Of a stretch of 64,000 nt of DNA, positions 1 through 64,000 are shown piece by piece. Under the pieces are notes generated by a model. That model made no database searches, was not told where the DNA came from, and was given only the letters and a program-made list of their open reading frames with translations. Made by a program: the position numbers and the translations under genes. Numbering within the stretch: position 1 is the stretch's first letter; each line of letters starts with the position of its first letter. This stretch comes from Rhizobiaceae bacterium (GTDB lineage: Bacteria; Pseudomonadota; Alphaproteobacteria; Rhizobiales; Rhizobiaceae), in the NCBI GenBank assembly GCA_035556195.1, contig DATMFK010000011.1, positions 24,900 through 88,899 of the forward strand, read 5' to 3'.

Positions 1-909
1 ATTCCGCACCAGCACCGCCGCCACGATAATCAACCCCGTAAAAATATCCTGCAGGTAGTTGGGCACGCCGAGGATGGTGAGGCCGTTGGCGGCCACGGCG
101 ATGATGGCGGCGCCGAGGAGGGTGCCGAGGGCGTTGGCTTCGCCGTCGCGGAAGGCGGTCATGCCCAGGAAGGCGGCGGCGTAGGCCTGGAGCAGGAAGC
201 CGTTGCCGCCCGTCGGGTGCGCGCTGCCCAGCCGCGCCGTGAGGAGCAGGCCCGCAATGCCGGCGAAGAGCGTGCAGAGGCCGAAGGCCACAACCATGTT
301 GCGTGGGATGGGCACGCCGGTGAGCCTTGCTGCCTCGCGGTTGCCGCCGATGGCATGGATGCGCCGGCCGAGCTCGGTATGGTCGAGCACGAAGACGGTG
401 AGGGCGGTCATGGCAAGCGCCCAGAGGGTGAGGACGGGAATGCCGGCCACCGCGCCCCGGCCGAGATTGCGGAACTCAGGCGGTATGTTGGCGAAGAGGG
501 TGGCGCCGTTGCTCAACCAGAAGGTGGCGCCGCCCATGATGGTGCCCAGCGCCAGCGTCACGATGAAGCTCGGCATGCGGAAGCGCGCCACCAGAAAGCC
601 GCTGGCGCAGCCGATGGCGAAGGCGGAGGCGAGCGTGGCGATAATCGTCTGGGGCACGCCCCAGCCCGCGCCGAACAGCGTCACCGCCAGGATGCCGGCC
701 CAGGAAACCACCGCGCCCACGGAAAGGTCGAACTCCGACAGCGCCATCACATAGGTCGCGCCCAGCGCCACGATCGCCAGAAGCGACATCTGCTGCGTGA
801 TGTTGATGAGGTTCGAATATTGCGCGAAGGAGCCGGGCGAGAGGGCGGAGAACAGCGCGATGATGGCAAGCAGGCCGAAGAGGGTGCCGTAACGGGTGGT
901 GAGGGCCAA
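1..909 (-). CDS. Sugar ABC transporter permease (RbsC-like), 3' end runs off the window
   Basis: Manual translation from TTG at 909 (SD AAGAAGGA upstream): ALTTRYGTLFGLLAIIALFSALSPGSFAQYSNLINITQQMSLLAIVALG...SEFDLSVG...GGNGFLLQAYAAAFLGMT...LGVPNYLQDIFTGLIIVAAVL. Absent from the ORF track because it is truncated. Confidence 0.9.
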   Translation of the reverse strand, partial: MALTTRYGTLFGLLAIIALFSALSPGSFAQYSNLINITQQMSLLAIVALGATYVMALSEFDLSVGAVVSWAGILAVTLFGAGWGVPQTIIATLASAFAIGCASGFLVARFRMPSFIVTLALGTIMGGATFWLSNGATLFANIPPEFRNLGRGAVAGIPVLTLWALAMTALTVFVLDHTELGRRIHAIGGNREAARLTGVPIPRNMVVAFGLCTLFAGIAGLLLTARLGSAHPTGGNGFLLQAYAAAFLGMTAFRDGEANALGTLLGAAIIAVAANGLTILGVPNYLQDIFTGLIIVAAVLVRN

Positions 910-944
910 GCTGTTGTCCTTCTTATGGGGCTGGTGTGAAGGCC

Positions 945-1449
945 CCCTCATCGGCCTGCCGGCCACTTCTCCCCGCTGGGGAGAAGGAGGCCTGCCGCGA
1001 TGGCGGTTCGTAATGAGAGGCGTTGTTGTCTGATGATTGGTGGGGCGGCGGTTGCGAGGGCTCCCTCATCGGCCTGCCGGCACCTTCTCCCCGGTGGGGA
1101 GAAGGAGGGCTGCCGCGAGGGCGGTTCGTCATGAGAGGCGTTGGCGTTCGGTGATTGTGGGGCGGTCGTTGCGAGGGCCCCCTCATCCGCCTGCCGGCAC
1201 CTTCTCCCCGGTGGGGAGAAGGAGGGCTGCCGCGAGGGCGGTTCATCATGAGAGGCGTTGGCGTTCGGTGATTGCTGGGCGGCGGTTGCGGGGGCCCCCT
1301 CATCCGCCTGCCGGCACCTTCTCCCGCCGGGGAGAAGGAGGCTTGCCGCGATGACGGTTGGCAATTTGGGGCGGTCGTGATTGGCGAAATCATATCGGCC
1401 GTCCTTCTTCTCCCTCGCGGGGAGAAGTGGCCGGCAGGCCGATGAGGGG
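945..1449. repeat. Tandem array of four REP-like family-A palindromes (period 117-118 bp) plus one inverted copy
   Basis: CCCTCATC(G/C)GCCTGCCGG(C)CAC(C)TTCTCCC-N-GGGGAGAAGG starts at 945, 1063, 1180 and 1297; inverted copy at 1407-1449. The spacers are diverged copies of each other. Confidence 0.95.
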
Positions 1450-2943
1450 GGCTTTGCCAGAATCGGCAAACGTCGCCGTCAGCACGTCCTGCCGGGTGAG
1501 GCTTTCGGCGGGCGCGTCGAGGGCAACCGTGCCGTGGGCGAGCACCACGATGCGGCCGGCCAGCATGAACAGCTCCTCTATGTCGCTGGTGGCGAAGACG
1601 ACCGGCGTGCCGCGGGCCGCGAGTTCGCGGCAGAGCTGGTGGATCTCGGCCTTGGAGCGCACGTCCACGCCGCGGGTCGGCTCGTCGAGCAGGAGAAGCC
1701 GCGTCTCCTCCGAGAGCCAGCGGCCGATCAGCACCTTCTGCTGGTTGCCGCCGGAAAGCGTGGCGATGCGGTCGGAGAGCCCTGCGAATTTGGCGTTGAC
1801 GGCGCCGAGCATGGCGCGCGCGCCGCGCCGCATGGCCGGGCGGGAAAGCACGGGCAGGCGGGGCAAAGCGCGGTAGCGGGGCAGGCGCGGCAGCACGGCA
1901 TTGTCGAGCACGGAATGGCTCATGATCAGCCCGGTCGAGCGGCGGTCCTCCGGCGCGAAGGCGACGCCGGCGCGGATGCGGGCTGCGATGCCGGAAGGCG
2001 GCAGAGCTTGGCCAGTGATGGTGATCTCGCCCCGCGCGCCGGGGTTGGCGCCCCAGATGGATTTGAGCAGGCTCGAGCGGCCGGAGCCGACGATGCCGTA
2101 GAGCCCCACGATCTCGCCCGAGGAGACGGTGAGGTCGACCGGTCTGCGATGCGGGCCGGCGGCGAAGCCGGAAAGGGTCAGCACCGGGGCGCCGGTGGCG
2201 GGCAGGGCGGAGGGGCGCTGATGCGACAGGGCCTGCCCCGCCATCATGGCCACGATCTCGTCGCGCGTCGTGCCGGCAAGCTCGCCTTCGCCCACGGTGC
2301 GGCCGTTGCGCAGCACGGTGTAATCCTGCGCCACCTCGAACACCTCGTCCATGCGATGCGACACGAAGATGACGGCGCAGCCCGTTTTGGCGAGATCGGC
2401 CGTCACCTTGCGCAGCGTGGCGGCTTCGGCCTCGCTGAGGGATGCGGTGGGCTCGTCGAGCACGAGGATTTTCGCGTCGTCCATCAGCGCGCGCAGGATC
2501 TCGACAAGCTGGCGCTGGCTGACGGAGAGGCGGCGCACGGGAATGTCGAGCGGCAGGTCGAGGCCGAGGCGCCGGCGCACGGCATCCATGCGCGCCCGCA
2601 TGCCGGCCCAGTCGATCAGGCCGAAACGGCGCAGGTAGGGGCGGCCGACAAAGGCGTTCTCATAGGCCGTGAAGCCGGGGACGAGATTGAGTTCCTGGTG
2701 GACGAAGCGCATGCCCGCGGCTTCCGCCTCGCGCGGGTTGCGCGGATCGAAGGGCTGGCCGGAAAGGCGGATCTCGCCGCGGTCCGGGCGGTAGGCGCCG
2801 GAGAGGCATTTGAGGAGCGTGGATTTGCCGGCGCCGTTCTCGCCGAGGAGGGCGTGGACGCGGCCGGCAGCGACGGAGAGGCGCACGCCGTCGAGCGCTG
2901 CGACGCCGCCGAAGTGCTTGGCCAGGTTGGTGATTTCAAGCAT
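1390..2943 (-). CDS. Sugar ABC transporter ATP-binding protein (RbsA-like, two ABC domains)
   Basis: GENGAGKSTL Walker A, LDEPT twice, LSGGNQQK signature. Start moved to MLEITNLAKHF (2943) because the ORF-track N-terminus translates a repeat. Confidence 0.93.
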   Translation of the reverse strand: MLEITNLAKHFGGVAALDGVRLSVAAGRVHALLGENGAGKSTLLKCLSGAYRPDRGEIRLSGQPFDPRNPREAEAAGMRFVHQELNLVPGFTAYENAFVGRPYLRRFGLIDWAGMRARMDAVRRRLGLDLPLDIPVRRLSVSQRQLVEILRALMDDAKILVLDEPTASLSEAEAATLRKVTADLAKTGCAVIFVSHRMDEVFEVAQDYTVLRNGRTVGEGELAGTTRDEIVAMMAGQALSHQRPSALPATGAPVLTLSGFAAGPHRRPVDLTVSSGEIVGLYGIVGSGRSSLLKSIWGANPGARGEITITGQALPPSGIAARIRAGVAFAPEDRRSTGLIMSHSVLDNAVLPRLPRYRALPRLPVLSRPAMRRGARAMLGAVNAKFAGLSDRIATLSGGNQQKVLIGRWLSEETRLLLLDEPTRGVDVRSKAEIHQLCRELAARGTPVVFATSDIEELFMLAGRIVVLAHGTVALDAPAESLTRQDVLTATFADSGKAPLIGLPATSPREGEEGRPI

Positions 2944-2983
2944 GGGGGGAGGAGGAGAGATGCTGGGCGCGTATCGCGGGCCC

Positions 2984-3160
2984 CCCCTCATCCGACCTCG
3001 CTTCGCGAGGCCACCTTCTCCCCGTGGGGGAGAAGGAGAAGCTTGGCACCGACGGATCTGGAACGCGGCAAACGTTGGCGATTGGCGCAGACCTTCCCGC
3101 CACGCTCCCTCCTTCTCCCCCACGGGGAGAAGGTGGCCGCGAAGCGGACGGATGAGGGGG
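2984..3160. repeat. Family-A REP doublet (inverted pair)
   Basis: CCCCTCATCCGACCTCGCTTCGCGAGGCCACCTTCTCCCCGTGGGGGAGAAGG (2984-3036) and an inverted copy (3111-3160). Confidence 0.93.
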
Positions 3161-3171
3161 TGCCACGCCAG

Positions 3172-4089
3172 TCACTGCCCGCAGGTCACGCCCAGGCTCG
3201 CCCGATCAACCACCGTCGCCTCGACAAAGATCTCCTGCTTGCTCACCGGCTTGCCTTCCAGCACGTTGCCGATCTCGGCCACGGCCGCCCTCGCGATCCC
3301 TGGGAAATCCTGGCGCACGGTGGCGACGAGGTTGGTGCATTGCTTGATGAGCTCCACCGCCTGCGGGTTGCCGTCGATGCCGGCGATGATCATCTTGGCG
3401 TCGGGCGCGTCGCTCTGCTGGGCGAGCAACGCGCCGATGGCCGGCTCGTCCCAGGCCGCCCATACGCCGTTGATCTCGGCCCCGTGCTGGCGGATGAAGG
3501 TTTCCATGGCCAGCCGCGCATTGTCGATCGGGCCGGGCACCTGCACGTAATGCTCGGCGATCACCTTGATGTCGGGATGGGATTCCAGCGCCTTGTCCAG
3601 CGCGAGTTCGCGCTGGCGCACGCCGGGATGCGCCGAGTGGAAGAATTTTACGATGTTGCCCTTGTTGCCGAGCTGCTTGAACAAATAGTCGGAGAGGATT
3701 GTCCCCAGCGCGAAATTGTCGGTCGTGATGTTAGCGACGATGCCGGGCGCGATGGCGCCGTCGAGCGCGACGACGGGGATCTTCTTCTCCGCCGCCGCGG
3801 CCACCTGGTCGGCGATCTGGTTGGGGTCGACACTCACCAGCACGATCGCCTTCACGCCGGCATTGGTGACGTCCTCGACGCGGCTGGCGAGCTGCTGGAA
3901 GTCGCCGCGCGTGTCGACCACATTCACGGTCCAGCCCTTGGCCTCGGCGTCGGCCTTGAAGGTCTCGACCATCTCGTTGGTGGCGACCGAGCTGATGTAG
4001 GGCGTGAGCACGGCCACGTCCTCGGCCTGGGCCGTGCCGGCGAGCAGCAAAGCGGCGAGGCCGGCCAGCGTCGATAGAGTGCGTTTCAT
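3172..4089 (-). CDS. Sugar ABC transporter periplasmic substrate-binding protein
   Basis: Signal peptide MKRTLSTLAGLAALLLAGTAQA, RbsB-like motifs (ANITTDNF, IAGIDG, ATVRQDF), SD GGAGGAG upstream. Confidence 0.92.
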   Translation of the reverse strand: MKRTLSTLAGLAALLLAGTAQAEDVAVLTPYISSVATNEMVETFKADAEAKGWTVNVVDTRGDFQQLASRVEDVTNAGVKAIVLVSVDPNQIADQVAAAAEKKIPVVALDGAIAPGIVANITTDNFALGTILSDYLFKQLGNKGNIVKFFHSAHPGVRQRELALDKALESHPDIKVIAEHYVQVPGPIDNARLAMETFIRQHGAEINGVWAAWDEPAIGALLAQQSDAPDAKMIIAGIDGNPQAVELIKQCTNLVATVRQDFPGIARAAVAEIGNVLEGKPVSKQEIFVEATVVDRASLGVTCGQ

Positions 4090-4109
4090 TGTCGTTCTCC
4101 TCCGGAAGA

Positions 4110-5543
4110 TCATGTCAGGGAAGGCGCGATGTCGCGCGCGAATCGGGAAGCCTCGCAATAGGCGCGGTAGCGCCGCGCGGCGCGTTCGGTGTCTTGCGGC
4201 GCGGTTGTCTCGGCCTCGTGCTGCGGCTCGACCTGCGCGAAGCCGAGCTCGCCCGCCACCATGCGATAGATGCCGAGCGCCGGCACGTCGCGGCTTTCCG
4301 GCGGCACGCTCACGCCGCGGCCGAGCGTATCGGCGAGCAGCTGCCGCATGAGCCGGCTTCGTGCACCGCCGCCGATTGCCGTGAGGGGCGAGACCGGCAG
4401 GCCGGCATTTTCCAGATTGTGGCGCACGGCGAAGGCGATGCCTTCCAGCACGGAGCGGCAGAGCGCGGCCGGCCTGTGATTGCGGTCGAGGCCGAGAAAG
4501 GCGCCGCGCACCGCCTGGTCCTCGAAGGGCGAGCGCTCGCCGGCGAGATAGGGCAGGAAGAGCGGGCCGGATTTTTCCGCCTCGGCCGCTTGGAGCAGGG
4601 TCTCGACGGGAAGGGCGGCGATGTCGGCCAGCCAGTCGAGCGCCGAGCCGGCGGTGAGGAAGGGCGAGATCAGGATGGCGTGGTCGGGGCGGATCGGGTC
4701 GGCCAGCGTGTAGATGTCGCGCGGCGGGTCCGCTTCGTCGAGCGTGGTGGTGGCGGCCACCCAGCCCGTCGTGCCGAGATAGACATAGGCCGAGCCCGGC
4801 CGGTCGGCGAAGGCGCCCCAGGTGGCGGCCGCGCCGTCGCCCGCGCCGTTGAAGACGGGGATGCCGGGCTTCAGGCCGAGTGCTGCGGCGGGGGCTTCGA
4901 GCAGGCCGGCGACCACCGCATCGGCCGGGAGGATATTGGGCAGGCGCTCGAGCGAAACGCCGGCTGCGGCTGCGAGGCCGGCATCCCAGGCGCCGGTGCG
5001 GATATCGAAGAGGCCGGTGGTCGTGGCCGTGGTGGGGTCGATCACGCGCTGGCCGGTGAGTCTTTCGATCACCGCGTCCTTGGCGCCGAACAGGAAATGA
5101 GCATTTGCCGCTCCCGCCGGGTAGTAGTGGTCGAGCCGCATGAGCTTGAGGATCGGATGGGCGGCGTCGAGCCGGTTGCCGGTGCGCAGCCCGTAATCGT
5201 CGGGCAGCTCCCTGCCCAGCGCTTCCACGTCGGCCGCGTCGAGCCGCCGGTCGGAATAGAGCACGGCGGGACCGGCCGGGGTGCCGTCGTCGGAGAGGGC
5301 GATGAGGTTCTGCATCGAGCCGGAAAGCGCGATCGCCGCCACGTGCTCGCGCCGTGGCAGGGCGGCGGTGGCGGCGAGCGCCGCCTTCCACCAATCCTCG
5401 ACATTCTGCTCGGCCGAGCGGTCGGTCGCGGTCGCCGTCGGAACCGGACTCGACGCGGCCGCGACGACCGCGCCCGTGCGGGAAAACAGCACCGCCTTGA
5501 GCGCCGAGGAGCCGACGTCGAATATGAGCAGAAGATCGTCCAT
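4110..5543 (-). CDS. FGGY-family carbohydrate kinase (xylulokinase-like)
   Basis: FDVGSSALKAVL, GAGDGAAA, FLPYLAGERSP, AIGGGARS motifs. Confidence 0.9.
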   Translation of the reverse strand: MDDLLLIFDVGSSALKAVLFSRTGAVVAAASSPVPTATATDRSAEQNVEDWWKAALAATAALPRREHVAAIALSGSMQNLIALSDDGTPAGPAVLYSDRRLDAADVEALGRELPDDYGLRTGNRLDAAHPILKLMRLDHYYPAGAANAHFLFGAKDAVIERLTGQRVIDPTTATTTGLFDIRTGAWDAGLAAAAGVSLERLPNILPADAVVAGLLEAPAAALGLKPGIPVFNGAGDGAAATWGAFADRPGSAYVYLGTTGWVAATTTLDEADPPRDIYTLADPIRPDHAILISPFLTAGSALDWLADIAALPVETLLQAAEAEKSGPLFLPYLAGERSPFEDQAVRGAFLGLDRNHRPAALCRSVLEGIAFAVRHNLENAGLPVSPLTAIGGGARSRLMRQLLADTLGRGVSVPPESRDVPALGIYRMVAGELGFAQVEPQHEAETTAPQDTERAARRYRAYCEASRFARDIAPSLT

Positions 5544-5683
5544 TGCTCGCCAAACCTTTGGAATGCCGAATCCCGCAGGCGGGGCGGGATGTCAATCGGG
5601 GCGGGGCTGGGTGGGGAAAAATTGTCGGGCTTGGCGGGGTGGTGGTTCTGGGCGGTTGGGCGGCTGTCGGAGACGGAACGGAA

Positions 5684-5868
5684 TGGATACTCGGATCACC
5701 TCGCTTCGCTCGGGTCCGAGTATGACGAAGCTTCCATGGCGAATGCCAATCGTCGACGTCGCGTTGGGTCAGGCCTGCTGCGCACTCGCAAACGTTGGCG
5801 ATTAGCTGGGCACATAAACGCCGTCGTCATACTCGGACCCGAGCGAAGCGAGGTGATCCGAGTATCCA
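5684..5868. repeat. Family-B CGTC-tagged REP doublet, left of the GIY-YIG gene
   Basis: TGGATACTCGGATCACCTCGCTTCGCTCGGGTCCGAGTATGACG at 5684-5727 and its exact reverse complement at 5825-5868. Confidence 0.95.
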
Positions 5869-5942
5869 TTCCGTTCCCTCGAAACTGCCGCAACGCTGCA
5901 ATCACGGATTGCAAACCGGCATCCGGAATGTACCATCGCCCC

Positions 5943-6230
5943 ATGACCGGCTACGTCTACATGACCGCCAGCAGGAAGCGCGGCACGATCTATATCGGCG
6001 TCACCAACGACCTCGGCCGGCGCATGCCCGAGCACAAGACGGGCGAGGGGTCGCGCTTTACCAGCCGCTACGGCGTCCAGTGCCTCGTCTGGTACGAGGA
6101 GCACTTCGACATCCGCGACGCCATCCAGCGCGAGAAGACGCTGAAGCACTGGCCGCGGCAATGGAAGATCGAGCTGATCGAGAGTCTCAATCCGGAATGG
6201 TTCGAGCTGTTTCGTGGGACGGGGTGGTAG
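5943..6230 (+). CDS. Small stand-alone GIY-YIG nuclease (95 aa, YhbQ/UPF0213-like)
   Basis: MTGYVYMTASRKRGTIYIGVTNDLGRRMPEH...AIQREKTLKHWPRQWKIELIESLNPEW: GYVY and YIG motifs with conserved Arg, His and Glu. It is the C-terminal end of track ORF 4089..6230. Confidence 0.93.
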   Translation: MTGYVYMTASRKRGTIYIGVTNDLGRRMPEHKTGEGSRFTSRYGVQCLVWYEEHFDIRDAIQREKTLKHWPRQWKIELIESLNPEWFELFRGTGW

Positions 6231-6268
6231 TTCTGCACCGTCAGGCGCGCTGCCGCCAGGTAACGGAA

Positions 6269-6417
6269 TGGATACTCGGATCACCTCGCTTCGCTCGGGT
6301 CCGAGTATGACGAAGCTTCTATGGCGAATGCCAAACGTCAACGCCGGTGATTAGCCGAGCACATCAACGCAGTCGTCATACTCGGACCCGAGCGAAGCGA
6401 GGTGATCCGAGTATCCA
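6269..6417. repeat. Family-B CGTC-tagged REP doublet, right of the GIY-YIG gene
   Basis: Same 44-mer at 6269-6312 and its reverse complement at 6374-6417, identical to the left doublet copies. Confidence 0.95.
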
Positions 6418-6504
6418 TTCCGTTCCGTTGCGGCCGAACGCCCGACCTTGCAGAACTCGGCCCGTCTCCCGCTCACGTTCGTGTCGAGATAAAATCAAGA
6501 AAGT

Positions 6505-6638
6505 GAATCGTTCGGAATCATAAGGGCTTGTCAGCGAATCCAGTCTCTGATTCTTTGGCCTTGAGCGTTTCCTGATTTGAGTCGTTTGACGCGTTCGTTG
6601 CGGTCGGTGCCGTTAGGTGCCGGCGGGGACTTCGATTC
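6505..6638. promoter_or_regulatory. Cluster of six GANTC (CcrM methylation) sites upstream of ddl
   Basis: GAATC 6505, 6515, 6536; GATTC 6549, 6634; GAGTC 6579. Confidence 0.6.
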
Positions 6639-6687
6639 AACTTTCGGGAAGCTTGGAGAGGCGCCTGTCCGAGGGGATTGACGGGGT

Positions 6688-7614
6688 ATGAGTAAGAAGC
6701 ACGTGGCTGTTCTGATGGGGGGATTTTCCTCCGAACGGCCTGTGTCGCTTTCGTCGGGGGCGGCTTGCGCCGATGCGCTGGAAGCCGAGGGCTATCGCGT
6801 CACGCGCGTCGATGTCGGTCGCGATGTCGGGTCGGTGCTTGCCGCGCTCGGGCCGGATGTCGCCTTCAACGCCCTGCACGGGCCGTTCGGGGAGGACGGC
6901 ACGATCCAGGGCATCCTTGAATATCTGGAGATTCCCTACACTCATTCCGGCGTGCTCGCCTCGGCGCTCGCCATGAACAAGGAGCAGGCCAAGACGGTCG
7001 CCAAGGCGGCGGGCATTCCTGTCGCGCAATCGAAGGTGATCGATCGCTTCACCATCGTCGACAAGCATCCGATGAAACCGCCCTATGTGGTGAAGCCCGT
7101 CAGCGAGGGATCGAGCTTCGGCGTGGTCATCGTCAAGGAGGATCAGTCGCATCCGCCGCAGATCATCGCTTCGCCCGAATGGCGCTACGGCCCGCAGGTC
7201 ATGGTGGAGCGCTACATCCATGGCCGGGAGCTCACCTGCGCCGTGATGGGCGACGTGGCGCTGGGCGTCACCGAAATCATCCCGATGGGGCATTCCTTCT
7301 ACGATTACGACTCGAAATACGTCCCTGGGGGCTCAAAACACGAATGCCCCGCAAAAGTTTCACCGAATATTTACCAAAAAATACAGACACTGGCGCTCAA
7401 GGCGCACCAAGCGATCGGCTGCCGGGGCGTGTCCCGGTCGGACTTCCGCTACGACGACCGTCACTCCGAGGAGGGCGAGCTCATCTGGCTCGAAGTCAAT
7501 ACCCAGCCGGGGATGACGCCCACGTCGCTGGTGCCTGAGATTGCCGCCCAGGCGGGGCATACGTTCGGTGAATTGTTGAGTTGGATGGTGGAGGACGCTT
7601 CGTGTTTGCGTTGA
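6688..7614 (+). CDS. ddl: D-alanine--D-alanine ligase
   Basis: [38 protein letters not shown] motifs; directly upstream of ftsQ. Confidence 0.97.
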
Positions 7615-8525
7615 GGTCGGGACGGAATCGAAGGATTGCCGGCCTGCTCGGTTTTTCCTATTCCGACGAGGGGCTCGTGCTGCCGCGCCTGCTGCGCCGG
7701 CCGGCGCGCGTGCTTTCGCGCCTGACCAGCGGCGAGATCGTTCCGCCGCGCTATTCCGCCACGATCATGAGCGCCGCTTTCCTTGGCGTCACCGGCCTCT
7801 ACGGTTCCTATCTCGGCGGCCATATCCCGACCATCCTCCAGACGATCACGTCGCGCACCGGCTTCGCCGTCGACCAGGTGCGCGTGACCGGCCATCGCGA
7901 GACTTCGGAGATCGACATCCTCGACAAGCTCGAGCTCGATGGCTGGACGTCGCTGATCGGCTTCAACGCCGAGGCAGCCCGCGAGCGCGTGGCCAGCCTG
8001 CCCTGGGTCGAGATCGCTTCGGTGCGCAAGGTCTATCCCGACACGCTCGAAGTCCACATCGAGGAGCGCAAGCCCTTCGCCATCTGGCAGCAGGGTCGCG
8101 AGCTGTCGATCGTCGACGCCAAGGGCAGGGTGATCGCGCCCTTCAATGGCGGCCGCCATGCCGGCCTGCCGCTGGTCGTCGGCGTCGGCGCCGCGCAGGC
8201 CGCCGACGCCTTCGTGAAGAAGGTCAAGGGCTATCCGGAGCTCGCCGGCCGCGTGAAGGGCTATATCCGAGTCGCCGACCGGCGCTGGGATCTCTGGCTC
8301 GACAACGGCGTCACCGTCAAGCTGCCGGAGCAAGGCGAAGACCGGGCCATATCAGCACTGCTGGAGATGGATCGCGAGGAAGGGCTGCTCGCGCGCGACA
8401 TCAAGTCGGTCGACATGCGCTTCTCCGACCGGGTCGTCGTGCAGCTCACGCCGGATGCGGCGGAGCGCCGCGCGGAGATGCTGGCCGAAATGGCGAAGGC
8501 GCGCAAGGCGGGGAAGAGAATATGA
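7602..8525 (+). CDS. ftsQ: Cell division protein FtsQ
   Basis: Transmembrane segment plus POTRA-like region ([22 protein letters not shown]); GTG start at 7602 after GGAGGA; dcw position. Confidence 0.93.
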
Positions 8526-9829
8526 GCTGGCTCGGCAGCCCGACGAAGGATCCATCGCGCCGTTCCGGCGTGGTCACCGTGCTCGACGTCGGGTCGAGCA
8601 AGGTCTGCTGCGTCGTGGCCAAGCTCAAGCCGCAGGACGGCAGCCAGGTGCTGAAGGGGCGCACGCATCGCGCCAAGGTCATCGGCATCGGCCACCAGAA
8701 GTCCCAGGGCGTGAAGTCGGGCATGGTCATCGAGCTCGATCGTGCCGAGCAGGCGATCCGCCTCGCCGTCGACGCGGCCGAGCGCATGGCCGGGCTCACC
8801 GTCGATTCGCTCATCGTGAACCTCACCGCAGGCCGCCTGAAGAGCGAGACCTTTTCGGCCACGATCAATCTCGGCGGCCACGAGGCCTCGGCGGGGGACG
8901 TCTCCCGTGTGCTCGCCGCCGGCGCCCGCCAGGCGCTCAAGACCGAGCGCGACGTGGTGCATTCGCTGGCCACCGGCTTTTCGCTCGACAGCGAACGCGG
9001 CGTGCGCGACCCGTCCGGCATGATCGGCGAGACGCTGGGTGTCGACATGCATGTCGTCACCGCCGACGCCGCGCCGCTGCGCAACCTCGAACTTTGCGTC
9101 AACCGCTCGCATCTGTCGGTCGAGCGCCTGGTCGCCACGCCCTACGCTTCGGGGCTGGCCGCACTGATCGACGACGAGCTGGAGATGGGCGCGGCCTGTA
9201 TCGACATGGGCGGCGGCACGACCACCATGTCGATCTTCTCCGACGGCAAGTTCGTGCATGCCGATTCCGTGCCGCTCGGCGGCAATCATGTGACGATGGA
9301 TCTCGCGCGGGGCCTGTCCACCCGCCTCGAGGACGCGGAACGCCTCAAGGTGATGCACGGCTCGGCGCTGCCGGGCAGCGCCGACGACCGCGACGTGGTG
9401 ACGGTTCAGCCGATCGGCGACGACGGCGAGGTGCCGCTCCAGGTGCCGCGTTCGGTGATGACGCGCATCATCCGCGCGCGCACCGAGGAGACGCTGGAGA
9501 TCGTGCGCGACAGGCTCGCGCAATCCGGCTTCGGCAATGCAGTGGGCAGACGAGTCGTGCTGACCGGCGGGGCCGCCCAATTGGCGGGGCTGCCGGAAGC
9601 GGCGCGGCGCATCCTGGGTCGCAACGTGCGCATCGGCCGCCCGCTCGGCGTGGCCGGCCTGCCGGAAGCGGCCAAGGGCCCGGCCTTCTCGGCGGTGGTC
9701 GGCCTGCTGATCTATCCGCAGGTCGCGGCCTTCGAGACCAATCAGGCCATGGGTGGATTCAGGATGCGCCTGACCGGAACCGGGGGACGGTTCCAGCGCG
9801 TGAGTCAGTGGTTGAGAGACAGTTTCTAG
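8522..9829 (+). CDS. ftsA: Cell division protein FtsA
   Basis: LDVGSSKVCC, IDMGGGTT, VLTGGAAQL motifs. Confidence 0.97.
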   Translation: MSWLGSPTKDPSRRSGVVTVLDVGSSKVCCVVAKLKPQDGSQVLKGRTHRAKVIGIGHQKSQGVKSGMVIELDRAEQAIRLAVDAAERMAGLTVDSLIVNLTAGRLKSETFSATINLGGHEASAGDVSRVLAAGARQALKTERDVVHSLATGFSLDSERGVRDPSGMIGETLGVDMHVVTADAAPLRNLELCVNRSHLSVERLVATPYASGLAALIDDELEMGAACIDMGGGTTTMSIFSDGKFVHADSVPLGGNHVTMDLARGLSTRLEDAERLKVMHGSALPGSADDRDVVTVQPIGDDGEVPLQVPRSVMTRIIRARTEETLEIVRDRLAQSGFGNAVGRRVVLTGGAAQLAGLPEAARRILGRNVRIGRPLGVAGLPEAAKGPAFSAVVGLLIYPQVAAFETNQAMGGFRMRLTGTGGRFQRVSQWLRDSF

Positions 9830-9881
9830 GGTTAGCAGCCGCGACGGCGAAGCGGCGTGAAGAGGCAAAAGGACGAGGACA

Positions 9882-11549
9882 ATGACGATCAATTTGCAAA
9901 AGCCGGACATTACCGAGCTGAAGCCTCGCATCACCGTTTTCGGTGTCGGCGGCGGCGGCGGCAATGCCGTCAACAACATGATCACGGCCGGCCTGCGCGG
10001 CGTCGAGTTCGTGGTCGCCAATACCGATGCCCAGGCGCTGACCATGTCGAAATCCGAGCGGCTGATCCAGCTCGGCGCGCATGTGACCGAGGGCCTCGGC
10101 GCCGGTTCGCAGCCCGAGGTCGGGCGCGCGGCCGCCGAAGAGTGCATCGACGAGATCATGGATCATCTGTCCAACACGCATATGTGCTTCGTCACCGCCG
10201 GCATGGGCGGCGGCACGGGTACGGGTGCGGCGCCGGTCGTGGCGCGCGCGGCCCGCGAGAAGGGCATCCTGACCGTCGGCGTCGTCACCAAGCCGTTCCA
10301 TTTCGAGGGCCAGCGCCGCATGAAGACGGCGGATGCCGGTATCGAGGAGCTGCAGAAATGCGTCGACACGCTCATCGTCATCCCGAACCAGAACCTCTTC
10401 CGCATCGCCAATGACAAGACCACCTTCGCTGACGCCTTCGCGATGGCCGACCAGGTGCTCTATTCCGGCGTGGCCTGCATCACCGACCTGATGGTGAAGG
10501 AAGGCCTGATCAATCTCGACTTCGCCGACGTGCGTTCGGTGATGCGCGAGATGGGCAAGGCCATGATGGGCACGGGCGAAGCCTCGGGCGAGGGCCGCGC
10601 CATGGCGGCGGCGGAAGCCGCGATCGCCAATCCGCTGCTCGACGAGACCTCGATGAAGGGCGCCAGGGGCCTGCTCATCTCGATCACCGGCGGCCGCGAC
10701 CTCACCCTCTTCGAGGTGGACGAGGCGGCGACGCGCATCCGCGAGGAGGTCGACCAGGACGCCAACATCATCCTCGGCGCCACCTTCGACGAGAGCCTGG
10801 AAGGCGTCATCCGCGTGTCGGTCGTCGCCACAGGCATCGACAAGTCCGCGGCCGAAATCGCCGCGCCGCCGATCCAGATGCGCCAGCCGCCGGTGAAGCC
10901 GGTGGCGCCGCGCGCGCCCGAGCCGCCGCGTCCGGTGCAGCAGCCTGCCCCGGAAGCGCGCCTGGAGCCGCGTGCCGCCGACCCGGTCGCCGAGGCGATC
11001 CGCATGGCCGAGCATAGCGCCGCCGAGATCGCGCATCACCGCGCTGCGGCCGCGCCGCAGGAAGAGTTCCGCCCGCAGAGCAAGCTGTTCCAGGCACCCG
11101 CCGCGCCCGTCGCTCCGGTCCAGCCGCAGCCGGCTCCCGTCCAGGCGGCTCCGGCCATGCGCGAAATGCCGGCGCCGGCGCCCGTCCAGCCGCGCATGCC
11201 GCGCGTCGAGGATTTCCCGCCGGTCGTGAAGGCGGAGATCCAGGCCGCGCAGAACCCGCGTCCGGCCGAGCAGGAGGATCGCGGCCCGATGGGCCTCCTC
11301 AAGCGCCTGACCAACGGCCTGACGCGCCGTGAGGAAGAGCCTGCCCGCCTGCAGCCGGCCCAGCCGCGCGAGCCGAAGCTGCGCCAGCCGGCGCCCGAGG
11401 CGCGCCGTCTCGCGCCGCAGGACGCGCAGGTCTACGCCCCGCGCCGCGGCCAGCTCGACGAGCACGGCCGCCTGACGCCGCAGCCGCGCATGACCCAGGA
11501 GGACGACCAGCTCGAAATCCCGGCTTTCCTGCGCCGGCAAGCGAACTGA
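9882..11549 (+). CDS. ftsZ: Cell division protein FtsZ (long Pro/Ala linker)
   Basis: [27 protein letters not shown]-terminal [12 protein letters not shown]. Confidence 0.99.
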
Positions 11550-11565
11550 TCGCAGGGGCGAACGG

Positions 11566-11725
11566 CCCCTCACTGTCCTGCCGGACATCTCTCCCCGCAA
11601 GCGGGGAGAGAATTGCCGGCCGCTTGAATTTCGCCAATCGGCAACGCTGGCGATTGGCGAAGGCGCCGATGACAGCGGTCTTCTCCCCGCTTGCGGGGAG
11701 AAGGTGCCGGCAGGCGGATGAGGGG
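11566..11725. repeat. Family-A REP doublet with a central perfect 11-bp inverted repeat
   Basis: CCCCTCACTGTCCTGCCGGACATCTCTCCCC...GGGGAGAG (11566-11610); TTCGCCAATCG-N10-CGATTGGCGAA (11630-11661); inverted REP at 11680-11725. Confidence 0.92.
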
Positions 11726-11788
11726 CTTGCTCGGCCGTTAATCCTCTTCGGCGCTGTGACGATTCGGTTACATTGCCGCAACAAATTC

Positions 11789-11823
11789 CGGGCGGGCGCT
11801 TCGGCACCCGCCCGAACCTTTTA
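11789..11823 (+). terminator. GC-rich UUCG-loop hairpin followed by TTTT; possible terminator
   Basis: CGGGCGGGCGC-TTCG-GCACCCGCCCG then AACCTTTT. Confidence 0.45.
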
Positions 11824-12030
11824 GGGCTTCAGCGAAAACAACGGCTTGGCTGCCAGAGGGGGGGCAAGGACGGCCGTTACATCGCGTTAAAAACCGTGAT
11901 TTGGCCGGCTACGGCGCGGCCTCTATTTTCCTGAAATCTTGGGCCCGTTGGCGGGAAATGGGATGGAGACCCGCCATTGCGACCGGTGATCGCGGCCACG
12001 CCGCGTGCGGAATTTGAAGCGGGCGGGCAT

Positions 12031-12957
12031 ATGGGGTTCAATTTGTACGATTATCAGACGACGATCAAATCGCGCGTGTCGCTTTCTGGCACGGGCGTTC
12101 ATACGGGCAAGCCCGTGTCCATCCATTTCAGCCCCGCAGACGCCGACTCAGGCGTCGTGTTCCACTGCCACGGACCCAAAGGCGTGGTCGAGTTGAAGGC
12201 GCTGTCGGCCATGGTCGGCGCGACCGATCTCTCCACCGTTCTCGGCGATCCCGCCGGAGCCCATGTGGCCACCGTCGAGCACCTGATGGCCGCGCTTTTC
12301 GGGCTCGGCATCGACAATGTCTCGATCGACATCGACGGCCGGGAAGTGCCTATCCTGGACGGGAGCTCGGCCGGCTTCGTCGAGGCCTTCGAACAAGCAG
12401 GCGTCGAGAAGCTTGCCGCCAAGCGCCGCTATATCCGCGTCGCCAAGCCCGTGCGGGTCGAGAACGGCGGCTCGTGGGCGGAGTTCCGGCCCCATGACGG
12501 CACGCGCTTCGAGGTCGAGATCGACTTCGAGAGCCCGGCGATCGGCCGGCAGGCCCTTGCCGTCGATCTCAACGCCGAGAATTTCCGCCGCGAGATCAGC
12601 CGCGCCCGCACCTTCGGCTTCATGAAGGATGTCGAGCGGCTATGGGCCGCCGGCTACGCGCTTGGGTCGTCGCTGGAGAACACCGTCGTCATCGGCGACG
12701 ACCATCGCGTCGTCAACATGGAAGGCCTTCGCTACCCCAACGAGTTCGTGCGCCACAAGATGCTCGATGCCGTCGGCGACCTGGCGCTCGCGGGCATGCG
12801 CTTCATCGGCTGCTTCCGTTCCTACCGCGGCGGACACAAGCTCAATGCAGCGGCGCTGCGCCGACTGCTCTCCGACCCGTCGGCCTATCAGATCGTGGAG
12901 GCTTCCGGCCGCGGCCGCGAACCGATCGCGGTGGGAAGGCCTGCCCCGGCGCCGTGA
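12031..12957 (+). CDS. lpxC: UDP-3-O-acyl-N-acetylglucosamine deacetylase
   Basis: GTGVHTG, TVEHLMAAL, HKMLDAVGDL zinc motifs; start moved to ATG 12031. Confidence 0.96.
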   Translation: MGFNLYDYQTTIKSRVSLSGTGVHTGKPVSIHFSPADADSGVVFHCHGPKGVVELKALSAMVGATDLSTVLGDPAGAHVATVEHLMAALFGLGIDNVSIDIDGREVPILDGSSAGFVEAFEQAGVEKLAAKRRYIRVAKPVRVENGGSWAEFRPHDGTRFEVEIDFESPAIGRQALAVDLNAENFRREISRARTFGFMKDVERLWAAGYALGSSLENTVVIGDDHRVVNMEGLRYPNEFVRHKMLDAVGDLALAGMRFIGCFRSYRGGHKLNAAALRRLLSDPSAYQIVEASGRGREPIAVGRPAPAP

Positions 12958-13167
12958 TTCGTCGAGTTGCGGGATGCGGGCGGTCTGAGGAGGCGCCGCG
13001 GCCCCGCTTCTCCCATCCAACATCGAGAATTCGCGGTCCACAATCCAGCTCCGCCACAAAATCGCGCCATTGCCGAGCCATAGCGTTGCTGTGCCGTGGC
13101 TAGTGTGATTTATGGCTGCGACAATTTCTTTACGCTTTCGATTACGCCGGAGGGGCGGAAACCGACC

Positions 13168-14022
13168 ATGTTGTTTGCGAATGCCGCCAAGAGCCGGCGC
13201 GCCCTGAAGGCGCTGCCGGTCGTGCTTCTGCCGATTCTCGCTTCAGCCTGCGCTTCCGACAAAGACGTCGATCTCGCGACCTATGTGGAGCAGACCGAGC
13301 CCGCGGACGTTCTGTACAATCAGGGCCTGGCCAACCTCGAAGCAGGTCGCATGAAGGAAGCGACCAAGAAGTTCGACTCGGTCGATCGGCAGCACCCCTA
13401 TTCGGAATTCGCCCGCAAATCGATGGTGATGAGCGCCTTCTCTGAGTACCGGCAGGGCAAGTATGACGAGGCCATCAACGCCGCCAAGCGTTACGTCCAG
13501 CTCTATCCCTCCACGCCCGACGCGGCCTATGCGCAGTACATCGTGGGGCTGAGCTACTTCCGCCAGATCCGCGACGTCACCCAGGACCAGAAGGAGTCGC
13601 GGCGCGCCATCGAGGCCATGGAGGAGGTGGTCAACCGCTGGCCCGATTCGGAATATGTCGAAGACGCCAAGGCCAAGATCCGCTTCGCGCGCGACCAGCT
13701 CGCTGGCAAGGAAATGCAGATCGGCCGCTATTATCTCGAGCGGCGCGAATATCTCGCCGCCATCAAGCGATTCCGCTACGTTGTCGAGCAATATCCGAAC
13801 ACGCGGCAGGTCGAAGAGGCGCTTGCCCGTCTTACCGAGGCCTATTACGCGATGGGCCTGACGTCGGAAGCCCAGACGGCGGCGGCCGTGCTCGGCCATA
13901 ACTATCCGGACAGCCAGTGGTACGCGGATTCCTTCAAGCTGCTGCAGAGCGGCGGGTTGGAGCCGCGCGAGAATGCGGGCTCCTGGATATCCAAGGCCGG
14001 GGCGCTGATCCTCGGCACTTGA
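13168..14022 (+). CDS. bamD: Outer membrane protein assembly lipoprotein BamD
   Basis: Lipobox LASAC, TPR-like repeats, [15 protein letters not shown]; conserved lpxC-bamD-recN order. Confidence 0.94.
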
Positions 14023-14038
14023 CCGGCCTGGCCGATCG

Positions 14039-15715
14039 ATGCTGGCGCATCTGTCGATCCGCGATATCGTCCTGATCGAACGGCTGGATATCGATTTCTC
14101 GGCCGGCCTTTCCGTGCTGACCGGCGAGACCGGCGCCGGCAAATCCATCCTGCTCGACTCGCTCTCGCTGGCGCTCGGCGCGCGCGGCGACGCCTCGCTG
14201 GTCCGCCACGGCGCCTCGCAAGGCCAGGTGACGGCCGTGTTCGACGTGCCGCGCAACCATCCCGCACGGGCCATCCTTGCCGACAACGCCATCGATGACG
14301 ACGGCGACATCATCCTGCGCCGCGTGCAGGCGGCCGATGGGCGCACACGGGTCTTCGTCAACGACCAGCCGTCCAGCGTGGCGCTGATGCGCGATATCGG
14401 GCGGGCGCTCGTGGAAATCCACGGTCAGCACGACGACCGCGCGCTGGTCGACGCGGCAGCGCATCGCGAGCTGCTCGACGCCTTCGGCGGCCATGTCGGC
14501 GACGCCCAGGTGGCTGCCGAGGCCTGGCGGCGCTGGCGGGCCATGGAGCAGGAACTGACGCGGCATCGGGCCAAGGTCGAGGCGGCGGCGCGCGAGGCCG
14601 ATTACCTGCGCGCCGCCGTCGCGGAACTTTCCAAGCTCGACCCACAGCCGGGTGAAGAGACCGAGCTCGCCGAAAGCCGCGCCGTGATGATGCGAGCCGA
14701 GAAGATCGCCACCGACATAAACGAGGCGAACGAGGCCCTGACCGGGCCGTCCGCGCCGTCGCCCATGCTGGCCAGCCTCATGCGTCGCCTGCAACGCAAG
14801 GCAGGCGAGGCGCCGGGTCTTCTGGACGACGCGCTGAAGGCGCTCGACGAAGCGCTCATCGCGCTGGATGCCGCCCAGTCCGGCGTGGAAGCGGCATTGC
14901 GCGCCACGGAATACGATCCCAAGAAGCTCGAACTCACGGAAGAGCGGCTGTTCGCGCTGCGTGCGGCCGGACGCAAGCATTCCGTCCCGGTCGACGATCT
15001 CGCCAGGCTGCGGGACACGATGGCTGCGGATCTTGCCGATCTCGATGCCGGAGAGGAGCGTCTCGGCCAGCTGGAACAACAGGCGGCGGCCGCGCGCGAC
15101 GTCTATGACGATCTCGCCGCCCGCCTTTCCGACAAGCGCAAGGCGACGGCGGAGGTGCTCGCCCGCACCGTCATGGCCGAACTCCCCGCCTTGAAGCTCG
15201 AGCGGGCGGAGTTCATCGTCGAGATCGTCAGCGACGCCGCCAGCCGGGCGGAGGAAGGGATCGACCAGGTCGAATTCTGGGTGCGCACCAATCCCGGCAC
15301 GCGTCCCGGCCCGATGATGAAAGTGGCCTCCGGCGGCGAGCTGTCGCGTTTCCTGCTGGCGCTGAAGGTGGCGCTCGCCGATCGCGGCTCGGCGCCGACG
15401 CTGGTCTTCGACGAGATCGACACGGGCGTCGGCGGCGCCGTCGCGGACGCGATCGGCCAAAGGCTGGCGCGGCTGTCGCAGCGCGTCCAGGTGCTGTCGG
15501 TGACCCATGCCCCGCAGGTCGCGGCCCGCGCCCACACCCATTATCTCATCTCGAAATCCGGCGGGGCCGACCGCGTGGCCACCGGCGTGGCCGAGATGGA
15601 CCGCCAGGCCCGGCAGGAAGAGATCGCCCGCATGCTGGCCGGCGCGACCATCACCGAAGAAGCACGTGCGGCCGCCGAGCGGCTCCTGCGGGAGAATACC
15701 GCGGCTGCGGAATGA
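14039..15715 (+). CDS. recN: DNA repair protein RecN
   Basis: LTGETGAGKS, HGQHD, ASGGELSR, FDEIDTGVGG. Confidence 0.97.
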   Translation: MLAHLSIRDIVLIERLDIDFSAGLSVLTGETGAGKSILLDSLSLALGARGDASLVRHGASQGQVTAVFDVPRNHPARAILADNAIDDDGDIILRRVQAADGRTRVFVNDQPSSVALMRDIGRALVEIHGQHDDRALVDAAAHRELLDAFGGHVGDAQVAAEAWRRWRAMEQELTRHRAKVEAAAREADYLRAAVAELSKLDPQPGEETELAESRAVMMRAEKIATDINEANEALTGPSAPSPMLASLMRRLQRKAGEAPGLLDDALKALDEALIALDAAQSGVEAALRATEYDPKKLELTEERLFALRAAGRKHSVPVDDLARLRDTMAADLADLDAGEERLGQLEQQAAAARDVYDDLAARLSDKRKATAEVLARTVMAELPALKLERAEFIVEIVSDAASRAEEGIDQVEFWVRTNPGTRPGPMMKVASGGELSRFLLALKVALADRGSAPTLVFDEIDTGVGGAVADAIGQRLARLSQRVQVLSVTHAPQVAARAHTHYLISKSGGADRVATGVAEMDRQARQEEIARMLAGATITEEARAAAERLLRENTAAAE

Positions 15716-15745
15716 TCGCGCGCACCTCAGCAGGTCGCGCTCCTA

Positions 15746-15921
15746 CCCCTCATCCGACCGAGCTTTGCTCGGCCACCTTCTCCCACAAGGGGAGAAGGGA
15801 AGACTGCGGGCACGCTGGTGCCAATCACCAACGTCTACGATTTGCAGTCGCCCCTCTGCCAAGCTCCCCCTTCTCCCCTTGTGGGAGAAGGTGGCCTCGC
15901 GAAGCGAGGTCGGATGAGGGG
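15746..15921. repeat. Family-A REP doublet between recN and ligA
   Basis: CCCCTCATCCGACCGAGCTTTGCTCGGCCACCTTCTCCC...GGAGAAGG (15746-15798) and an inverted copy (15869-15921). Confidence 0.92.
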
Positions 15922-16003
15922 TAGGCTGTGAAGCGCGCCGGACGAGGCCTTGTCAGCAACCTTCCGCCCGCCACTTGCAACTCGCCGCGCCCCACGGCCA
16001 TAG

Positions 16004-18187
<2,184 letters not shown>

Positions 18188-18252
18188 TCTCAAGGCCGAT
18201 TGTGACCGACTGTCTGTACCGCGTTCACGATCGGCAGCGTCATTTGCGACGT

Positions 18253-18469
18253 CGTCATCCCCGGGCCCGCAGGCGAGCGAAGCGAAGCCGAAGGTGACCT
18301 GGGGATCCATGCCGTGACGCTTCTGCCGGTTTCCGCGGGGTAGGATGAATTGCGAAGGGGCACGCGTTTCACGATGATGCCAAACCCGCCCGTCGGGCGT
18401 TCGGCCGCAACGGAACGGAATGGATTCTCGGGTCACCTCGCCCCTTGGGGCTCGGGCCCGAGAATGACG
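18253..18469. repeat. Family-B-related REP doublet with outward CGTC tags (MITE-like)
   Basis: CGTCATCCCCGGG...GAGCGAAGCGA...GGTGACCTGGGGATCCA (18253-18309) and TGGATTCTCGGGTCACCTCGC...CCCGAGAATGACG (18421-18469). Confidence 0.88.
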
Positions 18470-18567
18470 AGACTACTGTTTCGTCGATGATTTTCGATGA
18501 ACCGTGGCTCAAGCGAATTCATATGACAGGCGGGGCGGGCTGACCTAGATCCGCCTCTGGAGGATTC

Positions 18568-19284
18568 ATGGCTGCGCAGTCGACTCTGAGCGAATTCCTG
18601 TCCGGTGCTCGTTCCGGCGTGCCTGTGATGCTGGCCATCGTTCCATTCGGACTGCTGTTCGGCGCGCTGGCCGTCGACAACGGGTTCACCATTGCGGAAG
18701 CCATGCTCATGAGCGCCGCCGTCTATGGCGGCGCCAGCCAGATGGTGGGCATCGAGCTCTTCGGCCAGGAAGTGGCACCGTGGCTGATCGTGCTTTCCAT
18801 CTTCGCGGTCAATTTCCGCCACGTTCTCTATTCCGCCGCCTTCGGCCCGGTGATCCGAAACTGGCCTACGCTGCAGAAGGCCATCGCCTTCTTCTTCCTG
18901 AGCGACCCGCAATTCGCCGAGGCCGAGCGACGGCGGGACGGTGGCGGCAGGATCAGCTTCGCCTGGTACCTCGGCATGGCCGCGTTCTGGTGGGTCGCCT
19001 GGGTGGCAGAGACGGGGATCGGCGCCTATTTCGGCGGCCTCATCGCCGACAGCCATGCACTCGGCATCGATTTCCTGCTGCCGATCTATTTCCTCGGCCT
19101 CGTGATGAGCTTCCGCAAGCGCCCCTTGTGGCTGCCGGTGATCCTCGTGAGCGCGGTAGCCTCGATCATCGCCTACAAGATCGTCGGCTCGCCATGGCAT
19201 GTGTCGATCGGCGCCGTGGCGGGCGTCCTCCTGGCTGCGGCCATGCCGCCGCGCATCCAACAATCCGTGGAGAGAAATGCATGA
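18568..19284 (+). CDS. AzlC-family branched-chain amino acid exporter, large subunit
   Basis: YGGASQ, NFRHVLYS, FFLSDPQFA motifs; multiple transmembrane segments. Confidence 0.9.
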   Translation: MAAQSTLSEFLSGARSGVPVMLAIVPFGLLFGALAVDNGFTIAEAMLMSAAVYGGASQMVGIELFGQEVAPWLIVLSIFAVNFRHVLYSAAFGPVIRNWPTLQKAIAFFFLSDPQFAEAERRRDGGGRISFAWYLGMAAFWWVAWVAETGIGAYFGGLIADSHALGIDFLLPIYFLGLVMSFRKRPLWLPVILVSAVASIIAYKIVGSPWHVSIGAVAGVLLAAAMPPRIQQSVERNA

Positions 19285-19580
19285 GCACGACGGTCTGGAT
19301 CATCCTGGCGGGCGCGTTGATGACATATCTCACGCGCGTCGGCGGCCATCTCGTGCTGTCGCGCTTCGACAGGGTGCATCCGCGGGTGGAGGCCGGTCTC
19401 AACGCGGTTCCGGCGGCGGTGCTCACGACGCTCGTCGCACCGGCCGCGATTTCCGGCGGCCCCGCCGAGATCATCTCTCTCGTTGCCGCCGCCGTGGTCG
19501 CTCTCGTCTGGGGCGGTATGATGCCGATGTTCCTGACCGGCGCCGCCGTTCTCATTGCGCTCCGCCATTTCATCGGCTGA
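19281..19580 (+). CDS. AzlD-family small subunit
   Basis: MSTTVWIILAGALMTYLTRVGG...VPAAVLTTLVAP; ATGA overlap with azlC. Confidence 0.88.
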   Translation: MSTTVWIILAGALMTYLTRVGGHLVLSRFDRVHPRVEAGLNAVPAAVLTTLVAPAAISGGPAEIISLVAAAVVALVWGGMMPMFLTGAAVLIALRHFIG

Positions 19581-19624
19581 GCCGCTTCCCCATGCAGTTT
19601 TCGCGCCCGCACGCTGGATAGATC

Positions 19625-20368
19625 ATGACCGCTGAAGCAATCTTCCCGAGATCGGGCACGAGCCAGTTCCTGCGCGGGGCGCGGCTCGGCATGCCCGTGG
19701 TGATAGCCTCCGCGCCCTTCGCTATTCTCTTCGGCGCGCTCGCCGTCGACAACGGCATGTCCGTCATGGAGACGACGCTGATGAGCGCGACCATCTTTGC
19801 CGGCGCGAGCCAGATGGTTGGCCTCGAGCTCTTCGGCCACGATATCCCGCCATGGCTTGTCGTGTTCTCGATCTTCGCCGTCAATTTCCGGCACGTGCTC
19901 TATTCGGCCGCGGTCGGTCGACGCGTCGGGCATTGGACCTTCTTGCAAAAGACGGTCGGCTTCTTTTTCCTCGTCGATCCGCAATACGCCGAAACGGAGC
20001 GCAAGGCGGAGAGAGGCGAGAGCATCGGTTTCGGCTGGTATATGGGCATGGCGCTGACGATGTATCTGTTCTGGGTCGCCACATCTGCGCTGGGGGCGAT
20101 CTTCGGCAAGCTCTTGCCCGACACCCACGCGCTGGGCATCGATTTCCTCCTGCCGATCTATTTCCTCGGGCTCGTCATGGGTTTCCGCAAGCGGCCGCTC
20201 TGGCTGCCGATTGTCGTGGCGAGCGCCGTGGTCTCCGTCGTCGCCTTCAAATTCGTTGGCTCGCCCTGGCATGTGTCGATCGGTGCCGCCGCCGGCATTG
20301 TCCTCGCCGCGGCCATGCCGCCCCGCGGTAAAGTGGATCTTGGCGAGGGGTTGGAGGCGGAGGTTTGA
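19625..20368 (+). CDS. Second AzlC-family protein (paralog)
   Basis: FAGASQ, NFRHVLYS; shares HALGIDFLLPIYFLGLVMxFRKRPLWLP with the first copy. Confidence 0.9.
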   Translation: MTAEAIFPRSGTSQFLRGARLGMPVVIASAPFAILFGALAVDNGMSVMETTLMSATIFAGASQMVGLELFGHDIPPWLVVFSIFAVNFRHVLYSAAVGRRVGHWTFLQKTVGFFFLVDPQYAETERKAERGESIGFGWYMGMALTMYLFWVATSALGAIFGKLLPDTHALGIDFLLPIYFLGLVMGFRKRPLWLPIVVASAVVSVVAFKFVGSPWHVSIGAAAGIVLAAAMPPRGKVDLGEGLEAEV

Positions 20369-20404
20369 GGTTTCGTCAAGACTTGGTCCGACGCACGAAC
20401 ACCC

Positions 20405-22234
20405 TTATCCGATCGGCGCGGTCGCGGCCTCCAGCCATTTCAGGACATCGCCCCCGACCATGGGGCCGATCTCCGACAGCACGCGCGCGTGATAGGCGTT
20501 GAGCCAGGCGAGTTCTTCCGGCGACAACAGGCCGGGCACCACGAGCCGGCGGTCGAACGGCGCGAGTGTCAGCGTCTCGAAGCCGTGCATGGCGATGTCG
20601 CCGCCGGCGATCTCCGCGGCGGGCGTCACCAGCACCAGGTTCTCCATGCGGATGCCGTATTCGCCCGGCCGGTAGTAGCCGGGCTCGTTGGACAGGATCA
20701 TGCCTTCGAGCAGCTTCTCGGTGCCGGTCTTGGCGATGCGCTGCGGGCCCTCATGGACGGAGAGGAAGGAGCCCACGCCGTGGCCGGTGCCATGGGCGTA
20801 GTCGATCCCAGCCTTCCAGTGAGCGAGCCTGGCGACCGCATCGATGTCGCAGCCGCGCGTGCCGGCCGGGAAACGTAGCATCGAAATCCCGATCATGCCC
20901 TTGAGGACGATCGTCGCGCGCTCGCGCATCTCATTGCTCGGGGTGCCGATCGCCACCGTGCGCGTGATATCGGTGGTGCCGTCCTGATACTGAGCGCCGG
21001 AATCGAGCAGGAAAAGCTCGTCGGCGCTCAACTTGCGGTTCGTCGCTTTCGAGACGCGGTAATGGATGATCGCCCCGTTCGGTCCGGCGCCCGAGATCGT
21101 GTCGAAGGAGATCTCGCGCAGCGGCATCTGCGTCTCCTCTCCGGTGAGGCGGCGGCATTCCTCGAGCTTCGTCACGGCGGCGATCTCGTCGACGGAGCCT
21201 GCCGGCTGCGCGTCGAGCCAGGCGAGGAACTTCACCACGGCCGCGCCGTCACGGCGATGGGCGGCGCGGGTGCCGGCGATCTCCGCTGCATTCTTGGTTG
21301 CGCGGGGAAGGCGAGCGGGGTCGGCGAGCGAGACGACCGTGCCGCCATTCTCCTCGATGATCGTCCGAAGCTTCTCGGCGGCGAGCGACGGGTCCAGCGC
21401 GATCTTCGCTCCCTTGCCCGCCAGCGCCGCAAGCTCCCCCGCCAGCGCGCTCGGGGGACGCAGGTCGGCGAGTTGGGTGAGATAGGCTTCCGGCTCGATC
21501 GGCAGCTTGCGCTTGTCCATGAAAAGAAGATGCGGCCCTTCCGTCGCGATCACCGCGAAGCCGAGCGCGAGGGGCGTGTGCGGCACATCGCTGCCGCGGA
21601 TGTTGAAGGCCCAGGCGATGGACGATGGGTCCGTCAGCACCGTGTGGGTGGCGCCCTCCCTGGCCAGGACTTCCGCCAGCCTGATCAGCTTCGTCTTGGC
21701 AAGCTCGCCGGCGAATTCGATGGGCTGGATCTCGACCGGCTGGAGGGGTGGCTTGGGCCGATCCGCCCAAATGGCGTCGACCGGATTGCTGTCGACCGCG
21801 ACGACGGCGGCACCGCTCTTTTCCGCCGCTTCGCGCAAGGCGCGGGCCTCTGAAATCGTGTGAAGCCACGGATCGAAACCGATCCGCGCTCCTTGGCCGA
21901 GATTGCCCCTGATCCAGGCATGCGGCGGCGTCTCGACGAGATTTTCCGGCGTGAAGACTGCCATATCCGCCTGATGACGGACCTGGAGCGTGTATCGGCC
22001 GTCAACGAAGATCAGCGCGCGATCCATGAGCACCAGCGCCACGCCCGCCGAACCGGCGAAGCCGGTCAGCCAACGCAGACGCTCCGAACAGGGGGCGACA
22101 TATTCCCCCTGATGTTCGTCGGCTCGTGGGATGATGAAGCCGGTAAGGTCGAGATCGCCCAGCTTCTCGCGCAGGAGGGCAACGCGCTCGGCGCCCTTGG
22201 AAGGGTCGCCTTCGGATTCGAAGCTCTGGAACAT
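20405..22234 (-). CDS. Aminopeptidase P (M24 family)
   Basis: DSGAQYQDGTTDITRT, HGTGHGVG, NEPGYY, GIRMENL. Confidence 0.95.
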   Translation of the reverse strand: MFQSFESEGDPSKGAERVALLREKLGDLDLTGFIIPRADEHQGEYVAPCSERLRWLTGFAGSAGVALVLMDRALIFVDGRYTLQVRHQADMAVFTPENLVETPPHAWIRGNLGQGARIGFDPWLHTISEARALREAAEKSGAAVVAVDSNPVDAIWADRPKPPLQPVEIQPIEFAGELAKTKLIRLAEVLAREGATHTVLTDPSSIAWAFNIRGSDVPHTPLALGFAVIATEGPHLLFMDKRKLPIEPEAYLTQLADLRPPSALAGELAALAGKGAKIALDPSLAAEKLRTIIEENGGTVVSLADPARLPRATKNAAEIAGTRAAHRRDGAAVVKFLAWLDAQPAGSVDEIAAVTKLEECRRLTGEETQMPLREISFDTISGAGPNGAIIHYRVSKATNRKLSADELFLLDSGAQYQDGTTDITRTVAIGTPSNEMRERATIVLKGMIGISMLRFPAGTRGCDIDAVARLAHWKAGIDYAHGTGHGVGSFLSVHEGPQRIAKTGTEKLLEGMILSNEPGYYRPGEYGIRMENLVLVTPAAEIAGGDIAMHGFETLTLAPFDRRLVVPGLLSPEELAWLNAYHARVLSEIGPMVGGDVLKWLEAATAPIG

Positions 22235-22343
22235 GCTGCCGGCCTTCAAAGGATTCTCAGGATCGCGGACGGTAGCTCCCGCTTGCAGGGCTGGCAACGC
22301 CGCGATGTGGACAATCCCGGGCATGGTGCAGTGCGATAGTGCG

Positions 22344-22360
22344 ATTTTGCGCTGCAAAAT
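22344..22360. promoter_or_regulatory. Candidate operator (7-bp inverted repeat) between divergent genes
   Basis: ATTTTGC-GCT-GCAAAAT in an AT-rich intergenic region. Confidence 0.35.
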
Positions 22361-22448
22361 AAGATGGGTGCCATGCAATATCCGCTCTTCTGGAAAGGGT
22401 CAGTACTGCTTACCTACTACAACGTAGGATTCAACCAGGAGAAGAGCA

Positions 22449-22619
22449 ATGGCTGGTTTCGTGCGTAATGCTGTGAGCGCCTTCATCAAGGCACGTGAGC
22501 GCCAGGCGGAACGTTATGTCAACGGCGCGCTGCTGATGCTCGACGACGAGACGCTCAGGGCCAGCGGTTACAGCCGTGCCGAGCTGCGCAAGCGTCCGAA
22601 TTCCGCCTACGTGATCTGA
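22449..22619 (+). CDS. 56-aa small protein, DUF1127/YjiS-like
   Basis: SD GGAGAAG; MAGFVRNAVSAFIKARERQAERYVNGALLMLDDETLRASGYSRAELRKRPNSAYVI; the LxxLDDxxLxxxGxSRxEL pattern resembles DUF1127. Below the ORF-track cutoff. Confidence 0.75.
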   Translation: MAGFVRNAVSAFIKARERQAERYVNGALLMLDDETLRASGYSRAELRKRPNSAYVI

Positions 22620-22649
22620 CAGACCGGTTTTTGGTTCAGCCATGGCGCT

Positions 22650-23510
22650 TCATCGCTTGAGATGGAGCGTCACCCATCCCTCGCGCCTTAATGTGCGCAC
22701 ATGCCGGAAAGCCTGCCCGACATAGGCGGCGATCACCGCGTCGCGCTGTCGCTCGAGGATGCCTGACAGGATCAGCGAGCCGCCGGGCATGACATATCGG
22801 GCCATTTCCGGCGCCAGGCGCATCAGCGGCCGCGCCAGGATGTTGGCGACGATCAGGTCGAAGGGCCCGCGCCGCGCGAAGATCGGGTGGTGGAACCCCG
22901 GCGCCGTCGCTGTCTCGATATAGGTCGAGACGCCATTCAGCCTGACATTCTCCTCGGCTACCCTGACGGCGATCGGGTCGATATCGGTTGCGAGCACCGG
23001 AATATGGGCAAGCTTGGCCAGGGCTATGGCGAGCACGGCGCTTCCTGTGCCGAGATCCAACGCATTGCGCGGCATCTCGCGCCGGGCCACCCTGTCGATC
23101 ATGTCGAGACAGCCGGAGGTCGTGCCGTGATGGCCGGTGCCGAAAGCGAGTCCTGCCTCGATCTCGATGGCGAGATCGCCGATGCGGCGTTTGTCCCGGT
23201 CATGGGCGCCATGGACGAAGAACCGCCGCGCACGCACCGGCTTCAGCCCTTCGAGCGAACGGGCCACCCAGTCTATATCGGGCAGGGCCTCCCGTTCGAT
23301 CGCGATCTCGCCCGCCGCCTCGTGCATGCGTTGCGCGACAAGGTCGGCGTCGTCCTCGGTGTAGAGCGAGACCTCGTGGATGTCCTTGTCTTCGTCCAGC
23401 TCCACGACCGCGAGCGGATAACCCTCCTCTTCGAAGGCAAATTCGAGCGCCGCGTAGATGCGATTCGCTTCGTCGCGGCTTGCGGTCACGTAGAGACGGG
23501 TCTGAGGCAT
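22650..23510 (-). CDS. prmA: Ribosomal protein L11 methyltransferase
   Basis: [32 protein letters not shown]. Confidence 0.94.
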
Positions 23511-23598
23511 CAAGCAGGATTCCGGACGCGGAAAGGGAGCAGGGGCATCAACACCGTCCCGACCGCCGGCGCAAGAGGGGATGGCATGCCGAGGGTGT

Positions 23599-24174
23599 TC
23601 AACCTTCCCTGGCGAGCCGCTTCAGCTTGGCGAGGGCAGTATCCGGATTCTCCTCATAGGCGATCGTGCCGAAGAAATCTCCGGACCGCTTGAGCATCAG
23701 TACGGACGCCGAATGGTCCATGGTGTAATCGCCATCGCCCGTGTCGACCTTGCGGGAATAGATGCCGAAGGATTTGGTCATGGCCGCCACCTTGTCGGGA
23801 GCGCCGGTGATGCCGACGATTCTGTCGGAAACGTTGCTGACATAGGTCTTCATCACGTCCGGCGTGTCGCGTTCGGGATCGACGGAAACGAAATAGGCGC
23901 GAATGTCCTTGCCCTCGTCGCCGAGCTTCTTCAGCCATCCGTCCATCTCGACCAGCGTGGTCGGGCACACTTCAGGACAGTGGGTGAAGCCGAAGAAGAC
24001 GACGGAGGGCTGTCCGCGGAACGCCGCTTCGGTGATCTCCGCCCCGTTCTGGTCGATGAGCGTGAATGGCGCGCCGAAGGGCTGGCCTGCTGACGGCGTG
24101 CGGTACCATTGGTAGGTCATGAAGCCCACCACGGCGGTCATCAGTACGAGTATTCCGACGAGAATGTATCGCAT
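23599..24174 (-). CDS. SCO1/SenC-family copper chaperone
   Basis: [26 protein letters not shown]. Confidence 0.95.
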
Positions 24175-24214
24175 CATCGAACTGGTTCCACTGTGGCGGG
24201 GATGGGCACGGGCG

Positions 24215-24376
24215 TCAGAAACACCAGGCCAGGCCTGTCTCGGCCATGGCCATGAAGATCGCGGCACCCTTGTCGACCCACGAGGCAAAGGCAATGCCGC
24301 TAACCGCCGCGAGCACAGCGAGCCCGAGCGCAAGCTTCGTCAGATGCGAAGTGGGGATATGGGGTTCGGTCTTCAT
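24215..24376 (-). CDS. 53-aa single-TM hypothetical protein
   Basis: MKTEPHIPTSHLTKLALGLAVLAAVSGIAFASWVDKGAAIFMAMAETGLAWCF; lies co-directionally just upstream of SCO. Confidence 0.65.
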   Translation of the reverse strand: MKTEPHIPTSHLTKLALGLAVLAAVSGIAFASWVDKGAAIFMAMAETGLAWCF

Positions 24377-24503
24377 GGGCGACAGCATAGCGTGCCGGAC
24401 GGCCACGCAAAAGGTGCCAACTTGCCGCTGAGACGCCTCCGCTTGCAACGGAGGCCGCGTCCCCCCAAGTGTCTGCGTGAAGCCCTCAACGCAGGAGAAC
24501 ACA

Positions 24504-24995
24504 ATGCGTCGTCTCGTCCTCGGTATCGCCTCGGCATGCGCCATCGGCGCGGCCGCGCCGGCCCTTGCCCAGCAGGTCGGCGAGATCGGCGTCGACTGGC
24601 TGGGCAACGACATCATCGTGGAAGCGATCAAGGACCCGAGCGTCGAGGGCGTGACCTGCCACGTGTCCTATTTCAAGCGCGGCATGGTCGACCGGCTGCA
24701 AAAGGGCAACTGGTTCGAGGATCCCTCCGACACCGCGATCTCCTGCCGACAAACCGGTCCCATTACCATCCACGAGATCGATCTCAGTCGGGAAGGGGAG
24801 GAGGTCTTCAAACAGGGGATCAGCCTGATCTGGAAGAAGCAGGTCGTGAACCGCATCTACGACAAGGCGAACGACACGCTGATCTATCTCGCCCATTCCC
24901 GGCAAGTGCAGAACGGTTCGGCAAAGATGTCGATGTCGACGATCCCGCTCTATGGGCAGGAAGTCGTTTGGGCGAAGGGCAAGCCGCAACAGTAG
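24504..24995 (+). CDS. creA: CreA-family periplasmic protein
   Basis: Signal peptide; DPSVEGVTCHVS, ISCRQTGPI, YLAHSR; SD AGGAGA. Confidence 0.9.
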   Translation: MRRLVLGIASACAIGAAAPALAQQVGEIGVDWLGNDIIVEAIKDPSVEGVTCHVSYFKRGMVDRLQKGNWFEDPSDTAISCRQTGPITIHEIDLSREGEEVFKQGISLIWKKQVVNRIYDKANDTLIYLAHSRQVQNGSAKMSMSTIPLYGQEVVWAKGKPQQ

Positions 24996-25050
24996 CGAGC
25001 CTCGATGGACGCACCTTGTCGGGGGAGCCCGACGGGCGTAAAGCCCGGCC

Positions 25051-25686
25051 ATGACAGCCGATCTGCGCTTCACCGATCCCGAACCGCGAATCCACCCGAC
25101 AGCCGAGCTCAAGTCGTGCCGGCTCGGTCGCCATGCTGCGATCGGCGAGCGCGTTATTCTGCGCGAAGTCACGGTAGGCGACTATTCGTATTTCGAGCGG
25201 CATGCCGAAGCGATCTATACGTCGATCGGCAAATTCTGCTCGATCGCCGCCAATACGCGGATCAACGCGCTCGAGCATCCACTTGAGCGGCCAACCACCC
25301 ACAAGCTCAGCTACAGGCCGAACGAGTATTTCCGGTATCTCGGCGTCGATCAGGACTTCCGCGAGAGGCGGAGGACGAAACGGGTCGTCATCGGCCACGA
25401 TGTCTGGATCGGCCACGGTGCCGTAATTCTGCCGGGCGTCACGATTGGCAACGGTGCCGTGATCGGGGCAAATGCGGTGGTGAGCCGCGACGTCGGTGCC
25501 TATGAGATCGTCGCTGGTGGTCCGGCGAAGCTGCTGCGGCGACGGTTCTCGCACGAGATAGGCGAGCGCCTGGAGAGGCTGGCCTGGTGGGATTGGCCGG
25601 CCGAACGCTTGTTCGAAGCGGTGCCCGACATGCAGACGCTCTCGATCGAGGACTTCCTGGACCGATGGGAGAGCCGGCCGAGATAG
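25051..25686 (+). CDS. Hexapeptide-repeat acetyltransferase (CatB/LbetaH-like)
   Basis: IGKFCSIA, IGHDVWIGHGAVILPGVTIGNGAVIGANAVV, WWDW. Confidence 0.9.
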   Translation: MTADLRFTDPEPRIHPTAELKSCRLGRHAAIGERVILREVTVGDYSYFERHAEAIYTSIGKFCSIAANTRINALEHPLERPTTHKLSYRPNEYFRYLGVDQDFRERRRTKRVVIGHDVWIGHGAVILPGVTIGNGAVIGANAVVSRDVGAYEIVAGGPAKLLRRRFSHEIGERLERLAWWDWPAERLFEAVPDMQTLSIEDFLDRWESRPR

Positions 25687-25819
25687 CGCTAACGACGGCA
25701 TGGCGGCGGAATGCCAAGGGGGAACCGAGACGCTGCGAACACGTTGTCGATCCGGTTCAGCATAGAAGGCCGGCTTGCCATCGCGGGCGAGTTCGAGAAG
25801 CGTTCACAGAGGTTCCCCT

Positions 25820-26233
25820 ATGTCCTTTGAAACGGTTTTCACCAGGGTGGCAAATCGTGTCGCGCATGCCGCGGGCGTGCCGTCTACGTTCATACTCTGC
25901 TGTGCGGTCGTTCTCATCTGGGCCGTATCGGGTCCGTTTTTTGGTTTCTCCGACACATGGCAGCTCATCATCAACACGGGCACCACGATCGTAACCTTCC
26001 TCATGGTGTTCCTGATTCAGAATACCCAGAACCGCGACGGCGCCGCCATCCAGGCCAAGCTTGATGAGCTGATCCGCGTGAGCGAGGCACGCAACCTGTT
26101 CATCGGGATAGAGCACCTGACGGAACGCGAGGTGGAGGAATTCCGCAGGAAGTGCGAGGATGCCGCGCAACGCCACCAGGAGCGGCAGAAAAGCAAGAAG
26201 AATGCTCGGCCGAAAATGGCCGCCAAGGCGTGA
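25820..26233 (+). CDS. Low-affinity iron permease (Fet4-like) family protein
   Basis: WQLIINTGTTIVTFLMVFLIQNTQNRDGAAIQAKLDELI. Confidence 0.9.
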   Translation: MSFETVFTRVANRVAHAAGVPSTFILCCAVVLIWAVSGPFFGFSDTWQLIINTGTTIVTFLMVFLIQNTQNRDGAAIQAKLDELIRVSEARNLFIGIEHLTEREVEEFRRKCEDAAQRHQERQKSKKNARPKMAAKA

Positions 26234-26269
26234 CGCCGGTCTTTCGGCGCACCCTACACCGCCGTTCGT

Positions 26270-27127
26270 CTACCGTTTCATGAACTCGGCAAACACCTCC
26301 GTGTAATCCGGGTGCCAGCGCGAGAGCGCCGGACGGTTTGCGATGATATCGCCCATCGCCCAGGCCATGCGCCGTTCGTCCGTTGCCCTGTCGGTCTCAT
26401 TGTCGGGGCAGAGGATGTAGAAGTCGCCCCGCGCGAGGCTTTGGAGCATGAAGTCTGCCACCTGATCCGGCGTCCACGCGCCCGCCGGTTTCTCCGTCGC
26501 GCCCTCCGTCATGCCGGTAAAAGTGAAGCCGGGAATGAGAAGATGCGCGGAGATGTTCGCGCCGGGTTCGTTGCGCAAGGCGTGGGCCAAGCCTTCCGTG
26601 TAGGTCTTCACCGCCGATTTGGAGACGTTATAGGCGAGATTGCCGGGCGGGGTGGTGATGCCTTGCTTGGAGCCGGTGTTGACGATCATACCCGGCTTTC
26701 CCCCCGCGAGCATGCGCGGGGCGAAGGCCTGCACGCCGTTGACCACCCCCCAGAAATTGACCGAGAGGAGCGCATGCCAGGCGTCCGGGTTCTCCCAGGG
26801 CTTGCCCGGATTGTTCCCGACGCCTGCATTGTTCATGACGAAGGACGGAGCGCCGAACTGGTCATTGGCCTGATCGGCGAGACGGGCGACATCTTCGGGG
26901 TCGGAGACATCGCAGGCGACGGCGATCACATCCTCGGGGCCGCCCAGCGCGACATCGACCAGCTCCTTGAGCGCATGCTGGAGGGCGGGGCCTTCCCGAT
27001 CGGCGATGACGACCCTGAGGCCCATGCCGGCCAGCTTCCTGGCGACGGCATGGCCGATGCCGCTCGCCGCTCCGGTGATCACGGCCACATTGCCATAGGC
27101 GAGGGCGGGAATGGTGGATACGGTCAT
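26270..27127 (-). CDS. Short-chain dehydrogenase/reductase
   Basis: TGAASGIG, NNAG, YNVSK. Confidence 0.92.
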   Translation of the reverse strand: MTVSTIPALAYGNVAVITGAASGIGHAVARKLAGMGLRVVIADREGPALQHALKELVDVALGGPEDVIAVACDVSDPEDVARLADQANDQFGAPSFVMNNAGVGNNPGKPWENPDAWHALLSVNFWGVVNGVQAFAPRMLAGGKPGMIVNTGSKQGITTPPGNLAYNVSKSAVKTYTEGLAHALRNEPGANISAHLLIPGFTFTGMTEGATEKPAGAWTPDQVADFMLQSLARGDFYILCPDNETDRATDERRMAWAMGDIIANRPALSRWHPDYTEVFAEFMKR

Positions 27128-27195
27128 GCGGGGCTCCTGTTTCCTGTCCATGGAGCGCTGCCGCTGTCGGACGGAGCGGGCCTCCCGGCCGAGGA

Positions 27196-29862
27196 TCACA
27201 CTCTTTTCACGAACCCGTCCAGCACCTTCTTCTGTCCGGCCTTGTCGAAGTCGATGGTGAGCTTGTTGCCGTCGATTGCCGCGACGTTGCCGTTGCCGAA
27301 CTTCAGATGGAACACCCGGTCACCGACGTTGAAGGGGGAAGGAGTGTCGGCGACCGACTTCGCCACGAGTTCGCCTTCGATGGTTCGGCCCTTCACCGAG
27401 CCGCGCCCGGCCCCGTAGCCTGAATCGACCTCGCCGTAGCCGATACGCTCGACGTGATGGCCGGAGCGCGTGCCCCAATTGCGGTCGGTTGCCTCGGTGC
27501 GGTTCTGCTGCGCGCGTTGCCAGCCGGGTGTCGCATAGCTGTTGGAGAAGGCGCCTCCGCCGACATTGTCGAAGCGCGACGCGCCGTATGGGTTCTGCCG
27601 GCCGGCAGGGGAACGTCCGGAGTTGCCGTAGCCGATGCCGTAGCCGCCATAGGAATTGCCGGTTTCGGCCACCTCGACATGCGCCTCCGGCAATTCGTCC
27701 AGGAACCGCGACGGGATGGTCGACTGCCAGAGCCCATGGATGCGGCGGTTGGAGACGAACCAGATGTGCAGGTTCTTCTTGGCCCGGGTAAGTCCGACAT
27801 AGGCGAGGCGCCGCTCTTCCTCGAGCCCGGAACGCCCGCCCTCGTCGAGCGCGCGCTGGTGCGGGAAAAGTCCTTCTTCCCAGCCCGGCAGGAACACGGT
27901 CTCGAACTCCAGGCCCTTCGCCGAATGCAGCGTCATGATGGAAACAGCATCGAGCTCCTCGTTCTGCTCGGCATCCATGACGAGCGCCACATGCTCCAGG
28001 AAGGAGCGCAGCGATTCATATTCCTCCATGGAGCGAATGAGCTCCTTGAGGTTCTCGAGCCTGCCCGGGGCCTCGGCGGAGCGATCGTTCTTCCACATAT
28101 CGGTGTAGCCGGACTCCTCGAGGATCATCTCGGCGAGTTCGGTATGGGGCGTGGTGTCGAGCCGGTCCTGCCAGCGAGCGAAATTGGCGGCCACTTCGCG
28201 CAAGGCCGCGCGTGGCTTGGGCTTCAGTTCGTCGCTCTCGGCAAGCCGGGCGGCTGCCTCCAGCATCGGCACGCCCAGCATGCGGCCGGTGTCATGCAGT
28301 TGCCGGATCGCGGCTTCGCCGAGGCCGCGCTTCGGCACGTTGACGATACGCTCGAAAGCGAGGTCGTCGGCCGGCTGGGCAACGACCCGGAAATAGGCGA
28401 GCGCGTCGCGGATCTCCTGACGCTCGTAGAAGCGCGGACCGCCGATGACGCGGTAGTTCAGGCCGAGCGTGACGAAGCGGTCCTCGAACTCGCGCATCTG
28501 GAAGGATGCCCGCACCAGGATAGCCATGTCGTTCAGCGAATGCTTGTCGCGCTGCAGCCGTTCAATCTCGTCGCCGACCGCGCGCGCCTCCTCTTCCGAA
28601 TCCCAGGCGGCATGCACGATCACCTTGGCGTCGTCGGGATCGACGCGCTCGGTGAACAAGGTTTTTCCGAGCCGGCCTTCATTATGGGCGATGAGGTGCG
28701 AGGCGGCTCCCAGAATGTGGGGCGTCGAACGGTAGTTTCGTTCCAAGCGGATGACGGCCGCGCCCGGAAAGTCCTTTTCGAAGCGCAGGATGTTGTCGAC
28801 CTCTGCCCCGCGCCAGCCATAGATCGACTGGTCGTCGTCACCGACGCAGCAGATGTTTATGCGGCTTTCGTTCGGGCTGTTTTCGCTCACGGGCCGCTCC
28901 GCGCCTGACGGCGCTGGCCCTCCGCGGGGGCCTCGCACTTGCTCGGGCGGCCGGTCGGCCGCTTGATGGGAGGCAGCCGGATTTCGGGTGGCCTGCGGCC
29001 GCTGGGCGAGCAGGCGCAGCCACATATATTGGGCGGTGTTGGTGTCCTGATACTCGTCCACCAGGATGTAGCGGAATTTGCGATGATATTCCTTCAGCAC
29101 GTCGGGATGCTGGCGGAAGATCCGGATCGGGTGGCAGAGGAGGTCGCCGAAGTCGCACGCATTCAGCGTCTGCAACCGGTCCTGATAGGCCTTGAAGAGC
29201 TCGCGCCCCTTGCCATTGGCGAAGGCGCGGGCATCGCCCTCGGGTATATCCGCAGGCCCGTAGCCCTTGTTCTTCCACCCGTCGATCATCTGGGCGAAGG
29301 TACGCGCCGGCCACCGCTTGTCGTCGAGCCCCTCGGCCTGGATCAATTGCTTGATCAGGCGGATCTGATCGTCCGTGTCGAGGATGGTGAAGTCGGATCT
29401 CAGCCCTGCGAGTTCGGCATGACGGCGAAGGAGCTTCACGCCGATGGAGTGGAAGGTGCCGAGCCAGGGCATGCCTTCGATCGCTTCGCCCACCAGCATG
29501 CCGATCCGCTGCTTCATCTCGCGGGCCGCCTTGTTGGTGAAGGTGACGGCAAGAATCTGCGACGGAAAGGCTCTGCCGGTCGCCAGGATATGGGCGATGC
29601 GGGTCGTCAGCACGCGGGTCTTGCCGGTGCCGGCTCCTGCCAGGACGAGGACCGGGCCTTCGGTCGTCTCAACGGCAAGGCGCTGCTCGGGATTGAGACC
29701 TTTCAGATAGTCCGGCATTCCCCCCCGCCGCGCGGCCATGGCGCGCGCGGCGATGCCGCCGCCCTCGGGACGCGGCGGCGTGGGAGTGCGGTGCGGTACG
29801 CCGCGGCTGGGCGGTGCCTCCTCCTCGTCGAAGAAGGGAAGATCGTCTGGAAAGCCTGACAT
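27196..29862 (-). CDS. uvrD: UvrD/PcrA-family DNA helicase with a ~45-aa insertion
   Basis: AGAGTGKT, VDEYQD, VGDDDQSIYGWRG, TLHSAKGLEF, EERRLAYV. Confidence 0.96.
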   Translation of the reverse strand: MSGFPDDLPFFDEEEAPPSRGVPHRTPTPPRPEGGGIAARAMAARRGGMPDYLKGLNPEQRLAVETTEGPVLVLAGAGTGKTRVLTTRIAHILATGRAFPSQILAVTFTNKAAREMKQRIGMLVGEAIEGMPWLGTFHSIGVKLLRRHAELAGLRSDFTILDTDDQIRLIKQLIQAEGLDDKRWPARTFAQMIDGWKNKGYGPADIPEGDARAFANGKGRELFKAYQDRLQTLNACDFGDLLCHPIRIFRQHPDVLKEYHRKFRYILVDEYQDTNTAQYMWLRLLAQRPQATRNPAASHQAADRPPEQVRGPRGGPAPSGAERPVSENSPNESRINICCVGDDDQSIYGWRGAEVDNILRFEKDFPGAAVIRLERNYRSTPHILGAASHLIAHNEGRLGKTLFTERVDPDDAKVIVHAAWDSEEEARAVGDEIERLQRDKHSLNDMAILVRASFQMREFEDRFVTLGLNYRVIGGPRFYERQEIRDALAYFRVVAQPADDLAFERIVNVPKRGLGEAAIRQLHDTGRMLGVPMLEAAARLAESDELKPKPRAALREVAANFARWQDRLDTTPHTELAEMILEESGYTDMWKNDRSAEAPGRLENLKELIRSMEEYESLRSFLEHVALVMDAEQNEELDAVSIMTLHSAKGLEFETVFLPGWEEGLFPHQRALDEGGRSGLEEERRLAYVGLTRAKKNLHIWFVSNRRIHGLWQSTIPSRFLDELPEAHVEVAETGNSYGGYGIGYGNSGRSPAGRQNPYGASRFDNVGGGAFSNSYATPGWQRAQQNRTEATDRNWGTRSGHHVERIGYGEVDSGYGAGRGSVKGRTIEGELVAKSVADTPSPFNVGDRVFHLKFGNGNVAAIDGNKLTIDFDKAGQKKVLDGFVKRV

Positions 29863-30082
29863 CCCGCCGAATGTAGTGATTCGGACCGGAAACGCCAGAA
29901 GGCTGATGCCATTACCGTCCATTTGGACATTTCGACGCCATGGGAACCATCGTTTATCACGGCAGTTTTGTCGCTGCCCCGATTTCGACGGCAATCGCAG
30001 GTTGATCAAATCCAGACGGACACGGGGCGCGAGTCGCGAGCCGCAAGAATGTCGGAGGCGACGTGCTGTGAGGAGCGCTGCC

Positions 30083-32389
30083 GTGGCAATCACCGTCCTG
30101 ATCTTCACCGTCGTCGGCGTCGCCCTCGGAGCCGGCGGCGTCTGGCTCGTCATCCTCGGTGGCAGTTGGTACTACATTCTGGCGGGCATCGGCTTCCTGA
30201 TCACCGCCCTTCTTCTATGGCGGCGGCAGGGCGAGGCCCTCTGGGTCTACGTGCTGGTCCTGCTGGGGACGTTGGCCTGGGCGGTCTGGGAAGTCGGCCT
30301 CGACTGGTGGCAGCTCGGCCCGCGGGGCGGCGTCATCGTCTTGCTGGCCCTTTGGCTCCTGACACCGTGGGTGAGGCGGAAGCTCCGCCGTGCGGGCGGC
30401 GCCCTGGCATTGGGGACTGCCGTGGTCATCTCCATCGGGGTGGCTGTCTATTCGATGCTCAACGATCCCCTGAATATTGCGGGCGAGCTCACTACCGAGC
30501 GGGTGGCCGCCAATCCCAATCTTGGCGGCAACGTACCGCCCGGTGAGTGGCACTTCTACGGCCGCACGCCCTTCGGACAGCGTTTCACGCCGCTCGCCCA
30601 GATCACGCCGGAAAATGTCGGCCGGCTGGAACTCGCCTGGAGCTATCGCACCGGCGACGTAAGAGGGTCGGAGGATGTGCCGGAGACCACCTATCAAGTG
30701 ACACCCCTCAAGGTCGGCGATGCGCTGTATATTTGCACCCCGCACAGTATCGCCATCGCACTTGAGGCCGAGACGGGGAAGGAGAAATGGCGCTTCGATC
30801 CCAAGGTGGGGCTCGATAGCAGTCGTCAGCATCAGACCTGTCGTGGCGTCGCCTATTTTGCCGATCCCGATGCGCCGCAGGGCCAGCCTTGCGCCGAACG
30901 GATCTACCTGCCGACTTCGGATGCGAGGCTGATCGCGCTCGACGCCAAGACCGGCACCATATGCCCAGGCTTCGCCGAGAACGGCACGTTGAACCTACTC
31001 GCGAACATGCCGTTTCCGAAATCGGGCTACTACTATTCCACCTCGGCCCCGCTGATCGCCCGCGGGTTGATCATCGTGGGCGGGGCGGTCAACGACAATT
31101 TCTCGACCGAGGCGCCTTCGGGCGTCATTCGCGCCTATGATGTCCGCACGGGCGCGTTGGTCTGGAATTGGGATTCCGGCAATCCCGAGCGCACGACGCC
31201 GCTCGGTCCGGGCGAGACCTACACGCACAACTCGCCGAACATGTGGTCGACGGCGAGCGCCGACGAGTCTCTCGGCCTCGTATACGTCCCACTCGGCAAC
31301 CAGACGCCCGACCAGCTCGGCGCCGGTCGCAGCGAGAATGTCGAGAGGTTCTCCTCTTCGATCGTTGCGCTCGACCTTGGGACGGGTCAGGTGCGCTGGG
31401 TGCGCCAGACCGTCCATCATGACCTTTGGGACATGGACGTGCCGGCCCAGCCGTCCCTTGTCGACATCACCACTGCCAATGGAGTCGTGCCGGCATTGGT
31501 CGCCCCCACGAAGCAGGGCGACGTCTACGTGCTCGACCGGCGTACCGGCGAGCCGATCATCCCGGTGAAGGAAGTGCCGGCGCCGACGGGCGCCATCGAG
31601 GGCGAGACGACGGCTCCCACGCAACCGGTCTCGCAGCTCTCCTTCGAACCGAGGAAACTGACCGGGGCGGACATGTGGGGTGTCACCATGTTCGATCAGC
31701 TCGCGTGCCGTATCCAGTTCCTGTCGCTGCGCTATGAGGGCCGCTACACGCCGCCTTCACTCCAAGGCACGCTTGTCTATCCCGGCAATTTCGGCGTCTT
31801 CAACTGGGGCGGCGTGGCCGTCGATCCAGTTCGGCAGGTGATGTTCGGCATGCCGACCTATCTTGCCTTCACGTCGAAGCTGGTCCCGCGCGATCAGGTG
31901 CCGCCGCCGGGCGAGAAGCGGGCCAGCGAGCAGGGGCTGAACCTCAATGAGGGTGCGCCCTTTGCCGTTGTCATGGGGCCGTTCCTCTCGCCGCTCGGCA
32001 TACCGTGCCAGGCTCCGCCTTGGGGGTTCGTCGCGGGCGCCGATCTCAGGACCGGCGAGATCGCCTACAAGCGCCGCAACGGCACGGTGCGCGACATGAC
32101 ACCGCTGCCGCTGCCGTTCAAGGTCGGCGTGCCGGGCATCGGCGGCCCCATGATCACCGCCGGCGGCGTGGTCTTCCTGGGAGCTGCCGTCGACGACTTC
32201 CTGCGTGCCTACGAGCTGACGACGGGAAGGGAAATCTGGCGGGCGAGGCTCCCTGCCGGAGGGCAATCGACGCCGATGTCCTTCGAGGCTTCCGATGGCC
32301 GCCAGTTCGTGGTGATCGTCGCGGGCGGCCACGGCTCGATCGGCACCAGGGCTGGCGACTATGTGATGGCTTATGCGCTGCCGCGATAG
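30083..32389 (+). CDS. Membrane-bound PQQ-dependent dehydrogenase (glucose/quinate/shikimate family)
   Basis: N-terminal TM helices, TCRGVAY, HHDLWDMD, LPAGGQSTP; GTG start at 30083 after GAGGAG. Confidence 0.94.
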   Translation: MAITVLIFTVVGVALGAGGVWLVILGGSWYYILAGIGFLITALLLWRRQGEALWVYVLVLLGTLAWAVWEVGLDWWQLGPRGGVIVLLALWLLTPWVRRKLRRAGGALALGTAVVISIGVAVYSMLNDPLNIAGELTTERVAANPNLGGNVPPGEWHFYGRTPFGQRFTPLAQITPENVGRLELAWSYRTGDVRGSEDVPETTYQVTPLKVGDALYICTPHSIAIALEAETGKEKWRFDPKVGLDSSRQHQTCRGVAYFADPDAPQGQPCAERIYLPTSDARLIALDAKTGTICPGFAENGTLNLLANMPFPKSGYYYSTSAPLIARGLIIVGGAVNDNFSTEAPSGVIRAYDVRTGALVWNWDSGNPERTTPLGPGETYTHNSPNMWSTASADESLGLVYVPLGNQTPDQLGAGRSENVERFSSSIVALDLGTGQVRWVRQTVHHDLWDMDVPAQPSLVDITTANGVVPALVAPTKQGDVYVLDRRTGEPIIPVKEVPAPTGAIEGETTAPTQPVSQLSFEPRKLTGADMWGVTMFDQLACRIQFLSLRYEGRYTPPSLQGTLVYPGNFGVFNWGGVAVDPVRQVMFGMPTYLAFTSKLVPRDQVPPPGEKRASEQGLNLNEGAPFAVVMGPFLSPLGIPCQAPPWGFVAGADLRTGEIAYKRRNGTVRDMTPLPLPFKVGVPGIGGPMITAGGVVFLGAAVDDFLRAYELTTGREIWRARLPAGGQSTPMSFEASDGRQFVVIVAGGHGSIGTRAGDYVMAYALPR

Positions 32390-32477
32390 GGGCTGGGCCT
32401 TGGCCGCCGCCGTCGGCGCGAACGGTCGATCGCCGACCCGCGCCATCCGGAGTCCACGCGGGATCGGGACATTCCCC

Positions 32478-33521
32478 TTATGGCTTGGGTTCGGCCTTGG
32501 CGATGCGCCGGTCGGAGAAATTGAGCCGGCCCGCGGCGATCGCATGGGCCACGCGGTCGAGCGCCTCGTCGCCTGCCACGAGCGCGTCGAGCTCGGTCAT
32601 CTGGTTCATGGCGATGAGCTGCAAAATGTCCTGGCGCACCGCGCCGTCGCCGTCGCGCGGCAGCGTGGCCACCGGCTGCAGATGATCCGGCCGGACCGGC
32701 AGCGACAGGCCTTCTAGCCTTGCGAGCGGCGCGCCCGGCTTCGCCTCGACGAATGCGTAGATGCCGACGCCCTTCTTGGGCAGGGGAAAGGTGGCGAGCG
32801 CCACATCCTGCACGTCGGGCTGTGCAAGCAGCGCCTCGACGATCGCAGGCCCCTCATTGTCGATGCGGTCGTGGGTGCCTTCGCCGTCCGACCAGTGGAA
32901 GATGCCCCGCGTCACCAGATTGTAGAGTTTCTTTCCCGTGGCCATCCAGACCCGGGAAGGCAGCGAGCGACGCGCCAGGAGGCGGGCCTGGGCCGGCGTC
33001 AGCAGGGACGGCGCGAATGCCCGCTTCTGCTTCAAGAGATGGCGCAGATCCTCATAGGCCATCAGCCGATAGAGGCAGCCTCGGCGGCGATGGCGTGAGG
33101 CGAGCTGGAAATCGATGACGGCCGCGCGTCCGTCCGGCGTCATCAGCCAGTTCTGCGGCTTGGCGAGATCGTTATGCGTGATGCCGCGCCGCCGCATCGC
33201 GTGGAGAAGCCGGTGGGCGTCGCTGTACCAGGCGGGATCCTTCGGGCGCGCGAGATGGAGCGGGGTCCCTTCGCTCCAGTGACGATAGAGTCCGTCCTTG
33301 TCGACGGAGATGAGCTGCGGCGTTCCATCGATGCCCTTGACCTGGCGAAGTGCGGCGATCTCGCGCCGGGCGAGAACCCAGCCGAGCGGCCGGGACCAGA
33401 AGGGCGCCGCGGTCACGATGCGCCGGATGACCTTTTCCTGCGGTGCGTCCGCGAAATGTCCCTTGCGGGTCTCGGAAAAGAGATCGCGTTTCAGGACGGT
33501 TTCGGTCACGAATTCCGGCAT
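32478..33521 (-). CDS. Atypical (RIO/Kdo-like) kinase fused to an acyl-CoA-synthetase-like C-terminal domain
   Basis: HNDLAKPQNWL and VIDFQ kinase motifs; C-terminal IVEALLAQPDV...KGVGIYAFV...LPRDGDGAVRQDIL. Confidence 0.8.
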   Translation of the reverse strand: MPEFVTETVLKRDLFSETRKGHFADAPQEKVIRRIVTAAPFWSRPLGWVLARREIAALRQVKGIDGTPQLISVDKDGLYRHWSEGTPLHLARPKDPAWYSDAHRLLHAMRRRGITHNDLAKPQNWLMTPDGRAAVIDFQLASRHRRRGCLYRLMAYEDLRHLLKQKRAFAPSLLTPAQARLLARRSLPSRVWMATGKKLYNLVTRGIFHWSDGEGTHDRIDNEGPAIVEALLAQPDVQDVALATFPLPKKGVGIYAFVEAKPGAPLARLEGLSLPVRPDHLQPVATLPRDGDGAVRQDILQLIAMNQMTELDALVAGDEALDRVAHAIAAGRLNFSDRRIAKAEPKP

Positions 33522-33666
33522 ATGTCTTCCTGGATAGTCACTGGCTGGCGAGCAGCCGGGCGTCGGCATTCTCGTCGTCGCCCGCGCTATTGCACGCGCA
33601 GGCGCCGTTGTCACCCTCCGCGGTGACAGGCTATGAAAAGCCTGTCGCCGCGACGGAGAACAGCGG

Positions 33667-34020
33667 ATGGCAAGGGCGATCGACGGGATTTTTGCAATCC
33701 TGCTCCTCATCGGAGCGCTTCTCCACGCCTACGGCACCGTCACGTCCTATCCGGCCGGCAGCGAGGTATTCGTGTGGTCCCTCGCGGCAAGTCTTGCCGC
33801 GGGGCTGATCGCCGTCCTCAATCTCCTTCGCCGCGAGCGCCCCGGCGATCGCGCTCTGGCCGTGATCTGCCTGGCGGCGAGCCTCACCTGGGCGGCCGTT
33901 GCTTTCGCGTTCGGCGAGGCGATCGGCAATGTCGTGGACCCGCGTGTGCTCTGGCACGCAATCGCGGCGTTGGCGCTCGCGCTATTCAGCCTGAAGTCGC
34001 TCACTGTCAGACAGCCTTGA
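33667..34020 (+). CDS. Small four-TM membrane protein, unknown function
   Basis: Four hydrophobic stretches, SD GGAGA. Confidence 0.75.
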   Translation: MARAIDGIFAILLLIGALLHAYGTVTSYPAGSEVFVWSLAASLAAGLIAVLNLLRRERPGDRALAVICLAASLTWAAVAFAFGEAIGNVVDPRVLWHAIAALALALFSLKSLTVRQP

Positions 34021-34124
34021 GCTGTCAGCATGGTCGCACGACATGCGGGTTGCGTCATTGACCTCGCGCAGACGCGACACAGGTTTCCCCGGCAGGGCAG
34101 GAGGCAGGAACAACGGAGGTTGCG

Positions 34125-34460
34125 GTGAGCAGCAATGCAGTGAAACCCACGATCGCTCGCATATGGCGTGGTCGAACTCGGCGCGACGTTGCGGATGCCT
34201 ACCAGCCTTATCTTCACGACGTCGGCATCAAGCCGCTGATCGAGAAGGCGCTCGGTGTGCAGAACTTCCGCGAGGACCGAGAAGATGAGACCGAATTCGT
34301 GACCATCTCCTATTGGGAAAGCGTCGAGGCGATGGCGCGTTTCACGGGCGGGGATCCCACGAGGATTCACCACCTGCCGCGAGATCGGGAATTCCTGATC
34401 GAACTGCCGGAAAAGGTCCAGGTTCTGCATATGCTGGCGAGCCACGGGCAAACCGGGTAG
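34125..34460 (+). CDS. ABM-like (dimeric alpha-beta barrel) protein
   Basis: IARIWRGRT...EFVTISYWESVEAMARF pattern; SD GGAGG. Confidence 0.75.
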   Translation: MSSNAVKPTIARIWRGRTRRDVADAYQPYLHDVGIKPLIEKALGVQNFREDREDETEFVTISYWESVEAMARFTGGDPTRIHHLPRDREFLIELPEKVQVLHMLASHGQTG

Positions 34461-34688
34461 GCAGGGTCGACCGGGGCTGGTTGCAATCGGCCCGTGCTTG
34501 CCAGGCGACGGCGTAATTCGTAGTCTTTCGACGGCGGTGGGGCTGCAGAGCGAGGCCACCCGGATCCGGCTTATGCGGCTTGGGATCACATCCGCTTGTC
34601 GCGCTGTTCCGCGGAGTCGCGTTGCGACATGTCGAGCCGGTTCCCTGGTCAGACGCCTGCTCGATGCCGGCAGGCGAGCGAGGATGGG

Positions 34689-36296
34689 ATGGACACGTTA
34701 CCCAATCGCGAGGACAAGGAAGCCTTTGCCGCCCATGCGAGGACGACGGGCCGCCTTACCGGCCAGTCGCCGATGACGGGCGCGGAATACATCGAGGAAC
34801 TGCGCGACGGCCGCGAGGTCTATATCTACGGCGAGCAGGTCAAGGATGTGACCAACCATCCTGCCTTTCGCAACACGGCACGCATGGTGGCGCGCCTCTA
34901 TGACGCGCTTCATGACGAGAAGCTGAAGCACAAGATCCTTCTCCCCACCGACACCGGCAATGGCGGCGCGACCCACGCCTATTTCAAGGCGCCGAAAAGC
35001 ATGGAGGATCTGCTGCAGGGCCGCAGCGCGATCGCGGAATGGGCGAAGCTGACCTATGGCTGGCTTGGCCGGGCACCCGACTACAAGGCTTCCTTTCTCG
35101 CCACTTTGGGCGCCAATGCCGATTTCTACGATCCGTATCAGGAAAACGCCCGCCACTGGTATCGCTACAGCCAGGAGCGCGTCCCCTTCATAAATCACGC
35201 CATCATCCATCCTCCGGTCGATCGCGACCGGCCGCCGAACGAGGTGGCCGATGTATGCGCCCATGTCGAGAAGGAGACCGACGCGGGCATCGTCGTCTCA
35301 GGGGCGAAGGTTGTGGCAACCGGCTCGGTGCTGACCAACTATACATTCGTGGCCCATCACGGACTGATACCGCTCCAGGACAAGAGTTTCGCCGTCGTCT
35401 TCATGGTGCCGACCAACGCGCCGGGCGTGAAATTCCTGTGTCGGACTTCGTATGAGATGACCTCGACAGTGATGGGCAGCCCGTTCGACTACCCCCTGTC
35501 GAGCCGGCTCGACGAGAACGACGCCGTCTTCATCATGGACAAGGTTCTGGTCCCCTGGGAAAACGTGTTCGTCTATGCCGATGTCGAGAAGGCCAACAAC
35601 TTCTTCCCACGGACCGGTTTCCTGCCGCGCTTCGTGGTGCATGGCTGCACCCGCCTGGCGGTCAAGCTCGATTTCATCGCCGGTCTCCTGCTCAAGGCCG
35701 TCGAGGCAGCCGGCACGAAAGACTATCGCGGCGTTCAAGCCAATGTCGGGGAGGTGATCGCCTGGCGCAACCTGTTCTGGGCGCTGTCCGACGCGATGGT
35801 GCGCGACCCCAGACCCTGGATCGGCGACTACGTCCTGCCCAACATGGATGCGGGAAACGCCTATCAGATCATCGCCACGATCGCCTATTCGAAGATCAAA
35901 TACATCATCGAGCAGACCGTCGCCTCGGGGCTCATCTATCTCAACAGCCACGCGCTGGACTTCAAGAATCCCGACATACGTCCCTATCTCGATCGCTACC
36001 TGCGCGGGTCGAACGGTTACAAGGCCGAAGACAGGGTGAAGCTGATGAAGCTTCTTTGGGACACGCTTGCCACCGAGTTCGGCGGCCGCCACGAGCTCTA
36101 TGAAATCAACTATGGCGGCTCCACAGAGGAGATCCGCCGTTATTGCCTGTTCGGAGCTCAGGCGTCCGGCAACGCCGACAAGTTCAAGGGTTTCGCCGAG
36201 CAATGCATGGCGGAATACGATCTAGACGGCTGGCGCGTTCCGGACCTGACGGATCCCGGCTCTTTGAGCTATCATGCCGGACGGGACCCGGGTTAG
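34689..36296 (+). CDS. Flavin-dependent aromatic hydroxylase, oxygenase component (HpaB/PheA1/PvcC family)
   Basis: [56 protein letters not shown]. Confidence 0.93.
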
Positions 36297-36305
36297 GACA
36301 TCAGC

Positions 36306-36836
36306 ATGGCCGACGGTTCGCCGGAACCTCGTATCGATCCTCGTGAATTCCGGCGCGTCATGGGCCAATTCGTGACCGGGGTGACGGTCATCACGACGAT
36401 CCACGACGGCAAGATCCGCGGAATGACGGCCAACGCTTTCATGTCCGGCTCGCTCGATCCGCCCCTATGCGTCGTGTCCATAGCAAAACGGGCGCATATG
36501 CACGAGCTGGCGAGGCAAGCCGGGCGCTTCGTCGTCAATATCCTGGCCCATGACCAGGGTGATCTGGCCATCCATTTCGCGGGGCGGCCACGAGCCGACG
36601 CGGCGATCGAGCTGAGCTGGATCGAGGGCCTGCCGGCGCTGCGCGACGCGCTTGCCCACATGGGAGCCCACATCGTGGCCGAGCACGATTGCGGCGACCA
36701 TACGTTGTTCGTCGGGCATCTCTTTCATATGGATTCGGCCGGCCACGGTCGGCCGCTGGTCTATCACCGGAGCCGGTTCGGCGACTTGCTCCACTCCAGG
36801 CAGGATCAGCTTATTCCAGTGCCCGAGTTCTGGTGA
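36306..36836 (+). CDS. Flavin reductase (HpaC-like)
   Basis: FRRVMGQFVTGVTVITT, GMTANAFMSGSLDPP, GDHTLFVG. Confidence 0.93.
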   Translation: MADGSPEPRIDPREFRRVMGQFVTGVTVITTIHDGKIRGMTANAFMSGSLDPPLCVVSIAKRAHMHELARQAGRFVVNILAHDQGDLAIHFAGRPRADAAIELSWIEGLPALRDALAHMGAHIVAEHDCGDHTLFVGHLFHMDSAGHGRPLVYHRSRFGDLLHSRQDQLIPVPEFW

Positions 36837-36887
36837 CCTGACGGGTGTCCGGCCGGGCCAAAGCAAAGACATGCGTCAAATCAAAGT

Positions 36888-36930
36888 CCTGAAGCGCGGG
36901 AGCGGATCTGAAGGATCGCGACGCTTTAGG
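36888..36930. repeat. Third palindromic element type between convergent genes
   Basis: CCTGAAGCG-CGGGAGCGGATCTGAAGGATCGCGA-CGCTTTAGG with imperfect terminal inverted repeats; resembles a rhizobial intergenic repeat recalled from memory. Confidence 0.55.
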
Positions 36931-36964
36931 CCGCATCCATCGCGCAGGGCGACGCCGGGGAGGT

Positions 36965-37768
36965 TCATTTCGGCGTCGTCCGGTGCCGGCCGATCGGGAG
37001 CATGATCGGCCTGCCCGAGGTCGGGTCGGTGATGACGCGGCTCTCCAGGCCGAAGACCTGTCGTACGTTGTCCTCAGTGAGCACGCTTTCCGGCTCGCCG
37101 CAGACGTGCAGCCGCCCTCCAGTCATTGCGACCAGGAAGTCGGCATAGCGTGCCGCAAGGTTGAGATCGTGGAGCACCATGACGATCGTGCTGCCACGCG
37201 TGTGGTTGAGATCGGTCAGGAGATCCAGCACTTCGACCTGGTGGCTGATGTCGAGAAAGGTGGTGGGCTCGTCCAGCAGCAGGATCTTCGTCTCCTGCGC
37301 CAGGGCCATGGCGATCCACACCCGCTGGCGCTGCCCGCCCGAGAGCTCTTCGACGGGCCTGTCGGCAAGCTCGACGGTCCTGGTGGCTGCCAGCGCCGCG
37401 GCCACGGCTTCGTCGTCCTGGCGCGTCCAACGGGAGAAGATGCCGTGATGAGGATGTCTCCCTCGGGCGACAAGGTCGGCGACCGTGATGCCCTCCGGCG
37501 CAACCGGCGATTGGGGAAGCAATCCCAATCGTCGTGCCAGTTCTCGAGGCGGCGTCCGATGGATCGACTTGCCATCGAGAAGGACATGCCCATGACGCGG
37601 CCGGATCAGTCGCGACATGGTGCGCAAGAGGGTGGACTTGCCCGAGGCGTTGGCGCCGACGATCGCGGTGATCTTCCCCGCCGGCACCACCAGGTCGAGC
37701 CTGTCCAGAACGACATGATCGCCATAGCCGGACGAAAGTTGGCTGGCAACGAGGGCATCAGTCATCAT
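36965..37768 (-). CDS. Ferric-siderophore ABC transporter ATP-binding protein (FepC/FhuC-like)
   Basis: GANASGKST, LSGGQRQR, LLDEPTTFLD, VLHDLN. Confidence 0.94.
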   Translation of the reverse strand: MMTDALVASQLSSGYGDHVVLDRLDLVVPAGKITAIVGANASGKSTLLRTMSRLIRPRHGHVLLDGKSIHRTPPRELARRLGLLPQSPVAPEGITVADLVARGRHPHHGIFSRWTRQDDEAVAAALAATRTVELADRPVEELSGGQRQRVWIAMALAQETKILLLDEPTTFLDISHQVEVLDLLTDLNHTRGSTIVMVLHDLNLAARYADFLVAMTGGRLHVCGEPESVLTEDNVRQVFGLESRVITDPTSGRPIMLPIGRHRTTPK

Positions 37769-38805
37769 AGCGAGCCTCCGGCCCGGTTGGCGCGCGCGAT
37801 CAGGAAAATCAGGTAGGGGGCGCCCAACGCGCCTGTGACCACGCCCACCGGATAGCGGGTCGGCAAGAGAAATTGCCCGCAATAGTCGCCTGCCAGCACA
37901 AGCAGTGCCCCGACCAGCGCAGACGGGATCAGCAGCGAGCCGTTGTTCCCCACGATGCGGGCCGCGATGGGCCCGGAGAGGAACGCGACGAAGGCGATCG
38001 GCCCCGTCACGGCCGTCGCGAAAGCGATCATGCCGACTGCCGCGACGATGACCATGATGCGGGTTCTGGCGACGCCGACTCCCAGGGCTGCGGCCGTGTC
38101 GTCGCCCAGCCTCAGCGCCTCGAGGTTTCGCGCGTTGCTCAGCAACAGACCGCCGAACACGGCAAGTCCCAGCAGGAGCGGAAGCGCTTGATGAAGCTGG
38201 GCGCCGTTGACGCTGCCCGTCAGCCAGCGCATCGCCTCCTGAAAACTCCAGGCTGGAGCCACGGACAGGATGTAGGCCGTGACACTTTTCATCATGGCCG
38301 AAATGCCGATCCCGACCAGGATCAGTCGGGCTCCGGCAACGCCGTTCTTGATGGACAGGACATAGATCAGCAGCGCCACGCCCAAGCCGGCGACGACGGC
38401 AAAGATCGATACGGCCGGTCCGTGCAACTGGAGCACGACGATGGCAAATACGGCTGCCGCGCTCGCGCCCAGGCTGATGCCAATGATGTCCGGGCTGGCA
38501 AGGGGATTGCGCAGCATGACCTGGAAGGCTGCGCCGCCCAAGCCGAAGCTCAGCCCGGCGAGGACGGAGAGCACGGCACGCGGCAGCCGCAGCTGCCCCA
38601 CGATGAAGCCTGCCCCCGGCGCGTCCTCGCCGCGCAGCACGCGCACGACCTCGCCCAGCGGCGTGAAGGATTGTCCGAGCGACAGGCTCAGGACGAAGAT
38701 CGCGACCAGGAGCGTGAGCAATATGGCCATTACCACGCCGCGCCTGCGCATGCGGCGGCGTCGGATAACGCGGATGGAATCGACGGTGGAAACAAGCGTC
38801 GTCAC
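37765..38805 (-). CDS. Ferric-siderophore ABC permease (FecCD family)
   Basis: LRLPR, RNPLASPDIIG, GPIAFVAFL, GVVTGALGAPY. Confidence 0.94.
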   Translation of the reverse strand: MTTLVSTVDSIRVIRRRRMRRRGVVMAILLTLLVAIFVLSLSLGQSFTPLGEVVRVLRGEDAPGAGFIVGQLRLPRAVLSVLAGLSFGLGGAAFQVMLRNPLASPDIIGISLGASAAAVFAIVVLQLHGPAVSIFAVVAGLGVALLIYVLSIKNGVAGARLILVGIGISAMMKSVTAYILSVAPAWSFQEAMRWLTGSVNGAQLHQALPLLLGLAVFGGLLLSNARNLEALRLGDDTAAALGVGVARTRIMVIVAAVGMIAFATAVTGPIAFVAFLSGPIAARIVGNNGSLLIPSALVGALLVLAGDYCGQFLLPTRYPVGVVTGALGAPYLIFLIARANRAGGSL

Positions 38806-39845
38806 AGCTCACGGACCCGCTGCCGTCGGACGATCCAAATGAAGAACGGCGCGCCCACAAGGGCCGTGGCGATGCCGACCTCAAGCTCGGCCGGTCGTGC
38901 GACGATCCGCCCGACGATATCGGCGGCGAGCAACAGGCATGCGCCGGCGAGCGCGGAAAACGGCAGCAGCCATCTGTGATCCACCCCGATCAACGAGCGG
39001 CACAGATGGGGCACGACCAGTCCGACAAAGCTGATCGGCCCGCAAACGGCTGTCGTCGCCCCGCACAGCAGGATCGCGCCGAGCGCGGCAACGCCCCGGG
39101 CCACGGCCGCATTCTCGCCAAGGCCGGCCGCGAGTTCGTCGCCAAGGGCCAGCGAGTTCAGCTTGCGCGCCGACAGAAGGCCAATCACGGAACCTGCCGC
39201 GAGGAACGGCAGCACGCGGGCAATGCCGTCGAAGGTTGCCCCGCCCACGCCGCCGATCTGCCACGAATGGATGCCGCCGGCGATATCGTTTCGCTGCAGC
39301 ACCACGGCGATGACCATCGAGGAAAAAGCGATCGAGGTGGCTGTTCCGGCAAGCGCCAATTTAAGCGGGGTCGCCCCGCCACGCCCCAATGAACCGACGA
39401 CATAGACAAAGACCGCCGAACATCCGGCTCCGAGAATGGCAGTCCAGATATACGCATTGGCGGACGCGATGCCGAACCAGGCGACGCCGATGACGACGGC
39501 GAGCGACGCGCCCTGGTTGACGCCCAGGATGCCCGGATCGGCAAGCGGGTTGCGTGTCACCCCCTGCATGATCGCCCCGGCAAGTCCGAGCGCGGCTCCG
39601 GCCACAAGGGCAAGCAATGTGCGCGGAATCCGAACTGAAACCGCGGCCTGCCCGACACTGTCAATTTGGTCGCCAAGCGCCGCGAGGACGTCGCTCCAAG
39701 CGACGCCACGAGTGCCGACGGCCACCGAAAGGAGGCACAGCATGGCGAGCGCGGCGACCAGCGCAGCCAGCCAGAGGCCCTGGACACCGCCCGACTTGCC
39801 GAGGGGCAATGCCCGCTCGGATGGTTCGATCTGATGGACTGTCAT
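38802..39845 (-). CDS. Ferric-siderophore ABC permease (FecCD family)
   Basis: RIPRT, RNPLADPGILG, GPISFVGLVVPH. Confidence 0.94.
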   Translation of the reverse strand: MTVHQIEPSERALPLGKSGGVQGLWLAALVAALAMLCLLSVAVGTRGVAWSDVLAALGDQIDSVGQAAVSVRIPRTLLALVAGAALGLAGAIMQGVTRNPLADPGILGVNQGASLAVVIGVAWFGIASANAYIWTAILGAGCSAVFVYVVGSLGRGGATPLKLALAGTATSIAFSSMVIAVVLQRNDIAGGIHSWQIGGVGGATFDGIARVLPFLAAGSVIGLLSARKLNSLALGDELAAGLGENAAVARGVAALGAILLCGATTAVCGPISFVGLVVPHLCRSLIGVDHRWLLPFSALAGACLLLAADIVGRIVARPAELEVGIATALVGAPFFIWIVRRQRVREL

Positions 39846-40873
39846 TCGGAATGTTTAGCGGCCTCGGCGAGCAGGGCCACGTAGTCCTTCAACACCCATG
39901 GGATCGAAAGGGGGGTCGGATTGGCGGCTGTGCCCAGAGGATCCCTGCCCAAAGTGACGACCGCATCGTTAGCGACGGCAGGCATCCGGGATGTCAGCGG
40001 ATTGGACGCCAACGCGTCGCGCAGTTCCTGGGTGCCGTAGGTCACGACAATGTCGACATCGTCGAATGCATCGATCAGCTCCGCGCTGACGGAGCCGGAG
40101 AATTTGCCGGGCGCGGAAGCTTCGACGACGCTCTTCGGCGATTTCAGGCCGAGTTCTGAGAAGAACTTCACGCGGGAATCATGGGTGGTGTAGAAGTTGA
40201 CCGTGCTCAGATCGGTTGGGTCGAGATGGGTGATGAACATTGCGGATTTTCCCCGGAGCTCGGGATATCCGGCAACAGTCTTGGCGATTTCCGCCTCGAT
40301 CTCCGCGATCAGCGCCTCGCCCTCAGCGGTCATGCCCAACCCGGCGCTATTGAGACGTATCATTTCGCGCCAGTCGGTGGCCCAGGCAGCCTCGGGATAG
40401 GCTACGACCGGAGCGATCTGACTAAGCGTTTCATAGTCCGCTTGGCTCAGACCGGAATAGGACGCCAGGATTACGTCCGGATTGGTGGCGGCTACCGCCT
40501 CGAAATCGATGCCGTCGCCTTCATCGAAAAGTACCGGCCTGCCGGCACCGAGCTCGGCCAGCTTTTCCGCCACCCAGGGCAGCACTCCGTCGCCATCGTC
40601 ATCGCCGAAATTGGCTGCCGCGAAGCCGACTGGCACGATCCCCAGCGCGAGCGGAACTTCGTGGTTCGCCCAGGCGACCGTCGCAACCCGTACGGGCTTT
40701 TCGGTGATGGTCGTCGTGCCGAGCGCATGCTTGATGACGATGGGATAAGAGGTGCCTTCTCCAGCCCATGCATGGCTGAATGCGATGATCGACAGGCATG
40801 CCGCGACCAGCGGCAAAGTCGAACGGAAAAACCGCCGCAACCTTGGAACTCCCCTATTTAAGTTGAACTCCAT
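39842..40873 (-). CDS. Ferric-siderophore periplasmic binding protein
   Basis: IKHALGTTTI..PVRVATV, IDFEAVAATNPDVIL, LSQIAPVV. Confidence 0.92.
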   Translation of the reverse strand: MEFNLNRGVPRLRRFFRSTLPLVAACLSIIAFSHAWAGEGTSYPIVIKHALGTTTITEKPVRVATVAWANHEVPLALGIVPVGFAAANFGDDDGDGVLPWVAEKLAELGAGRPVLFDEGDGIDFEAVAATNPDVILASYSGLSQADYETLSQIAPVVAYPEAAWATDWREMIRLNSAGLGMTAEGEALIAEIEAEIAKTVAGYPELRGKSAMFITHLDPTDLSTVNFYTTHDSRVKFFSELGLKSPKSVVEASAPGKFSGSVSAELIDAFDDVDIVVTYGTQELRDALASNPLTSRMPAVANDAVVTLGRDPLGTAANPTPLSIPWVLKDYVALLAEAAKHSE

Positions 40874-40971
40874 TCTCAGCTTTACGGGGCTGCGTCAACG
40901 CAGGTGCCATCCCCTCCGCTCGGAAGCTGCGAAGTTTCCGTGGGATTCTGCAAAACCGCAGGAATCTACAA

Positions 40972-40994
40972 TACTGGATAAACGTGCTCAAGTT
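40972..40994. promoter_or_regulatory. Imperfect RirA/IRO-like box between divergent iron-uptake genes
   Basis: TACTGGA-TAAACGTGC-TCAAGTT, i.e. (T/G)GA-N9-TCA with extended arms. Confidence 0.5.
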
Positions 40995-41166
40995 ATGGGC
41001 GCCGTTAGGTGACGTCAGGCATCGCCGCTGTCGCCTCGCAGTCCGCCACGGGGGCTTTGGGGGGTGGGCTGCTTTTCTGATGACGATCCCAAAAGCAGGC
41101 CAACTCGGCGGACCGGCGTTCGACGGGTGACCGCCGGCAGCAGAAACCAATATCTGGGACTTGAAC

Positions 41167-43290
41167 ATGGATGACGAAATGAGGGGCGGCGGCAAGGGAC
41201 GGGGCTTCACCCGTTATCGGAATGCAGCGCTGCTGGGGACGGCGATTGTCGCGTTCAGTCCGAGCTGCTTGCTGGCGCAGCAGGTTGGAAATTCCGGCTC
41301 CGTCACCGTGCTCGATGAGGTCACCGTCGAGGGACAGAGCGGCGACGACGATGCAAAGTCCATCGTTGCGACCCAGACGACGATCGGCAGCATGATGCCG
41401 ACCGATATATTGGACACGCCCTCGTCGGTATCGGTGATCACGGCCAAGGAAATCCAGGAGCGCGGCGCGGAGAATGTCGAGCAGGTGTTGCAATACACTG
41501 CTGGCGTGACGACCGATTTCTACGGTTCGGACGACCGCTTCGACTTCTTCAAGATCCGCGGTTTCGATGCTCTCCTGTATCGCGACGGACTGGTTCTGGG
41601 CCGGCCCTTCGGCGGAGTACGAGAAGAAGTGTTCGCCTATGAACGCGTCGAGGTGCTGAAGGGCGGCAACTCCACCATCTTCGGCGTTTCCGATCCGGGC
41701 GGCGCGGTCAATTTCGTTACCAAGCGGCCGAGAAGCGAACGGTTCGGCGAGGCCTATGTCAGGGGAGGCTCGTTCAACACCAAGGAAGTCGGCATCGACT
41801 TCGGCGACAATGTCACAAGTGACGATACGCTGTCCTACCGGCTGACAGGAAAGCTCAGGGATGCCGACGACGAGTACGACTTCTCGCGTGACGACGAGCA
41901 GTTTTTCATGGGCGGCCTAACATGGCGCCCCAGCGACGCCACCAACCTGACCGTGGTCTATGACTACCTCAATCGCGACGGCGTCCCCGGCAGCGGCGGG
42001 CATCCGGTGGGCTCGGATTTCGACAGGAGCCGCTTTTTCGGGGAGCCGGACTTCAATTATCGTGGCACGAACAGGAACACTGTCAGTGTCATGTTCGACC
42101 ATGACTTCGGCTCCGGCCTGAGCTTCAGTTCGAACGCTCGCTACAGCGACACCAGAACGGATTTCGGCTATGCTTATATCGCCGCGACCCCGACCGATGG
42201 CTCGACCATCGCCAAGCGGGACTTCTTCGGCAGCGACTACTCGAACGAGAACTTCATCGTCGACGCGCGCCTGCAATACGATACGAGCTTCAGCAATGTC
42301 GACAGCCGTACGCTGGTCGGCGTCGAGTACAATGATCTGTCCACCGACAACGCTACTTCTTGGGGGCCCGCACCCAGTATCGACTGGACGAATCCCGTCT
42401 TCACGGGCGCGCCCGGACCGCTTCCGCTCATAGCCAGCACGCGAACCGATCAGAAGACCAAGGCGCTCTATCTCCAGCAGGAGCTGACCTTCGCGGACAG
42501 GCTGATCGCGACGGTCGGGTTGCGCAATGATTGGCTCGACACCACGCAGACGGACAAGCTCATGGGCGCGGCGACCAGAAGCGACGACAGCGAATTCACG
42601 AGCCGCGTGGGTCTGACCTACAGGGTGACGGACGAATTCGCTACCTATGCAAGCTATGCCCAGTCCGTCGCCCCACCGGTCGTAGGCCTCCAGCCCGAGC
42701 GTGGCGAACAGTATGAGGTCGGCATCAAATATAGCCCCGCCGGCTTCCCCGCCTTGTTCAGCGCCGCCGTCTACGACCTGACCAAGAAAAACGTCACAGT
42801 CAATGTGGCCGACCCGTTTCCGCGTCAGGCCACGATCGGCGAAGTCAGGGTCCGCGGTCTGGATCTCGAGGCGAAAGCAGAGCTGACAAACAGCTTCAAT
42901 CTGATCGCTGCATATTCATATCTCGATGCCGAGATCGTCGAGGATGGCATATCCGGCAACGAGGGCCATCGTCCGGCGATGGTGCCCGAGCATATGGCCG
43001 CACTCTGGGTCAACTACGAGCTCGAAGGAAACGGGCGCCGTGGCGACATGACATTCGGGCTCGGTGGTCGCTACATGGGCCCCTACTACTTCACCGACGC
43101 GAATACCGCAGGTGCGGGCAGCAGTGTCGTCTTCGATGCGGCCTTCAGCTACGAGATCGTGGAAAACACCTCGCTCGAGGTCAACGCCACCAATATCTTC
43201 GACACGAAATATGTGGCCAATGGCGGCTTTGGGGCGGATTTCTACAATCCCGGTCGCGCCATCTACGCAACTCTGCGCCGCACCTGGTGA
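41167..43290 (+). CDS. TonB-dependent ferric-siderophore receptor
   Basis: TonB box region (LDEVTVEG), YERVEVLKGG, PGGAVNFVTKRP, C-terminal YATLRRTW; no N-terminal signalling extension. Confidence 0.95.
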   Translation: MDDEMRGGGKGRGFTRYRNAALLGTAIVAFSPSCLLAQQVGNSGSVTVLDEVTVEGQSGDDDAKSIVATQTTIGSMMPTDILDTPSSVSVITAKEIQERGAENVEQVLQYTAGVTTDFYGSDDRFDFFKIRGFDALLYRDGLVLGRPFGGVREEVFAYERVEVLKGGNSTIFGVSDPGGAVNFVTKRPRSERFGEAYVRGGSFNTKEVGIDFGDNVTSDDTLSYRLTGKLRDADDEYDFSRDDEQFFMGGLTWRPSDATNLTVVYDYLNRDGVPGSGGHPVGSDFDRSRFFGEPDFNYRGTNRNTVSVMFDHDFGSGLSFSSNARYSDTRTDFGYAYIAATPTDGSTIAKRDFFGSDYSNENFIVDARLQYDTSFSNVDSRTLVGVEYNDLSTDNATSWGPAPSIDWTNPVFTGAPGPLPLIASTRTDQKTKALYLQQELTFADRLIATVGLRNDWLDTTQTDKLMGAATRSDDSEFTSRVGLTYRVTDEFATYASYAQSVAPPVVGLQPERGEQYEVGIKYSPAGFPALFSAAVYDLTKKNVTVNVADPFPRQATIGEVRVRGLDLEAKAELTNSFNLIAAYSYLDAEIVEDGISGNEGHRPAMVPEHMAALWVNYELEGNGRRGDMTFGLGGRYMGPYYFTDANTAGAGSSVVFDAAFSYEIVENTSLEVNATNIFDTKYVANGGFGADFYNPGRAIYATLRRTW

Positions 43291-43317
43291 CGGACCTGTC
43301 CTCGTCCGACTTCGCGA

Positions 43318-43343
43318 CTCCTCACCCGGCGTCGGATGAGGAG
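43318..43343. terminator. Hairpin between the convergent receptor and AraC genes
   Basis: CTCCTCACCCG-GCGT-CGGATGAGGAG (11-bp stem, one mismatch). Confidence 0.5.
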
Positions 43344-43360
43344 CGGCGAGCCCAAGCCTT

Positions 43361-44251
43361 TCAGCGCATCCGGCGCATGCGGCGCCATAGGGCTGGTGTT
43401 TCGCCCGCGATCTGACGAAACGCTTTCGTCAGATGTGCCTGATCGGAGAAGCCGAGCTGAGCAGCGATGCTTGCCACGGACAGTTCGCTGTCCAGCAACA
43501 GTTCCTGCGCAAGAGCAATGCGCTTTTCGAGTTGCCACCGCAGCGGCGTCTTGCCGGTCGTCTGCTTGAAGACGTGGGAGAACCAGCTTTCGGACAGGCC
43601 GACCGTCGCGGCCATCTCGGCGACGCTCAGCCGGCGGTCGCTGCGGGCGTCCACGCGGGAGATCAGCTTGTTCATCTGCGCTTGAGTGAGCCTCCCATCG
43701 GGCTGCTCGCTGTCCTGCTCGGGGATGTCGAGAAGACCGGTTACGATACTGCCTGCAAGGCTTTCCGCGTAGACGGCGTGTTTCGAGGGATTTGACACTT
43801 CGTCGACCAGCAAGCCGGCCAGGGTTTCGACAGCCCCGATATTCTGAGCTTCCACCGGGCGGCGAAGCGCCGTCCGTGCCACGGATGCGCCGACCGACGG
43901 CGACAGGAAACGCAGCAGCCTGTCGCTGTGCAGATGCAGATCCAAATGCGAAAAACTGTGGGAAGCCGTGAAATTCGTCCACAAGGGCATGCCGGCGGGC
44001 ACGAAGATCGCGCGCGTCATCGGGCGATCCTGCGCTGATCCTCCGTCTCGGTTCGTCATCCGGATCTGGGAGGATACGTCATTGAAGAAGATCACGATCC
44101 GCGGATCCGGTGAGATGTAGTAGGCGTTGGCCCCGGATTGGCCTTCCGCTTCCCAGAAGACGCCCATCATGCCGTCGAAGCCCCGCCATTTGACCGGTGC
44201 GGTGGCGCGAATGCCTTCCGTATGGCAGGTCATGGAATGAAAATAGCTCAA
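43361..44251 (-). CDS. AraC-family transcriptional regulator
   Basis: C-terminal double HTH (LSESWFSHVFKQTTG, LGFSDQAHLTKAFR). Confidence 0.93.
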   Translation of the reverse strand: MSYFHSMTCHTEGIRATAPVKWRGFDGMMGVFWEAEGQSGANAYYISPDPRIVIFFNDVSSQIRMTNRDGGSAQDRPMTRAIFVPAGMPLWTNFTASHSFSHLDLHLHSDRLLRFLSPSVGASVARTALRRPVEAQNIGAVETLAGLLVDEVSNPSKHAVYAESLAGSIVTGLLDIPEQDSEQPDGRLTQAQMNKLISRVDARSDRRLSVAEMAATVGLSESWFSHVFKQTTGKTPLRWQLEKRIALAQELLLDSELSVASIAAQLGFSDQAHLTKAFRQIAGETPALWRRMRRMR

Positions 44252-44392
44252 TGTCAGCAGTCATCCGTGCTCGATGGAAAAGATGGCCTGCCTTCCTGAC
44301 AATGCATTGCGAGGGAGCATCTCATTTCAGACGGTGCCTCCATACGATGCGGGAGGGCGACAGGCCGTCCTTCTGTCGGGCAGCCAATCGCC

Positions 44393-44419
44393 TAAACATG
44401 ATGGTATCTATCATGTTTA
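44393..44419. promoter_or_regulatory. RirA/IRO-type box upstream of the AraC gene
   Basis: TAAACATGA-TGGTATCTA-TCATGTTTA: exact TGA-N9-TCA with perfect 10-bp arms. Confidence 0.7.
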
Positions 44420-45682
44420 TTCGGCCCGGCAACCCTGGTCGCCCAATTCCGCCAGTCTGCGCAGCAGGAAGCGCCGCTCCGGCTCCTGCCTGGCGAGCGC
44501 GAGCGCCTTTCGGTAGTCCGCCCGCGCATGGTCGATGCGGCCGAGGCGGCGAGCGAGGTCGGCGCGCGCGGAGTAGGCGAGGTGATAATCGGCGAGATCG
44601 CCGCGACCGAGGATCTCGTCGATCAGGGCAAGACCGGCCTCCGGCCCGTCGCGCATGGCGACGGCCACGGCGCGGTTGAGCTCGACCACCGGGGAGGGGG
44701 CCGCCCGCAGAAGCAGGTCGTAGAGGGCGATGATGCGAGACCAATCCGTCGCCTCTGCCCGGCGCGCGCGCATGTGTGTTGCGGCGATGGCAGCCTGGAT
44801 CGCATAGGCGCCGAAGCTCGGCGACGACAGCGCGCGCTCCGACAGGGCGAGCCCCTCCGTGATCTGATCGCCATTCCAGAGCGAGCGGTCCTGATCGCCG
44901 AGGAGCACGAGCTCGCCCGAAGGCGAGTTGCGGGCGGCGCGGCGCGATTCATGAAGCAGCATCAGCGCGAGCAGGCCGATCGCTTCCGCATCCGGCAGCA
45001 ACTCGACGAGCAGGCGCCCAAGGCGGAGCGCCTCTTCCGACAATTCGTGCCGCGTGAGGGCATCCCCCGACGAAGCGGAGTAGCCTTCGTTGAAGACGAG
45101 ATAGATCACGTGCAGCACCGGATCCAGCCGCGCCGGCAGCTCGTCCCGGCCCGGGACTTCGTAAGGGATACGGGCGTCCCGGATCTTCGCCTTGGCGCGA
45201 ACGATGCGCTGCGCGAGCGTCGGCGGCGTGGTCAGGAAAGCGTGGGCGATTTCCTCGGTCGTCAATCCGCAGACCTCGCGCAAGGTGAGCGCCACCTGGC
45301 CATCGAGCGGCAGCGCCGGATGGCAGCAGGTGAAGATCAGGCGCAGTCGGTCGTCCTCGATGTCGTGGGCTTCCGGCGGGTCCTGGTCCATGTCCTCCTC
45401 GATGCGCCTGGCGAGCTCGTCCCGTGACGCGTCGAAGCGGGCTCGCCGCCGCAGCCGATCGATCGCCTTGAAGCGGCCAGCCGAAATCAGCCAGCTCCGT
45501 GGATTGCCTGGGAGACCCTCGGTGGGCCATCGGTCGGAGGCGGCCATGAAGGCGTCGTGCAGGGCCTCTTCTGCCAGGTCGAAATCACCGAGAAGGCGGA
45601 TCAAGGTGGCGAGCACGCGGCGCGACTCCATACGGTAGACCGCCTCGACCTTCGCAAGCGTGGGGCCATCGTCTCGTTCCAT
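44417..45682 (-). CDS. ECF sigma factor with TPR-like C-terminal extension (ECF42-type)
   Basis: GDFDLAEEALHDAF, DDRLRLIFTCCHPAL, YLVFNEGY, PVVELNRAVA; adjacent DGPF gene. Confidence 0.92.
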   Translation of the reverse strand: MERDDGPTLAKVEAVYRMESRRVLATLIRLLGDFDLAEEALHDAFMAASDRWPTEGLPGNPRSWLISAGRFKAIDRLRRRARFDASRDELARRIEEDMDQDPPEAHDIEDDRLRLIFTCCHPALPLDGQVALTLREVCGLTTEEIAHAFLTTPPTLAQRIVRAKAKIRDARIPYEVPGRDELPARLDPVLHVIYLVFNEGYSASSGDALTRHELSEEALRLGRLLVELLPDAEAIGLLALMLLHESRRAARNSPSGELVLLGDQDRSLWNGDQITEGLALSERALSSPSFGAYAIQAAIAATHMRARRAEATDWSRIIALYDLLLRAAPSPVVELNRAVAVAMRDGPEAGLALIDEILGRGDLADYHLAYSARADLARRLGRIDHARADYRKALALARQEPERRFLLRRLAELGDQGCRAE

Positions 45683-45692
45683 GGCGCGCCGC

Positions 45693-46040
45693 TTAAAGAT
45701 CCATGATCGGGCGTATCTCGATGCTTCCAAGCCTGGCCAGCGGAATGCCGGACGCCGCACGGATCGCTTCGTTGAGATCGCGGGCCTCGATCAGGACGAA
45801 GCCGCCGAGGATTTCTTTGGTTTCGGCGAACGGTCCGTCGAAGGTGGATAGTTTTCCGTTTCTGACACGCACGGTGGTCGCGGAGGATACGGGCTGCAAG
45901 GCGTGTGCCAGGATCAACTGCCCGCGCCTGTCCAATTCCTGGTCATAGGCCAGAGACTCACGCGTGAGCGCCGCATCATCATCCGCCGAGAGGGCCGACA
46001 AAGCCTGCGGCTCGAAATAGACAAGGCATAGATACTTCAT
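45693..46040 (-). CDS. YciI/DGPF-domain protein
   Basis: MKYLCLVY...FDGPFAETKEILGGF...IEIRP; SD AGGAGGA. Confidence 0.92.
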   Translation of the reverse strand: MKYLCLVYFEPQALSALSADDDAALTRESLAYDQELDRRGQLILAHALQPVSSATTVRVRNGKLSTFDGPFAETKEILGGFVLIEARDLNEAIRAASGIPLARLGSIEIRPIMDL

Positions 46041-46067
46041 TCCATCCTCCTGTAACCAACATGCGTT

Positions 46068-46094
46068 GTCGCTTCCGAAGGCGCGATCTCGACA
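46068..46094 (-). promoter_or_regulatory. ECF42-type promoter driving the DGPF-sigma operon
   Basis: Minus strand TGTCGA (46094-46089) -N17- CGAC (46071-46068). Confidence 0.65.
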
Positions 46095-46129
46095 TCTCGC
46101 AGGAAAATTATTGTCCGACAGGGCTCGGC

Positions 46130-46156
46130 TGTCGATCCGGCAGAGCGTCGTTCGAC
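46130..46156 (+). promoter_or_regulatory. Second ECF42-type promoter, divergent
   Basis: TGTCGA (46130-46135) -N17- CGAC (46153-46156). Confidence 0.6.
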
Positions 46157-46184
46157 CATCCGCGAATGACGGACGGAGGCTACG

Positions 46185-46391
46185 ATGGATGTGCTGATGT
46201 TGGCGAGCAGGCTGCTCGGGCGGAACTATCCGCTCCCCGGCACGGGTCGCAGCGTGCTTTCCCTGGCGGCTGCACTCGTAGTGATCGCTGCGCTCGTCGC
46301 AGGCCTCGATGGCGCTGCCAGAAGTTGGAAATCGGAGAGCCTGGCCGGGGATAGTGGCATGCCTTTGCAAATTTCGGCAGAAACTCCTTGA
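46185..46391 (+). CDS. 68-aa single-TM hypothetical protein
   Basis: SD GGAGG; hydrophobic stretch VLSLAAALVVIAALVAGL; downstream of the predicted promoter. Confidence 0.55.
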   Translation: MDVLMLASRLLGRNYPLPGTGRSVLSLAAALVVIAALVAGLDGAARSWKSESLAGDSGMPLQISAETP

Positions 46392-46469
46392 TCGCGTCCT
46401 GAAGCGGCGCAAGAACACGCCGTCTGGGCGATTCCGGGTATAGGTGATCCGGTGGGCGGGAAAGGCGGC

Positions 46470-47645
46470 ATGAACAGCGCTTTTGCGCAAACCAAACGCG
46501 TCTCATGGTCTTCGCGTCTCAAGAATTCCGTGGTCGGCGTCCTCGCCGGGGTCATGCTGATCGCTGGCATGGTCTGGCTGCTCTTCTGGAATGAAGGGCG
46601 TACCATTCGAGAAGCGCGCTCGCTGGCCGAAGGGGCCGACCTCGTTGTGTCCGTCGATTCCGCTTCGGTCGATCCAAGCAATGAGGGCAGGCTCATCCAT
46701 GTCACGGGGCCGGTGACAACGTCGGCGCCGCTCTTCGATCCGATTTTCGGCGTGAGGGCGGAGGGCATCCGCCTGGTGCGGAATGTGGAAATGTATCAGT
46801 GGAAGGAGGAACCAATCTCGGAGACCGTGCCCAAGCCAGGTGGCGGAGAGGAGACGACCACGACCTACAGCTATTCCAAGGCTTGGTCGGACGCTCCGCA
46901 GGATTCCAGCCGGTTCCAGGTCGCGGCAGGCCATGAAAACCCGCCGATGCAGATTAGAGGCCAGCGTTTCCAGCTGAGCGAGGCAAAGCTCGGGGCGTTC
47001 GACATGGATGAGAGGATCCTGGGCCGGATCGGAGGTGAGCAACCCGTCGCGCTGACAAGGGAGCAGCTCACAGCGATCGGCGTGGCTTTCGGCGGAAGGC
47101 TCGCCAGCCTCGCGGAGAACGGCGCGTATATCGGCCTCAATCCGACAGCTCCAGAGATCGGCGATTATCGGATCTCCTACACGGTTGCGCCGCTCGGCTC
47201 GATGAGCGTCGTTGCCGCGCAGGCAGGCGGCGCACTCGAACCATATCCGACCACGATCGGCAACGAGATCCTGCTCGTGGAGCGCGGCGCGGTGCCTGCG
47301 GCCCAGATGTTTGCGGCGGCACAGGCCGAGAACGCTGCATGGAAGTGGGGCCTGCGGGCCACCGGGCTGTTTTTCCTGTTCGCAGGCTTCATCTTCGTCA
47401 CCGCACCCCTCAGTGTTCCGGCCGACGGGGTGCCGCTCCTCGGCAGCCTCCTCAGGCTGAGCACGGGCCTGGCTGCATTGGTGCTGACAACGATGACGGG
47501 AGCGGTGACTGTCGCTGTCGCCTGGTTCTCGTACCGGCCGCTGCTGGCGATCGGCGTCGTGGCGCTGGGGCTGGCGATCACGGCGGCCATGGTCGGCATC
47601 GGACGGCTGGGCCGACCGAAGATGGTGGCCGCAAGCAAGCGATAG
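46470..47645 (+). CDS. TMEM43 (LUMA)-family membrane protein
   Basis: LLFWNEGR, NEGRLIHVTG, LVRNVEMYQWKE, P.IGDYRISY, three C-terminal TM helices. Confidence 0.85.
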   Translation: MNSAFAQTKRVSWSSRLKNSVVGVLAGVMLIAGMVWLLFWNEGRTIREARSLAEGADLVVSVDSASVDPSNEGRLIHVTGPVTTSAPLFDPIFGVRAEGIRLVRNVEMYQWKEEPISETVPKPGGGEETTTTYSYSKAWSDAPQDSSRFQVAAGHENPPMQIRGQRFQLSEAKLGAFDMDERILGRIGGEQPVALTREQLTAIGVAFGGRLASLAENGAYIGLNPTAPEIGDYRISYTVAPLGSMSVVAAQAGGALEPYPTTIGNEILLVERGAVPAAQMFAAAQAENAAWKWGLRATGLFFLFAGFIFVTAPLSVPADGVPLLGSLLRLSTGLAALVLTTMTGAVTVAVAWFSYRPLLAIGVVALGLAITAAMVGIGRLGRPKMVAASKR

Positions 47646-47734
47646 CACCATCCCGTTTGCCATTCACCGAGGCGTGATTGGATCATCGGGGAGCCGACGC
47701 TAGGTTTTCCCGGCAACCATCCGGGGAGGACGCC

Positions 47735-48610
47735 ATGATCCCGATCACCCAGGCGATGATCGATGCCTATGACGAATACACGCACCTGACGCTCGACCGG
47801 CGCGGCTTCATGGAGAAACTGACCAAGCTGGCGGGTTCTGGCGCCGCCGCGGCGGCAATCGTGCCCCTCCTTGCCGCGAATTCGGCGCGGGCGGCGATCG
47901 TGGCCGAGGATGACGCGCGGGTGAAAGGGGAGGAGGTCTCCTATCCCGGCAGCGCGGGCGAGATGAAGGGTTATCTGGTGCGCCCGGCTGATGCGACCGG
48001 CAAGCTCCCCGGCGTGATCGTCATCCACGAGAATCGCGGACTCAATCCGCATATCCGGGATGTCACACGGCGTCTCTCTCTCGAAGGGTTCCTTGCACTC
48101 GCGCCCGACTTCCTTGCCCCCTATGGGGGAACGCCGACGGACGAGGACAAGGCGCGTGACATGTTCTCGGAGCTCGATCCGGCGCGCACCATCGCCGATG
48201 CCGTCGCTTCCGTCGCATTCCTCAAGTCGAACGAGGGCAGCAATGGCAAAGTGGGAGCTGTCGGCTTCTGCTGGGGCGGCGGCATCATCAACATGCTTGC
48301 CGTCAACGATCCCGAACTCGACGCGGCCGTGGCTTATTACGGTGCGCAGCCCAAGGACCCAGCCGCGATCGCCAGGATCAAGGCGCCGCTGCTCCTTCAC
48401 TATGCCGGGCGCGACGAGCGCATCAATGCAGGAATCGAGAACTACAGGAAGGAGCTGGACGCCGCCGGCAAGGAATATCAGGTTTTTGTCTATGAGGGCG
48501 TCCAGCACGCTTTCAACAACGACACGTCCGAGGCACGCTACAACAAGGAGGCCGCCGATCTCGCCTGGGGCCGGACCGTCGCTTTCCTGAAAGAGAAACT
48601 CGCTTCATAG
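47735..48610 (+). CDS. Dienelactone hydrolase family protein (YghX-like), possible Tat motif
   Basis: IHENRGLNPHI, VGFCWGG, HAFNNDT; RRGFM near the N-terminus. Confidence 0.92.
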   Translation: MIPITQAMIDAYDEYTHLTLDRRGFMEKLTKLAGSGAAAAAIVPLLAANSARAAIVAEDDARVKGEEVSYPGSAGEMKGYLVRPADATGKLPGVIVIHENRGLNPHIRDVTRRLSLEGFLALAPDFLAPYGGTPTDEDKARDMFSELDPARTIADAVASVAFLKSNEGSNGKVGAVGFCWGGGIINMLAVNDPELDAAVAYYGAQPKDPAAIARIKAPLLLHYAGRDERINAGIENYRKELDAAGKEYQVFVYEGVQHAFNNDTSEARYNKEAADLAWGRTVAFLKEKLAS

Positions 48611-48629
48611 ACCGACGAAAGGGTAGGAT

Positions 48630-49145
48630 ATGAGCGCTCCCCTCGTTCGGATATTCGAGCCGCAGGGCGGAATCCCGAACAGCGATCTGCCGCTTCTCCT
48701 ATGGAAGGGCCGGCTCCCGGCCCACTGCCGTGAGGGTGAGGCGGCATGTGCTCTCTACAGGGAGAACGGGTGGAGCGGCACATGGGTCTATACGGTCTAT
48801 CCGTTCTGGCACTTCCACACGCGCGGTCACGAGGTGTTGGGCTGTGTCGCCGGCCGTGCCCGGATCGGTTTCGGTGGCGATGGCGGCGAGGTCGCCGATA
48901 TCGAAGTGGGCGATGTCGCGCTCATTCCTGCGGGCGTCGGGCATCGAAAGCTGGAGGCGTCGCCCGATTTCCTGATGGCGGGCGGTTATCCGCCCGGACA
49001 GGAAGGCGACATTGTCCAGCCCGGAAACCTCGACGATGACGCCATTGCCGCCGAGATCCGCCGTCTCCCGTTGCCCGCAACGGATCCAATCACCGGAAGG
49101 TCCGATGGGGTCGTCGCGTTTTGGGGCAGGGCACAGCCAAGCTGA
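48630..49145 (+). CDS. Cupin-domain protein
   Basis: WHFHTRGHEVLG, GDVALIPAGVGH. Confidence 0.88.
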   Translation: MSAPLVRIFEPQGGIPNSDLPLLLWKGRLPAHCREGEAACALYRENGWSGTWVYTVYPFWHFHTRGHEVLGCVAGRARIGFGGDGGEVADIEVGDVALIPAGVGHRKLEASPDFLMAGGYPPGQEGDIVQPGNLDDDAIAAEIRRLPLPATDPITGRSDGVVAFWGRAQPS

Positions 49146-49202
49146 AGATCGCGATGGCCGAAATGTTCTGTATGGACCGGGCGTTCCGCGGGCGTGCCTC
49201 CA

Positions 49203-51713
49203 TCATGGCCTTGTGAGTCGCGCAAAGAACCATTGCTTCACTTCCTCGGCCACGGCGAGATAGACGGCAGTCACGGCAGCAAGGCTTAGCAGCACCTCCA
49301 CCGGGAGCGGCACGAAACCGAGCCAGACGCCGAGCGGCGTGAATGGCAACGCCAGTGCCAGGGCCACGATCCCGAGCGAGCTTGCGGCAAGGGCAGGATG
49401 CGGCCAACTGAGCCACGGCCGCGCCCGAGTGCGGATGACAAAGATCACCAGCACCTGGGTCATCAGCGATTCCACGAACCATCCCGTCTGGAACAGCGCT
49501 TCGCTTGCCCGGAAGCCCCACAGCAGCAGCCCAAAGGTGAGGAAGTCGAACAAGGAACTGACCGGTCCCAGAACGAGCATGAAGTTTCGCACGAACCTCA
49601 TGTCCCAGTGGCGCGGCTTGGCGATCATCGCCTCGTCCACCTTGTCGAGCGGGATGGCGATCTCGGAGGTGTCGTAGAGCAGGTTGTTGAGCAGGATCTG
49701 CATGGGGAGCATCGGGAGGAACGGCAAGGCGAGCACTGCTCCGGCCATGGAGAACATGTTGCCGAAATTGGAGCTCGTGCCCATCATCACGTATTTCATG
49801 ATGTTGGCGAAGGTCCGCCGGCCCTCGCGCACGCCCTCCGCCAGCACGTTGAGGTCGTATCTGAGCAGGATCATCGCCGCCGCTTCCTTGGCGACGTCGA
49901 CCGCGCCCTCGACGGAGAGGCCAACATCCGCCGCCTGGAGGGAAGGCGCGTCGTTGATACCGTCGCCAAGATAGCCGACGACATGACCTTTGCGGCGCAG
50001 AGCGCGAATGATCCGCGCCTTCTGTGGCGGCGTGACGCGACAGAACAAGGTGGTGCTGGAAAGCTTCGCCGACAGGGCCTCGTCCGTGAGCGTGGCGAGC
50101 TCCGGCCCGTTGACGATGCCGCCCACGGGAATGCCGAGCGCCGCGCACACATGCCGCGTCACCCGCTCATTGTCGCCTGTGACGATCTTCACCGACACGC
50201 CAAGCCGGGAGAGCGCTTCCAGCGCCGGGCGTGCGCTGTCCTTCGGCGGGTCGAGAAAGGCTGCCAGACCGGCAAAGGTCAGCTCGCTTTCATCGGCGAT
50301 GTCGGCATGATCGCGTTCCGGCTCGACCTCGCGCCAGGCGACGCCCAGCAGGCGGAGTCCCTCGTCGCCAAGCCGTTCCAGCGTGGCGTGGGCCGTTGCC
50401 CGGGCGCTGTCGTCGAGTGGCTTGGCCCCGTCGGCTCCCATAAGCCGATAGGTCGAGGAATGTCCGAGCACGTCCTCCGGCGCGCCCTTGACGACCAGGA
50501 AACGGCGTCCGCCATGCTCGGCGAGAATGGATACCCGGCGCCGCTCGAAATCGAAGGGCACCTCGTCGATCTTGCGCCAGGAGGCGGCGTCGATCGGCGC
50601 AGCCTCGATGATGGCATCGTCGAGCGGGCTCTTCAGGCCCGTTTCGAAGACGGCATTGACATAGGCCCACTGCAGAACGTCGCTGCTCTCGTTGCCCCCG
50701 ATATCGACCTCGCGGATGAGCTTGATGCGGGCTTCGGTGAGCGTGCCGGTCTTGTCGCTGCACAATATGTCCATGCTGCCGAGATCGTGGATGGCGGAAA
50801 GGCGCTTCACGATGACCTGCTCGCGGGACATGCGGACCGCGCCCCGCGCGAGCGTCACCGAGACGACCATCGGCAGGAGTTCCGGCGTAAGTCCGACGGC
50901 CAGCGCCAGGGCAAAGAGGAAGGACTCGATCAAAGGCCGGTGGAAGAGCAGATTGATCAGGAGGACGAACAGCACCAGCAGCACGGTCAGCCGCACGATC
51001 AGCATACCAAACTCGCGAATGCCAAGCGTGAAGGCCGTCGGCGGAGGTTCTTCGTGCAGCGCGCCGGCGATGGCTCCGAGTCGCGTGGCACGTCCGGTGG
51101 CAACCACCAGAGCGCGCGCCGTGCCGCTCACGACCGAACTGCCCATGAAGACGGCGTTGTCCGGGGTCGACGCTTCCGCTGCTTCCGGCCGTGCCGGGTT
51201 CGCATTCTTTTCGGCCGGATAGGGTTCGCCCGTCAGGAGCGCTTCGTTCACGAACAGGTCGCGCGCCTCGATCAGCCGGCAGTCGGCTGGAACGATAACC
51301 CCGGCGGCGAGCAGGACGACGTCGCCGGCCACCAGGTCGGTTGCAGGCAGGTCTTGGACGCGTCCATCCCGCATCACGCGAACGCTGAGCGCCACACGCT
51401 GCCGCAGTGCTTCGGCAGCCGCTTCCGCGCGATGCTCCTGAACGAAGTCGATGAGCACCGACAGGACGACGATCGTCGTGATGATGAGAAAACTCGCCTG
51501 ATCGTGCATCAGCCCCGCGATCAATGCGGCGAACAGAAGAATGAGCACGAGCGGGTTGACGAAGCGCCTCAACAAGCCGGCTATCAGGCGCCGGCGCCGC
51601 GGCGGCTCGAGAAGGTTCGGTCCCTGGACCGCGCGGCGCCGCACCGCCTCCGCGGTGCTCAATCCGTCAGGTGACGCTTGCAAGGCGGCATCGTGCTCGG
51701 CAGGAACCGTCAT
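49203..51713 (-). CDS. mgtA: Magnesium-translocating P-type ATPase
   Basis: LTGEP, GLTPELLP, SDKTGTLT, KGAPE, GDGINDAP, SSNFGNMFS. Confidence 0.93.
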   Translation of the reverse strand: MTVPAEHDAALQASPDGLSTAEAVRRRAVQGPNLLEPPRRRRLIAGLLRRFVNPLVLILLFAALIAGLMHDQASFLIITTIVVLSVLIDFVQEHRAEAAAEALRQRVALSVRVMRDGRVQDLPATDLVAGDVVLLAAGVIVPADCRLIEARDLFVNEALLTGEPYPAEKNANPARPEAAEASTPDNAVFMGSSVVSGTARALVVATGRATRLGAIAGALHEEPPPTAFTLGIREFGMLIVRLTVLLVLFVLLINLLFHRPLIESFLFALALAVGLTPELLPMVVSVTLARGAVRMSREQVIVKRLSAIHDLGSMDILCSDKTGTLTEARIKLIREVDIGGNESSDVLQWAYVNAVFETGLKSPLDDAIIEAAPIDAASWRKIDEVPFDFERRRVSILAEHGGRRFLVVKGAPEDVLGHSSTYRLMGADGAKPLDDSARATAHATLERLGDEGLRLLGVAWREVEPERDHADIADESELTFAGLAAFLDPPKDSARPALEALSRLGVSVKIVTGDNERVTRHVCAALGIPVGGIVNGPELATLTDEALSAKLSSTTLFCRVTPPQKARIIRALRRKGHVVGYLGDGINDAPSLQAADVGLSVEGAVDVAKEAAAMILLRYDLNVLAEGVREGRRTFANIMKYVMMGTSSNFGNMFSMAGAVLALPFLPMLPMQILLNNLLYDTSEIAIPLDKVDEAMIAKPRHWDMRFVRNFMLVLGPVSSLFDFLTFGLLLWGFRASEALFQTGWFVESLMTQVLVIFVIRTRARPWLSWPHPALAASSLGIVALALALPFTPLGVWLGFVPLPVEVLLSLAAVTAVYLAVAEEVKQWFFARLTRP

Positions 51714-51985
51714 GACGCCTCGCGGGCGGTGAGGGCTTGGTCGACGACCAGCTTGGCCCCAGCGAGTTTGACCGGCGTGAGCACTGGCCCACGCCCGGCT
51801 TTCCGGCCGCGCTGAGCCGTGGGCCTCAGGCCGGCAGCGGTGCGTTCGCGAATGAGACCGTGCTCGAATTCCACCAGCACGTCGCCCTCCCGCAGATAAG
51901 CTCGTGCTGAGCCATGGGCCCTGGCGCCAGACGCGATGTCTTCGAAAATCCCTTGGCAGCCAACCCGCGTCAAGGCTTCGGGGTC
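51710..51985 (-). pseudogene. Internally deleted serine resolvase/invertase remnant
   Basis: GCQGIFEDIASG...YLREGDVLV joined directly to EFEHGLIRERTAAGL...GRKAGR; the catalytic DRLxR segment is missing. Confidence 0.75.
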
Positions 51986-52883
51986 ACGCCTTGAACGGTT
52001 CCGGTGCGGGTTTATGGGACGCGACGCCGGCGGCCACGAGAACGATGCCGAACACGTCGCTGAGGTCGGGAATCTGCCGCAGCACCACGATACCGATGAG
52101 CGTGGCGCTGAGCGGCAAGAGCGACAGCATCAGCGCGAAGCTCGCGCGCGGCAGGCGGGCCATGGCCAGTTGATCGCAGACATAGGGGATTACCGAGGAG
52201 CAGATGCCGACTCCGATCGCGGCGGCGAGCAGTTGCGGCGACCACAGGGCCGCCATGGCCTCCGTGAAGCCGACCGGCAGCGCGAAGATCAAGGCGATCG
52301 CCATGGCGGCGCCGAGATTGGCGATGCCGCTCGCGGCGCCCTCGCTGGCGACCCGATGGCCGATGACCACGTAACAGACGAAAAGGACGCCATTGAGCAG
52401 CGCCCAGAACAGGCCGACGGGGTCACTCGACCAGCGAATGTCGATGAGCAGGAACGTTCCGGCCACTGCCAAGGCGAGGGCCAGAAGATTGCGCCGGCTG
52501 CGCAGCCCAATCAGGGCAAGGCCGATCGTGCCGACGAATTCGATCGCCGCGACCAGCGAAAGGGGCAGACGATCCGGGGCAAGATAGAAGGAGCCGTTCA
52601 TCAAAGCCAGGCACGCCCCGAAGGCGACCAACAGCCAGCGCGTTCGGCCGTCGCTTTTCGCCATGACCTGCCAGGGTTTTGTGATCGGCGCAAAGGCAAG
52701 GGCGGCCGTGGCGATGCGCAGCCACGCCACGCCGAGGACGCCTACATAGGGGAAGAGCAGAACGGCGAAGGCGGGCCCCAGATAGTGAAAGACCGCGCTC
52801 ACGAGAAACCAAAGATGCGGCGGAGCCGACTGCGCGATACGCGAGAAAGCAGCGACTGTCACCTGCATCTGCGTCTTCCCCAT
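51984..52883 (-). CDS. EamA/RhtA-like DMT-family exporter
   Basis: Ten-TM pattern; VAWLRIA, IEFVGTIGL, SSVIPY, MLSLLP. Confidence 0.9.
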   Translation of the reverse strand: MGKTQMQVTVAAFSRIAQSAPPHLWFLVSAVFHYLGPAFAVLLFPYVGVLGVAWLRIATAALAFAPITKPWQVMAKSDGRTRWLLVAFGACLALMNGSFYLAPDRLPLSLVAAIEFVGTIGLALIGLRSRRNLLALALAVAGTFLLIDIRWSSDPVGLFWALLNGVLFVCYVVIGHRVASEGAASGIANLGAAMAIALIFALPVGFTEAMAALWSPQLLAAAIGVGICSSVIPYVCDQLAMARLPRASFALMLSLLPLSATLIGIVVLRQIPDLSDVFGIVLVAAGVASHKPAPEPFKA

Positions 52884-52975
52884 TCGATTTGGAGTATCGC
52901 AGGCTAAGGGGCGCAGTGATATGATCGACGGGTTGGGTGTTCGGGTCGTTTGCGATCGAAACGGAGGCCAAAAGC

Positions 52976-53440
52976 ATGGGACGCCTTCGGAACGAAGGTA
53001 ACCTCGATCCCGTCGATCTGCGGATCCTCCGTCTTCTCGCGGAGGACGCCCGCGCCAGCGTCGCGGAGATCGCGAGGGCGGTGAGGATGTCGCCGCCGAG
53101 CGTGTCCGAGCGGATCAGGCGGCTTCAGGAGAACGGCACCATCGAAAGCTATACGATCCGCATCAATCCGGCTGCCTTCAGCCTGCCGCTCGCGGCTTGG
53201 CTTCGGATCAGGCCGGTCCCGGGGGGGCTGGAGCGGGTGACAGAGATGATCAAGGCGACCCCCGAGATCGTGAGCTGCGATCGGGTGACGGGCGAGGATT
53301 GCTTCATCGCAAAGGTCGTCGTGCGGTCGGTCGGCCATCTCGAAGCGGTGATCGACCGCATCATTCCTTACGCGATGACCAATACGGCGGTCGTCCAGTC
53401 GTCGCCGGTCGCGCCACGGCTGCCGGATATCGGGGCGTGA
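52976..53440 (+). CDS. Lrp/AsnC-family regulator divergent from the EamA gene
   Basis: LDPVDLRILRLLAEDARAS, MSPPSVSERIRRL, RVTGEDCF. Confidence 0.93.
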   Translation: MGRLRNEGNLDPVDLRILRLLAEDARASVAEIARAVRMSPPSVSERIRRLQENGTIESYTIRINPAAFSLPLAAWLRIRPVPGGLERVTEMIKATPEIVSCDRVTGEDCFIAKVVVRSVGHLEAVIDRIIPYAMTNTAVVQSSPVAPRLPDIGA

Positions 53441-53464
53441 TCGCACGACCCGCCATCTGAAACG

Positions 53465-53496
53465 AAAGGGCCCCTGCCCGAGGGCAGGGGTCTTTT
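53465..53496 (+). terminator. Rho-independent terminator
   Basis: AAAGGGCCCCTGCCC-GA-GGGCAGGGGTCTTTT between convergent genes. Confidence 0.7.
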
Positions 53497-53548
53497 CCGG
53501 ATCCGCGACGGGCCGCGCCAGTCGCGTACCTGCACGGGGCGCGGTGCC

Positions 53549-54364
53549 CTATTCGATGACGCGGCCCTCGCCAACCTCGGCCGCCGAGGGGTGAAGTCCG
53601 TAGGACTCCAGCACTTTCGCAATGGCGCCTTCCGCCCGGTAAGCCTCGATCGAGCTGTTCATCGCCGAGACCAGTGCCTCGTTCTTTTTCGAGAGCAGGA
53701 AGGATGTCTGCGAGGCGTTCACCGTCGCCGTGATGCGCGGATCGGACTTCAAGAGCTTCACCTTCAGATCGGTGCCGGCGTTGAGCACAACGGCCGCGCC
53801 GAATCCCTCGAGCGCGGCATCGAGCCGGCCGGCCTGCAAGTCCTGAGCGAGGTTCAGCGAGGACGGATAGGTGGTCGAGCCGTCATAGAGGTCTTCCATC
53901 TGCATGACCCAGTCGTAACCCTCGACCGTGCCGATCTTCTTGCCGACGAGGGCGTCGACTGTGTCGTAGCCTTCGGCGGAGACGACGGAAAGCTGGTCGA
54001 GATAGACCGGCACCGACAGCGAGGTGACCTTGTCACGGGCCGCCGTGCGGTAGAACCCGCCCAACGCTATGTCGGCGCGGCCGCTCTGCACGGCCGAAAC
54101 CGCCGCTGGATAGTTGAGAATGTCGTAGGTGATCTCGAGACAGTTCTCGGTGGCGAAACGGGTGACGATTTCGCCATCGATGCCGCTGATCTTGCCGTCC
54201 TTCTCCTGGGAATAGGGCGGCGTGTTGGTGAGCGCGACCGTGAGCTTGCCGGGTGTCAAAGGTTGGAACTCGTGAGCGGGCTTGCAATCCTGGGCATGGG
54301 CCGCGCTGAGCCCCGCTGCCATGGTGAATGCTGCGCTGAAAAGCAACGTCTTGATAGAGAACAT
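53549..54364 (-). CDS. Polar amino acid ABC substrate-binding protein
   Basis: Signal peptide; PPYS, GIDGEI, VQSGRADIA, TAARDK. Confidence 0.9.
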   Translation of the reverse strand: MFSIKTLLFSAAFTMAAGLSAAHAQDCKPAHEFQPLTPGKLTVALTNTPPYSQEKDGKISGIDGEIVTRFATENCLEITYDILNYPAAVSAVQSGRADIALGGFYRTAARDKVTSLSVPVYLDQLSVVSAEGYDTVDALVGKKIGTVEGYDWVMQMEDLYDGSTTYPSSLNLAQDLQAGRLDAALEGFGAAVVLNAGTDLKVKLLKSDPRITATVNASQTSFLLSKKNEALVSAMNSSIEAYRAEGAIAKVLESYGLHPSAAEVGEGRVIE

Positions 54365-54399
54365 CGATTTCTCCGATGGGATCTTGTTAGGATGGCGGG

Positions 54400-55059
54400 T
54401 CATTTGAGGTGAAGGCTGAGGCGGCGCTCGGCGAAAGCCACGAGCCAGCCGAAGGGAAGGGTGACGGCGAGATACATGAGGCCAGCCAGCGCCAGTACGT
54501 CGAGATAGAGATAAGTGGCTGCGCCGACCCGGTAGCTGCGAGCCAGAAGCTCGGGAATGGCGATCGTGAAGGTCAGCGACGTGAGCTGAAAGATCAGGAT
54601 CGCGAAGCCCATAAGCGCGGGCACGGCATAGAGCACGCCTTGGGGGATGACGACATAGCGCAGGATGTCGGCATGGGTCATGCCCAGGGCCTGTCCTGCC
54701 TCGACCTCGCGATGCGGCACGGCATTGAGGCCGGCGCGCAGGATCTCGCTGGTATAGGCGCCGGTGGTCAGCGCCAAGGCGATGACGCCCGACGTGAATG
54801 CTCCGACGCTGATCCCAGCGGATGGCAGCCCATAATACACCATCTGCAGCACCACCAGTGCCGGCGCGCCGCGCCCGATCTCGACCATGGCGATGGACAG
54901 ATAGCGCAGCAGGCGCAGCTTTGCAGAGGAGGCAAGGGCCAGAATCAGGCCGAGCGGCAGGCCGAAGAGGAGAGCCAGGCTGGTGAGTTGGAGCGAGACC
55001 TTCAGCCCTTTCCAGAGCTGTGGTGTCCAGTCGATCCAGTTCGAGAGCAATTCCATCAC
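54400..55059 (-). CDS. Amino acid ABC permease
   Basis: RGAPAL, AYTSEILRAGL, EAGQALG, ILRYVVIPQ. Confidence 0.92.
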   Translation of the reverse strand: MMELLSNWIDWTPQLWKGLKVSLQLTSLALLFGLPLGLILALASSAKLRLLRYLSIAMVEIGRGAPALVVLQMVYYGLPSAGISVGAFTSGVIALALTTGAYTSEILRAGLNAVPHREVEAGQALGMTHADILRYVVIPQGVLYAVPALMGFAILIFQLTSLTFTIAIPELLARSYRVGAATYLYLDVLALAGLMYLAVTLPFGWLVAFAERRLSLHLK

Positions 55060-55697
55060 TTCGAGACCCTCCGTCGCATCAGGGCGTCCATGCGGCGCGA
55101 GAAGTAGGCGACTGGAATGGAAAGCAGGATGTAGAGAAGGGCGGCCATGATGAAGGGCATGAACCCGCCGCCTGCGGCCTGGGCTTCCTGCGAGGCGTAG
55201 AGCATGATGTCACGCACGCCGATGGCCGAGGCGACCGTGGTGTCCTTCAGGAGCGAGACGAGAAAGGTGGCCATGCCGGGGATGGAGACGCGGACGACCT
55301 GTGGCGCCAAGACAAAACGCAGCGTATCAAGGCGCGTAAACCCCAAGGCGATCGACGCCTCCTCCTGCGACTTGGACAGAGCCAGGAAGCCGCCGCGGTA
55401 GATCTCGCACAGATATGCGGCCGACACGAGGCCGAGCCCGAGCGTGGCAGCCTGGAAGGCGCTCAGGGTGACGAAGCCGTTGCCGATGCCGAAGAAGATG
55501 ATGAACAGCCAGACGATCGGCGGAATGCCCCTCAGGATATCGACATAGATCCGCGCGACGAGGCGTAGAAGTATTGAACGCGAGCGGCGCATCAGCACCA
55601 GCGGAACGGCGAGGATCGCGCCGATCAGGAAGGCGCTCACCGTCACGCCGAAGGTGGCGGGCAGCCCTCGGAGGATGGATAGCAACAGATCGATCAT
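55056..55697 (-). CDS. Amino acid ABC permease
   Basis: LRGIPP, AYLCEIYRGG, EASIALG, LLKDTT. Confidence 0.92.
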   Translation of the reverse strand: MIDLLLSILRGLPATFGVTVSAFLIGAILAVPLVLMRRSRSILLRLVARIYVDILRGIPPIVWLFIIFFGIGNGFVTLSAFQAATLGLGLVSAAYLCEIYRGGFLALSKSQEEASIALGFTRLDTLRFVLAPQVVRVSIPGMATFLVSLLKDTTVASAIGVRDIMLYASQEAQAAGGGFMPFIMAALLYILLSIPVAYFSRRMDALMRRRVSK

Positions 55698-56461
55698 TGG
55701 CGGTCGAGAATGGCGCGGAAGAACTGCCGGGTGCGCTCGGAAGTGGGGTTGCGGATGACAGCGTCCGGCGTGCCCTGCTCTATGATCGCGCCGTTGGCCA
55801 TGACGATGACGCGGTCGGCCACCTCCGCGGCGAACGCGATCTCGTGGGTGACGACGATCATCGTCATCCCGTCGCGAGCCAGCTCGCGCATGACGGCCAA
55901 CACTTCCAGACCGAGTTCCGGATCCAGCGCGGATGTCGGCTCGTCGAAAAGCATGACCTGCGGATCGAGGGCAAGGGCCCGGGCGATCGCGATGCGCTGC
56001 TGCTGCCCGCCGGAGAGACGGGATGGATAGGAATGCGCCTTGTCGGCGAGCTTGACACGCTCGAGAAGCTGGGCCGTGCGAGCATCCGCCTCGGCCTTGG
56101 ATCGCCCGAGAACACGCATCTGGGGCAGCGAAATGTTGCGTTCCACGGTCATGTGGGGAAACAGGTTGAAGGACTGGAACACCATGCCGGTGGCGCGACG
56201 CAGCTTCAGGAGCTCCGCCGCTGTCAGTGTTTTCGAGACATCGAACCTGAAATCGCCGACGGACAATTCTCCGGAGTGGGGCGTCTCGAGCATGTTGATC
56301 GTGCGCAACAACGTGCTCTTGCCCGCGCCGCTCGGCCCGACGATCGCGATCACCTCGCCGCGCTTGATCTCAAGGTCGACGTCCTTAACCGCGTGGAAGC
56401 CGCTGTACCTGACATTGATGTCCTTGAGACGAACAATCTGATCTGGATCAGTCAAACGCAT
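55694..56461 (-). CDS. Amino acid ABC ATP-binding protein
   Basis: GPSGAGKST, LSGGQQQR, FDEPTSALDPE, VTHE. Confidence 0.94.
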   Translation of the reverse strand: MRLTDPDQIVRLKDINVRYSGFHAVKDVDLEIKRGEVIAIVGPSGAGKSTLLRTINMLETPHSGELSVGDFRFDVSKTLTAAELLKLRRATGMVFQSFNLFPHMTVERNISLPQMRVLGRSKAEADARTAQLLERVKLADKAHSYPSRLSGGQQQRIAIARALALDPQVMLFDEPTSALDPELGLEVLAVMRELARDGMTMIVVTHEIAFAAEVADRVIVMANGAIIEQGTPDAVIRNPTSERTRQFFRAILDRQ

Positions 56462-56575
56462 TTCCCTTCGATCGCTGTGCGGTCGACCCGAAGGCCGAAC
56501 CCTGCTCATTTGCCACCTGGTTTTGTCGTTAATGTGCTCAGGTAGCTGGCCCCAAAATTTGCGAGCAGCGTTCGG

Positions 56576-57733
56576 TTATGTCGGGGACACGGGACGATTT
56601 CGGTCACTGGTCGGGCGCAGTATCTCGGTTCCCGGAGCCGAGACCGGCGCGCCTTGCAGCGCCCAGTCGGCGGCCACCTGGCCAATGACGGGTGATAGTT
56701 GGATGCCGTAGCCTCCGGCGCCGGCGGCGGTCACGAGCGTGGGCTCGGACATGTCGATCGGCCCGACGAAGGGGCGGTGATCGGCGGTCACGGGGTAGAG
56801 CCCGGCCCAGCCGCGGCCGAGACTGGCACCCGGCAGATCCGGCACCCGTTCGAGCAGCATTTCGGCAAGGTCCACCTTGGAGTCCTCGTCACATTGCTCG
56901 TTGTATGCATCGGGATCTTCGGGTTCCCGCGATTTCACCTTGTGGACTTCGGCGATCAGCTCGGTCGATTTCTCATGCCGAAAGTTCAGCCCCGTGCCTT
57001 CGCCGTTCACGAGGTCCATCACCATCGGCATGACGTAGTCGAGAGGACGGTCGAGATGGATCGAGATGGCTTCGTGCCGTTCCGGATGCACCCACAATTC
57101 CTGGCCGAACATGGCCGCCACCTGTCTCGCCCAGGCGCCGGCCGCGTTGACGACGATGTCGCAGCCTATGTCGCCCTTCGCGGTTTCGAGCGAGTAGCCG
57201 CCGGCCACGCGCTTCACCCCCAGGACCTTGCAGGCCTGGCGCACGATCCCACCCTTCGCCCGCACTTCCTCGGCCAGGAAGTTGCAGAGTTCGTAAGGAT
57301 CGATGAAGCCATCGTCTGGCCCGAAAATGCCGCCGGCGAGACCATCGACGTTCATATGCGGGACGAGCTGGGTCAGGTCGTTGGCCCGATAGAGCCGCGA
57401 GCGGAAGCCCGCCTCGGCCTGCATGCTGACCGACTGTTCGAAGAGAGCCATCTGGGCTTCGGTCCGCGCGAGGCGGAGATAGCCGACGTGATTGAACTTG
57501 AACCCCTTGCTTTCCCAATCGCGGAACTGGCGAATGGCGTGGGTGCGAAGCATGATCTCGAACGGATCGGTGAATTGCGTGCCCACCACGCCGACGGAAC
57601 GTCCGCTGGAACCGGAGGCAAGGCCGTTGGCCTCGAGCACCGTGACCCGGGCGCCTTGCGCGCACAGATTGCTTGCCGTCGCCATACCGAGCGTGCCGGC
57701 GCCGATAACGACAACGTGGGGAGAGGAAGTCAT
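56576..57733 (-). CDS. FAD-dependent oxidoreductase (DAO/sarcosine oxidase beta-like)
   Basis: VVIGAGTLG, GSSGRSVG, VNAAGAW, WAGLY, GAGGYGIQLSP. Confidence 0.9.
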   Translation of the reverse strand: MTSSPHVVVIGAGTLGMATASNLCAQGARVTVLEANGLASGSSGRSVGVVGTQFTDPFEIMLRTHAIRQFRDWESKGFKFNHVGYLRLARTEAQMALFEQSVSMQAEAGFRSRLYRANDLTQLVPHMNVDGLAGGIFGPDDGFIDPYELCNFLAEEVRAKGGIVRQACKVLGVKRVAGGYSLETAKGDIGCDIVVNAAGAWARQVAAMFGQELWVHPERHEAISIHLDRPLDYVMPMVMDLVNGEGTGLNFRHEKSTELIAEVHKVKSREPEDPDAYNEQCDEDSKVDLAEMLLERVPDLPGASLGRGWAGLYPVTADHRPFVGPIDMSEPTLVTAAGAGGYGIQLSPVIGQVAADWALQGAPVSAPGTEILRPTSDRNRPVSPT

Positions 57734-57773
57734 TGCAGTCTCATCTTGTTCGGGAGGAACCAGGACCCGCGGT

Positions 57774-59081
57774 TCACGCGAGGCCTGCGACTTCCGCCAG
57801 GGTGTCGTCGATCGCGGCCAGAATGTTGGCGGCATCCTCCTCCGTCATCGGCGTGGAGAGGGCGAACAATCCATAGCTGGCGGCAAGGATGCCGCGCTTG
57901 AGGCAGCCTTTGTGGAAAACGTCGAGCATCTTGCGCTCCCTGGATCCGGGATACACCGAACGATAGTCGGCCACCGGATTGGACGTGAAATGGACCTTGA
58001 AGAGCGAGCCGAGACCCACGCAGGTGCCGGGCACACCGTGCCTTTCCATTGCCGCATTGATGCCGGCGCGCAGGAAGTCGCCGATCTTGTCCAGATGCGC
58101 GAAGCTCTCTGCGGTCAGCGCCTTCATCGACGCAAGGCCGGCGAGCATCGTGACGGGATTTGCAGTGAAGGTGCCTCCATGGGGGAGGGCAGGCTTGCCC
58201 CTGCTGGGGTCGAACACCGCCATGACGTCCGCTCGACCGGCGATGGCGCCGACCGGGAAACCTCCGCCGATGATCTTTCCCAGGACCGTCAGATCGGGCC
58301 TGACTTTCCACAGACCCTGGGCGCCCTCATAGCCGAGCCGGAAGGAGATCACCTCGTCGAAGATGACGAGCGCGCCGGCGCCGTGAACGATCTCGAACGC
58401 CGCCTTGAGATAGTCGCGGTTCGCGGGGATGAGCCCTGCGCGGTTCGGCATCGGATCGATCAGGATCGCGGCGATTTCGTCTCCATGCGCCTTGAAGACC
58501 GCCTGCAGCGCCTCGGCATCGTTGAAGGGCACGACCAGGACGTCGTCGAGGACTCCCTTTGGCGTGCCCTTGGCATAGGGTGTCGAGACGGGCATGTCGC
58601 CCCAATTGGCTGGCGAGCTGTCGAGGCTGACCTCCGAATAGTCGTAGGAACCATGGTAGGCGCCTTCGATCTTCACGATCTTGGGGCGACCCGTGAAGGC
58701 GCGCGCAGCCTTGATCGCCATCATGACGCCTTCTGTGCCCGAATTGGCGAAACGGATCTGCTCGACGGACGGCAGGCGTTGGACCAGCAGCTCCGCCAGC
58801 TCGATCTCGCTTACGGTCGGCGCTCCGAAAGCGCTGCCGAGTGGCAATTGCGCGGTCACCGCCGCGGTGACGGCCGGATGATTGTAGCCGTGGATCATCG
58901 CCGTGAAATTGTTGATGCAGTCGTAGTAGACATTGCCGTCGACATCCCACATGCGACAGCCGTCGCCTCTTTCCGCGTAGATGGGATGAGGCTCCATGTA
59001 GACCGTGGTGCGCGTGTTTCCGCCGGGCAGGACGAGTTTTGCGCGTTCGTAGAGGGCCGCGGATCTGGTGTAATTGGGCAT
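57774..59081 (-). CDS. Class-III PLP aminotransferase (not HemL)
   Basis: LPGGNTR, RFANSGTE, GAYHG, FDEVI, LGKIIGGG, HGGTF. Confidence 0.9.
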   Translation of the reverse strand: MPNYTRSAALYERAKLVLPGGNTRTTVYMEPHPIYAERGDGCRMWDVDGNVYYDCINNFTAMIHGYNHPAVTAAVTAQLPLGSAFGAPTVSEIELAELLVQRLPSVEQIRFANSGTEGVMMAIKAARAFTGRPKIVKIEGAYHGSYDYSEVSLDSSPANWGDMPVSTPYAKGTPKGVLDDVLVVPFNDAEALQAVFKAHGDEIAAILIDPMPNRAGLIPANRDYLKAAFEIVHGAGALVIFDEVISFRLGYEGAQGLWKVRPDLTVLGKIIGGGFPVGAIAGRADVMAVFDPSRGKPALPHGGTFTANPVTMLAGLASMKALTAESFAHLDKIGDFLRAGINAAMERHGVPGTCVGLGSLFKVHFTSNPVADYRSVYPGSRERKMLDVFHKGCLKRGILAASYGLFALSTPMTEEDAANILAAIDDTLAEVAGLA

Positions 59082-59172
59082 GAAAGGGCTCTGTCGCCTG
59101 AGGCGGGACACATTCGGGGAAGGGGGGCGTTCAAGCCAAGGCCGCGCATGGCGGCCTTGGCGGGCAGGCTGA

Positions 59173-60714
59173 CTATTTCGTCATGATGGTGTGGCTCTGC
59201 TCGCGCATGAACTGCGGCAGGAAGTAGACGCCGAGGCCGCCCTTGCCGCTCACGCCGGTACCTTTCCAGCCGCAGAAGGGCTGCGCGCCGGGCCATGCAC
59301 CGGTGGTGGCGCCGCTGGCGCGGTTTGCATAGAGGACGCCGGCCTCGGCATGGTCGAGGAAGTAGCGCAGCTCCGCGTCGTCTTTCGTGAAGACGCCGGC
59401 GGCCAAGCCATAGGCAATGTCATTGCCTTCCTTGAGCGCCTCTTGCAGGTTGTCGACGCCACGCAGCACCACGAAGGGCATGAACAATTCTTCCTTGGTC
59501 AGGCGCGACGGTCCGGGCATCTCCACGAGAGCGCCCTGGAAATAGTTCTCTCCCAAGGCTTCGAGGCGCGTTCCGCCATAATGCACCGTGCCCTCCGCGG
59601 CGGCTTGGGCCATCGCCTCGGTGAACCGGGCCACCGTTGCAGCGTTGTAGAGCGGCCCCATGAAGGTCTCGGCCTTGCGCGGATCGCCGACAACGAGCTT
59701 CGAGGCGAAGTCCTTGAAGTGACGGATGAACTCTTCCTTCACGGCGTTGTCGACATAGACCACCGAGCAGGCCGAGCATTTTTGACCTTGAAGGCCGAAG
59801 GCCGACCGCGCCACGCCCTGAGCCGCACGTTCGACATCGGCGTTCCTCGTGACGTAAGCGGGGTTCTTGCCCCCCATCTCGGCCACCACGGGCTTCATAT
59901 GGGGCAGGGTGGCCATGTGGCGGAAAATGCCCATGCCGGTGTTGTGCGAACCGGTGAATGCCACGCCGTCTATGCCTTCGTCGGTCGCGAGCAGACGGCC
60001 GACTTCGCCGTCGCCCAGCACGATGTTGAACACGCCGTCCGGCAGGCCAGCCTTCTTCAGCGTTTCGGCGATGAGAAGGCCGGTGAGGGGGCATTCCGGG
60101 GAGGGCTTGTAGACCACGGTATTGCCGGTGATCAGCGCACCGGTGATCATTCCGATCGAAAGGGCGACCGGGAAATTGAAAGGCGCAATGACGGCAAAGA
60201 CACCGTAGGGCTTCAGGACGCTGACAGCGGTCTCGTTCTCGATCAGCTCGTTCATCTGGCGCCGGTATCCGCCGTTGCGACGCAACTCGCCGGGATAGAA
60301 GTCCAGCATGTCGACGGCCTCTTCGGCTTCACCGACGCCTTCGAGGCGGGACTTGCCGACCTCGTAGAGCGCGGCGAGGCCGAGCGTGTACTTCTCTTCG
60401 CTGAGAACCTTCTTCCAACGCTCGGCGAAAGCCAGCCGGTCTTCAAGGGATGCGAAATTCCAGCTTTTGGCGGCTTTGCGGGCCGTGGCGATCGCCGCCT
60501 TCACATCGGCTGCATTGGAACGGGGGAACTTGCCGAGGGAAATGTCAGGGCTGATCGGGCTCGCGATGCTGACCGCTGCCTCCGAAGCGAACGGGGTGCT
60601 CCAGGTTTTCGTCAGTGTCCCGGCTTCAAACTGCGGAATAAGCGTATCGATATGAGCGTGCACCGGCCCGAAATCGACGCCGATATTCGAATAGGTAACT
60701 CGCGGTAAGGTCAT
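59173..60714 (-). CDS. Aldehyde dehydrogenase (P5C dehydrogenase-like)
   Basis: APFNFP, FTGS, AEMGGKN, GQKCSACS, EELFMP. Confidence 0.92.
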   Translation of the reverse strand: MTLPRVTYSNIGVDFGPVHAHIDTLIPQFEAGTLTKTWSTPFASEAAVSIASPISPDISLGKFPRSNAADVKAAIATARKAAKSWNFASLEDRLAFAERWKKVLSEEKYTLGLAALYEVGKSRLEGVGEAEEAVDMLDFYPGELRRNGGYRRQMNELIENETAVSVLKPYGVFAVIAPFNFPVALSIGMITGALITGNTVVYKPSPECPLTGLLIAETLKKAGLPDGVFNIVLGDGEVGRLLATDEGIDGVAFTGSHNTGMGIFRHMATLPHMKPVVAEMGGKNPAYVTRNADVERAAQGVARSAFGLQGQKCSACSVVYVDNAVKEEFIRHFKDFASKLVVGDPRKAETFMGPLYNAATVARFTEAMAQAAAEGTVHYGGTRLEALGENYFQGALVEMPGPSRLTKEELFMPFVVLRGVDNLQEALKEGNDIAYGLAAGVFTKDDAELRYFLDHAEAGVLYANRASGATTGAWPGAQPFCGWKGTGVSGKGGLGVYFLPQFMREQSHTIMTK

Positions 60715-60728
60715 GATCAAAACTCGTC

Positions 60729-60758
60729 CCGATAATCGATATTAATCTCTATAATCGG
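60729..60758. promoter_or_regulatory. Candidate IclR operator near a sigma70-like promoter of the catabolic operon
   Basis: CCGATAAT-N14-ATAATCGG imperfect inverted repeat in an AT-rich patch; minus-strand TTGACT at 60778-60773. Confidence 0.5.
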
Positions 60759-60882
60759 CACAAATTTTGTCGAGTCAATGAGATTTTGGTGCCGGACGGC
60801 GGGACCTTGGGGAAGCTGCTTCTGAACGCACAAAGGCCCCGCGCTTGGCGCGAGGCCTCGACAATCGGTCGGCGAGTATCGT

Positions 60883-61662
60883 CTAGTCGGCCTTGTCGGT
60901 CAGCTTCAGCAGCCTTGTCAGCCGTGCCGCCGTCTGCGAGAGCGCCTCGCGATTCCTGTCGAAGTATTCCTCCGCTATTCCACGATGAGGGCCTGTAAGA
61001 CCAAGGGCATAGGTGATCCTGCCACCTGGTTTTCCGATCGGAAAAGCGATGGTGCTCAGCCCCGCGACGTGTTCCTCCAGTTCCGTTGCGTAACCTCGTG
61101 CGCGGGTGACGCGCATCTCAGCCAGGAGTTCATCGCGGTCGGTTTTCGTATTGGACGTGAACTGCGGCAAATCGCCGGTCAGGATGCGCCGTGCTTCCTC
61201 TTCGTCCTGATATGCCAGCAGCACCTTCGCGGTTGCCGTGGCGTTGAGCGGCATGATCGTGCCTGGCGCGATATAGATGCGAACAAGCGTATCGGGCGCG
61301 GTGCAGGTGACGGAGCGCACCTCGTCACCGGCAAGTTTCGAAATGAACGCCGATTGTCCGGTCTCAGCGGCAAGCAGTTCCAGTGGCCGCCGGGCCAGCG
61401 GCTCGATCCATTCCGTGTTCGACGAGCTGTGCACCAGCTGGAGGATTCGATCGCCCAATTTGTACGTGCGATTGCGGGCATTGCTTGCCGTGATCAGGCC
61501 GCCGTCGAGCAAGGCGTGGAGCAGGCGGTTCACCGTAGCTTTGGGCAAGTCCAGCGCGACCTCGATTTCAGCAGCGGTCAGCCCCTGGGAGAAGGGGGCG
61601 ATCATCTCCAGGATCGAGATGTACCGTTCCAAAGGGCTGTCTTTTGGAGATTGATTGAGCAT
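60883..61662 (-). CDS. IclR-family transcriptional regulator
   Basis: HTH LPKATVNRLLHAL; ATATAKVLLAY, RARGYA, LGLTGP. Confidence 0.92.
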   Translation of the reverse strand: MLNQSPKDSPLERYISILEMIAPFSQGLTAAEIEVALDLPKATVNRLLHALLDGGLITASNARNRTYKLGDRILQLVHSSSNTEWIEPLARRPLELLAAETGQSAFISKLAGDEVRSVTCTAPDTLVRIYIAPGTIMPLNATATAKVLLAYQDEEEARRILTGDLPQFTSNTKTDRDELLAEMRVTRARGYATELEEHVAGLSTIAFPIGKPGGRITYALGLTGPHRGIAEEYFDRNREALSQTAARLTRLLKLTDKAD

Positions 61663-62003
61663 GTCTTCTTTCGTGATTCGTGCCTGCCGACAGACCAAGG
61701 CTTGGACGACTGCCGTTGGCGAGACATGATCAAATTGACCGCGCAGCGCAAGCCGCTACCACGTTTCGACCGGGCCGGGAGCTGTCGATTGCCACGGCGT
61801 TTTGCCTTTCCGGTCTCACGGTTCTCGCGGCATCTCACAGCTCTGAGTTGCCGAACGCCGCCACGATCCGAGTGCGAACGCGTAGCGCGTCGGTATTGCC
61901 GCATGCGGTCGTGTCGGTCGGTCAGGGGATACAGGGCCGCTGACGCATGTCGCCGAACGATGTACAGCGGCTTCGGGTAAATGGCATCTGAAACAACAGT
62001 TTA

Positions 62004-62041
62004 AAGCCTGCCGTGCAAATCTCGATTTGCGCGGCAGGCTT
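62004..62041. other. Long intergenic hairpin (18-bp stem)
   Basis: AAGCCTGCCGTGCAAATC-TC-GATTTGCGCGGCAGGCTT, one mismatch (G-U in RNA). Confidence 0.75.
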
Positions 62042-62057
62042 AAGAGGGCGGGGAGCG

Positions 62058-62528
62058 TCATCGGGCCACGGTGTGCCGATCGTCGGTGTTCGACAAGAGG
62101 TTCAGTTCGGAACGAAGACGATCCGGGTCGGGGAGTGCCGCCTCAATCTCAGCGTGAACACGCCGCCAGATCGGCAGAGCTTCGATGAGAAGCGATCGAC
62201 CGGTTCGTGTCAGGCGTAGCCGCTTGGCGCGTCTGTCCTGCGGGTCGGCTGCCGACTCCACAAGCCCCCGACGCTCTAGCGGCTTGAGGTTGGCCGTGAG
62301 CGTCGTCCTGTCCATCGCCAACGTTGCTGCCACGCTGCCGAGGCTCGGCGGCTCCGGGCGATTGAGCGACATCAGGAGGGAGAACTGCCCACTGGTGATG
62401 CCGACGGACTTGAGCGCGACGTCGAAGCGGCGTGCAAGGGCGCGCGCCGCCTGCTGCGCATGCAGGCACAGGCAGGCATATCGCACATGAAGCGTCGTCT
62501 GGAAGGTAAGGTCGGCAGGCTGGTCCAT
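62058..62528 (-). CDS. MarR-family regulator
   Basis: CLCLHAQQAARALARRF, MDRTTLTANLKPLERRGLV, DRR. Confidence 0.93.
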   Translation of the reverse strand: MDQPADLTFQTTLHVRYACLCLHAQQAARALARRFDVALKSVGITSGQFSLLMSLNRPEPPSLGSVAATLAMDRTTLTANLKPLERRGLVESAADPQDRRAKRLRLTRTGRSLLIEALPIWRRVHAEIEAALPDPDRLRSELNLLSNTDDRHTVAR

Positions 62529-62557
62529 TTGAAGGTTGACATCCGTAGGGAATTTAC

Positions 62558-62569
62558 GTTGATATCAAC
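62558..62569. promoter_or_regulatory. Candidate MarR operator
   Basis: Perfect palindrome GTTGATATCAAC just upstream of marR. Confidence 0.6.
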
Positions 62570-62737
62570 CTAATTGGGGCGCGTCAACGTGGAGGACATG
62601 GTGCCGAATCATCCGTCGACCGGCAGCGCTCCGGTGCCTGACCATCGTTCCGGATCCGCGCTGCAATGATGAAAGCTGCGCCGAAGATTCATCGCGGCGC
62701 TTATCGCCAACCGTAGACCGACGAAGAGGAAGAGAGC

Positions 62738-63184
62738 ATGAAGATTGTGACCAGCCTGAGCTTCCAGGGCCAGTGCCGCGAAGCGTTCGAATTCTACGCC
62801 CGGGTGCTGGGCGGGAAGATCACCGCAGCGATGCCCTACAGCGATGCGCCGCCGGACATGCCCGTCAGCGATGAAAAGTACAAGAATTGGCTCATGCACT
62901 GCTGGCTCGAGGTCGGCGACCAGGCGCTGATGGGAGCCGATATGGACGTCGGATGGGCGCCCAACATCGACAAGCCCAAGAACGGCTTCGACGTTACCCT
63001 GCACACCGAAGACATGGCGGAGGGCCAACGCTGGTTCGACCAGTTGTCAGAGGGGGGGAGGGCGGTCATGCCGTTCGGCGAGACCTTTTTTTCGCCCGGC
63101 TTCGGCTCCCTGATAGACAAGTTCGGCGTGCCGTGGATGATCAACGTCATGCCGTCCGCCGAGTGGCGCGCACAGCACGGCTGA
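62738..63184 (+). CDS. VOC/PhnB-like protein
   Basis: LSFQGQCREAFEFY, LMHCWL, MPFGETFFSPGFGSLIDKFGVPWMIN. Confidence 0.9.
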   Translation: MKIVTSLSFQGQCREAFEFYARVLGGKITAAMPYSDAPPDMPVSDEKYKNWLMHCWLEVGDQALMGADMDVGWAPNIDKPKNGFDVTLHTEDMAEGQRWFDQLSEGGRAVMPFGETFFSPGFGSLIDKFGVPWMINVMPSAEWRAQHG

Positions 63185-63278
63185 TCCTTGAGGCTATCTG
63201 CTTCTCGCGATGGTGGGAACGGCGTGGTCGATTGCCGCGGCACTGCGAAGCCCGCCGGTCCTTGACGGTCGCGAGGGG

Positions 63279-63435
63279 CCCCTCACCGTACGGACATCTA
63301 TCCCCGCGAGGGGGGAGAGAGAGCATGGCCGAATGGCTTTCGCCAATCCGAGAACGTTGGTGATCGGGGAAAGTGGAGATGGCATCGGTCTTCTCCCCGC
63401 CCGCGGGGAGAAGGTGCCGGCAGGCTGATGAGGGG
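63279..63435. repeat. Family-A REP doublet
   Basis: CCCCTCACCGTACGGACATCTATCCCC...GGGGAGAG (63279-63320); core at 63338-63372; inverted REP at 63390-63435. Confidence 0.9.
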
Positions 63436-63448
63436 CTTGCTGGGCCGG

Positions 63449-63670
63449 TCAATCCTTGTTGCCGCTGGTCCAGCCCCTTCGCCTCAACCTAGCGCGCTTG
63501 AGAATACGCCGCCAGCGTAGCATCTCGATGGGGATCGGCTGCCTTCTGCTGGCTATGCGATATATCTCGTTGTCGACATTCTTGAGCGTCCGCCAGAAAT
63601 CATAGTCCGTCAGCCGCGGATCGGACGCCAGCCGTTCGGCCTCCGCTTGGATATCCGTCGTCACCGTCAT
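63449..63670 (-). CDS. 73-aa hypothetical protein
   Basis: SD GAGG; MTVTTDIQAEAERLASDPRLTDYDFWRTLK...; fills the gap between the repeat and the thioesterase gene. Confidence 0.7.
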   Translation of the reverse strand: MTVTTDIQAEAERLASDPRLTDYDFWRTLKNVDNEIYRIASRRQPIPIEMLRWRRILKRARLRRRGWTSGNKD

Positions 63671-63795
63671 GCCTCAAGTCAGCCGCCCCCAGCCCGACGC
63701 AATGAACCGATGCTGGCATGATGTCGTCCATCGGCATCCCGGTATCAACCAGCTTCCTGGCTTCTTCCACTTTTAAACATTGTTAAGGTTAACGG

Positions 63796-64000
63796 TCAGC
63801 CGGGTTTGCGCTTGATGCCGATCGAACGGCCCGCGCGCGCGGGCGTCGGCAGGGCGGAATGCGCCCGATGCATCGCCTCGACTCGCGCGAGCGCGTCCGG
63901 CGGAAAGGGAACGACCTTGGGACCCGTCATGTCGACATGCAGCGACAGCGTCTCGCATGTCGCGGCAAGCCAGCCGTCTGCATGACGAAGCTCCTTGTAG
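63796..64000 (-). CDS. Thioesterase-family protein, C-terminal part (5' end outside the window)
   Basis: Manual translation YKELRHADGWLAATCETLSLHVDMTGPKVVPFP...AGRSIGIKRKPG*. Confidence 0.75.
   Translation of the reverse strand, partial: YKELRHADGWLAATCETLSLHVDMTGPKVVPFPPDALARVEAMHRAHSALPTPARAGRSIGIKRKPG

Follow-up and report, generated by a model that had tools for sequence, protein, structure and literature searches.

A conserved core motif in the spacers of inverted REP dimers of several arm families in Mesorhizobium and its relatives

Repeat elements and the nuclease gene in the window

The window, a 64,000-nucleotide stretch of DNA from a Mesorhizobium-like soil bacterium of the Rhizobiaceae, carries seven dimeric repeat elements, five of family A and two of family B, which all have at their dyad centre the same motif, GCCAATC-NC-CAACGYTGG-N-GATTGGC (referred to below as the core). 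Each element consists of an outer arm with an inner hairpin, 17-23 nt of spacer, the core, a further 17-23 nt and the inverted counterparts of the hairpin and outer arm, with a total length of 150-210 bp. Family A comprises two A1 elements, two A3 elements and a tandem array at 922-1460, in which four units of 117 bp, each a left arm with a degenerate centre, span 922-1390 and are followed by a single right arm (1391-1454). The A1 element at 2975-3165 separates the substrate-binding protein gene of a sugar ABC transporter operon from the ATPase gene, and the one at 15742-15925 starts 27 nt past the recN stop codon. The A3 element at 11562-11730, whose left arm is A2-like and right arm A1-like, starts 13 nt past the stop codon of ftsZ; the other A3 element is found at 63276-63438.

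The family B elements, at 5672-5880 and 6258-6430, are head-to-head dimers of hairpins with the structure CGTC-ATACTCGGA-19 nt-TCCGAGTAT-CCA. They are located on both sides of a gene for a 95-aa single-domain GIY-YIG nuclease (5943-6230, plus strand), a homolog of SsnA, an arrangement that corresponds to the NTS-ssnA-NTS architecture of the Ssn system (PMC11893778). A solo hairpin of the family B arm type, with no adjoining core, is present on the minus strand at 18405-18470.

Identity of the arm families

Both repeat families belong to kinds already known. In their CGTC tag, their CCA tail and a 9-bp stem that begins with AT, the family B arms agree with the CGTC-tagged REPs (Di Nocera et al. 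2013, PMC3733652). These REPs, which likewise form head-to-head dimers with a conserved spacer, correspond to the Ssn-related motifs (NTS, dRS3) that belong to the Ssn nuclease system (Chenal et al. 2025, PMC11893778). Judged by these sequence features, family B arms are CGTC-tagged REPs, that is, hairpins of the kind recognised by the Ssn single-strand nuclease family, and have in this sense already been described (PMC3733652, PMC11893778). They differ in the loop, which is 19 nt long here and 25-30 nt in Mesorhizobium, compared with 4-5 nt in the described motifs.

The right arms of family A show 94-100% identity over ~50 nt to repeats of Sinorhizobium meliloti and Rhizobium, the most repeated of which are present in at least 40 copies per replicon. 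We take the family A arms to be the RIME-like repeats of Rhizobiaceae, as a candidate name. RIME reportedly stands for Rhizobium-specific intergenic mosaic elements, a term said to go back to Osteras et al. in 1995. Like RIME, Sm-repeats and the AB/C palindromes of S. meliloti, family A elements are intergenic and mosaic and consist of two large palindromes. A lead to this name comes from PMC2573895.

The core and its copies in the window

With up to 3 mismatches, the 26-mer core has 5 matches in the window versus 0.00 in 100 shuffles. The shorter AACGYYGGYGATT, with at most 1 mismatch, has 7 matches versus 0.83 expected; six of these are at element centres and the seventh (62313-62325) is within a coding region. 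The conserved stretch spans ~22-26 bp, and its best-kept part is CAACGYTGG-N-GATTGGC(GAAA), the mirror half GCCAATC being weaker.

The recurrence of the core in doublet spacers, as reported in the first-pass annotation, was borne out at 11630-11661 in an A3 element, where perfect 11-bp arms (TTCGCCAATCG/CGATTGGCGAA) flank GCAACGCTGG in a fully symmetric copy (the 26-mer proper being 11633-11658), at 15820-15845 in an A1 element (GCCAATCACCAACGTCTACGATTTGC), and at 6330-6355 in the second family B element (GCCAAACGTCAACGCCGGTGATTAGC), where the core is 17-18 nt from either CGTC tag. The site given as 63338-63372 also contains the motif, at 63341-63367, in a form (GCCAATCCGAGAACGTTGGTGATCGGG) that has one additional base and whose right half has degenerated to GATCGGG. 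The half-sites noted at 1377-1388 (GTGATTGGCGAA) are the right half of a degenerate core, a remnant at 1360-1388 (GGCAATTTGGGGCGGTCGTGATTGGCGAA) in the last unit of the tandem array. In the A1 element at 2975-3165, the core (3061-3086) is asymmetric, with the middle and right half intact (CAAACGTTGGCGATTGGC) and the left half degenerate. The identity of GCAAACGTTGGCGATT between the two families is real, its copies being at 3068-3083 (family A) and 5789-5804 (family B), the latter one position off the reported 5788-5803. A true hairpin is present in some copies of the core only; several, such as those at 3061-3086 and 1360-1388, have kept one half-site and the middle.

The core of the first family B element (5746-5807), correctly described as split around 5745-5803, is a canonical core with an interruption: a left part at 5746-5755 (GCCAATCGTC) and a right part at 5792-5807 (AACGTTGGCGATTAGC) are separated by a 36-bp insertion (5756-5791). 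On a related metagenome contig, the positions corresponding to 5755 and 5792 are joined, giving the uninterrupted GCCAATCGTCAACGTTGGCGATTAGC. Another locus, L038, similarly has a ~95-nt insertion between a degenerate and an intact core. Such insertions, together with the independent assortment of core and arms and the 10-mers GGAGATTGGC and GCCAATCTCC that the inner ends of the A2 arms share with the core halves, could suggest that the core is a footprint or minimal mobile module, i.e., a pair of short terminal repeats abutting each other and belonging to an element whose targets are the centres of palindromic repeats, or a hot spot of insertion and excision. However, no longer, transposase-bearing version was found, nor any same-lineage "empty" dimers missing precisely the core, and the arm spacing is constant, all of which makes such an origin quite improbable.

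Distribution across genomes

A scan of 185,579 genomes (596 Gb) for exact matches to CCAATCNNCAACGNNGGNGATTRG returned 61 loci, 59 of them in Mesorhizobium and related Phyllobacteriaceae and Rhizobiaceae (Mesorhizobium, Kumtagia, Aminobacter, Aliihoeflea, Chelativorans, Pseudaminobacter, Aquamicrobium, Phyllobacterium and related MAGs). The remaining two matches, outside this clade, compare with ~9 chance matches calculated for all 596 Gb. The motif search proposed in the first-pass annotation, whether the core occurs alone or only between REPs, gave a clear answer: none of the 68 core-like blocks is armless. This count includes 12 blocks from loci fetched by arm pattern rather than by core, and two blocks (L027 and L048) that were flagged by the script as armless but on inspection have degenerate B arms.

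In at least eight genera, arms of at least five families (A1, A2, A3, B and a Chelativorans type) carry the core, with the distance between core and inner hairpin fixed at 17-23 nt. The earlier observation that it is common to different repeat families holds well beyond the window. In the scan, A2 arms were found 16 times, A1 arms ~12 times, A3 arms 3 times and the Chelativorans type twice; family B elements had both arms in ~15 cases and one arm in ~14. The arms of different families are unrelated to each other, whereas the core is common to them at ~85-100% identity. No A/B hybrid elements were found in the scan, the two sides of a core always being of the same arm family. Position 9 of the core is often T or G in A2 and is C in A1 and B; core variants thus partly track the arm family, which fits descent within families.

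The core is absent from the family B dimers of Hoeflea, Nitratireductor, Sinorhizobium and Shinella, the CGTC dimers of Neisseria are also coreless, and the S. meliloti family A copy examined, unlike those in the window, has a spacer of ~23 nt and no core. Given these coreless elements in other genera, neither A nor B arms need the core.

Conservation of sequence versus hairpin

The first-pass annotation regarded the core as a hairpin. An apical hairpin of this kind, tipping a longer hairpin or cruciform, could nucleate the extrusion or single-stranded DNA folding needed for mobility or processing. The core does lie exactly on the dyad axis, its GC content is lower than that of the arms, 30 of the 73 strong blocks have enough symmetry for a match on both strands, and the copy with perfect 11-bp arms folds as an apical stem-loop (minimum free energy -71.7 kcal/mol, z = -11.7). 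Against this, positions 8 and 19 form a Watson-Crick pair in only 10 of 59 cores, versus 22.4 expected under independence, and a conserved mismatch, T8/C19 (G8/A19 on the other strand), is found in 37 of the 59; the cores show no compensatory changes. One-sided transitions produce wobble pairs on different strands at different positions of the same element, and the predicted fold of the second family B element has no apical hairpin at the core.

A sample of 44 A2 dimers from metagenomes, selected by their arms and compared over the same 66-nt centre, points in the same direction. Both half-sites are present in none of them; a single half-site, with or without the middle, remains in 28, the middle only in 7, and nothing in 9. 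Their oriented consensus is ..CTTCTGCAACGTTGGAGATTGGCGAAAG.., in which conservation of the half GATTGGCGAAA clearly exceeds that of the flanking positions. With no compensation, a mismatch that is kept and no A2 dimer with both half-sites, the conserved feature of the core is its sequence and not a stem-loop, and the apical hairpin is an unlikely explanation.

The pattern of substitutions also bears on the notion that the repeats are transcribed within 3' untranslated regions and that the core serves as an RNA processing or binding site. Of the five family A elements in the window, four either lie between the cistrons of an operon or have their start no more than about 30 nt from a stop codon, and REPs are often co-transcribed (PMC3733652). 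Yet neither strand keeps wobble-compatible changes, both orientations of the core occur (among only six cases, its polarity relative to the flanking genes is the same in 2 and opposite in 4), and matches to Rfam were limited to spurious microRNA hairpins. An RNA-level role is accordingly barely credible.

Relationship to the Ssn nuclease

Core-bearing family B elements flank the nuclease gene at four loci, in the window, Aminobacter (L063), M. delmotii (L011) and Aliihoeflea (L007), and cleavage mapping with the purified GIY-YIG protein was among the checks suggested in the first-pass annotation. Ssn genes accompanied by B arms but not by the core are, however, found in Hoeflea, Nitratireductor, Chelativorans, Sinorhizobium, Shinella and Neisseria. 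As these six genera show, the nuclease goes with the family B arms rather than with the core. Conversely, family A elements have the core but neither a CGTC hairpin nor an associated nuclease gene. In Neisseria, SsnA has the CGTC hairpin itself as its recognition site, with cleavage in a non-conserved flank, and its minimal substrate of 37 nt is too short to include the core (PMC11893778). The core is therefore not the target of the neighbouring GIY-YIG nuclease, and its being a cleavage or homing site of that enzyme retains very little probability, even though two cores have insertions or duplications and both predicted Ssn cuts of a B dimer bracket the core (PMC11893778).

By analogy with the Neisseria SsnA, the adjacent enzyme would bind the CGTC hairpin on single-stranded DNA and cut ~3 nt 5' of the tag. 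As the tags of a family B dimer face the core, each strand would be cut ~14-15 nt outside it, which would leave the core on a ~60-nt 3' overhang. The sequence TGCAATCACGGATTGCA at 5897-5913, just upstream of the nuclease gene, is present as reported but is not conserved upstream of orthologous nuclease genes and is thus treated as unrelated to the core. Of the proposal that a common target, cargo or protein-binding site unites the two families, what stands is that the core is a real shared module; a link between the core and the nuclease is not supported.

Comparison with other dimeric repeats

A description of the core was not found in the searchable literature, including the two papers on CGTC-tagged REPs and the Ssn system (PMC3733652, PMC11893778). 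In organization, the closest parallels include BIME-1/RIP (RIB) of E. coli, in which two inverted REPs (Y and Z1) surround the IHF-binding L motif. Both systems have two inverted palindromic units around a conserved non-REP spacer motif, are intergenic, often directly 3' of genes or between cistrons, and arrange a few modules in mosaics and tandem arrays. The arms described here are far longer than those of BIME-1/RIP, measuring 45-85 nt and each including a hairpin, and have no relationship to E. coli REPs; in addition, one central motif is common to several arm families. The core is also not an IHF site, as it agrees with the IHF consensus WATCAANNNNTTR at 5-6 of 9 positions, no better than background. 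The other sites against which it was compared gave no match, and GANTC is absent.

With REPIN/RAYT, the elements share dispersed multicopy inverted REP doublets and a single-copy nuclease gene between the same REPs, but the nuclease here is a GIY-YIG (Ssn) enzyme rather than an HUH tyrosine transposase, and the GTAG tag is absent. To our knowledge, no motif shared across families has been reported for REPIN spacers. The long Correia elements (NEMIS) of Neisseria are likewise intergenic inverted-repeat elements, 100-155 bp in length, with an internal protein-binding (IHF) motif, and coexist with short versions that lack the motif (PMC2229807). They differ in having transposon-like terminal repeats and TA target duplications, in contrast to the REP hairpin arms and lack of any observed target duplication here.

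Possible role of the core

Direct analysis shows how the elements are built and distributed, which kinds of repeat their arms are, that the core lacks covariation and that Ssn and the core are separable. On these grounds, we tentatively favor the view that the core, as a conserved module in the middle of the spacer of inverted REP dimers, is a putative sequence-specific protein site on DNA. There is precedent for protein sites within the spacers of REP dimers or MITEs (PMC3184786, PMC2229807), as well as for conserved spacers of head-to-head REP dimers (PMC3733652).

A less probable but still serious reading is that the core is a functionless neutral passenger, a piece of spacer that descends from a few master copies and reached other arm families through recombination or template switching during dimer formation. 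The elements are indeed mosaic and recombining, as seen from the tandem arrays of left arms and the A3 hybrids of A1-like and A2-like arms; there are one-armed copies and duplicated or interrupted cores; and the core decays in the arm-selected A2 dimers. Its conservation could stem not from selection on a site but from master elements having been copied recently and from exchange between families, and both the partial tracking of arm family by core variants and the dispensability of the core for A and B arms elsewhere count against a protein site. On the other hand, ~20 nt remain recognisable over all these genera and arm families while the spacers on either side diverge, the position of the core and the arm spacing are fixed, and the conservation of the GATTGGCGAAA half stands out in a sample of A2 dimers that is unbiased with respect to the core.

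If the core is a protein-recognition module, the protein that binds it could be either a host architectural or regulatory factor or part of the machinery that forms or maintains the dimers. Such a module would ride in the spacer of the REP dimers much as the IHF-binding L motif does in E. coli BIME-1/RIP or the IHF site in the long Correia elements.

Palindromic Elements and Their Shared Core

The window comes from the chromosome of a soil-metagenome Rhizobiales bacterium and carries the ddl-ftsQ-ftsA-ftsZ-lpxC-recN cluster together with a sugar ABC transporter operon. Seven long palindromic elements lie in its intergenic regions, five with RIME-like arms (family A; an array at 922-1460 and single elements at 2975-3165, 11562-11730, 15742-15925, and 63276-63438) and two with CGTC-tagged REP arms (family B; element 1 at 5672-5880 and element 2 at 6258-6430), as well as a solo family B hairpin at 18405-18470. 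All the elements follow a common plan, in which an outer arm and an inner hairpin lead into a spacer and then into the mirror image, and in single-stranded form they are predicted to fold into one long hairpin (z = -11.7 and -16.5).

At the dyad centers of both families, the first-pass annotation had pointed out a ~26-bp core with the half-sites GCCAATC and GATTGGC. All the core sites it cited are present, with only minor corrections, and the observation is real and far above chance: the 26-mer at up to 3 mismatches gives five matches in the window versus none in shuffled sequences. The right part of the core, AACGYYGGYGATT, has seven matches versus 0.83 expected; six of these lie at element dyad centers and the seventh, within a coding region, is a chance match. 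The TGCAATC-ACG-GATTGCA palindrome noted upstream of the nuclease gene (see below) and the short core-like 9-mers that precede orthologous genes occur at a background rate of ~1% per position and at inconsistent distances, and they are treated here as chance. The core of B element 1, described earlier as split, turned out to be a canonical one broken by 36 bp, as a related metagenome contig joins position 5755 to 5792, restoring GCCAATCGTCAACGTTGGCGATTAGC. This insertion (5756-5791, GACGTCGCGTTGGGTCAGGCCTGCTGCGCACTCGCA), which is missing from the related rhizosphere-metagenome contig, where the joint shares 4 nt, was the sole usable polymorphism when metagenome contigs were aligned on positions 5000-7200 to seek empty sites; the joints were mostly other repeat copies. 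An inserted or duplicated core is seen again in an Aminobacter metagenome-assembled genome (MAG), where a family B dimer (locus L038, 905-1196) holds a degenerate core, GCTAATCTCCAAGGTCGCTGCTTGGC, and an intact one, separated by ~95 nt of unrelated sequence.

The family A elements occupy the usual sites of REPs, such as 13 nt past the ftsZ stop codon (11562-11730) and 27 nt past the recN stop codon (15742-15925). In the sugar ABC transporter operon, the element at 2975-3165 takes up the space that separates the gene for the substrate-binding protein from that for the ATPase, the classical place of mRNA-stabilizing REPs in Escherichia coli transporter operons, and creates long spurious open reading frames at 1390-3123 (minus strand) and 2810-3550 (plus strand). 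The array at 922-1460, located at the 3' end of the sugar ABC ATPase gene, consists of four head-to-tail 117-bp units, 82 to 96% alike, each pairing a left arm of family A with a degenerate center, with one right arm ending the array; it resembles an amplification of the BIME-2 type. A long minus-strand open reading frame (15953-18436) has the solo CGTC-tagged hairpin at its 5' end. Two nearby stretches of ~257 nt (18588-18845 and 18999-19254) are repeated 1072 nt downstream with ~75% identity, and the regions 18588-19254 and 19660-20326 look like a tandem pair of paralogous genes.

Family B Arms and the Ssn Nuclease

The CGTC-tagged REPs are characterized by a terminal CGTC, an 8- to 9-bp stem starting with AT, a CCA tail, and a predominance of head-to-head dimers with conserved spacers (PMC3733652). 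The family B arms have the layout (T)CGTC-ATACTCGGA-loop-TCCGAGTAT-CCA: an unpaired CGTC tag stands at the hairpin end (all four arms and the solo copy read (T)CGTC-AT...), the 8- to 9-bp stem begins with AT and is followed by an unpaired CCA tail, and the tags of each dimer face each other across the core. A loop of 4 to 5 nt was not found in these arms; it measures 19 nt in the window and ~25 to 30 nt in Mesorhizobium, versus the canonical 5 nt, CGTCATCCTCGGGCTTGACCCGAGGAT, in the relatives from Nitratireductor, Sinorhizobium, and Shinella, so the family B arms of the window represent an expanded-loop variant of the CGTC-tagged REP.

In the 2013 description, such repeats "apparently lack a dedicated transposase" (PMC3733652). 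In 2025, hairpins of this kind were shown to be the recognition motif (named NTS in Neisseria, CGTCATTCCCGCGMAVGCGGGAATCYRG) of SsnA, a 94-aa single-domain GIY-YIG nuclease that binds the hairpin on single-stranded DNA only and cuts a few nucleotides upstream, and whose gene typically has the motif on either side (PMC11893778). The gene at 5943-6230 (plus strand) codes for a 95-aa single-domain GIY-YIG protein (Pfam PF01541 over residues 3-75, E = 1.3e-14) that is 49% identical over 95% of its length (E = 1e-18) to a Neisseria gonorrhoeae protein whose reading frame is flanked by CGTCATTCCCGCG..GCGGGAATC, the published NTS; from these flanks and the published account (PMC11893778), we infer that the latter is ssnA. 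The window protein is also 51 to 60% identical to Sinorhizobium meliloti and Shinella proteins encoded between copies of CGTCATCCTCGGGCTTGACCCGAGGAT. Family B arms adjoin the gene in all nine closer homologues examined (those from the window, two Mesorhizobium, Aminobacter, Aliihoeflea, Hoeflea, Chelativorans, Nitratireductor, and a Rhizobiaceae MAG), on both sides in most of them and only downstream in Chelativorans, and CGTC hairpins also adjoin it in S. meliloti, Shinella, and N. gonorrhoeae. Given the homology to Ssn and the family B arms beside the gene in 9 of 9 cases, the GIY-YIG part of the earlier picture is a known system.

In the window, the Ssn-family gene sits between two complete head-to-head dimers (5672-6430), an NTS-ssnA-NTS-like architecture whose four arms are 98% alike and show, in the source metagenomes, a contig word depth 15 to 45 times that of the flanks. 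In Mesorhizobium delmotii (L011, 6225-6830), an ssnA homologue whose product is 92% identical to the window protein is found in the order core, right arm, gene, left arm, degenerate core, with the outer arms absent; elsewhere in the same genome (L033), the left flank, the core, and a truncated arm are repeated without the gene. Family B pairs with the "inside-out" arrangement seen around ssnA (right arm, 40 to 130 nt, left arm) but with the gene absent occur at L008 (3294-3514), L029 (4244-4513), and L042 (6131-6349) and are probably cassettes that have lost the gene; a 31-codon ssnA remnant adjoins a core in L042 (3053-3145).

Family A Arms and Other Repeat Classes

The right arms of family A are 94 to 100% identical over ~50 nt to sequences highly repeated in Sinorhizobium, Rhizobium, and Shinella replicons, with matches at 2043 places in 320 replicons of these and related genera. 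A two-hairpin copy on S. meliloti pSymB has the form of a repeated Rhizobiaceae intergenic element of two large palindromes, and these arms presumably belong to the RIME or Sm-repeat class that was masked by the S. meliloti annotators (PMC2573895). No small gene in an ssnA-like arrangement was found between family A arms; right-left pairs 1 to 2 kb apart enclose ordinary host genes. In S. meliloti Ak57 (CP090106.1; L072, 18549-20016), an ISRm16-family IS4 transposase gene (18586-19749) lies between family A hairpin signatures (18549 and 19872-20016), which suggests an insertion sequence inserted into a family A repeat. The replicons CP090106.1 (3.7 Mb, labeled as a plasmid) and Shinella NZ_CP069303.1 (4.6 Mb) are evidently chromosomes.

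Both arm families and the nuclease are thus of known kinds, and no description of the shared central module was found in the literature searched. As an IHF site (consensus WATCAANNNNTTR; BIME-1/RIP or Correia type), the core reaches at best 5 to 6 of the 9 specified positions, the median of random 50-mers from the window. The CcrM-associated CIR repeats were rejected, since GANTC is found in none of the seven core-bearing elements (the sole GANTC among the window repeats, at 18423, is in the solo hairpin), as were the REPIN/RAYT systems (GTAG-tagged REPs with an HUH tyrosine transposase), since family B arms are tagged with CGTC, family A arms have no tag, and the flanked gene codes for a GIY-YIG nuclease. 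Rfam 15 gave no match at gathering thresholds and only weak microRNA hairpin models at permissive ones.

Distribution of the Core

A scan for CCAATCNNCAACGNNGGNGATTRG, a pattern that required both halves, in one genome per species (185,579 species) returned 61 loci, with ~9 chance matches expected over the whole collection by our own calculation. All but two (Leptolyngbya and Victivallales, both without arms) fall in one clade, comprising Mesorhizobium (~40 loci), Kumtagia, Aminobacter, Aliihoeflea, Chelativorans, Pseudaminobacter, Aquamicrobium, Phyllobacterium, and Rhizobiaceae or Hyphomicrobiales MAGs. In these 59 clade matches the core always adjoins repeat arms, which are of type A2 (signature CCCCCCTCTGTCCTGCCGGACATCTCCCCC...) in 16 matches, CGTC-tagged family B hairpins on both sides in ~15 and on a single side in ~14, type A1 (CCCCTCATCCG...CCTTCTCCC...) in ~12, the A3 hybrid with an A2-like left and an A1-like right arm in 3, and a Chelativorans variant (...GGGGGAGAAAG...) in 2. 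Where both arms are there, they belong to the same family; none of the 59 cores is flanked by an A arm and a B arm.

The motif search proposed earlier, asking whether the core occurs alone or only between REPs, gave a clear answer: a looser search of all the fetched DNA yielded 68 usable core-like blocks, 12 of them from loci fetched by an arm pattern rather than by the core, and not one lacked an arm (L027 and L048, flagged by the script as armless, have degenerate B arms on inspection). In PLSDB, BLAST matches to the 41-nt core region were nearly all due to chance, the single real one being a Shinella element; a Rhizobium etli match was dropped because it had no arms. The family B element had no BLAST match in PLSDB, its stems being too diverged for BLAST, although CGTC hairpins do occur there. 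A core that is itself the footprint of an insertion or a mini-element, as the interrupted and duplicated copies might suggest, is quite improbable and ranks third among the alternatives considered.

The arms are found without the core. The one S. meliloti family A copy examined has two hairpins separated by a ~23-nt spacer and no core, and the family B dimers beside ssnA in Hoeflea, Nitratireductor, Chelativorans, Sinorhizobium, and Shinella have spacers that lack it. In Chelativorans the core is present within that genus's own A-like repeats, and beside ssnA it was seen only in the window, Aminobacter (L063), M. delmotii (L011), and Aliihoeflea (L007). The core is therefore separable from both arm types, and the nuclease goes with the arms rather than with the core. 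In B dimers the CGTC tags face the core at 17 to 18 nt; an enzyme with the cleavage position known from Neisseria, 3 nt on the 5' side of the tag (PMC11893778), would cut each strand ~14 to 15 nt outside the core. A core that is the target of Ssn, the fourth-ranked alternative, is very unlikely.

Sequence or Hairpin

The first-pass annotation regarded the core as a hairpin. In the 59 scan matches, at the positions left free by the search pattern, no compensatory changes were found. Core pair 8/19 is Watson-Crick in 10 of the 59 versus 22.4 expected under independence, its commonest state being a T8/C19 mismatch (37 of 59; G8/A19 on the other strand), and one-sided transitions would produce G-T wobbles on different strands, the top one at position 9 and the bottom one at positions 15, 16, and 24, often in the same element.

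An unbiased view was obtained from 120 metagenome loci fetched by the A2 arm pattern, which included 44 complete dimers with the same geometry and a 66-nt center. Both half-sites were present in none of these, one half-site (with or without the middle) in 28, the middle alone in 7, and nothing of the core in 9. With the better half set on the right, the consensus reads ..CTTCTGCAACGTTGGAGATTGGCGAAAG.., with information content peaking in GATTGGC, and the weaker half, CTCATTCTG, is still similar to GCCAATCTC. The conserved object is accordingly an asymmetric ~22-nt block whose mirror half is decaying. The perfect hairpin at 11630-11661 stands at one end of a range, and the genome scan, by requiring both halves, picked a symmetric minority. 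Arm-conditioned samples of family B (5 elements) and A1 (1 element) from the metagenome loci were too small for such an analysis. A core that serves as the structural apex of the folded element, second in rank among the alternatives, is improbable.

Strand calls based on GC3 left six usable cases, too few for a test of polarity, in which asymmetric cores are oriented 2 versus 4 relative to the flanking genes, and only two metatranscriptome runs hold 7 to 10% of the window words. An RNA signal, the last of the alternatives, is very improbable.

Possible Roles of the Core

The conservation of sequence across unrelated arms and several genera, the fixed spacing, the confinement to dimer centers, and the lack of structural covariation favor, tentatively and at somewhat less than even confidence, a putative sequence-specific recognition module that acts at the DNA level and is carried in the dimer spacer. 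Its closest analogues both bind IHF: one is the L motif of BIME-1/RIP, the other a site within long Correia elements (PMC3184786, PMC2229807). The first-ranked alternative, a neutral passenger carried by recombination from one to another of these highly mosaic elements, fits the A3 hybrids and is a possibility of some weight, if not a likely one; its practical value would lie in annotation, as the 150- to 210-bp elements yield spurious open reading frames and false small-RNA predictions in rhizobial genomes. The inner ends of A2 arms, GGAGATTGGC and GCCAATCTCC, are 10-mers identical to both core halves (e.g., L034, 4455-4610), so that a single A2 element holds four GATTGGC/GCCAATC half-sites ~17 and 12 nt apart; together with the duplicated or interrupted cores, these shared 10-mers hint at the origin of the core, which is best filed as a variant on the mosaic REP-dimer theme.

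Beyond recognition as such, the core could serve in cis as the site at which a single machinery forms or preserves inverted REP dimers of any arm type, a rather unlikely proposal. An Ssn-type cut might leave a 3' single strand able, at the core, to fold back on itself or anneal to another copy, and synthesis primed in this way would convert a lone REP into a symmetric dimer; alternatively, a dedicated DNA-binding protein might bring both arms together at the core. If so, one mechanism would join the orphan RIME-like family to the Ssn-associated CGTC-tagged REPs, and the matching arms on both sides of the core would be explained. Alphaproteobacteria abound in REP dimers and in the recently described Ssn nucleases, and a motif common to Ssn-associated repeats and an unrelated RIME-like family offers a short double-stranded probe (GCCAATCTCCAACGTTGGCGATTGGCGAAAG) for pull-down, EMSA, and ChIP experiments in Mesorhizobium, as well as a marker of exchange among repeat families.

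Follow-up and report, generated by a model that had tools for sequence, protein, structure and literature searches.

Does a small GIY-YIG nuclease serve a family of REP hairpins in the way that transposases serve other REPs? The question is raised by a 95-amino-acid gene lying among four identical hairpins in the window, the 64-kb stretch of DNA analysed here. REPs belong to the most abundant non-coding repeats in bacteria. Those with a GTAG tag flank, as REPs or REPINs, the genes of REP-associated tyrosine transposases (RAYTs; HUH/Y1, related to IS200/IS605), whose discovery made a mechanistic field out of what had been a descriptive curiosity. REPs with a CGTC tag have been reported apparently without a dedicated transposase, and whether they remain active was left open (Di Nocera, De Gregorio, Rocco 2013, PMC3733652). 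A preliminary description of the locus proposed a RAYT-like candidate system, and the in silico checks that were run came out in favour of this proposal. On balance, we lean towards a REPtron-like system in which a GIY-YIG nuclease takes the place of the RAYT and is the cognate enzyme of CGTC REPs. This nuclease is a strong candidate for the enzyme partner reported missing from these repeats. The full-text literature, with limited coverage of subscription journals, yielded no paper linking GIY-YIG proteins with REPs.

Organization of the cassette and its REP hairpins

The 44-mer GGATACTCGGATCACCTCGCTTCGCTCGGGTCCGAGTATGACGA has exactly four copies, all without mismatches, at positions 5685-5728 (+), 5824-5867 (-), 6270-6313 (+), and 6373-6416 (-); it did not occur in 100 shuffles. 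The preliminary description had thus recognized the four identical hairpins correctly, with coordinates off by 1 nt only. The copies form the cores of inverted arms of 56-57 nt, which share 98% identity in both pairs (5672-5728/5824-5880 and 5824-5879/6258-6313). The hairpins are arranged in two head-to-head dimers, one on each side of the gene. These doublets are direct repeats of one another (5635-5761 versus 6220-6346 at 84%; 5791-5877 versus 6340-6426 at 92%) and, accordingly, their spacers are related, as had also been noticed at first.

The conserved unit starts with the left terminal REP (5824..5880, + strand), where similarity between copies begins. Its CGTC tag points outward and its structure is TCGTCAT-ACTCGGA-loop(19)-TCCGAGT-ATCCATTCCGT. 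The leader (5881..5942, +) extends from this REP arm to the ATG, with the REP core (ATCC) ending 75 nt before the start codon (canonical distance 73-78 nt). The intact gene (5943..6230, +) encodes the 95-aa GIY-YIG nuclease of the stand-alone Slx1-like/UPF0213 type and is followed by the trailer (6231..6257, +), which reaches from the stop codon to the right REP arm, the REP core lying 39 nt past the stop (canonical distance 38-48 nt). The right terminal REP (6258..6313, - strand), an inverted copy of 5824-5879 with its tag also directed outward (...ATGACGA), marks the end of similarity between copies. We consider it fairly probable that segment 5824-6313 is a compact autonomous REP cassette of ~490 bp, which in the window is accompanied by one extra REP on each side.

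The outer left REP (5672..5728, -; hairpin core 5685-5728, tag ...ATGACGA at the right end) forms, together with 5635-5671, a copy of the 'right-end' segment located 3' of the gene. The 95-nt spacer of the left dimer (5729..5823) contains the internal palindrome GCCAATCG...CGATTAGC and bears a AACGTTGGCGATTAGC module. Its relative in the right dimer (family D2, 92%) is 59 nt long (6314..6372) and is followed by the outer right REP with an inverted copy of the trailer segment (6373..6457, +), an 85-nt arm complementary to 6229-6313 (inverted repeat I1, 89%). The gene was originally described as boxed by four hairpins; one REP per side belongs to the core unit, but the outer two are extra copies, the number of which varies between close relatives. 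In total, six CGTC REPs were found in the window, four of them at the gene. The other two are the diverged relatives that had been pointed out 12 kb away, and represent the left (18254..18308, +) and right (18422..18468, -) members of a gene-less tail-to-tail pair; the inner flank of the right member is 96% complementary to 6397-6446 (I9). No Rfam families were matched in the window, and neither a sigma-70 promoter nor an intrinsic terminator was found within 5500-6750.

The CGTC superfamily is characterized by an unpaired CGTC (or TGTC) tag, a CCA tail, a stem of 8-9 bp opening with A-T/T-A pairs, and a loop of 4-5 nt. The hairpins in the window are CGTC-tagged REPs. They read CGTC-AT...AT-CCA, and AT+ACTCGGA pairs with TCCGAGT+AT. 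The tag, the opening of the stem, the tail, the head-to-head dimers, the extragenic location, and the predominance in Alphaproteobacteria are all shared with the superfamily (PMC3733652). The loops, however, are 19 nt long in the window and ~33 nt long in Mesorhizobium. Loops of 4-5 nt are present in distant loci, S. meliloti, A. lipoferum, Aeromonas, and Rhizobium, and loop-length variants have been noted in Bradyrhizobium (PMC3733652). Among 84 short REPs, the base preceding GTCAT was T in 54 and C in 28, while the CCA tail was present in 79.

Judging from the aligned sequences, the REP stems covary and the hairpin is under selection. All six Watson-Crick pairs were retained in 80 of 94 GTCAT-N16-ATCC sites, with up to four pair types per stem position. 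Long REPs picked by their loop (n=101) displayed 7/7 pairs in 65 and 6/7 pairs in 30 cases, and compensatory changes were present. The importance of the stem follows from these compensatory substitutions and not from energy: folding of a single long-loop hairpin (-8.1 kcal/mol, z=-0.9) is thermodynamically unexceptional. The corresponding values for the doublet are -100.7 kcal/mol and z=-19.

The GIY-YIG protein

The protein encoded at 5943-6230 matches Pfam family PF01541 over residues 3-75 (E=1.3e-14; 54.7 bits, cut-off 22.6). Its other Pfam match is a weak one to T5orf172, and no HUH/Y1 transposase domain was found. In 21 homologs, residues Y6 (YVY), Y17-I18-G19, R26/R27, H31, and E64 vary little or not at all, and N83 is invariant; the R/E and GIY/YIG residues we take to be the equivalents of those in I-TevI. 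The top Foldseek matches of the AF2 model (pLDDT 80) were all GIY-YIG proteins, i.e. 1ZG2, Slx1, HIGLE, and I-TevI, with a best E-value of 1.4e-3 and a TM-score of ~0.5; the Slx1 fold matches were weak, none having an E-value ≤0.001. The best sequence matches in PDB were the UPF0213 structures 1ZG2 (E=6.9e-6) and 1YWL (E=1.1e-3). By sequence, the protein is a Slx1/UPF0213-like stand-alone GIY-YIG protein and a predicted nuclease. Stand-alone bacterial proteins have been classed with Slx1 (PMC1564403). After UPF0213, the nearest structures are those of Slx1, which acts as a nuclease on branched DNA.

Besides these PDB matches, the protein has in common with the Slx1/UPF0213 family (YhbQ-type, COG2827) that its best functional fold matches are Slx1 chains and that a minimal GIY-YIG domain of ~95 aa makes up the whole protein. 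It differs in having no RING/Slx4 partner; neither the helices with the conserved C-terminal motif WxRxWKxxLIExxNPxW nor an association with REPs are known to have been described for this family. NCBIfam gave no match above the curated cut-off and none of the PADLOC defence families matched the protein. A weak PHROG match was to homing endonucleases. One REP-less homolog, in Planktothrix, is located between MmeI and DISARM genes.

A dN/dS value of 0.057 and the presence of 77 intact genes among 81 copies show that strong purifying selection preserves an intact protein. A host function would explain such selection equally well.

Distribution, insertion sites, and gene-less derivatives

REP density at 81 Phyllobacteriaceae loci was 4.05/kb within 250 bp of the gene versus 0.02-0.07/kb beyond 1 kb, which corresponds to a ~100-fold enrichment; decoy motifs gave no matches at the same loci. 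The expectation that homologs would be flanked by palindromes was borne out for 72 of 75 close homologs, in which a REP lies no more than 500 bp away; in 57 of the 75, REPs are present on both sides. Forty-six loci display exactly the arrangement of REP(+) 73-78 nt upstream and REP(-) 38-48 nt downstream. The fixed layout consists of REP(+), ~75 nt, the gene, ~40 nt, and REP(-). Copies from differing contexts, including paralogs from the same genome, display similarity only from TTCGTCAT to ATGACGAA.

The REP-gene-REP cassette is thus a discrete unit occurring in many contexts and in several copies per genome. The 81 loci represent 41 distinct genomic contexts. Among the 80 loci kept, two or three copies come from one and the same genome in the case of 17 sampled genomes. 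A conserved housekeeping position was ruled out, since the contexts differ between genera and form 41 clusters. No other gene recurred beside the cassettes in the loci examined. Copies within one genome are 79-95% identical but never identical, and 13 contexts are common to several species, so that movement must be rare. The perfect identity of the four hairpins in the window had been taken as a sign of recent activity. This view did not hold: with spacers just 84-92% alike and paralogs diverged to the above extent, hairpin identity is no proof of recent transposition, and selection or gene conversion acting on the hairpins fits better. A recent burst is ruled out by the divergence of the paralogs.

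The association extends beyond Phyllobacteriaceae. At 80 distant metagenomic loci (GC content 32-67%), REP density was 5.05/kb within 100 bp of the gene versus 0.08-0.09/kb beyond 500 bp. The +/- orientation was found in 25 of 29 distant loci, and the left and right stems were the same in 14 of 29, versus 8.7% between loci. In a motif-free test, inverted repeats of at least 12 nt were detected in 27 of 60 loci versus 5% for mismatched pairs. The same layout with species-specific REPs was revealed in S. meliloti, A. lipoferum 4B, N. aromaticivorans, Aeromonas, and Rhizobium, while the copy in N. gonorrhoeae is located inside a REP array without the canonical layout. Homologs with about 45-60% identity each have their own REP type in an unchanged layout, as anticipated for cognate palindromes. 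The cassette is conserved from Rhizobiales to Beta- and Gammaproteobacteria with lineage-specific REP types. Canonical REPs were absent, according to a strict detector, at 22 of 59 distant loci, and were also absent at the homologs from Planktothrix and Spirosoma. The predicted co-variation of protein and repeat was assessed by comparing REP types among lineages and by matching left with right REPs, and it was observed in both respects. REP-associated GIY-YIG genes were thus found in the superfamily species S. meliloti, A. lipoferum, N. aromaticivorans, and Neisseria, whereas the paper describing the superfamily reports no associated enzyme (PMC3733652).

Empty sites, which the preliminary description suggested looking for, were found in Azospirillum. 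In A. lipoferum 4B, the sufB-sufC spacer contains the cassette. The spacer is short and REP-free in the close relatives A. ramasamyi, A. oryzae, and strain B510, with flanks 95-96% identical, as well as in all other matches. At this site, gene and REPs occur jointly or not at all, and the cassette has entered REP-free sites as a whole. Shinella sp. PSBB067 carries another cassette, with a 48% identical protein and a differing REP, in its sufB-sufC spacer; the insertions in Azospirillum and Shinella are independent and lie inside the suf operon. The cassette has gene-less miniature derivatives of ~230 bp; the gene-less doublets retain remnants of leader and trailer. No target-site duplication was seen at the cassette ends, and the insertion flanks show only a weak symmetric preference, CCCC-N3-CCT / AGG-N3-GGGG. 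Covariation of the 10-30 nt outside both ends was slight (5.9 within copies versus 5.1 between copies, of 12) and was not used as evidence. No empty allele was found at the window locus, as every contig with an identical Ddl or GIY-YIG protein bears the cassette. A 92% relative contains the cassette with more REPs, and the genes of Mesorhizobium sp. BAC0120 are arranged in another order, so that no clean empty site is available there.

These observations bear on the possibility that the gene is an ordinary host repair nuclease (UvrC/Cho-like or Slx1-like), the REPs being regulatory or insulating hairpins of transcripts or chance neighbours. The strong purifying selection and the copies at the same positions across species agree with this explanation, as do the small COG2827 genes of Caulobacter, discussed as possible repair nucleases and including one with an SOS box (PMC1839093), and the known location of REPs downstream of genes (PMC3733652). 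It is nevertheless improbable in view of the 60-100-fold enrichment, the constant spacing and inverted orientation of the REPs on either side, the 41 contexts with several copies per genome, the joint presence or absence of gene and REPs in Azospirillum, the independent insertions inside the suf operon, and the coincidence of similarity boundaries with REP ends.

Comparison with known mobile systems and a possible mechanism

The cassette resembles a REPtron in that a small nuclease gene is located between inverted copies of a cognate palindrome that is also dispersed elsewhere in the genome. Other common features are the tag, a conserved tetranucleotide left unpaired at the base of a stem that varies and covaries, the folding of doublets into long hairpins, and the long-term persistence of the gene with partly vertical inheritance. 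In contrast to RAYTs, the enzyme has the unrelated, hydrolytic GIY-YIG fold in place of an HUH/Y1 domain, with neither a catalytic tyrosine nor a covalent intermediate, and the tag is CGTC instead of GTAG. RAYT genes are typically single-copy; the GIY-YIG gene is often present at several sites, although some contexts are shared by different species, and the whole cassette inserts into new ones.

Terminal inverted repeats around a single ORF, multiple contexts, filled and empty sites, and gene-less miniatures keeping both ends are shared with IS elements and MITEs. The cassette (~0.5 kb) falls, however, below the size range of insertion sequences (0.8-2 kb as quoted in PMC3733652), its ORF is outside the known transposase classes (DDE, HUH, serine, tyrosine), and no target-site duplication was found. 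As with I-TevI-type homing endonucleases and TnpB, a break made by the nuclease could be repaired by copying the element. A role in DSB-stimulated recombination has been reported for TnpB in IS605 (10.1101/2023.11.20.567912), and the idea of a 'maintainer' nuclease in the preliminary description mirrors it. Unlike these systems, the protein has no separate DNA-binding domain (NUMOD or similar), intron, or guide RNA, and its presumed target is a dispersed hairpin and not a unique allele.

Homing endonuclease genes usually decay after fixation. The cassette could be a selfish element of the homing type that owns two REPs as terminal repeats and plays no role in the spread of gene-less REPs, which would then be dead miniature derivatives or an independent population that the element resembles or targets. 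The discrete unit with REP ends, its insertion as a whole into REP-free sufB-sufC spacers, the resemblance of gene-less doublets to internal-deletion derivatives, and the weak PHROG match speak for this interpretation. We regard it as rather unlikely: a dN/dS of 0.06 with 77 of 81 copies intact differs from the usual decay, and extra REPs and arrays by the gene vary between close relatives. Moreover, very distant hosts share an invariant tag and tail but differ in their stems, which argues for general REP recognition by the protein.

In the REPtron-like system favoured here, the nuclease would have the role for CGTC REPs that RAYT has for GTAG REPs. It may recognize the stem-loop of the REP, either within single-stranded DNA or extruded as a cruciform, via the invariant unpaired CGTC tag and the CCA tail, and is predicted to nick at the hairpin base. 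Since DNA hydrolysis by GIY-YIG enzymes involves no covalent intermediate, movement and homogenisation of REP-bounded segments, namely the 0.5-kb unit bearing the gene and the doublets of ~0.2 kb lacking it, would rely on replication and recombination repair of the breaks by the host. This would be a homing or maintenance mode and not classical transposition. To our knowledge, strand transfer is beyond the capability of GIY-YIG nucleases, which leaves the mobility chemistry of the cassette unexplained.

Gene-less REPs outnumber the genes and could be moved by another enzyme. Both gene and REPs could also be passengers of an unrelated transposase or recombinase recognizing CGTC REPs. Such an enzyme would account for DNA joining beyond GIY-YIG chemistry alone; IS110-family elements target REPs (10.1101/2025.01.17.633520), and the possible use of 'a broad spectrum of transposases' by CGTC REPs has been suggested (Di Nocera et al., PMC3733652). 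The same authors, however, found only fortuitous associations with transposase genes (PMC3733652), no second gene recurs by the cassettes in the loci examined, and the constant small-gene cargo across Alpha-, Beta- and Gammaproteobacteria would be left unexplained, which makes passengers very improbable.

More tentatively, and with somewhat less than even confidence, the clade of ~95-aa GIY-YIG proteins may provide the missing enzyme of the whole CGTC superfamily, including alphaproteobacterial REPs, the Neisseria ATTCCC-N8-GGGAAT repeats, and FVIPAKAGIQ-type repeats from numerous other bacteria. In that case, the partnership of REPs with nucleases would have had a second, non-HUH origin, and a cassette of ~0.5 kb, below the size quoted for insertion sequences (0.8-2 kb; PMC3733652), would spread by structure-specific nicking and host repair. 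Confirmation would extend prokaryotic mobile DNA by a new class of enzyme, make available a very small nuclease specific for hairpins, and explain both thousands of annotations as "GIY-YIG nuclease family protein" or "excinuclease ABC subunit C" and mis-extended ORFs that translate REPs. The presence of the cassette in the model organisms S. meliloti, A. lipoferum, and Neisseria makes the question of the CGTC REP enzyme directly testable by simple biochemical and genetic means.

Logan contigs contained a joint of 5737 to 6364, at which a gene-less allele and another REP dimer are indistinguishable. Metatranscriptome contigs covered the REPs but not the gene. In metagenome run X1, the summed contig depth was 150-320 at the hairpins versus ~7.5 for the flanks.

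REP hairpins of the window

The 44-nt sequence GGATACTCGGATCACCTCGCTTCGCTCGGGTCCGAGTATGACGA is present in four copies with 0 mismatches, at positions 5685 (+), 5824 (-), 6270 (+), and 6373 (-); it was found neither elsewhere in the window nor in 100 shuffled sequences. The copies are the cores of 56–57-nt inverted arms that are 98% complementary. As noted in the preliminary description, these identical hairpins surround an intact gene for a 95-aa GIY-YIG protein (5943–6230, + strand; Pfam GIY-YIG match, E=1.3e-14). The two doublets of head-to-head hairpins align with each other as direct repeats (84% over 127 nt and 92% over 87 nt), which bears out the suggested relatedness of their spacers. 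The diverged relatives reported about 12 kb away were also recovered as two hairpins of the same build, at 18254–18308 (+) and 18422–18468 (-). A relaxed scan of the 64 kb revealed no other genuine copy, one match at 55797–55869 being likely spurious, and four of the six genuine copies cluster at the single GIY-YIG gene.

The structure of these hairpins is CGTC-AT-ACTCGGA-(19-nt loop)-TCCGAGT-AT-CCA. Judged from sequence, they are members of the CGTC-tagged REP superfamily, distinguished from the canonical REPs by a long loop. This superfamily was defined by Di Nocera, De Gregorio and Rocco (BMC Genomics 2013, PMC3733652) by an unpaired CGTC tag, an A-T/T-A stem start, a CCA tail, and head-to-head dimers, with hosts predominantly among the Alphaproteobacteria. 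The stability of a lone long-loop hairpin is unexceptional (z=-0.9); the folding energy of a window doublet is -100.7 kcal/mol (z=-19). The loops of long REPs contain GCGAAGC (window 5840–5856; hairpins of loci L016–L090), and short REPs (L094–L173) have C-GNAR-G centres, such as GCGAAAGC and GCGAAGGC. Both presumably resemble exceptionally stable DNA mini-hairpins, a resemblance that would fit a role of REPs in single-stranded DNA.

A second, unrelated palindromic family (core CTTCTCCCC-N4-GGGGAGAAG, arm CCCCTCATCCGCCTGCCGGCAC) occurs at 922–1457, 2961–3154, 11565–11737, 15742–15939, and 63353–63447, with about four tandem units of 117–118 bp at 922–1390. The short module AACGYTGGCGATTRGC (5791–5806, 6340–6355, 11643–11658, 63353–63368) stands next to both repeat families, and GATTAGCC... 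is located on both sides of many Mesorhizobium cassettes (flanks of many L0xx units), which suggests a mosaic (BIME/NIME-like) construction. The direct repeats 18588–19254 and 19660–20326 (75–76% identity, 1072 nt apart) are probably tandem paralogous genes.

REP flanking of homologous genes

REPs were searched for in the 10-kb flanks of the best 80 of at least 590 relatives, with one genome scanned per species. The detector required two complementary stem arms forming at least 6 pairs around a loop, with GTCAT before and ATCC after them. REP density was 4.05 per kb within 250 bp of the gene versus 0.02–0.07 per kb more than 1 kb away, although against intergenic DNA alone, about one tenth of the genome, we estimate the enrichment to be nearer ten- to forty-fold. 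Three decoy flank motifs had zero matches at these loci. The preliminary description had asked whether homologs are flanked by such palindromes: a REP lies within 500 bp of the gene in 72 of 75 loci, and on both sides in 57. The arrangement is fixed: at 46 loci, exactly one REP(+) ends 73–78 nt 5' of the ATG and one REP(-) starts 38–48 nt 3' of the stop codon. The corresponding distances of the inner REP pair in the window are 75 and 39 nt.

A metagenome scan with an alignment of about 50%-identical proteins yielded 80 distant loci with GC contents of 32–67%. Here, canonical 25-nt CGTC REPs (e.g. GTCATTCCCGCGAAAGCGGGAATCC) reached 5.05 per kb within 100 bp of the gene versus 0.08–0.09 per kb beyond 500 bp. 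The +/- orientation was retained in 25 of 29 distant loci, and left and right stems were the same in 14 of 29, compared to 8.7% of between-locus pairs. In a motif-free test, the two flanks of 27 of 60 loci shared an exact inverted match of 12 nt or more, versus 5% of mismatched pairs; the test also exposed tag and tail variants not caught by the strict detector. The shuffles, the density scan, the distant-locus densities, and this test exclude chance flanking.

The stems co-vary. The pattern GTCAT-N16-ATCC occurred 94 times, with a shuffle expectation of 1.85 in total; 80 of these occurrences had 6/6 Watson-Crick pairs, and two stem positions displayed four pair types. Among 101 long REPs selected by the loop motif alone, 7/7 pairs were formed in 65 and 6/7 in 30, with compensatory changes at four stem positions.

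Individual genomes, like the distant loci, agree with the idea that each homolog has its own REP type. In S. meliloti, the gene is located between gltA and lpxB with CGTC REPs on both sides (stem CCTCGGG/CCCGAGG), the downstream copies being degenerate; in N. aromaticivorans, it resides on plasmid pNL2 with one variant CGTC-GCCCCGTG REP per side. The layout is canonical in Aeromonas caviae (gene position not annotated) and in Rhizobium sp. CIAT894, where the gene adjoins an IS4 transposase gene, and non-canonical in N. gonorrhoeae, where the gene lies within a REP array of the ATTCCC-N8-GGGAAT type. No canonical REPs were detected at the Planktothrix and Spirosoma copies, and some family members may have other roles. 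The REP-less homolog of Planktothrix agardhii (689–973 of its locus) has an MmeI-type restriction-modification gene on one side and DISARM drmA on the other.

The cassette, its derivatives, and its insertion sites

Similarity among copies from different contexts, including same-genome paralogs, starts at (C)TTCGTCAT and ends at ATGACGAA(G); aligned copies have nothing in common beyond these ends. The unit consists of REP(+), leader, gene, trailer, and REP(-). It is 490–527 bp long in most loci and corresponds to 5824–6313 in the window. The 81 loci represent 41 unrelated genomic contexts, 13 of which are common to at least two species and one of which is found in 11 species. Two to three copies per genome were present in 17 sampled genomes (among the 80 best loci). 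The DNA identity of within-genome paralogs is 79–95% and that of same-context copies across genomes averages 87%, so that movement is real but slow and mixed with vertical inheritance. We are highly confident that the cassette is a discrete mobile unit. The view that gene and REPs are passengers of another transposase is very unlikely, since no such gene is recurrent nearby.

In the window, the neighbours are an FGGY sugar kinase gene (4110–5543, -) and ddl-ftsQ-ftsA (from 6688, +); the source is an uncultured Mesorhizobium-like soil bacterium. In the lineage of the window (region 4110–7614), a sugar-binding protein, the kinase, and the cassette precede ddl-ftsQ-ftsA, where Mesorhizobium sp. 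BAC0120 has the usual murC-murB-(acetyltransferase)-ddl order instead.

REPs away from genes are mostly paired. Tail-to-tail pairs of about 230 bp align to two parts of the cassette, the left REP with the initial ~45 nt of the leader and the trailer with the right REP; leader and trailer of Mesorhizobium are inverted repeats of each other. These gene-less pairs, to which the window pair 18254–18468 belongs, have the same relation to the cassette that a MITE or REPIN has to its autonomous partner.

In the window, each outer REP pairs with a terminal one as a head-to-head dimer, and the number of outer REPs differs among close relatives at the same locus. The window has one per side. A close relative with a 92% identical Ddl (L174, 1640–2710 versus window 5672–6457) has two per side, and Mesorhizobium sp. 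1B3 has one intact copy upstream and none detected downstream, where the alignment reveals a near-copy. The L174 array includes three different loop variants, a symmetric expansion of REPs beside the gene. The perfect identity of the hairpins had been taken as a sign of recent activity. This does not hold: the hairpins are identical while their spacers have diverged, a pattern better explained by selection or gene conversion acting on the hairpins than by recent insertion, and the paralog identities (79–95%) give no sign of a recent burst. Contigs from two soil metagenome runs (X1 and X6) join 5737 to 6364, omitting 626 nt, with a depth close to the organism's own; the joint comes either from a head-to-head REP dimer without a gene at another place or from an allele that lacks the gene.

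Empty sites, whose search had been proposed earlier, were found. In A. lipoferum 4B (L178, 1355–1971), the gene lies between sufB and sufC with a REP pair on each side. In Azospirillum sp. B510, A. ramasamyi, and A. oryzae, the flanks are 95–96% identical and the sufB-sufC spacer is ~90–130 bp, without REPs and without the gene. The 4B record alone, among 127 matching plasmid/chromid records, reached at least 80% query coverage. The parsimonious reading is a gain in the 4B lineage; REPs and gene reached a REP-free site jointly. The junctions are unclean, about 45 nt of the empty spacer being replaced, and exact ends and target duplication are unreadable.

In Shinella sp. PSBB067 (L188, 853–1340), another of the distant Alphaproteobacteria, a different cassette (protein 48% identical, differing REP type CCTCGGGCTTGTCCCGAGG) occupies the same spacer, beginning 5 nt past the sufB stop codon; S. 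meliloti and other Sinorhizobium records have a short spacer. It represents a second insertion, independent of that in Azospirillum. Other small genes (DUF559, heavy-metal-binding) are found here in Sphingomonas and Paracoccus, and the spacer looks like an insertion hotspot. Flanking, boundaries, derivatives, and sites together show a discrete, conserved REP-gene-REP cassette of ~0.5 kb that is occasionally mobile and has miniature derivatives. Insertions of this kind would also be produced by a selfish cassette whose two REPs are simply its own; this is possible but doubtful, as long-term gene integrity and the universal tag fit it less well.

Predicted role of the nuclease

The protein is a stand-alone minimal GIY-YIG domain. 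Among 21 homologs, there is little or no variation at Y6, Y17, G19, R26/R27, H31, E64, and N83. Of the solved structures, the UPF0213 proteins BH0048 (1ZG2) and EF2693 (1YWL) are nearest in sequence. An AlphaFold model (pLDDT 80) matched 1ZG2 best, followed by several chains of the branched-DNA nuclease Slx1, with weak E-values. Bacterial stand-alone proteins of this type were placed in the Slx1 cluster by Dunin-Horkawicz et al. 2006 (PMC1564403). The family is very large and comprises 11,692 clusters (50% identity, E<=1e-3). Defence-system profiles did not match the protein, and no NCBIfam model exceeded its curated cut-off.

Purifying selection on the gene is strong (median dN/dS 0.057, dS ~1), and 77 of 81 copies are intact; the protein is selected, with a predicted nuclease activity. 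Such selection would suit a repair nuclease of the host whose REPs are incidental or regulatory, as would an SOS-box note for Caulobacter (PMC1839093). The cassette boundaries, copy number, co-variation, and suf insertions do not fit this role, which we consider unlikely.

Even between very distant hosts, the repeat keeps an invariant unpaired CGTC tag, A-T/T-A first pairs, and CCA tail, and the remaining stem drifts with compensation. This is expected for a protein that reads a hairpin and its single-stranded foot, in the way that the IS200/IS605-type TnpA and RAYT recognise their hairpins and the GTAG tag. Since its nearest characterised relatives cut branched DNA, the GIY-YIG protein may nick REP hairpins at the tag, when these are extruded in single-stranded DNA or as cruciforms. 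GIY-YIG enzymes hydrolyse DNA without a covalent intermediate, so host replication or recombination would have to complete the copying or relocation of REP-bounded segments. The proposed mode is nearer to homing or to "maintenance by break-induced copying", as described for TnpB (10.1101/2023.11.20.567912), than to cut-and-paste transposition, and would also explain the homogenised hairpins and the variable REP arrays by the gene. On balance, we somewhat favour CGTC REPs as the substrate of the nuclease, which would drive their spread or maintenance.

The closest system in function is the REPtron (RAYT plus GTAG REPs), from which the cassette differs in the defining enzyme (HUH/Y1) and in single-copy status. 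With IS/MITE systems it shares terminal inverted repeats, occurrence in multiple contexts, an empty site, and miniature derivatives, but its ORF belongs to no known transposase class and target duplication was not seen. We regard the system as a candidate REP-nuclease partnership in which the nuclease has another fold. It touches directly an open question stated in print, namely that CGTC REPs seem to be without a transposase dedicated to them, in contrast to GTAG REPs with their RAYT (PMC3733652). Papers found citing that survey name no enzyme, and no link between GIY-YIG proteins and REPs was found in the full-text literature, most subscription journals being outside its coverage.

Database ORFs of distant representatives are over-extended upstream, with REPs translated into peptides such as FVIPAKAGIH, VMAGLVPAIH, and SFLRKQESS. 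These include P0137, P0143, P0158, P0167, P0168, P0178, P0180, P0216, P0240, and P0267; GRDKPGHD and WIPACAGMT peptides also occur. Such calls are a systematic annotation artefact that could be used as a search handle.

Follow-up and report, generated by a model that had tools for sequence, protein, structure and literature searches.

Known ECF42 systems and the sigma operon of the locus

The ECF42 sigma factors SVEN_0747, 4377 and 7131 of Streptomyces venezuelae, which Liu, Pinto and Mascher are said to have described in 2018 (J Bacteriol), reportedly have mainly DGPF genes as their targets and have no known anti-sigma factor. These factors resemble the system found in the window (the whole 64-kb stretch of DNA that was analysed) in having a C-terminal TPR extension of ~200 aa, an adjoining DGPF gene and a promoter of the TGTCGA / CGA(T)C type, although S. 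venezuelae belongs to another phylum than the window organism, which is an uncultured, Mesorhizobium-like bacterium of soil. To our knowledge, a bidirectional arrangement with a membrane-protein arm has not been described for the S. venezuelae ECF42 factors.

The ECF42 sigma factors, the TPR extension they carry, the DGPF genes beside them and the type of promoter they read have already been published (PMC6180224, PMC8999054, PMC8103513). Promoters of the Sinorhizobium meliloti ECF42 factor RpoE10 have the form TGTCGG-N17-CGTC and were mapped by transcription start site (TSS) determination and overexpression, with target promoters located upstream of SMc01149-SMc01148 and SMb20475-SMb20474 (PMC6180224). 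RpoE10 induces only non-DGPF operons, which encode SRPBCC-like and glyoxalase-like proteins, and the S. meliloti YCII-rpoE10 operon is not induced by RpoE10 (PMC6180224), indicating that autoregulation is not universal among ECF42 factors. The sigma factor of the window is likewise a rhizobial ECF42-type factor with a TPR extension that is encoded downstream of a YCII gene, its candidate promoters share the TGTCGx-N17-CGxC geometry with the same N17, and its putative targets, as with RpoE10, include non-DGPF genes, some adjoining the sigma locus. The two systems differ in their hexamers (TGTCGA and CGAC in the window in comparison to TGTCGG and CGTC for RpoE10) and in their targets, as a small transmembrane (TM) protein together with TMEM43, dienelactone hydrolase (DLH) and cupin proteins would take the place of the SRPBCC-like or glyoxalase-like proteins. 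Additionally, the second candidate promoter of the window is divergent and forms a back-to-back arrangement with that of the sigma operon itself, and whereas the S. meliloti YCII-sigma operon is not autoregulated, the well-placed and conserved site ahead of the window's operon suggests that autoregulation occurs here.

The sigma gene (44417..45682, minus strand, 421 aa) encodes the Pfam domains Sigma70_r2 and Sigma70_r4_2 with no region 3, and its product scored 44.6 bits against the NCBIfam sigma70-ECF model (cut-off 42.9). Its C-terminal extension was composed of DUF6596 (1.5e-35) followed by TPR_2, TPR_8 and TPR_1 matches at residues 394-425 of the 447-aa ORF, with TPR E-values of 1e-4 to 3e-4 that fell under Pfam's own cut-offs. 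The first gene of the operon (45693..46040, minus strand, 115 aa) matched Pfam YCII (E = 6.6e-24), contained a literal FDGPF, had its ribosome-binding site GGAGG at 46050-46046 and ended 10 nt from the sigma start. Domain analysis was therefore in agreement with the sequence-only reading, in which the minus-strand motif had been proposed to face a DGPF-sigma operon, as a YCII gene with the DGPF motif is followed by an ECF sigma gene with TPR repeats. Searches of Pfam and NCBIfam returned no match to an anti-sigma family among the neighbours of the sigma gene, with the divergently encoded small TM protein having no family assignment.

The sigma factor was 69-77% identical to sigma factors encoded beside YCII genes in Gemmatimonadota, Acidobacteriota and other phyla, with Vicinamibacterales and Geminicoccaceae also among the annotated sources. 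The neighbouring TMEM43 protein, unlike the sigma factor, had close relatives only in Mesorhizobium-like sequences. This difference in distribution suggests that the sigma factor is unusually conserved or that the YCII-sigma cassette has spread horizontally.

A conserved motif pair in the 144-bp gap

Two copies of TGTCGA-N17-CGAC with equal spacing on opposite strands had been reported within 90 bp, and both were recovered as exact matches at 46068-46094 (minus strand) and 46130-46156 (plus strand). A scan of the 64-kb window found no copy outside the gap (46041-46184); the count expected for the window was 0.29, and at least two copies occurred in 3 of 100 shuffles. In the candidate promoter that faces the DGPF-sigma operon (46068..46094, minus strand) the -35 element TGTCGA lies at 46094-46089 and the -10 element CGAC at 46071-46068, while in the candidate promoter that faces the small ORF (46130..46156, plus strand) the corresponding elements lie at 46130-46135 and 46153-46156. 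The two -35 elements are positioned back to back at a distance of 35 bp and form an inverted repeat (TCGACA...TGTCGA), and start codons follow 27-28 nt 3' of both sites, each with GGAGG ahead. A position weight matrix (PWM) derived from 74 distinct sites at ECF42 loci of other phyla exceeded 8 bits at only two places in the window, which were the plus site (23.9) and the minus site (10.6); the low value of the minus site counts against its assignment. Transcription is predicted to start at about 46059-46062 from the minus-strand promoter and at about 46163-46165 from the plus-strand promoter. Applying the RpoE10 TSS offset of ~9 nt places the starts near 46059 (minus) and 46165 (plus), and these predicted starts would give two leaders of ~20 nt, each with a GGAGG.

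Orthologous loci were collected through the closest TMEM43 homologues and the contigs that carried them. A six-gene module, in which the YCII and sigma genes are divergent from the small ORF and the TMEM43, DLH and cupin genes that follow it, was present in 11 distinct loci; the module loci were the window, L001 (Mesorhizobium sp. 1B3), L081-L085 and L087-L091, with L086 being a duplicate of L085. TMEM43 identity across these loci decreased to 59% and the outer flanks varied among HpaB, AraC, glyoxalase or ABC genes. Both ECF42-type motifs were kept in all 11 distinct module loci while the spacers diverged, and in the nine-locus alignment 19 of 20 motif columns were invariant, as against 14 of the 115 remaining columns of the intergenic region (Fisher p = 2e-13). 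The plus site read TGTCGAT...TCGAC in all module loci; its spacing was N17 except in L001, the only one of 12 sequences with N16, and TGTCGATC as well as TCGAC were invariant among the nine aligned loci. The minus site kept N17 in all 12 sequences with a -35 element of TGTCGA in nine and CGTCGA in three, and its CGAC and TCGAC columns were invariant in the same alignment. Invariance also extended to an A two bases past CGAC at both module sites (46066 and 46158), and the distance from the plus site to the start of the small ORF was conserved at 27-34 nt. Across loci, the two -35 elements stood 34 to 44 bp apart while the -35/-10 spacing was 17 (16 once), and this combination of a fixed internal spacing with a variable distance between sites argues for two promoters rather than a single dimeric operator.

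Our survey of 80 metagenomic loci encoding sigma factors like that of the window identified 79 exact TGTCGA-N17-CGAC sites; the background frequency of the motif in Mesorhizobium-like DNA was ~0.0014 per kb-strand. YCII-family genes were faced by 56 of the 79 motifs, which reproduces the published ECF42/DGPF association. A further 19 faced non-YCII genes, and the latter included genes for DUF899, VOC/glyoxalase, RibD_C and GyrI-like proteins, an ABC ATPase, a MacB-like permease, an MFS transporter and 51-aa TM peptides. The extended consensus of the PWM was TGTCGATTT...CCG(A/T)(A/T)CGACTA (74 distinct sites), with the A two bases past CGAC found in 72 of 74 sites, so that the extended -10 element CGACnA is common to the survey and to both window sites. 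The sequence-only reading had proposed an ECF42 regulon extended to membrane proteins. Motif conservation and the CGACnA element lend this proposal comparative support, but RpoE10 and the 19 survey motifs leave little reason to regard the non-DGPF nature of the targets as unusual.

A second site divergent from the YCII-sigma promoter was also observed in two survey loci, L116 (about 1100-1151, minus strand) and L136 (about 3100-3173). As in the window, a second TGTCGA-N16/17-CGAC lies 28-49 bp off the YCII-sigma promoter and faces a small hydrophobic ORF that is followed by a larger gene; unlike in the window, these encode a peptide of the MCPxC type and a DUF899 protein, neither of which is related to the small ORF or to TMEM43. 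Such back-to-back pairs were found in only 2 of about 26 survey loci with a YCII gene upstream of the sigma gene. In L168 the divergent site (about 2600-2719) is separated from the YCII-sigma promoter by ~800 bp, so that the two are not back to back, and it precedes an MCPxC-type ORF and a DUF899 gene.

Separately, TM peptides of ~50-60 aa with the sequence GPYLxxEILLPGGTLxALLLY were encoded directly behind ECF42-type motifs and downstream of the sigma gene in loci of other phyla (L119 5218-5420, L144, L158, L148 and L113). Homology of the small ORF to the 51-aa GPYLxxEILLPGGT peptides was considered and rejected, as the hhalign probability was 1.4%.

Overall, the two sites in the 144-bp gap are in our judgement probably both ECF42-dependent promoters that act as a bidirectional pair.

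The small membrane protein and the TMEM43 arm

The plus-strand motif had been described as facing a 68-aa single-TM ORF and then a TMEM43-family gene, and both assignments were upheld. The small ORF (46185..46391, plus strand) is preceded by GGAGG at 46176-46180 and encodes a protein of 68 aa with one hydrophobic segment (residues 19-47). About 45 aa of it form a conserved core, composed of MDxLxLAxxLLxxKYxLPxxRRxVLSL and the TM helix that follows. Its start, frame and first ~44 codons were free of indels in nine loci and pairwise dN/dS values were mostly 0.2-0.5; this pattern marks the small ORF as a real gene under coding constraint, which is restricted to its clade. The protein was 45-49 aa long in five of the nine aligned loci (47 aa in L001) and 64-68 aa in the rest, and as the tail is variable or absent, with the L001 stop falling after 47 codons, the C-terminal tail is evidently dispensable. 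At 3717-3857 of L001, which comes from the cultured Mesorhizobium sp. 1B3, the 47-codon small ORF goes together with a plus promoter spacer of 16 nt. Only 14 sequence clusters of this family were present among 5.8 billion proteins and all contexts examined were this module. A search of NCBIfam gave no family for the product of the small ORF or for those of the YCII, TMEM43 and cupin genes.

The conserved part of the small protein comprises a cytoplasmic N-terminus of ~22 residues and the TM helix. One speculative reading, which we regard as improbable, is that it serves as a sigma-induced, membrane-anchored partner of the TPR extension of the sigma factor, providing anti-sigma-like feedback or signal input. 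ECF42 factors are not known to have anti-sigma factors. If this reading were true, ECF42 factors would gain a link to the membrane, and the unrelated small TM peptides encoded first behind ECF42-type promoters in other phyla would be a general feature.

The TMEM43-family membrane protein gene (46470..47645, plus strand, 391 aa) begins 78 nt after the small ORF, and its product covered positions 1-250 of the 250-position PF07787 profile (219.8 bits against a cut-off of 23.3; E = 4.8e-65), with an N-terminal TM segment and a C-terminal TM cluster. It is followed by a YghX-like dienelactone hydrolase gene (47735..48610, plus strand; Pfam DLH 4.6e-54) with a Tat-like RRGFM signal, which scored 310.7 bits against the NCBIfam YghX family model and so remained under the 460-bit cut-off of that model. 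The DLH gene was in the module at every locus long enough to show it. The last gene of the conserved module is cupin-like (48630..49145, plus strand; weak Pfam Cupin_2 and Cupin_1 matches) and its position was conserved in L001, L081-L084, L086 and L089-L091.

Between the small ORF and TMEM43 we found no terminator, Rfam match, significant fold or conserved RNA structure, and little covariation. A hairpin at this position in L088 was discarded as a candidate, since it was not kept in L089. With no terminator after the small ORF, read-through into TMEM43 is plausible. The same region holds a conserved block (CCTTGATCG...GCGGCGCAAGAAC; 46385..46420, plus strand) that was kept in all module loci, even at those where the small ORF ends earlier, and was also present in L002 and L003 (about 3905-3945), which carry TMEM43-DLH with no sigma gene or small ORF. 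The block showed no covariation and no Rfam match; this lack of an RNA-structure signal suggests that it is probably a DNA-level regulatory element, and its distribution is that expected of an ancestral element of TMEM43's own. As the block is common to sigma-less relatives, TMEM43 may be transcribed mainly from there.

The ECF42 motif was also considered as a general feature of TMEM43 genes and was rejected, because the other 79 of 80 TMEM43 loci had no sigma gene nearby and the motif was not enriched upstream. It is likely that a cassette of YCII, sigma and small-ORF genes became fixed beside TMEM43-DLH in one Mesorhizobium-like clade, and TMEM43 would consequently be under dual control.

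A sigma70-like site was noted between TMEM43 and DLH at 47657-47686. The organism was represented in only two soil metatranscriptomes, in which fragments matched the coding regions of YCII and TMEM43 with 100% identity and a 1.6-kb contig started at 47729, just before DLH, with a depth above that of the TMEM43 fragments. These are assembled contigs of low depth that indicate no transcript ends and that all lie outside 46028-46689, a range which takes in the intergenic region and the small ORF. The site at 47657-47686 and the contig start at 47729 together indicate that DLH-cupin may have its own transcript.

These observations bear on how far the plus-strand promoter would reach. Under the strongest of the alternatives, it would serve the small ORF alone, and TMEM43, DLH and cupin would be expressed from their own promoters outside the regulon. 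This would account for the maintenance of the block upstream of TMEM43 in the sigma-less loci, for the lack of motif enrichment at the 79 other TMEM43 loci, and for the sigma70-like site and contig start ahead of DLH. It is harder to reconcile with the short 78-nt gap, with the lack of a terminator or conserved hairpin in the window, and with the four plus-strand genes travelling with the sigma gene as one module while the outer flanks change. We consider this alternative doubtful, albeit deserving of weight, and regard co-transcription of TMEM43 with the small ORF as somewhat more likely than not.

Alternative readings of the gap and the proposed switch

The region between the two -35 elements contains a conserved A/T-rich block, GAAAATTATTG (46101..46112), in which AAA was invariant in nine loci. 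A promoter scan also returned a sigma70-like site, TCGACA-N17-AATAAT (46135-46107, minus strand), with a 10/12 match, which overlaps the plus ECF42 -35 element but points the other way; 8 of 9 loci kept an A/T hexamer at sigma70-like spacing. The block may act as a UP element for both promoters or represent the -10 element of a minus-strand sigma70-type promoter, and the site at 46107-46135 may provide the DGPF-sigma operon with basal expression. Taken further, this match could be interpreted to mean that only the minus site is an ECF42 promoter, with the plus-strand TGTCGA being maintained as the sigma70 -35 element TCGACA of the DGPF-sigma operon. Such a reading leaves unexplained the invariant plus-side TCGAC and +2 A at a fixed 17 nt, as well as the conserved 27-34 nt to the GGAGG-bearing small ORF, and the two assignments are not exclusive, as promoters may overlap. 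Since the plus-strand -10 element is not accounted for, the sigma70-like site is better regarded as an addition than as a replacement, and we hold the sigma70-only reading to be very improbable. The weakest alternative, in which the two sites are not promoters but the halves of an operator bound by a dimeric factor (such as the product of the AraC-family gene located downstream of the sigma gene), fits the TCGACA...TGTCGA inverted repeat and the AraC-family gene that adjoins the sigma gene in the window, L001, L085 and L091, but is extremely improbable given that the half-sites stand at variable distances and yet each has a partner element at a fixed 17 nt, that the sites are kept in L081, L083, L088 and L089, which lack the AraC gene, and that the same 27-nt motif precedes YCII genes beside ECF42 sigma genes in unrelated phyla.

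The explanation that we favour is that the gap promoters are a bidirectional pair that would be read by the adjoining ECF42-type sigma factor. The minus-strand promoter would autoregulate the DGPF/YCII-sigma operon, and the plus-strand promoter would drive the clade-specific small single-TM protein, with transcription probably also entering TMEM43 and perhaps DLH and cupin. Activation of the sigma factor would then turn on both arms together. We infer that this sigma factor reads both sites, that transcripts start at the predicted positions and that TMEM43 is co-transcribed; any other ECF42 paralogues encoded in the genome could be readers of the gap sites.

In summary, this type of switch is already known, and what is new here is its particular, well-conserved link to a TMEM43-family gene and to a small TM protein confined to one clade. 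A promoter pair that would tie an ECF42 sigma factor to TMEM43 offers a simple handle, and the module is also present in a cultured strain, Mesorhizobium sp. 1B3. The genes that ECF42-type motifs precede in our survey point to a response to small molecules or chemical stress in which envelope components take part, and DLH and cupin, if read from the plus promoter, would fit this picture of chemical stress. Knowledge of ECF42 factors is thus refined, and not overturned, by this locus.
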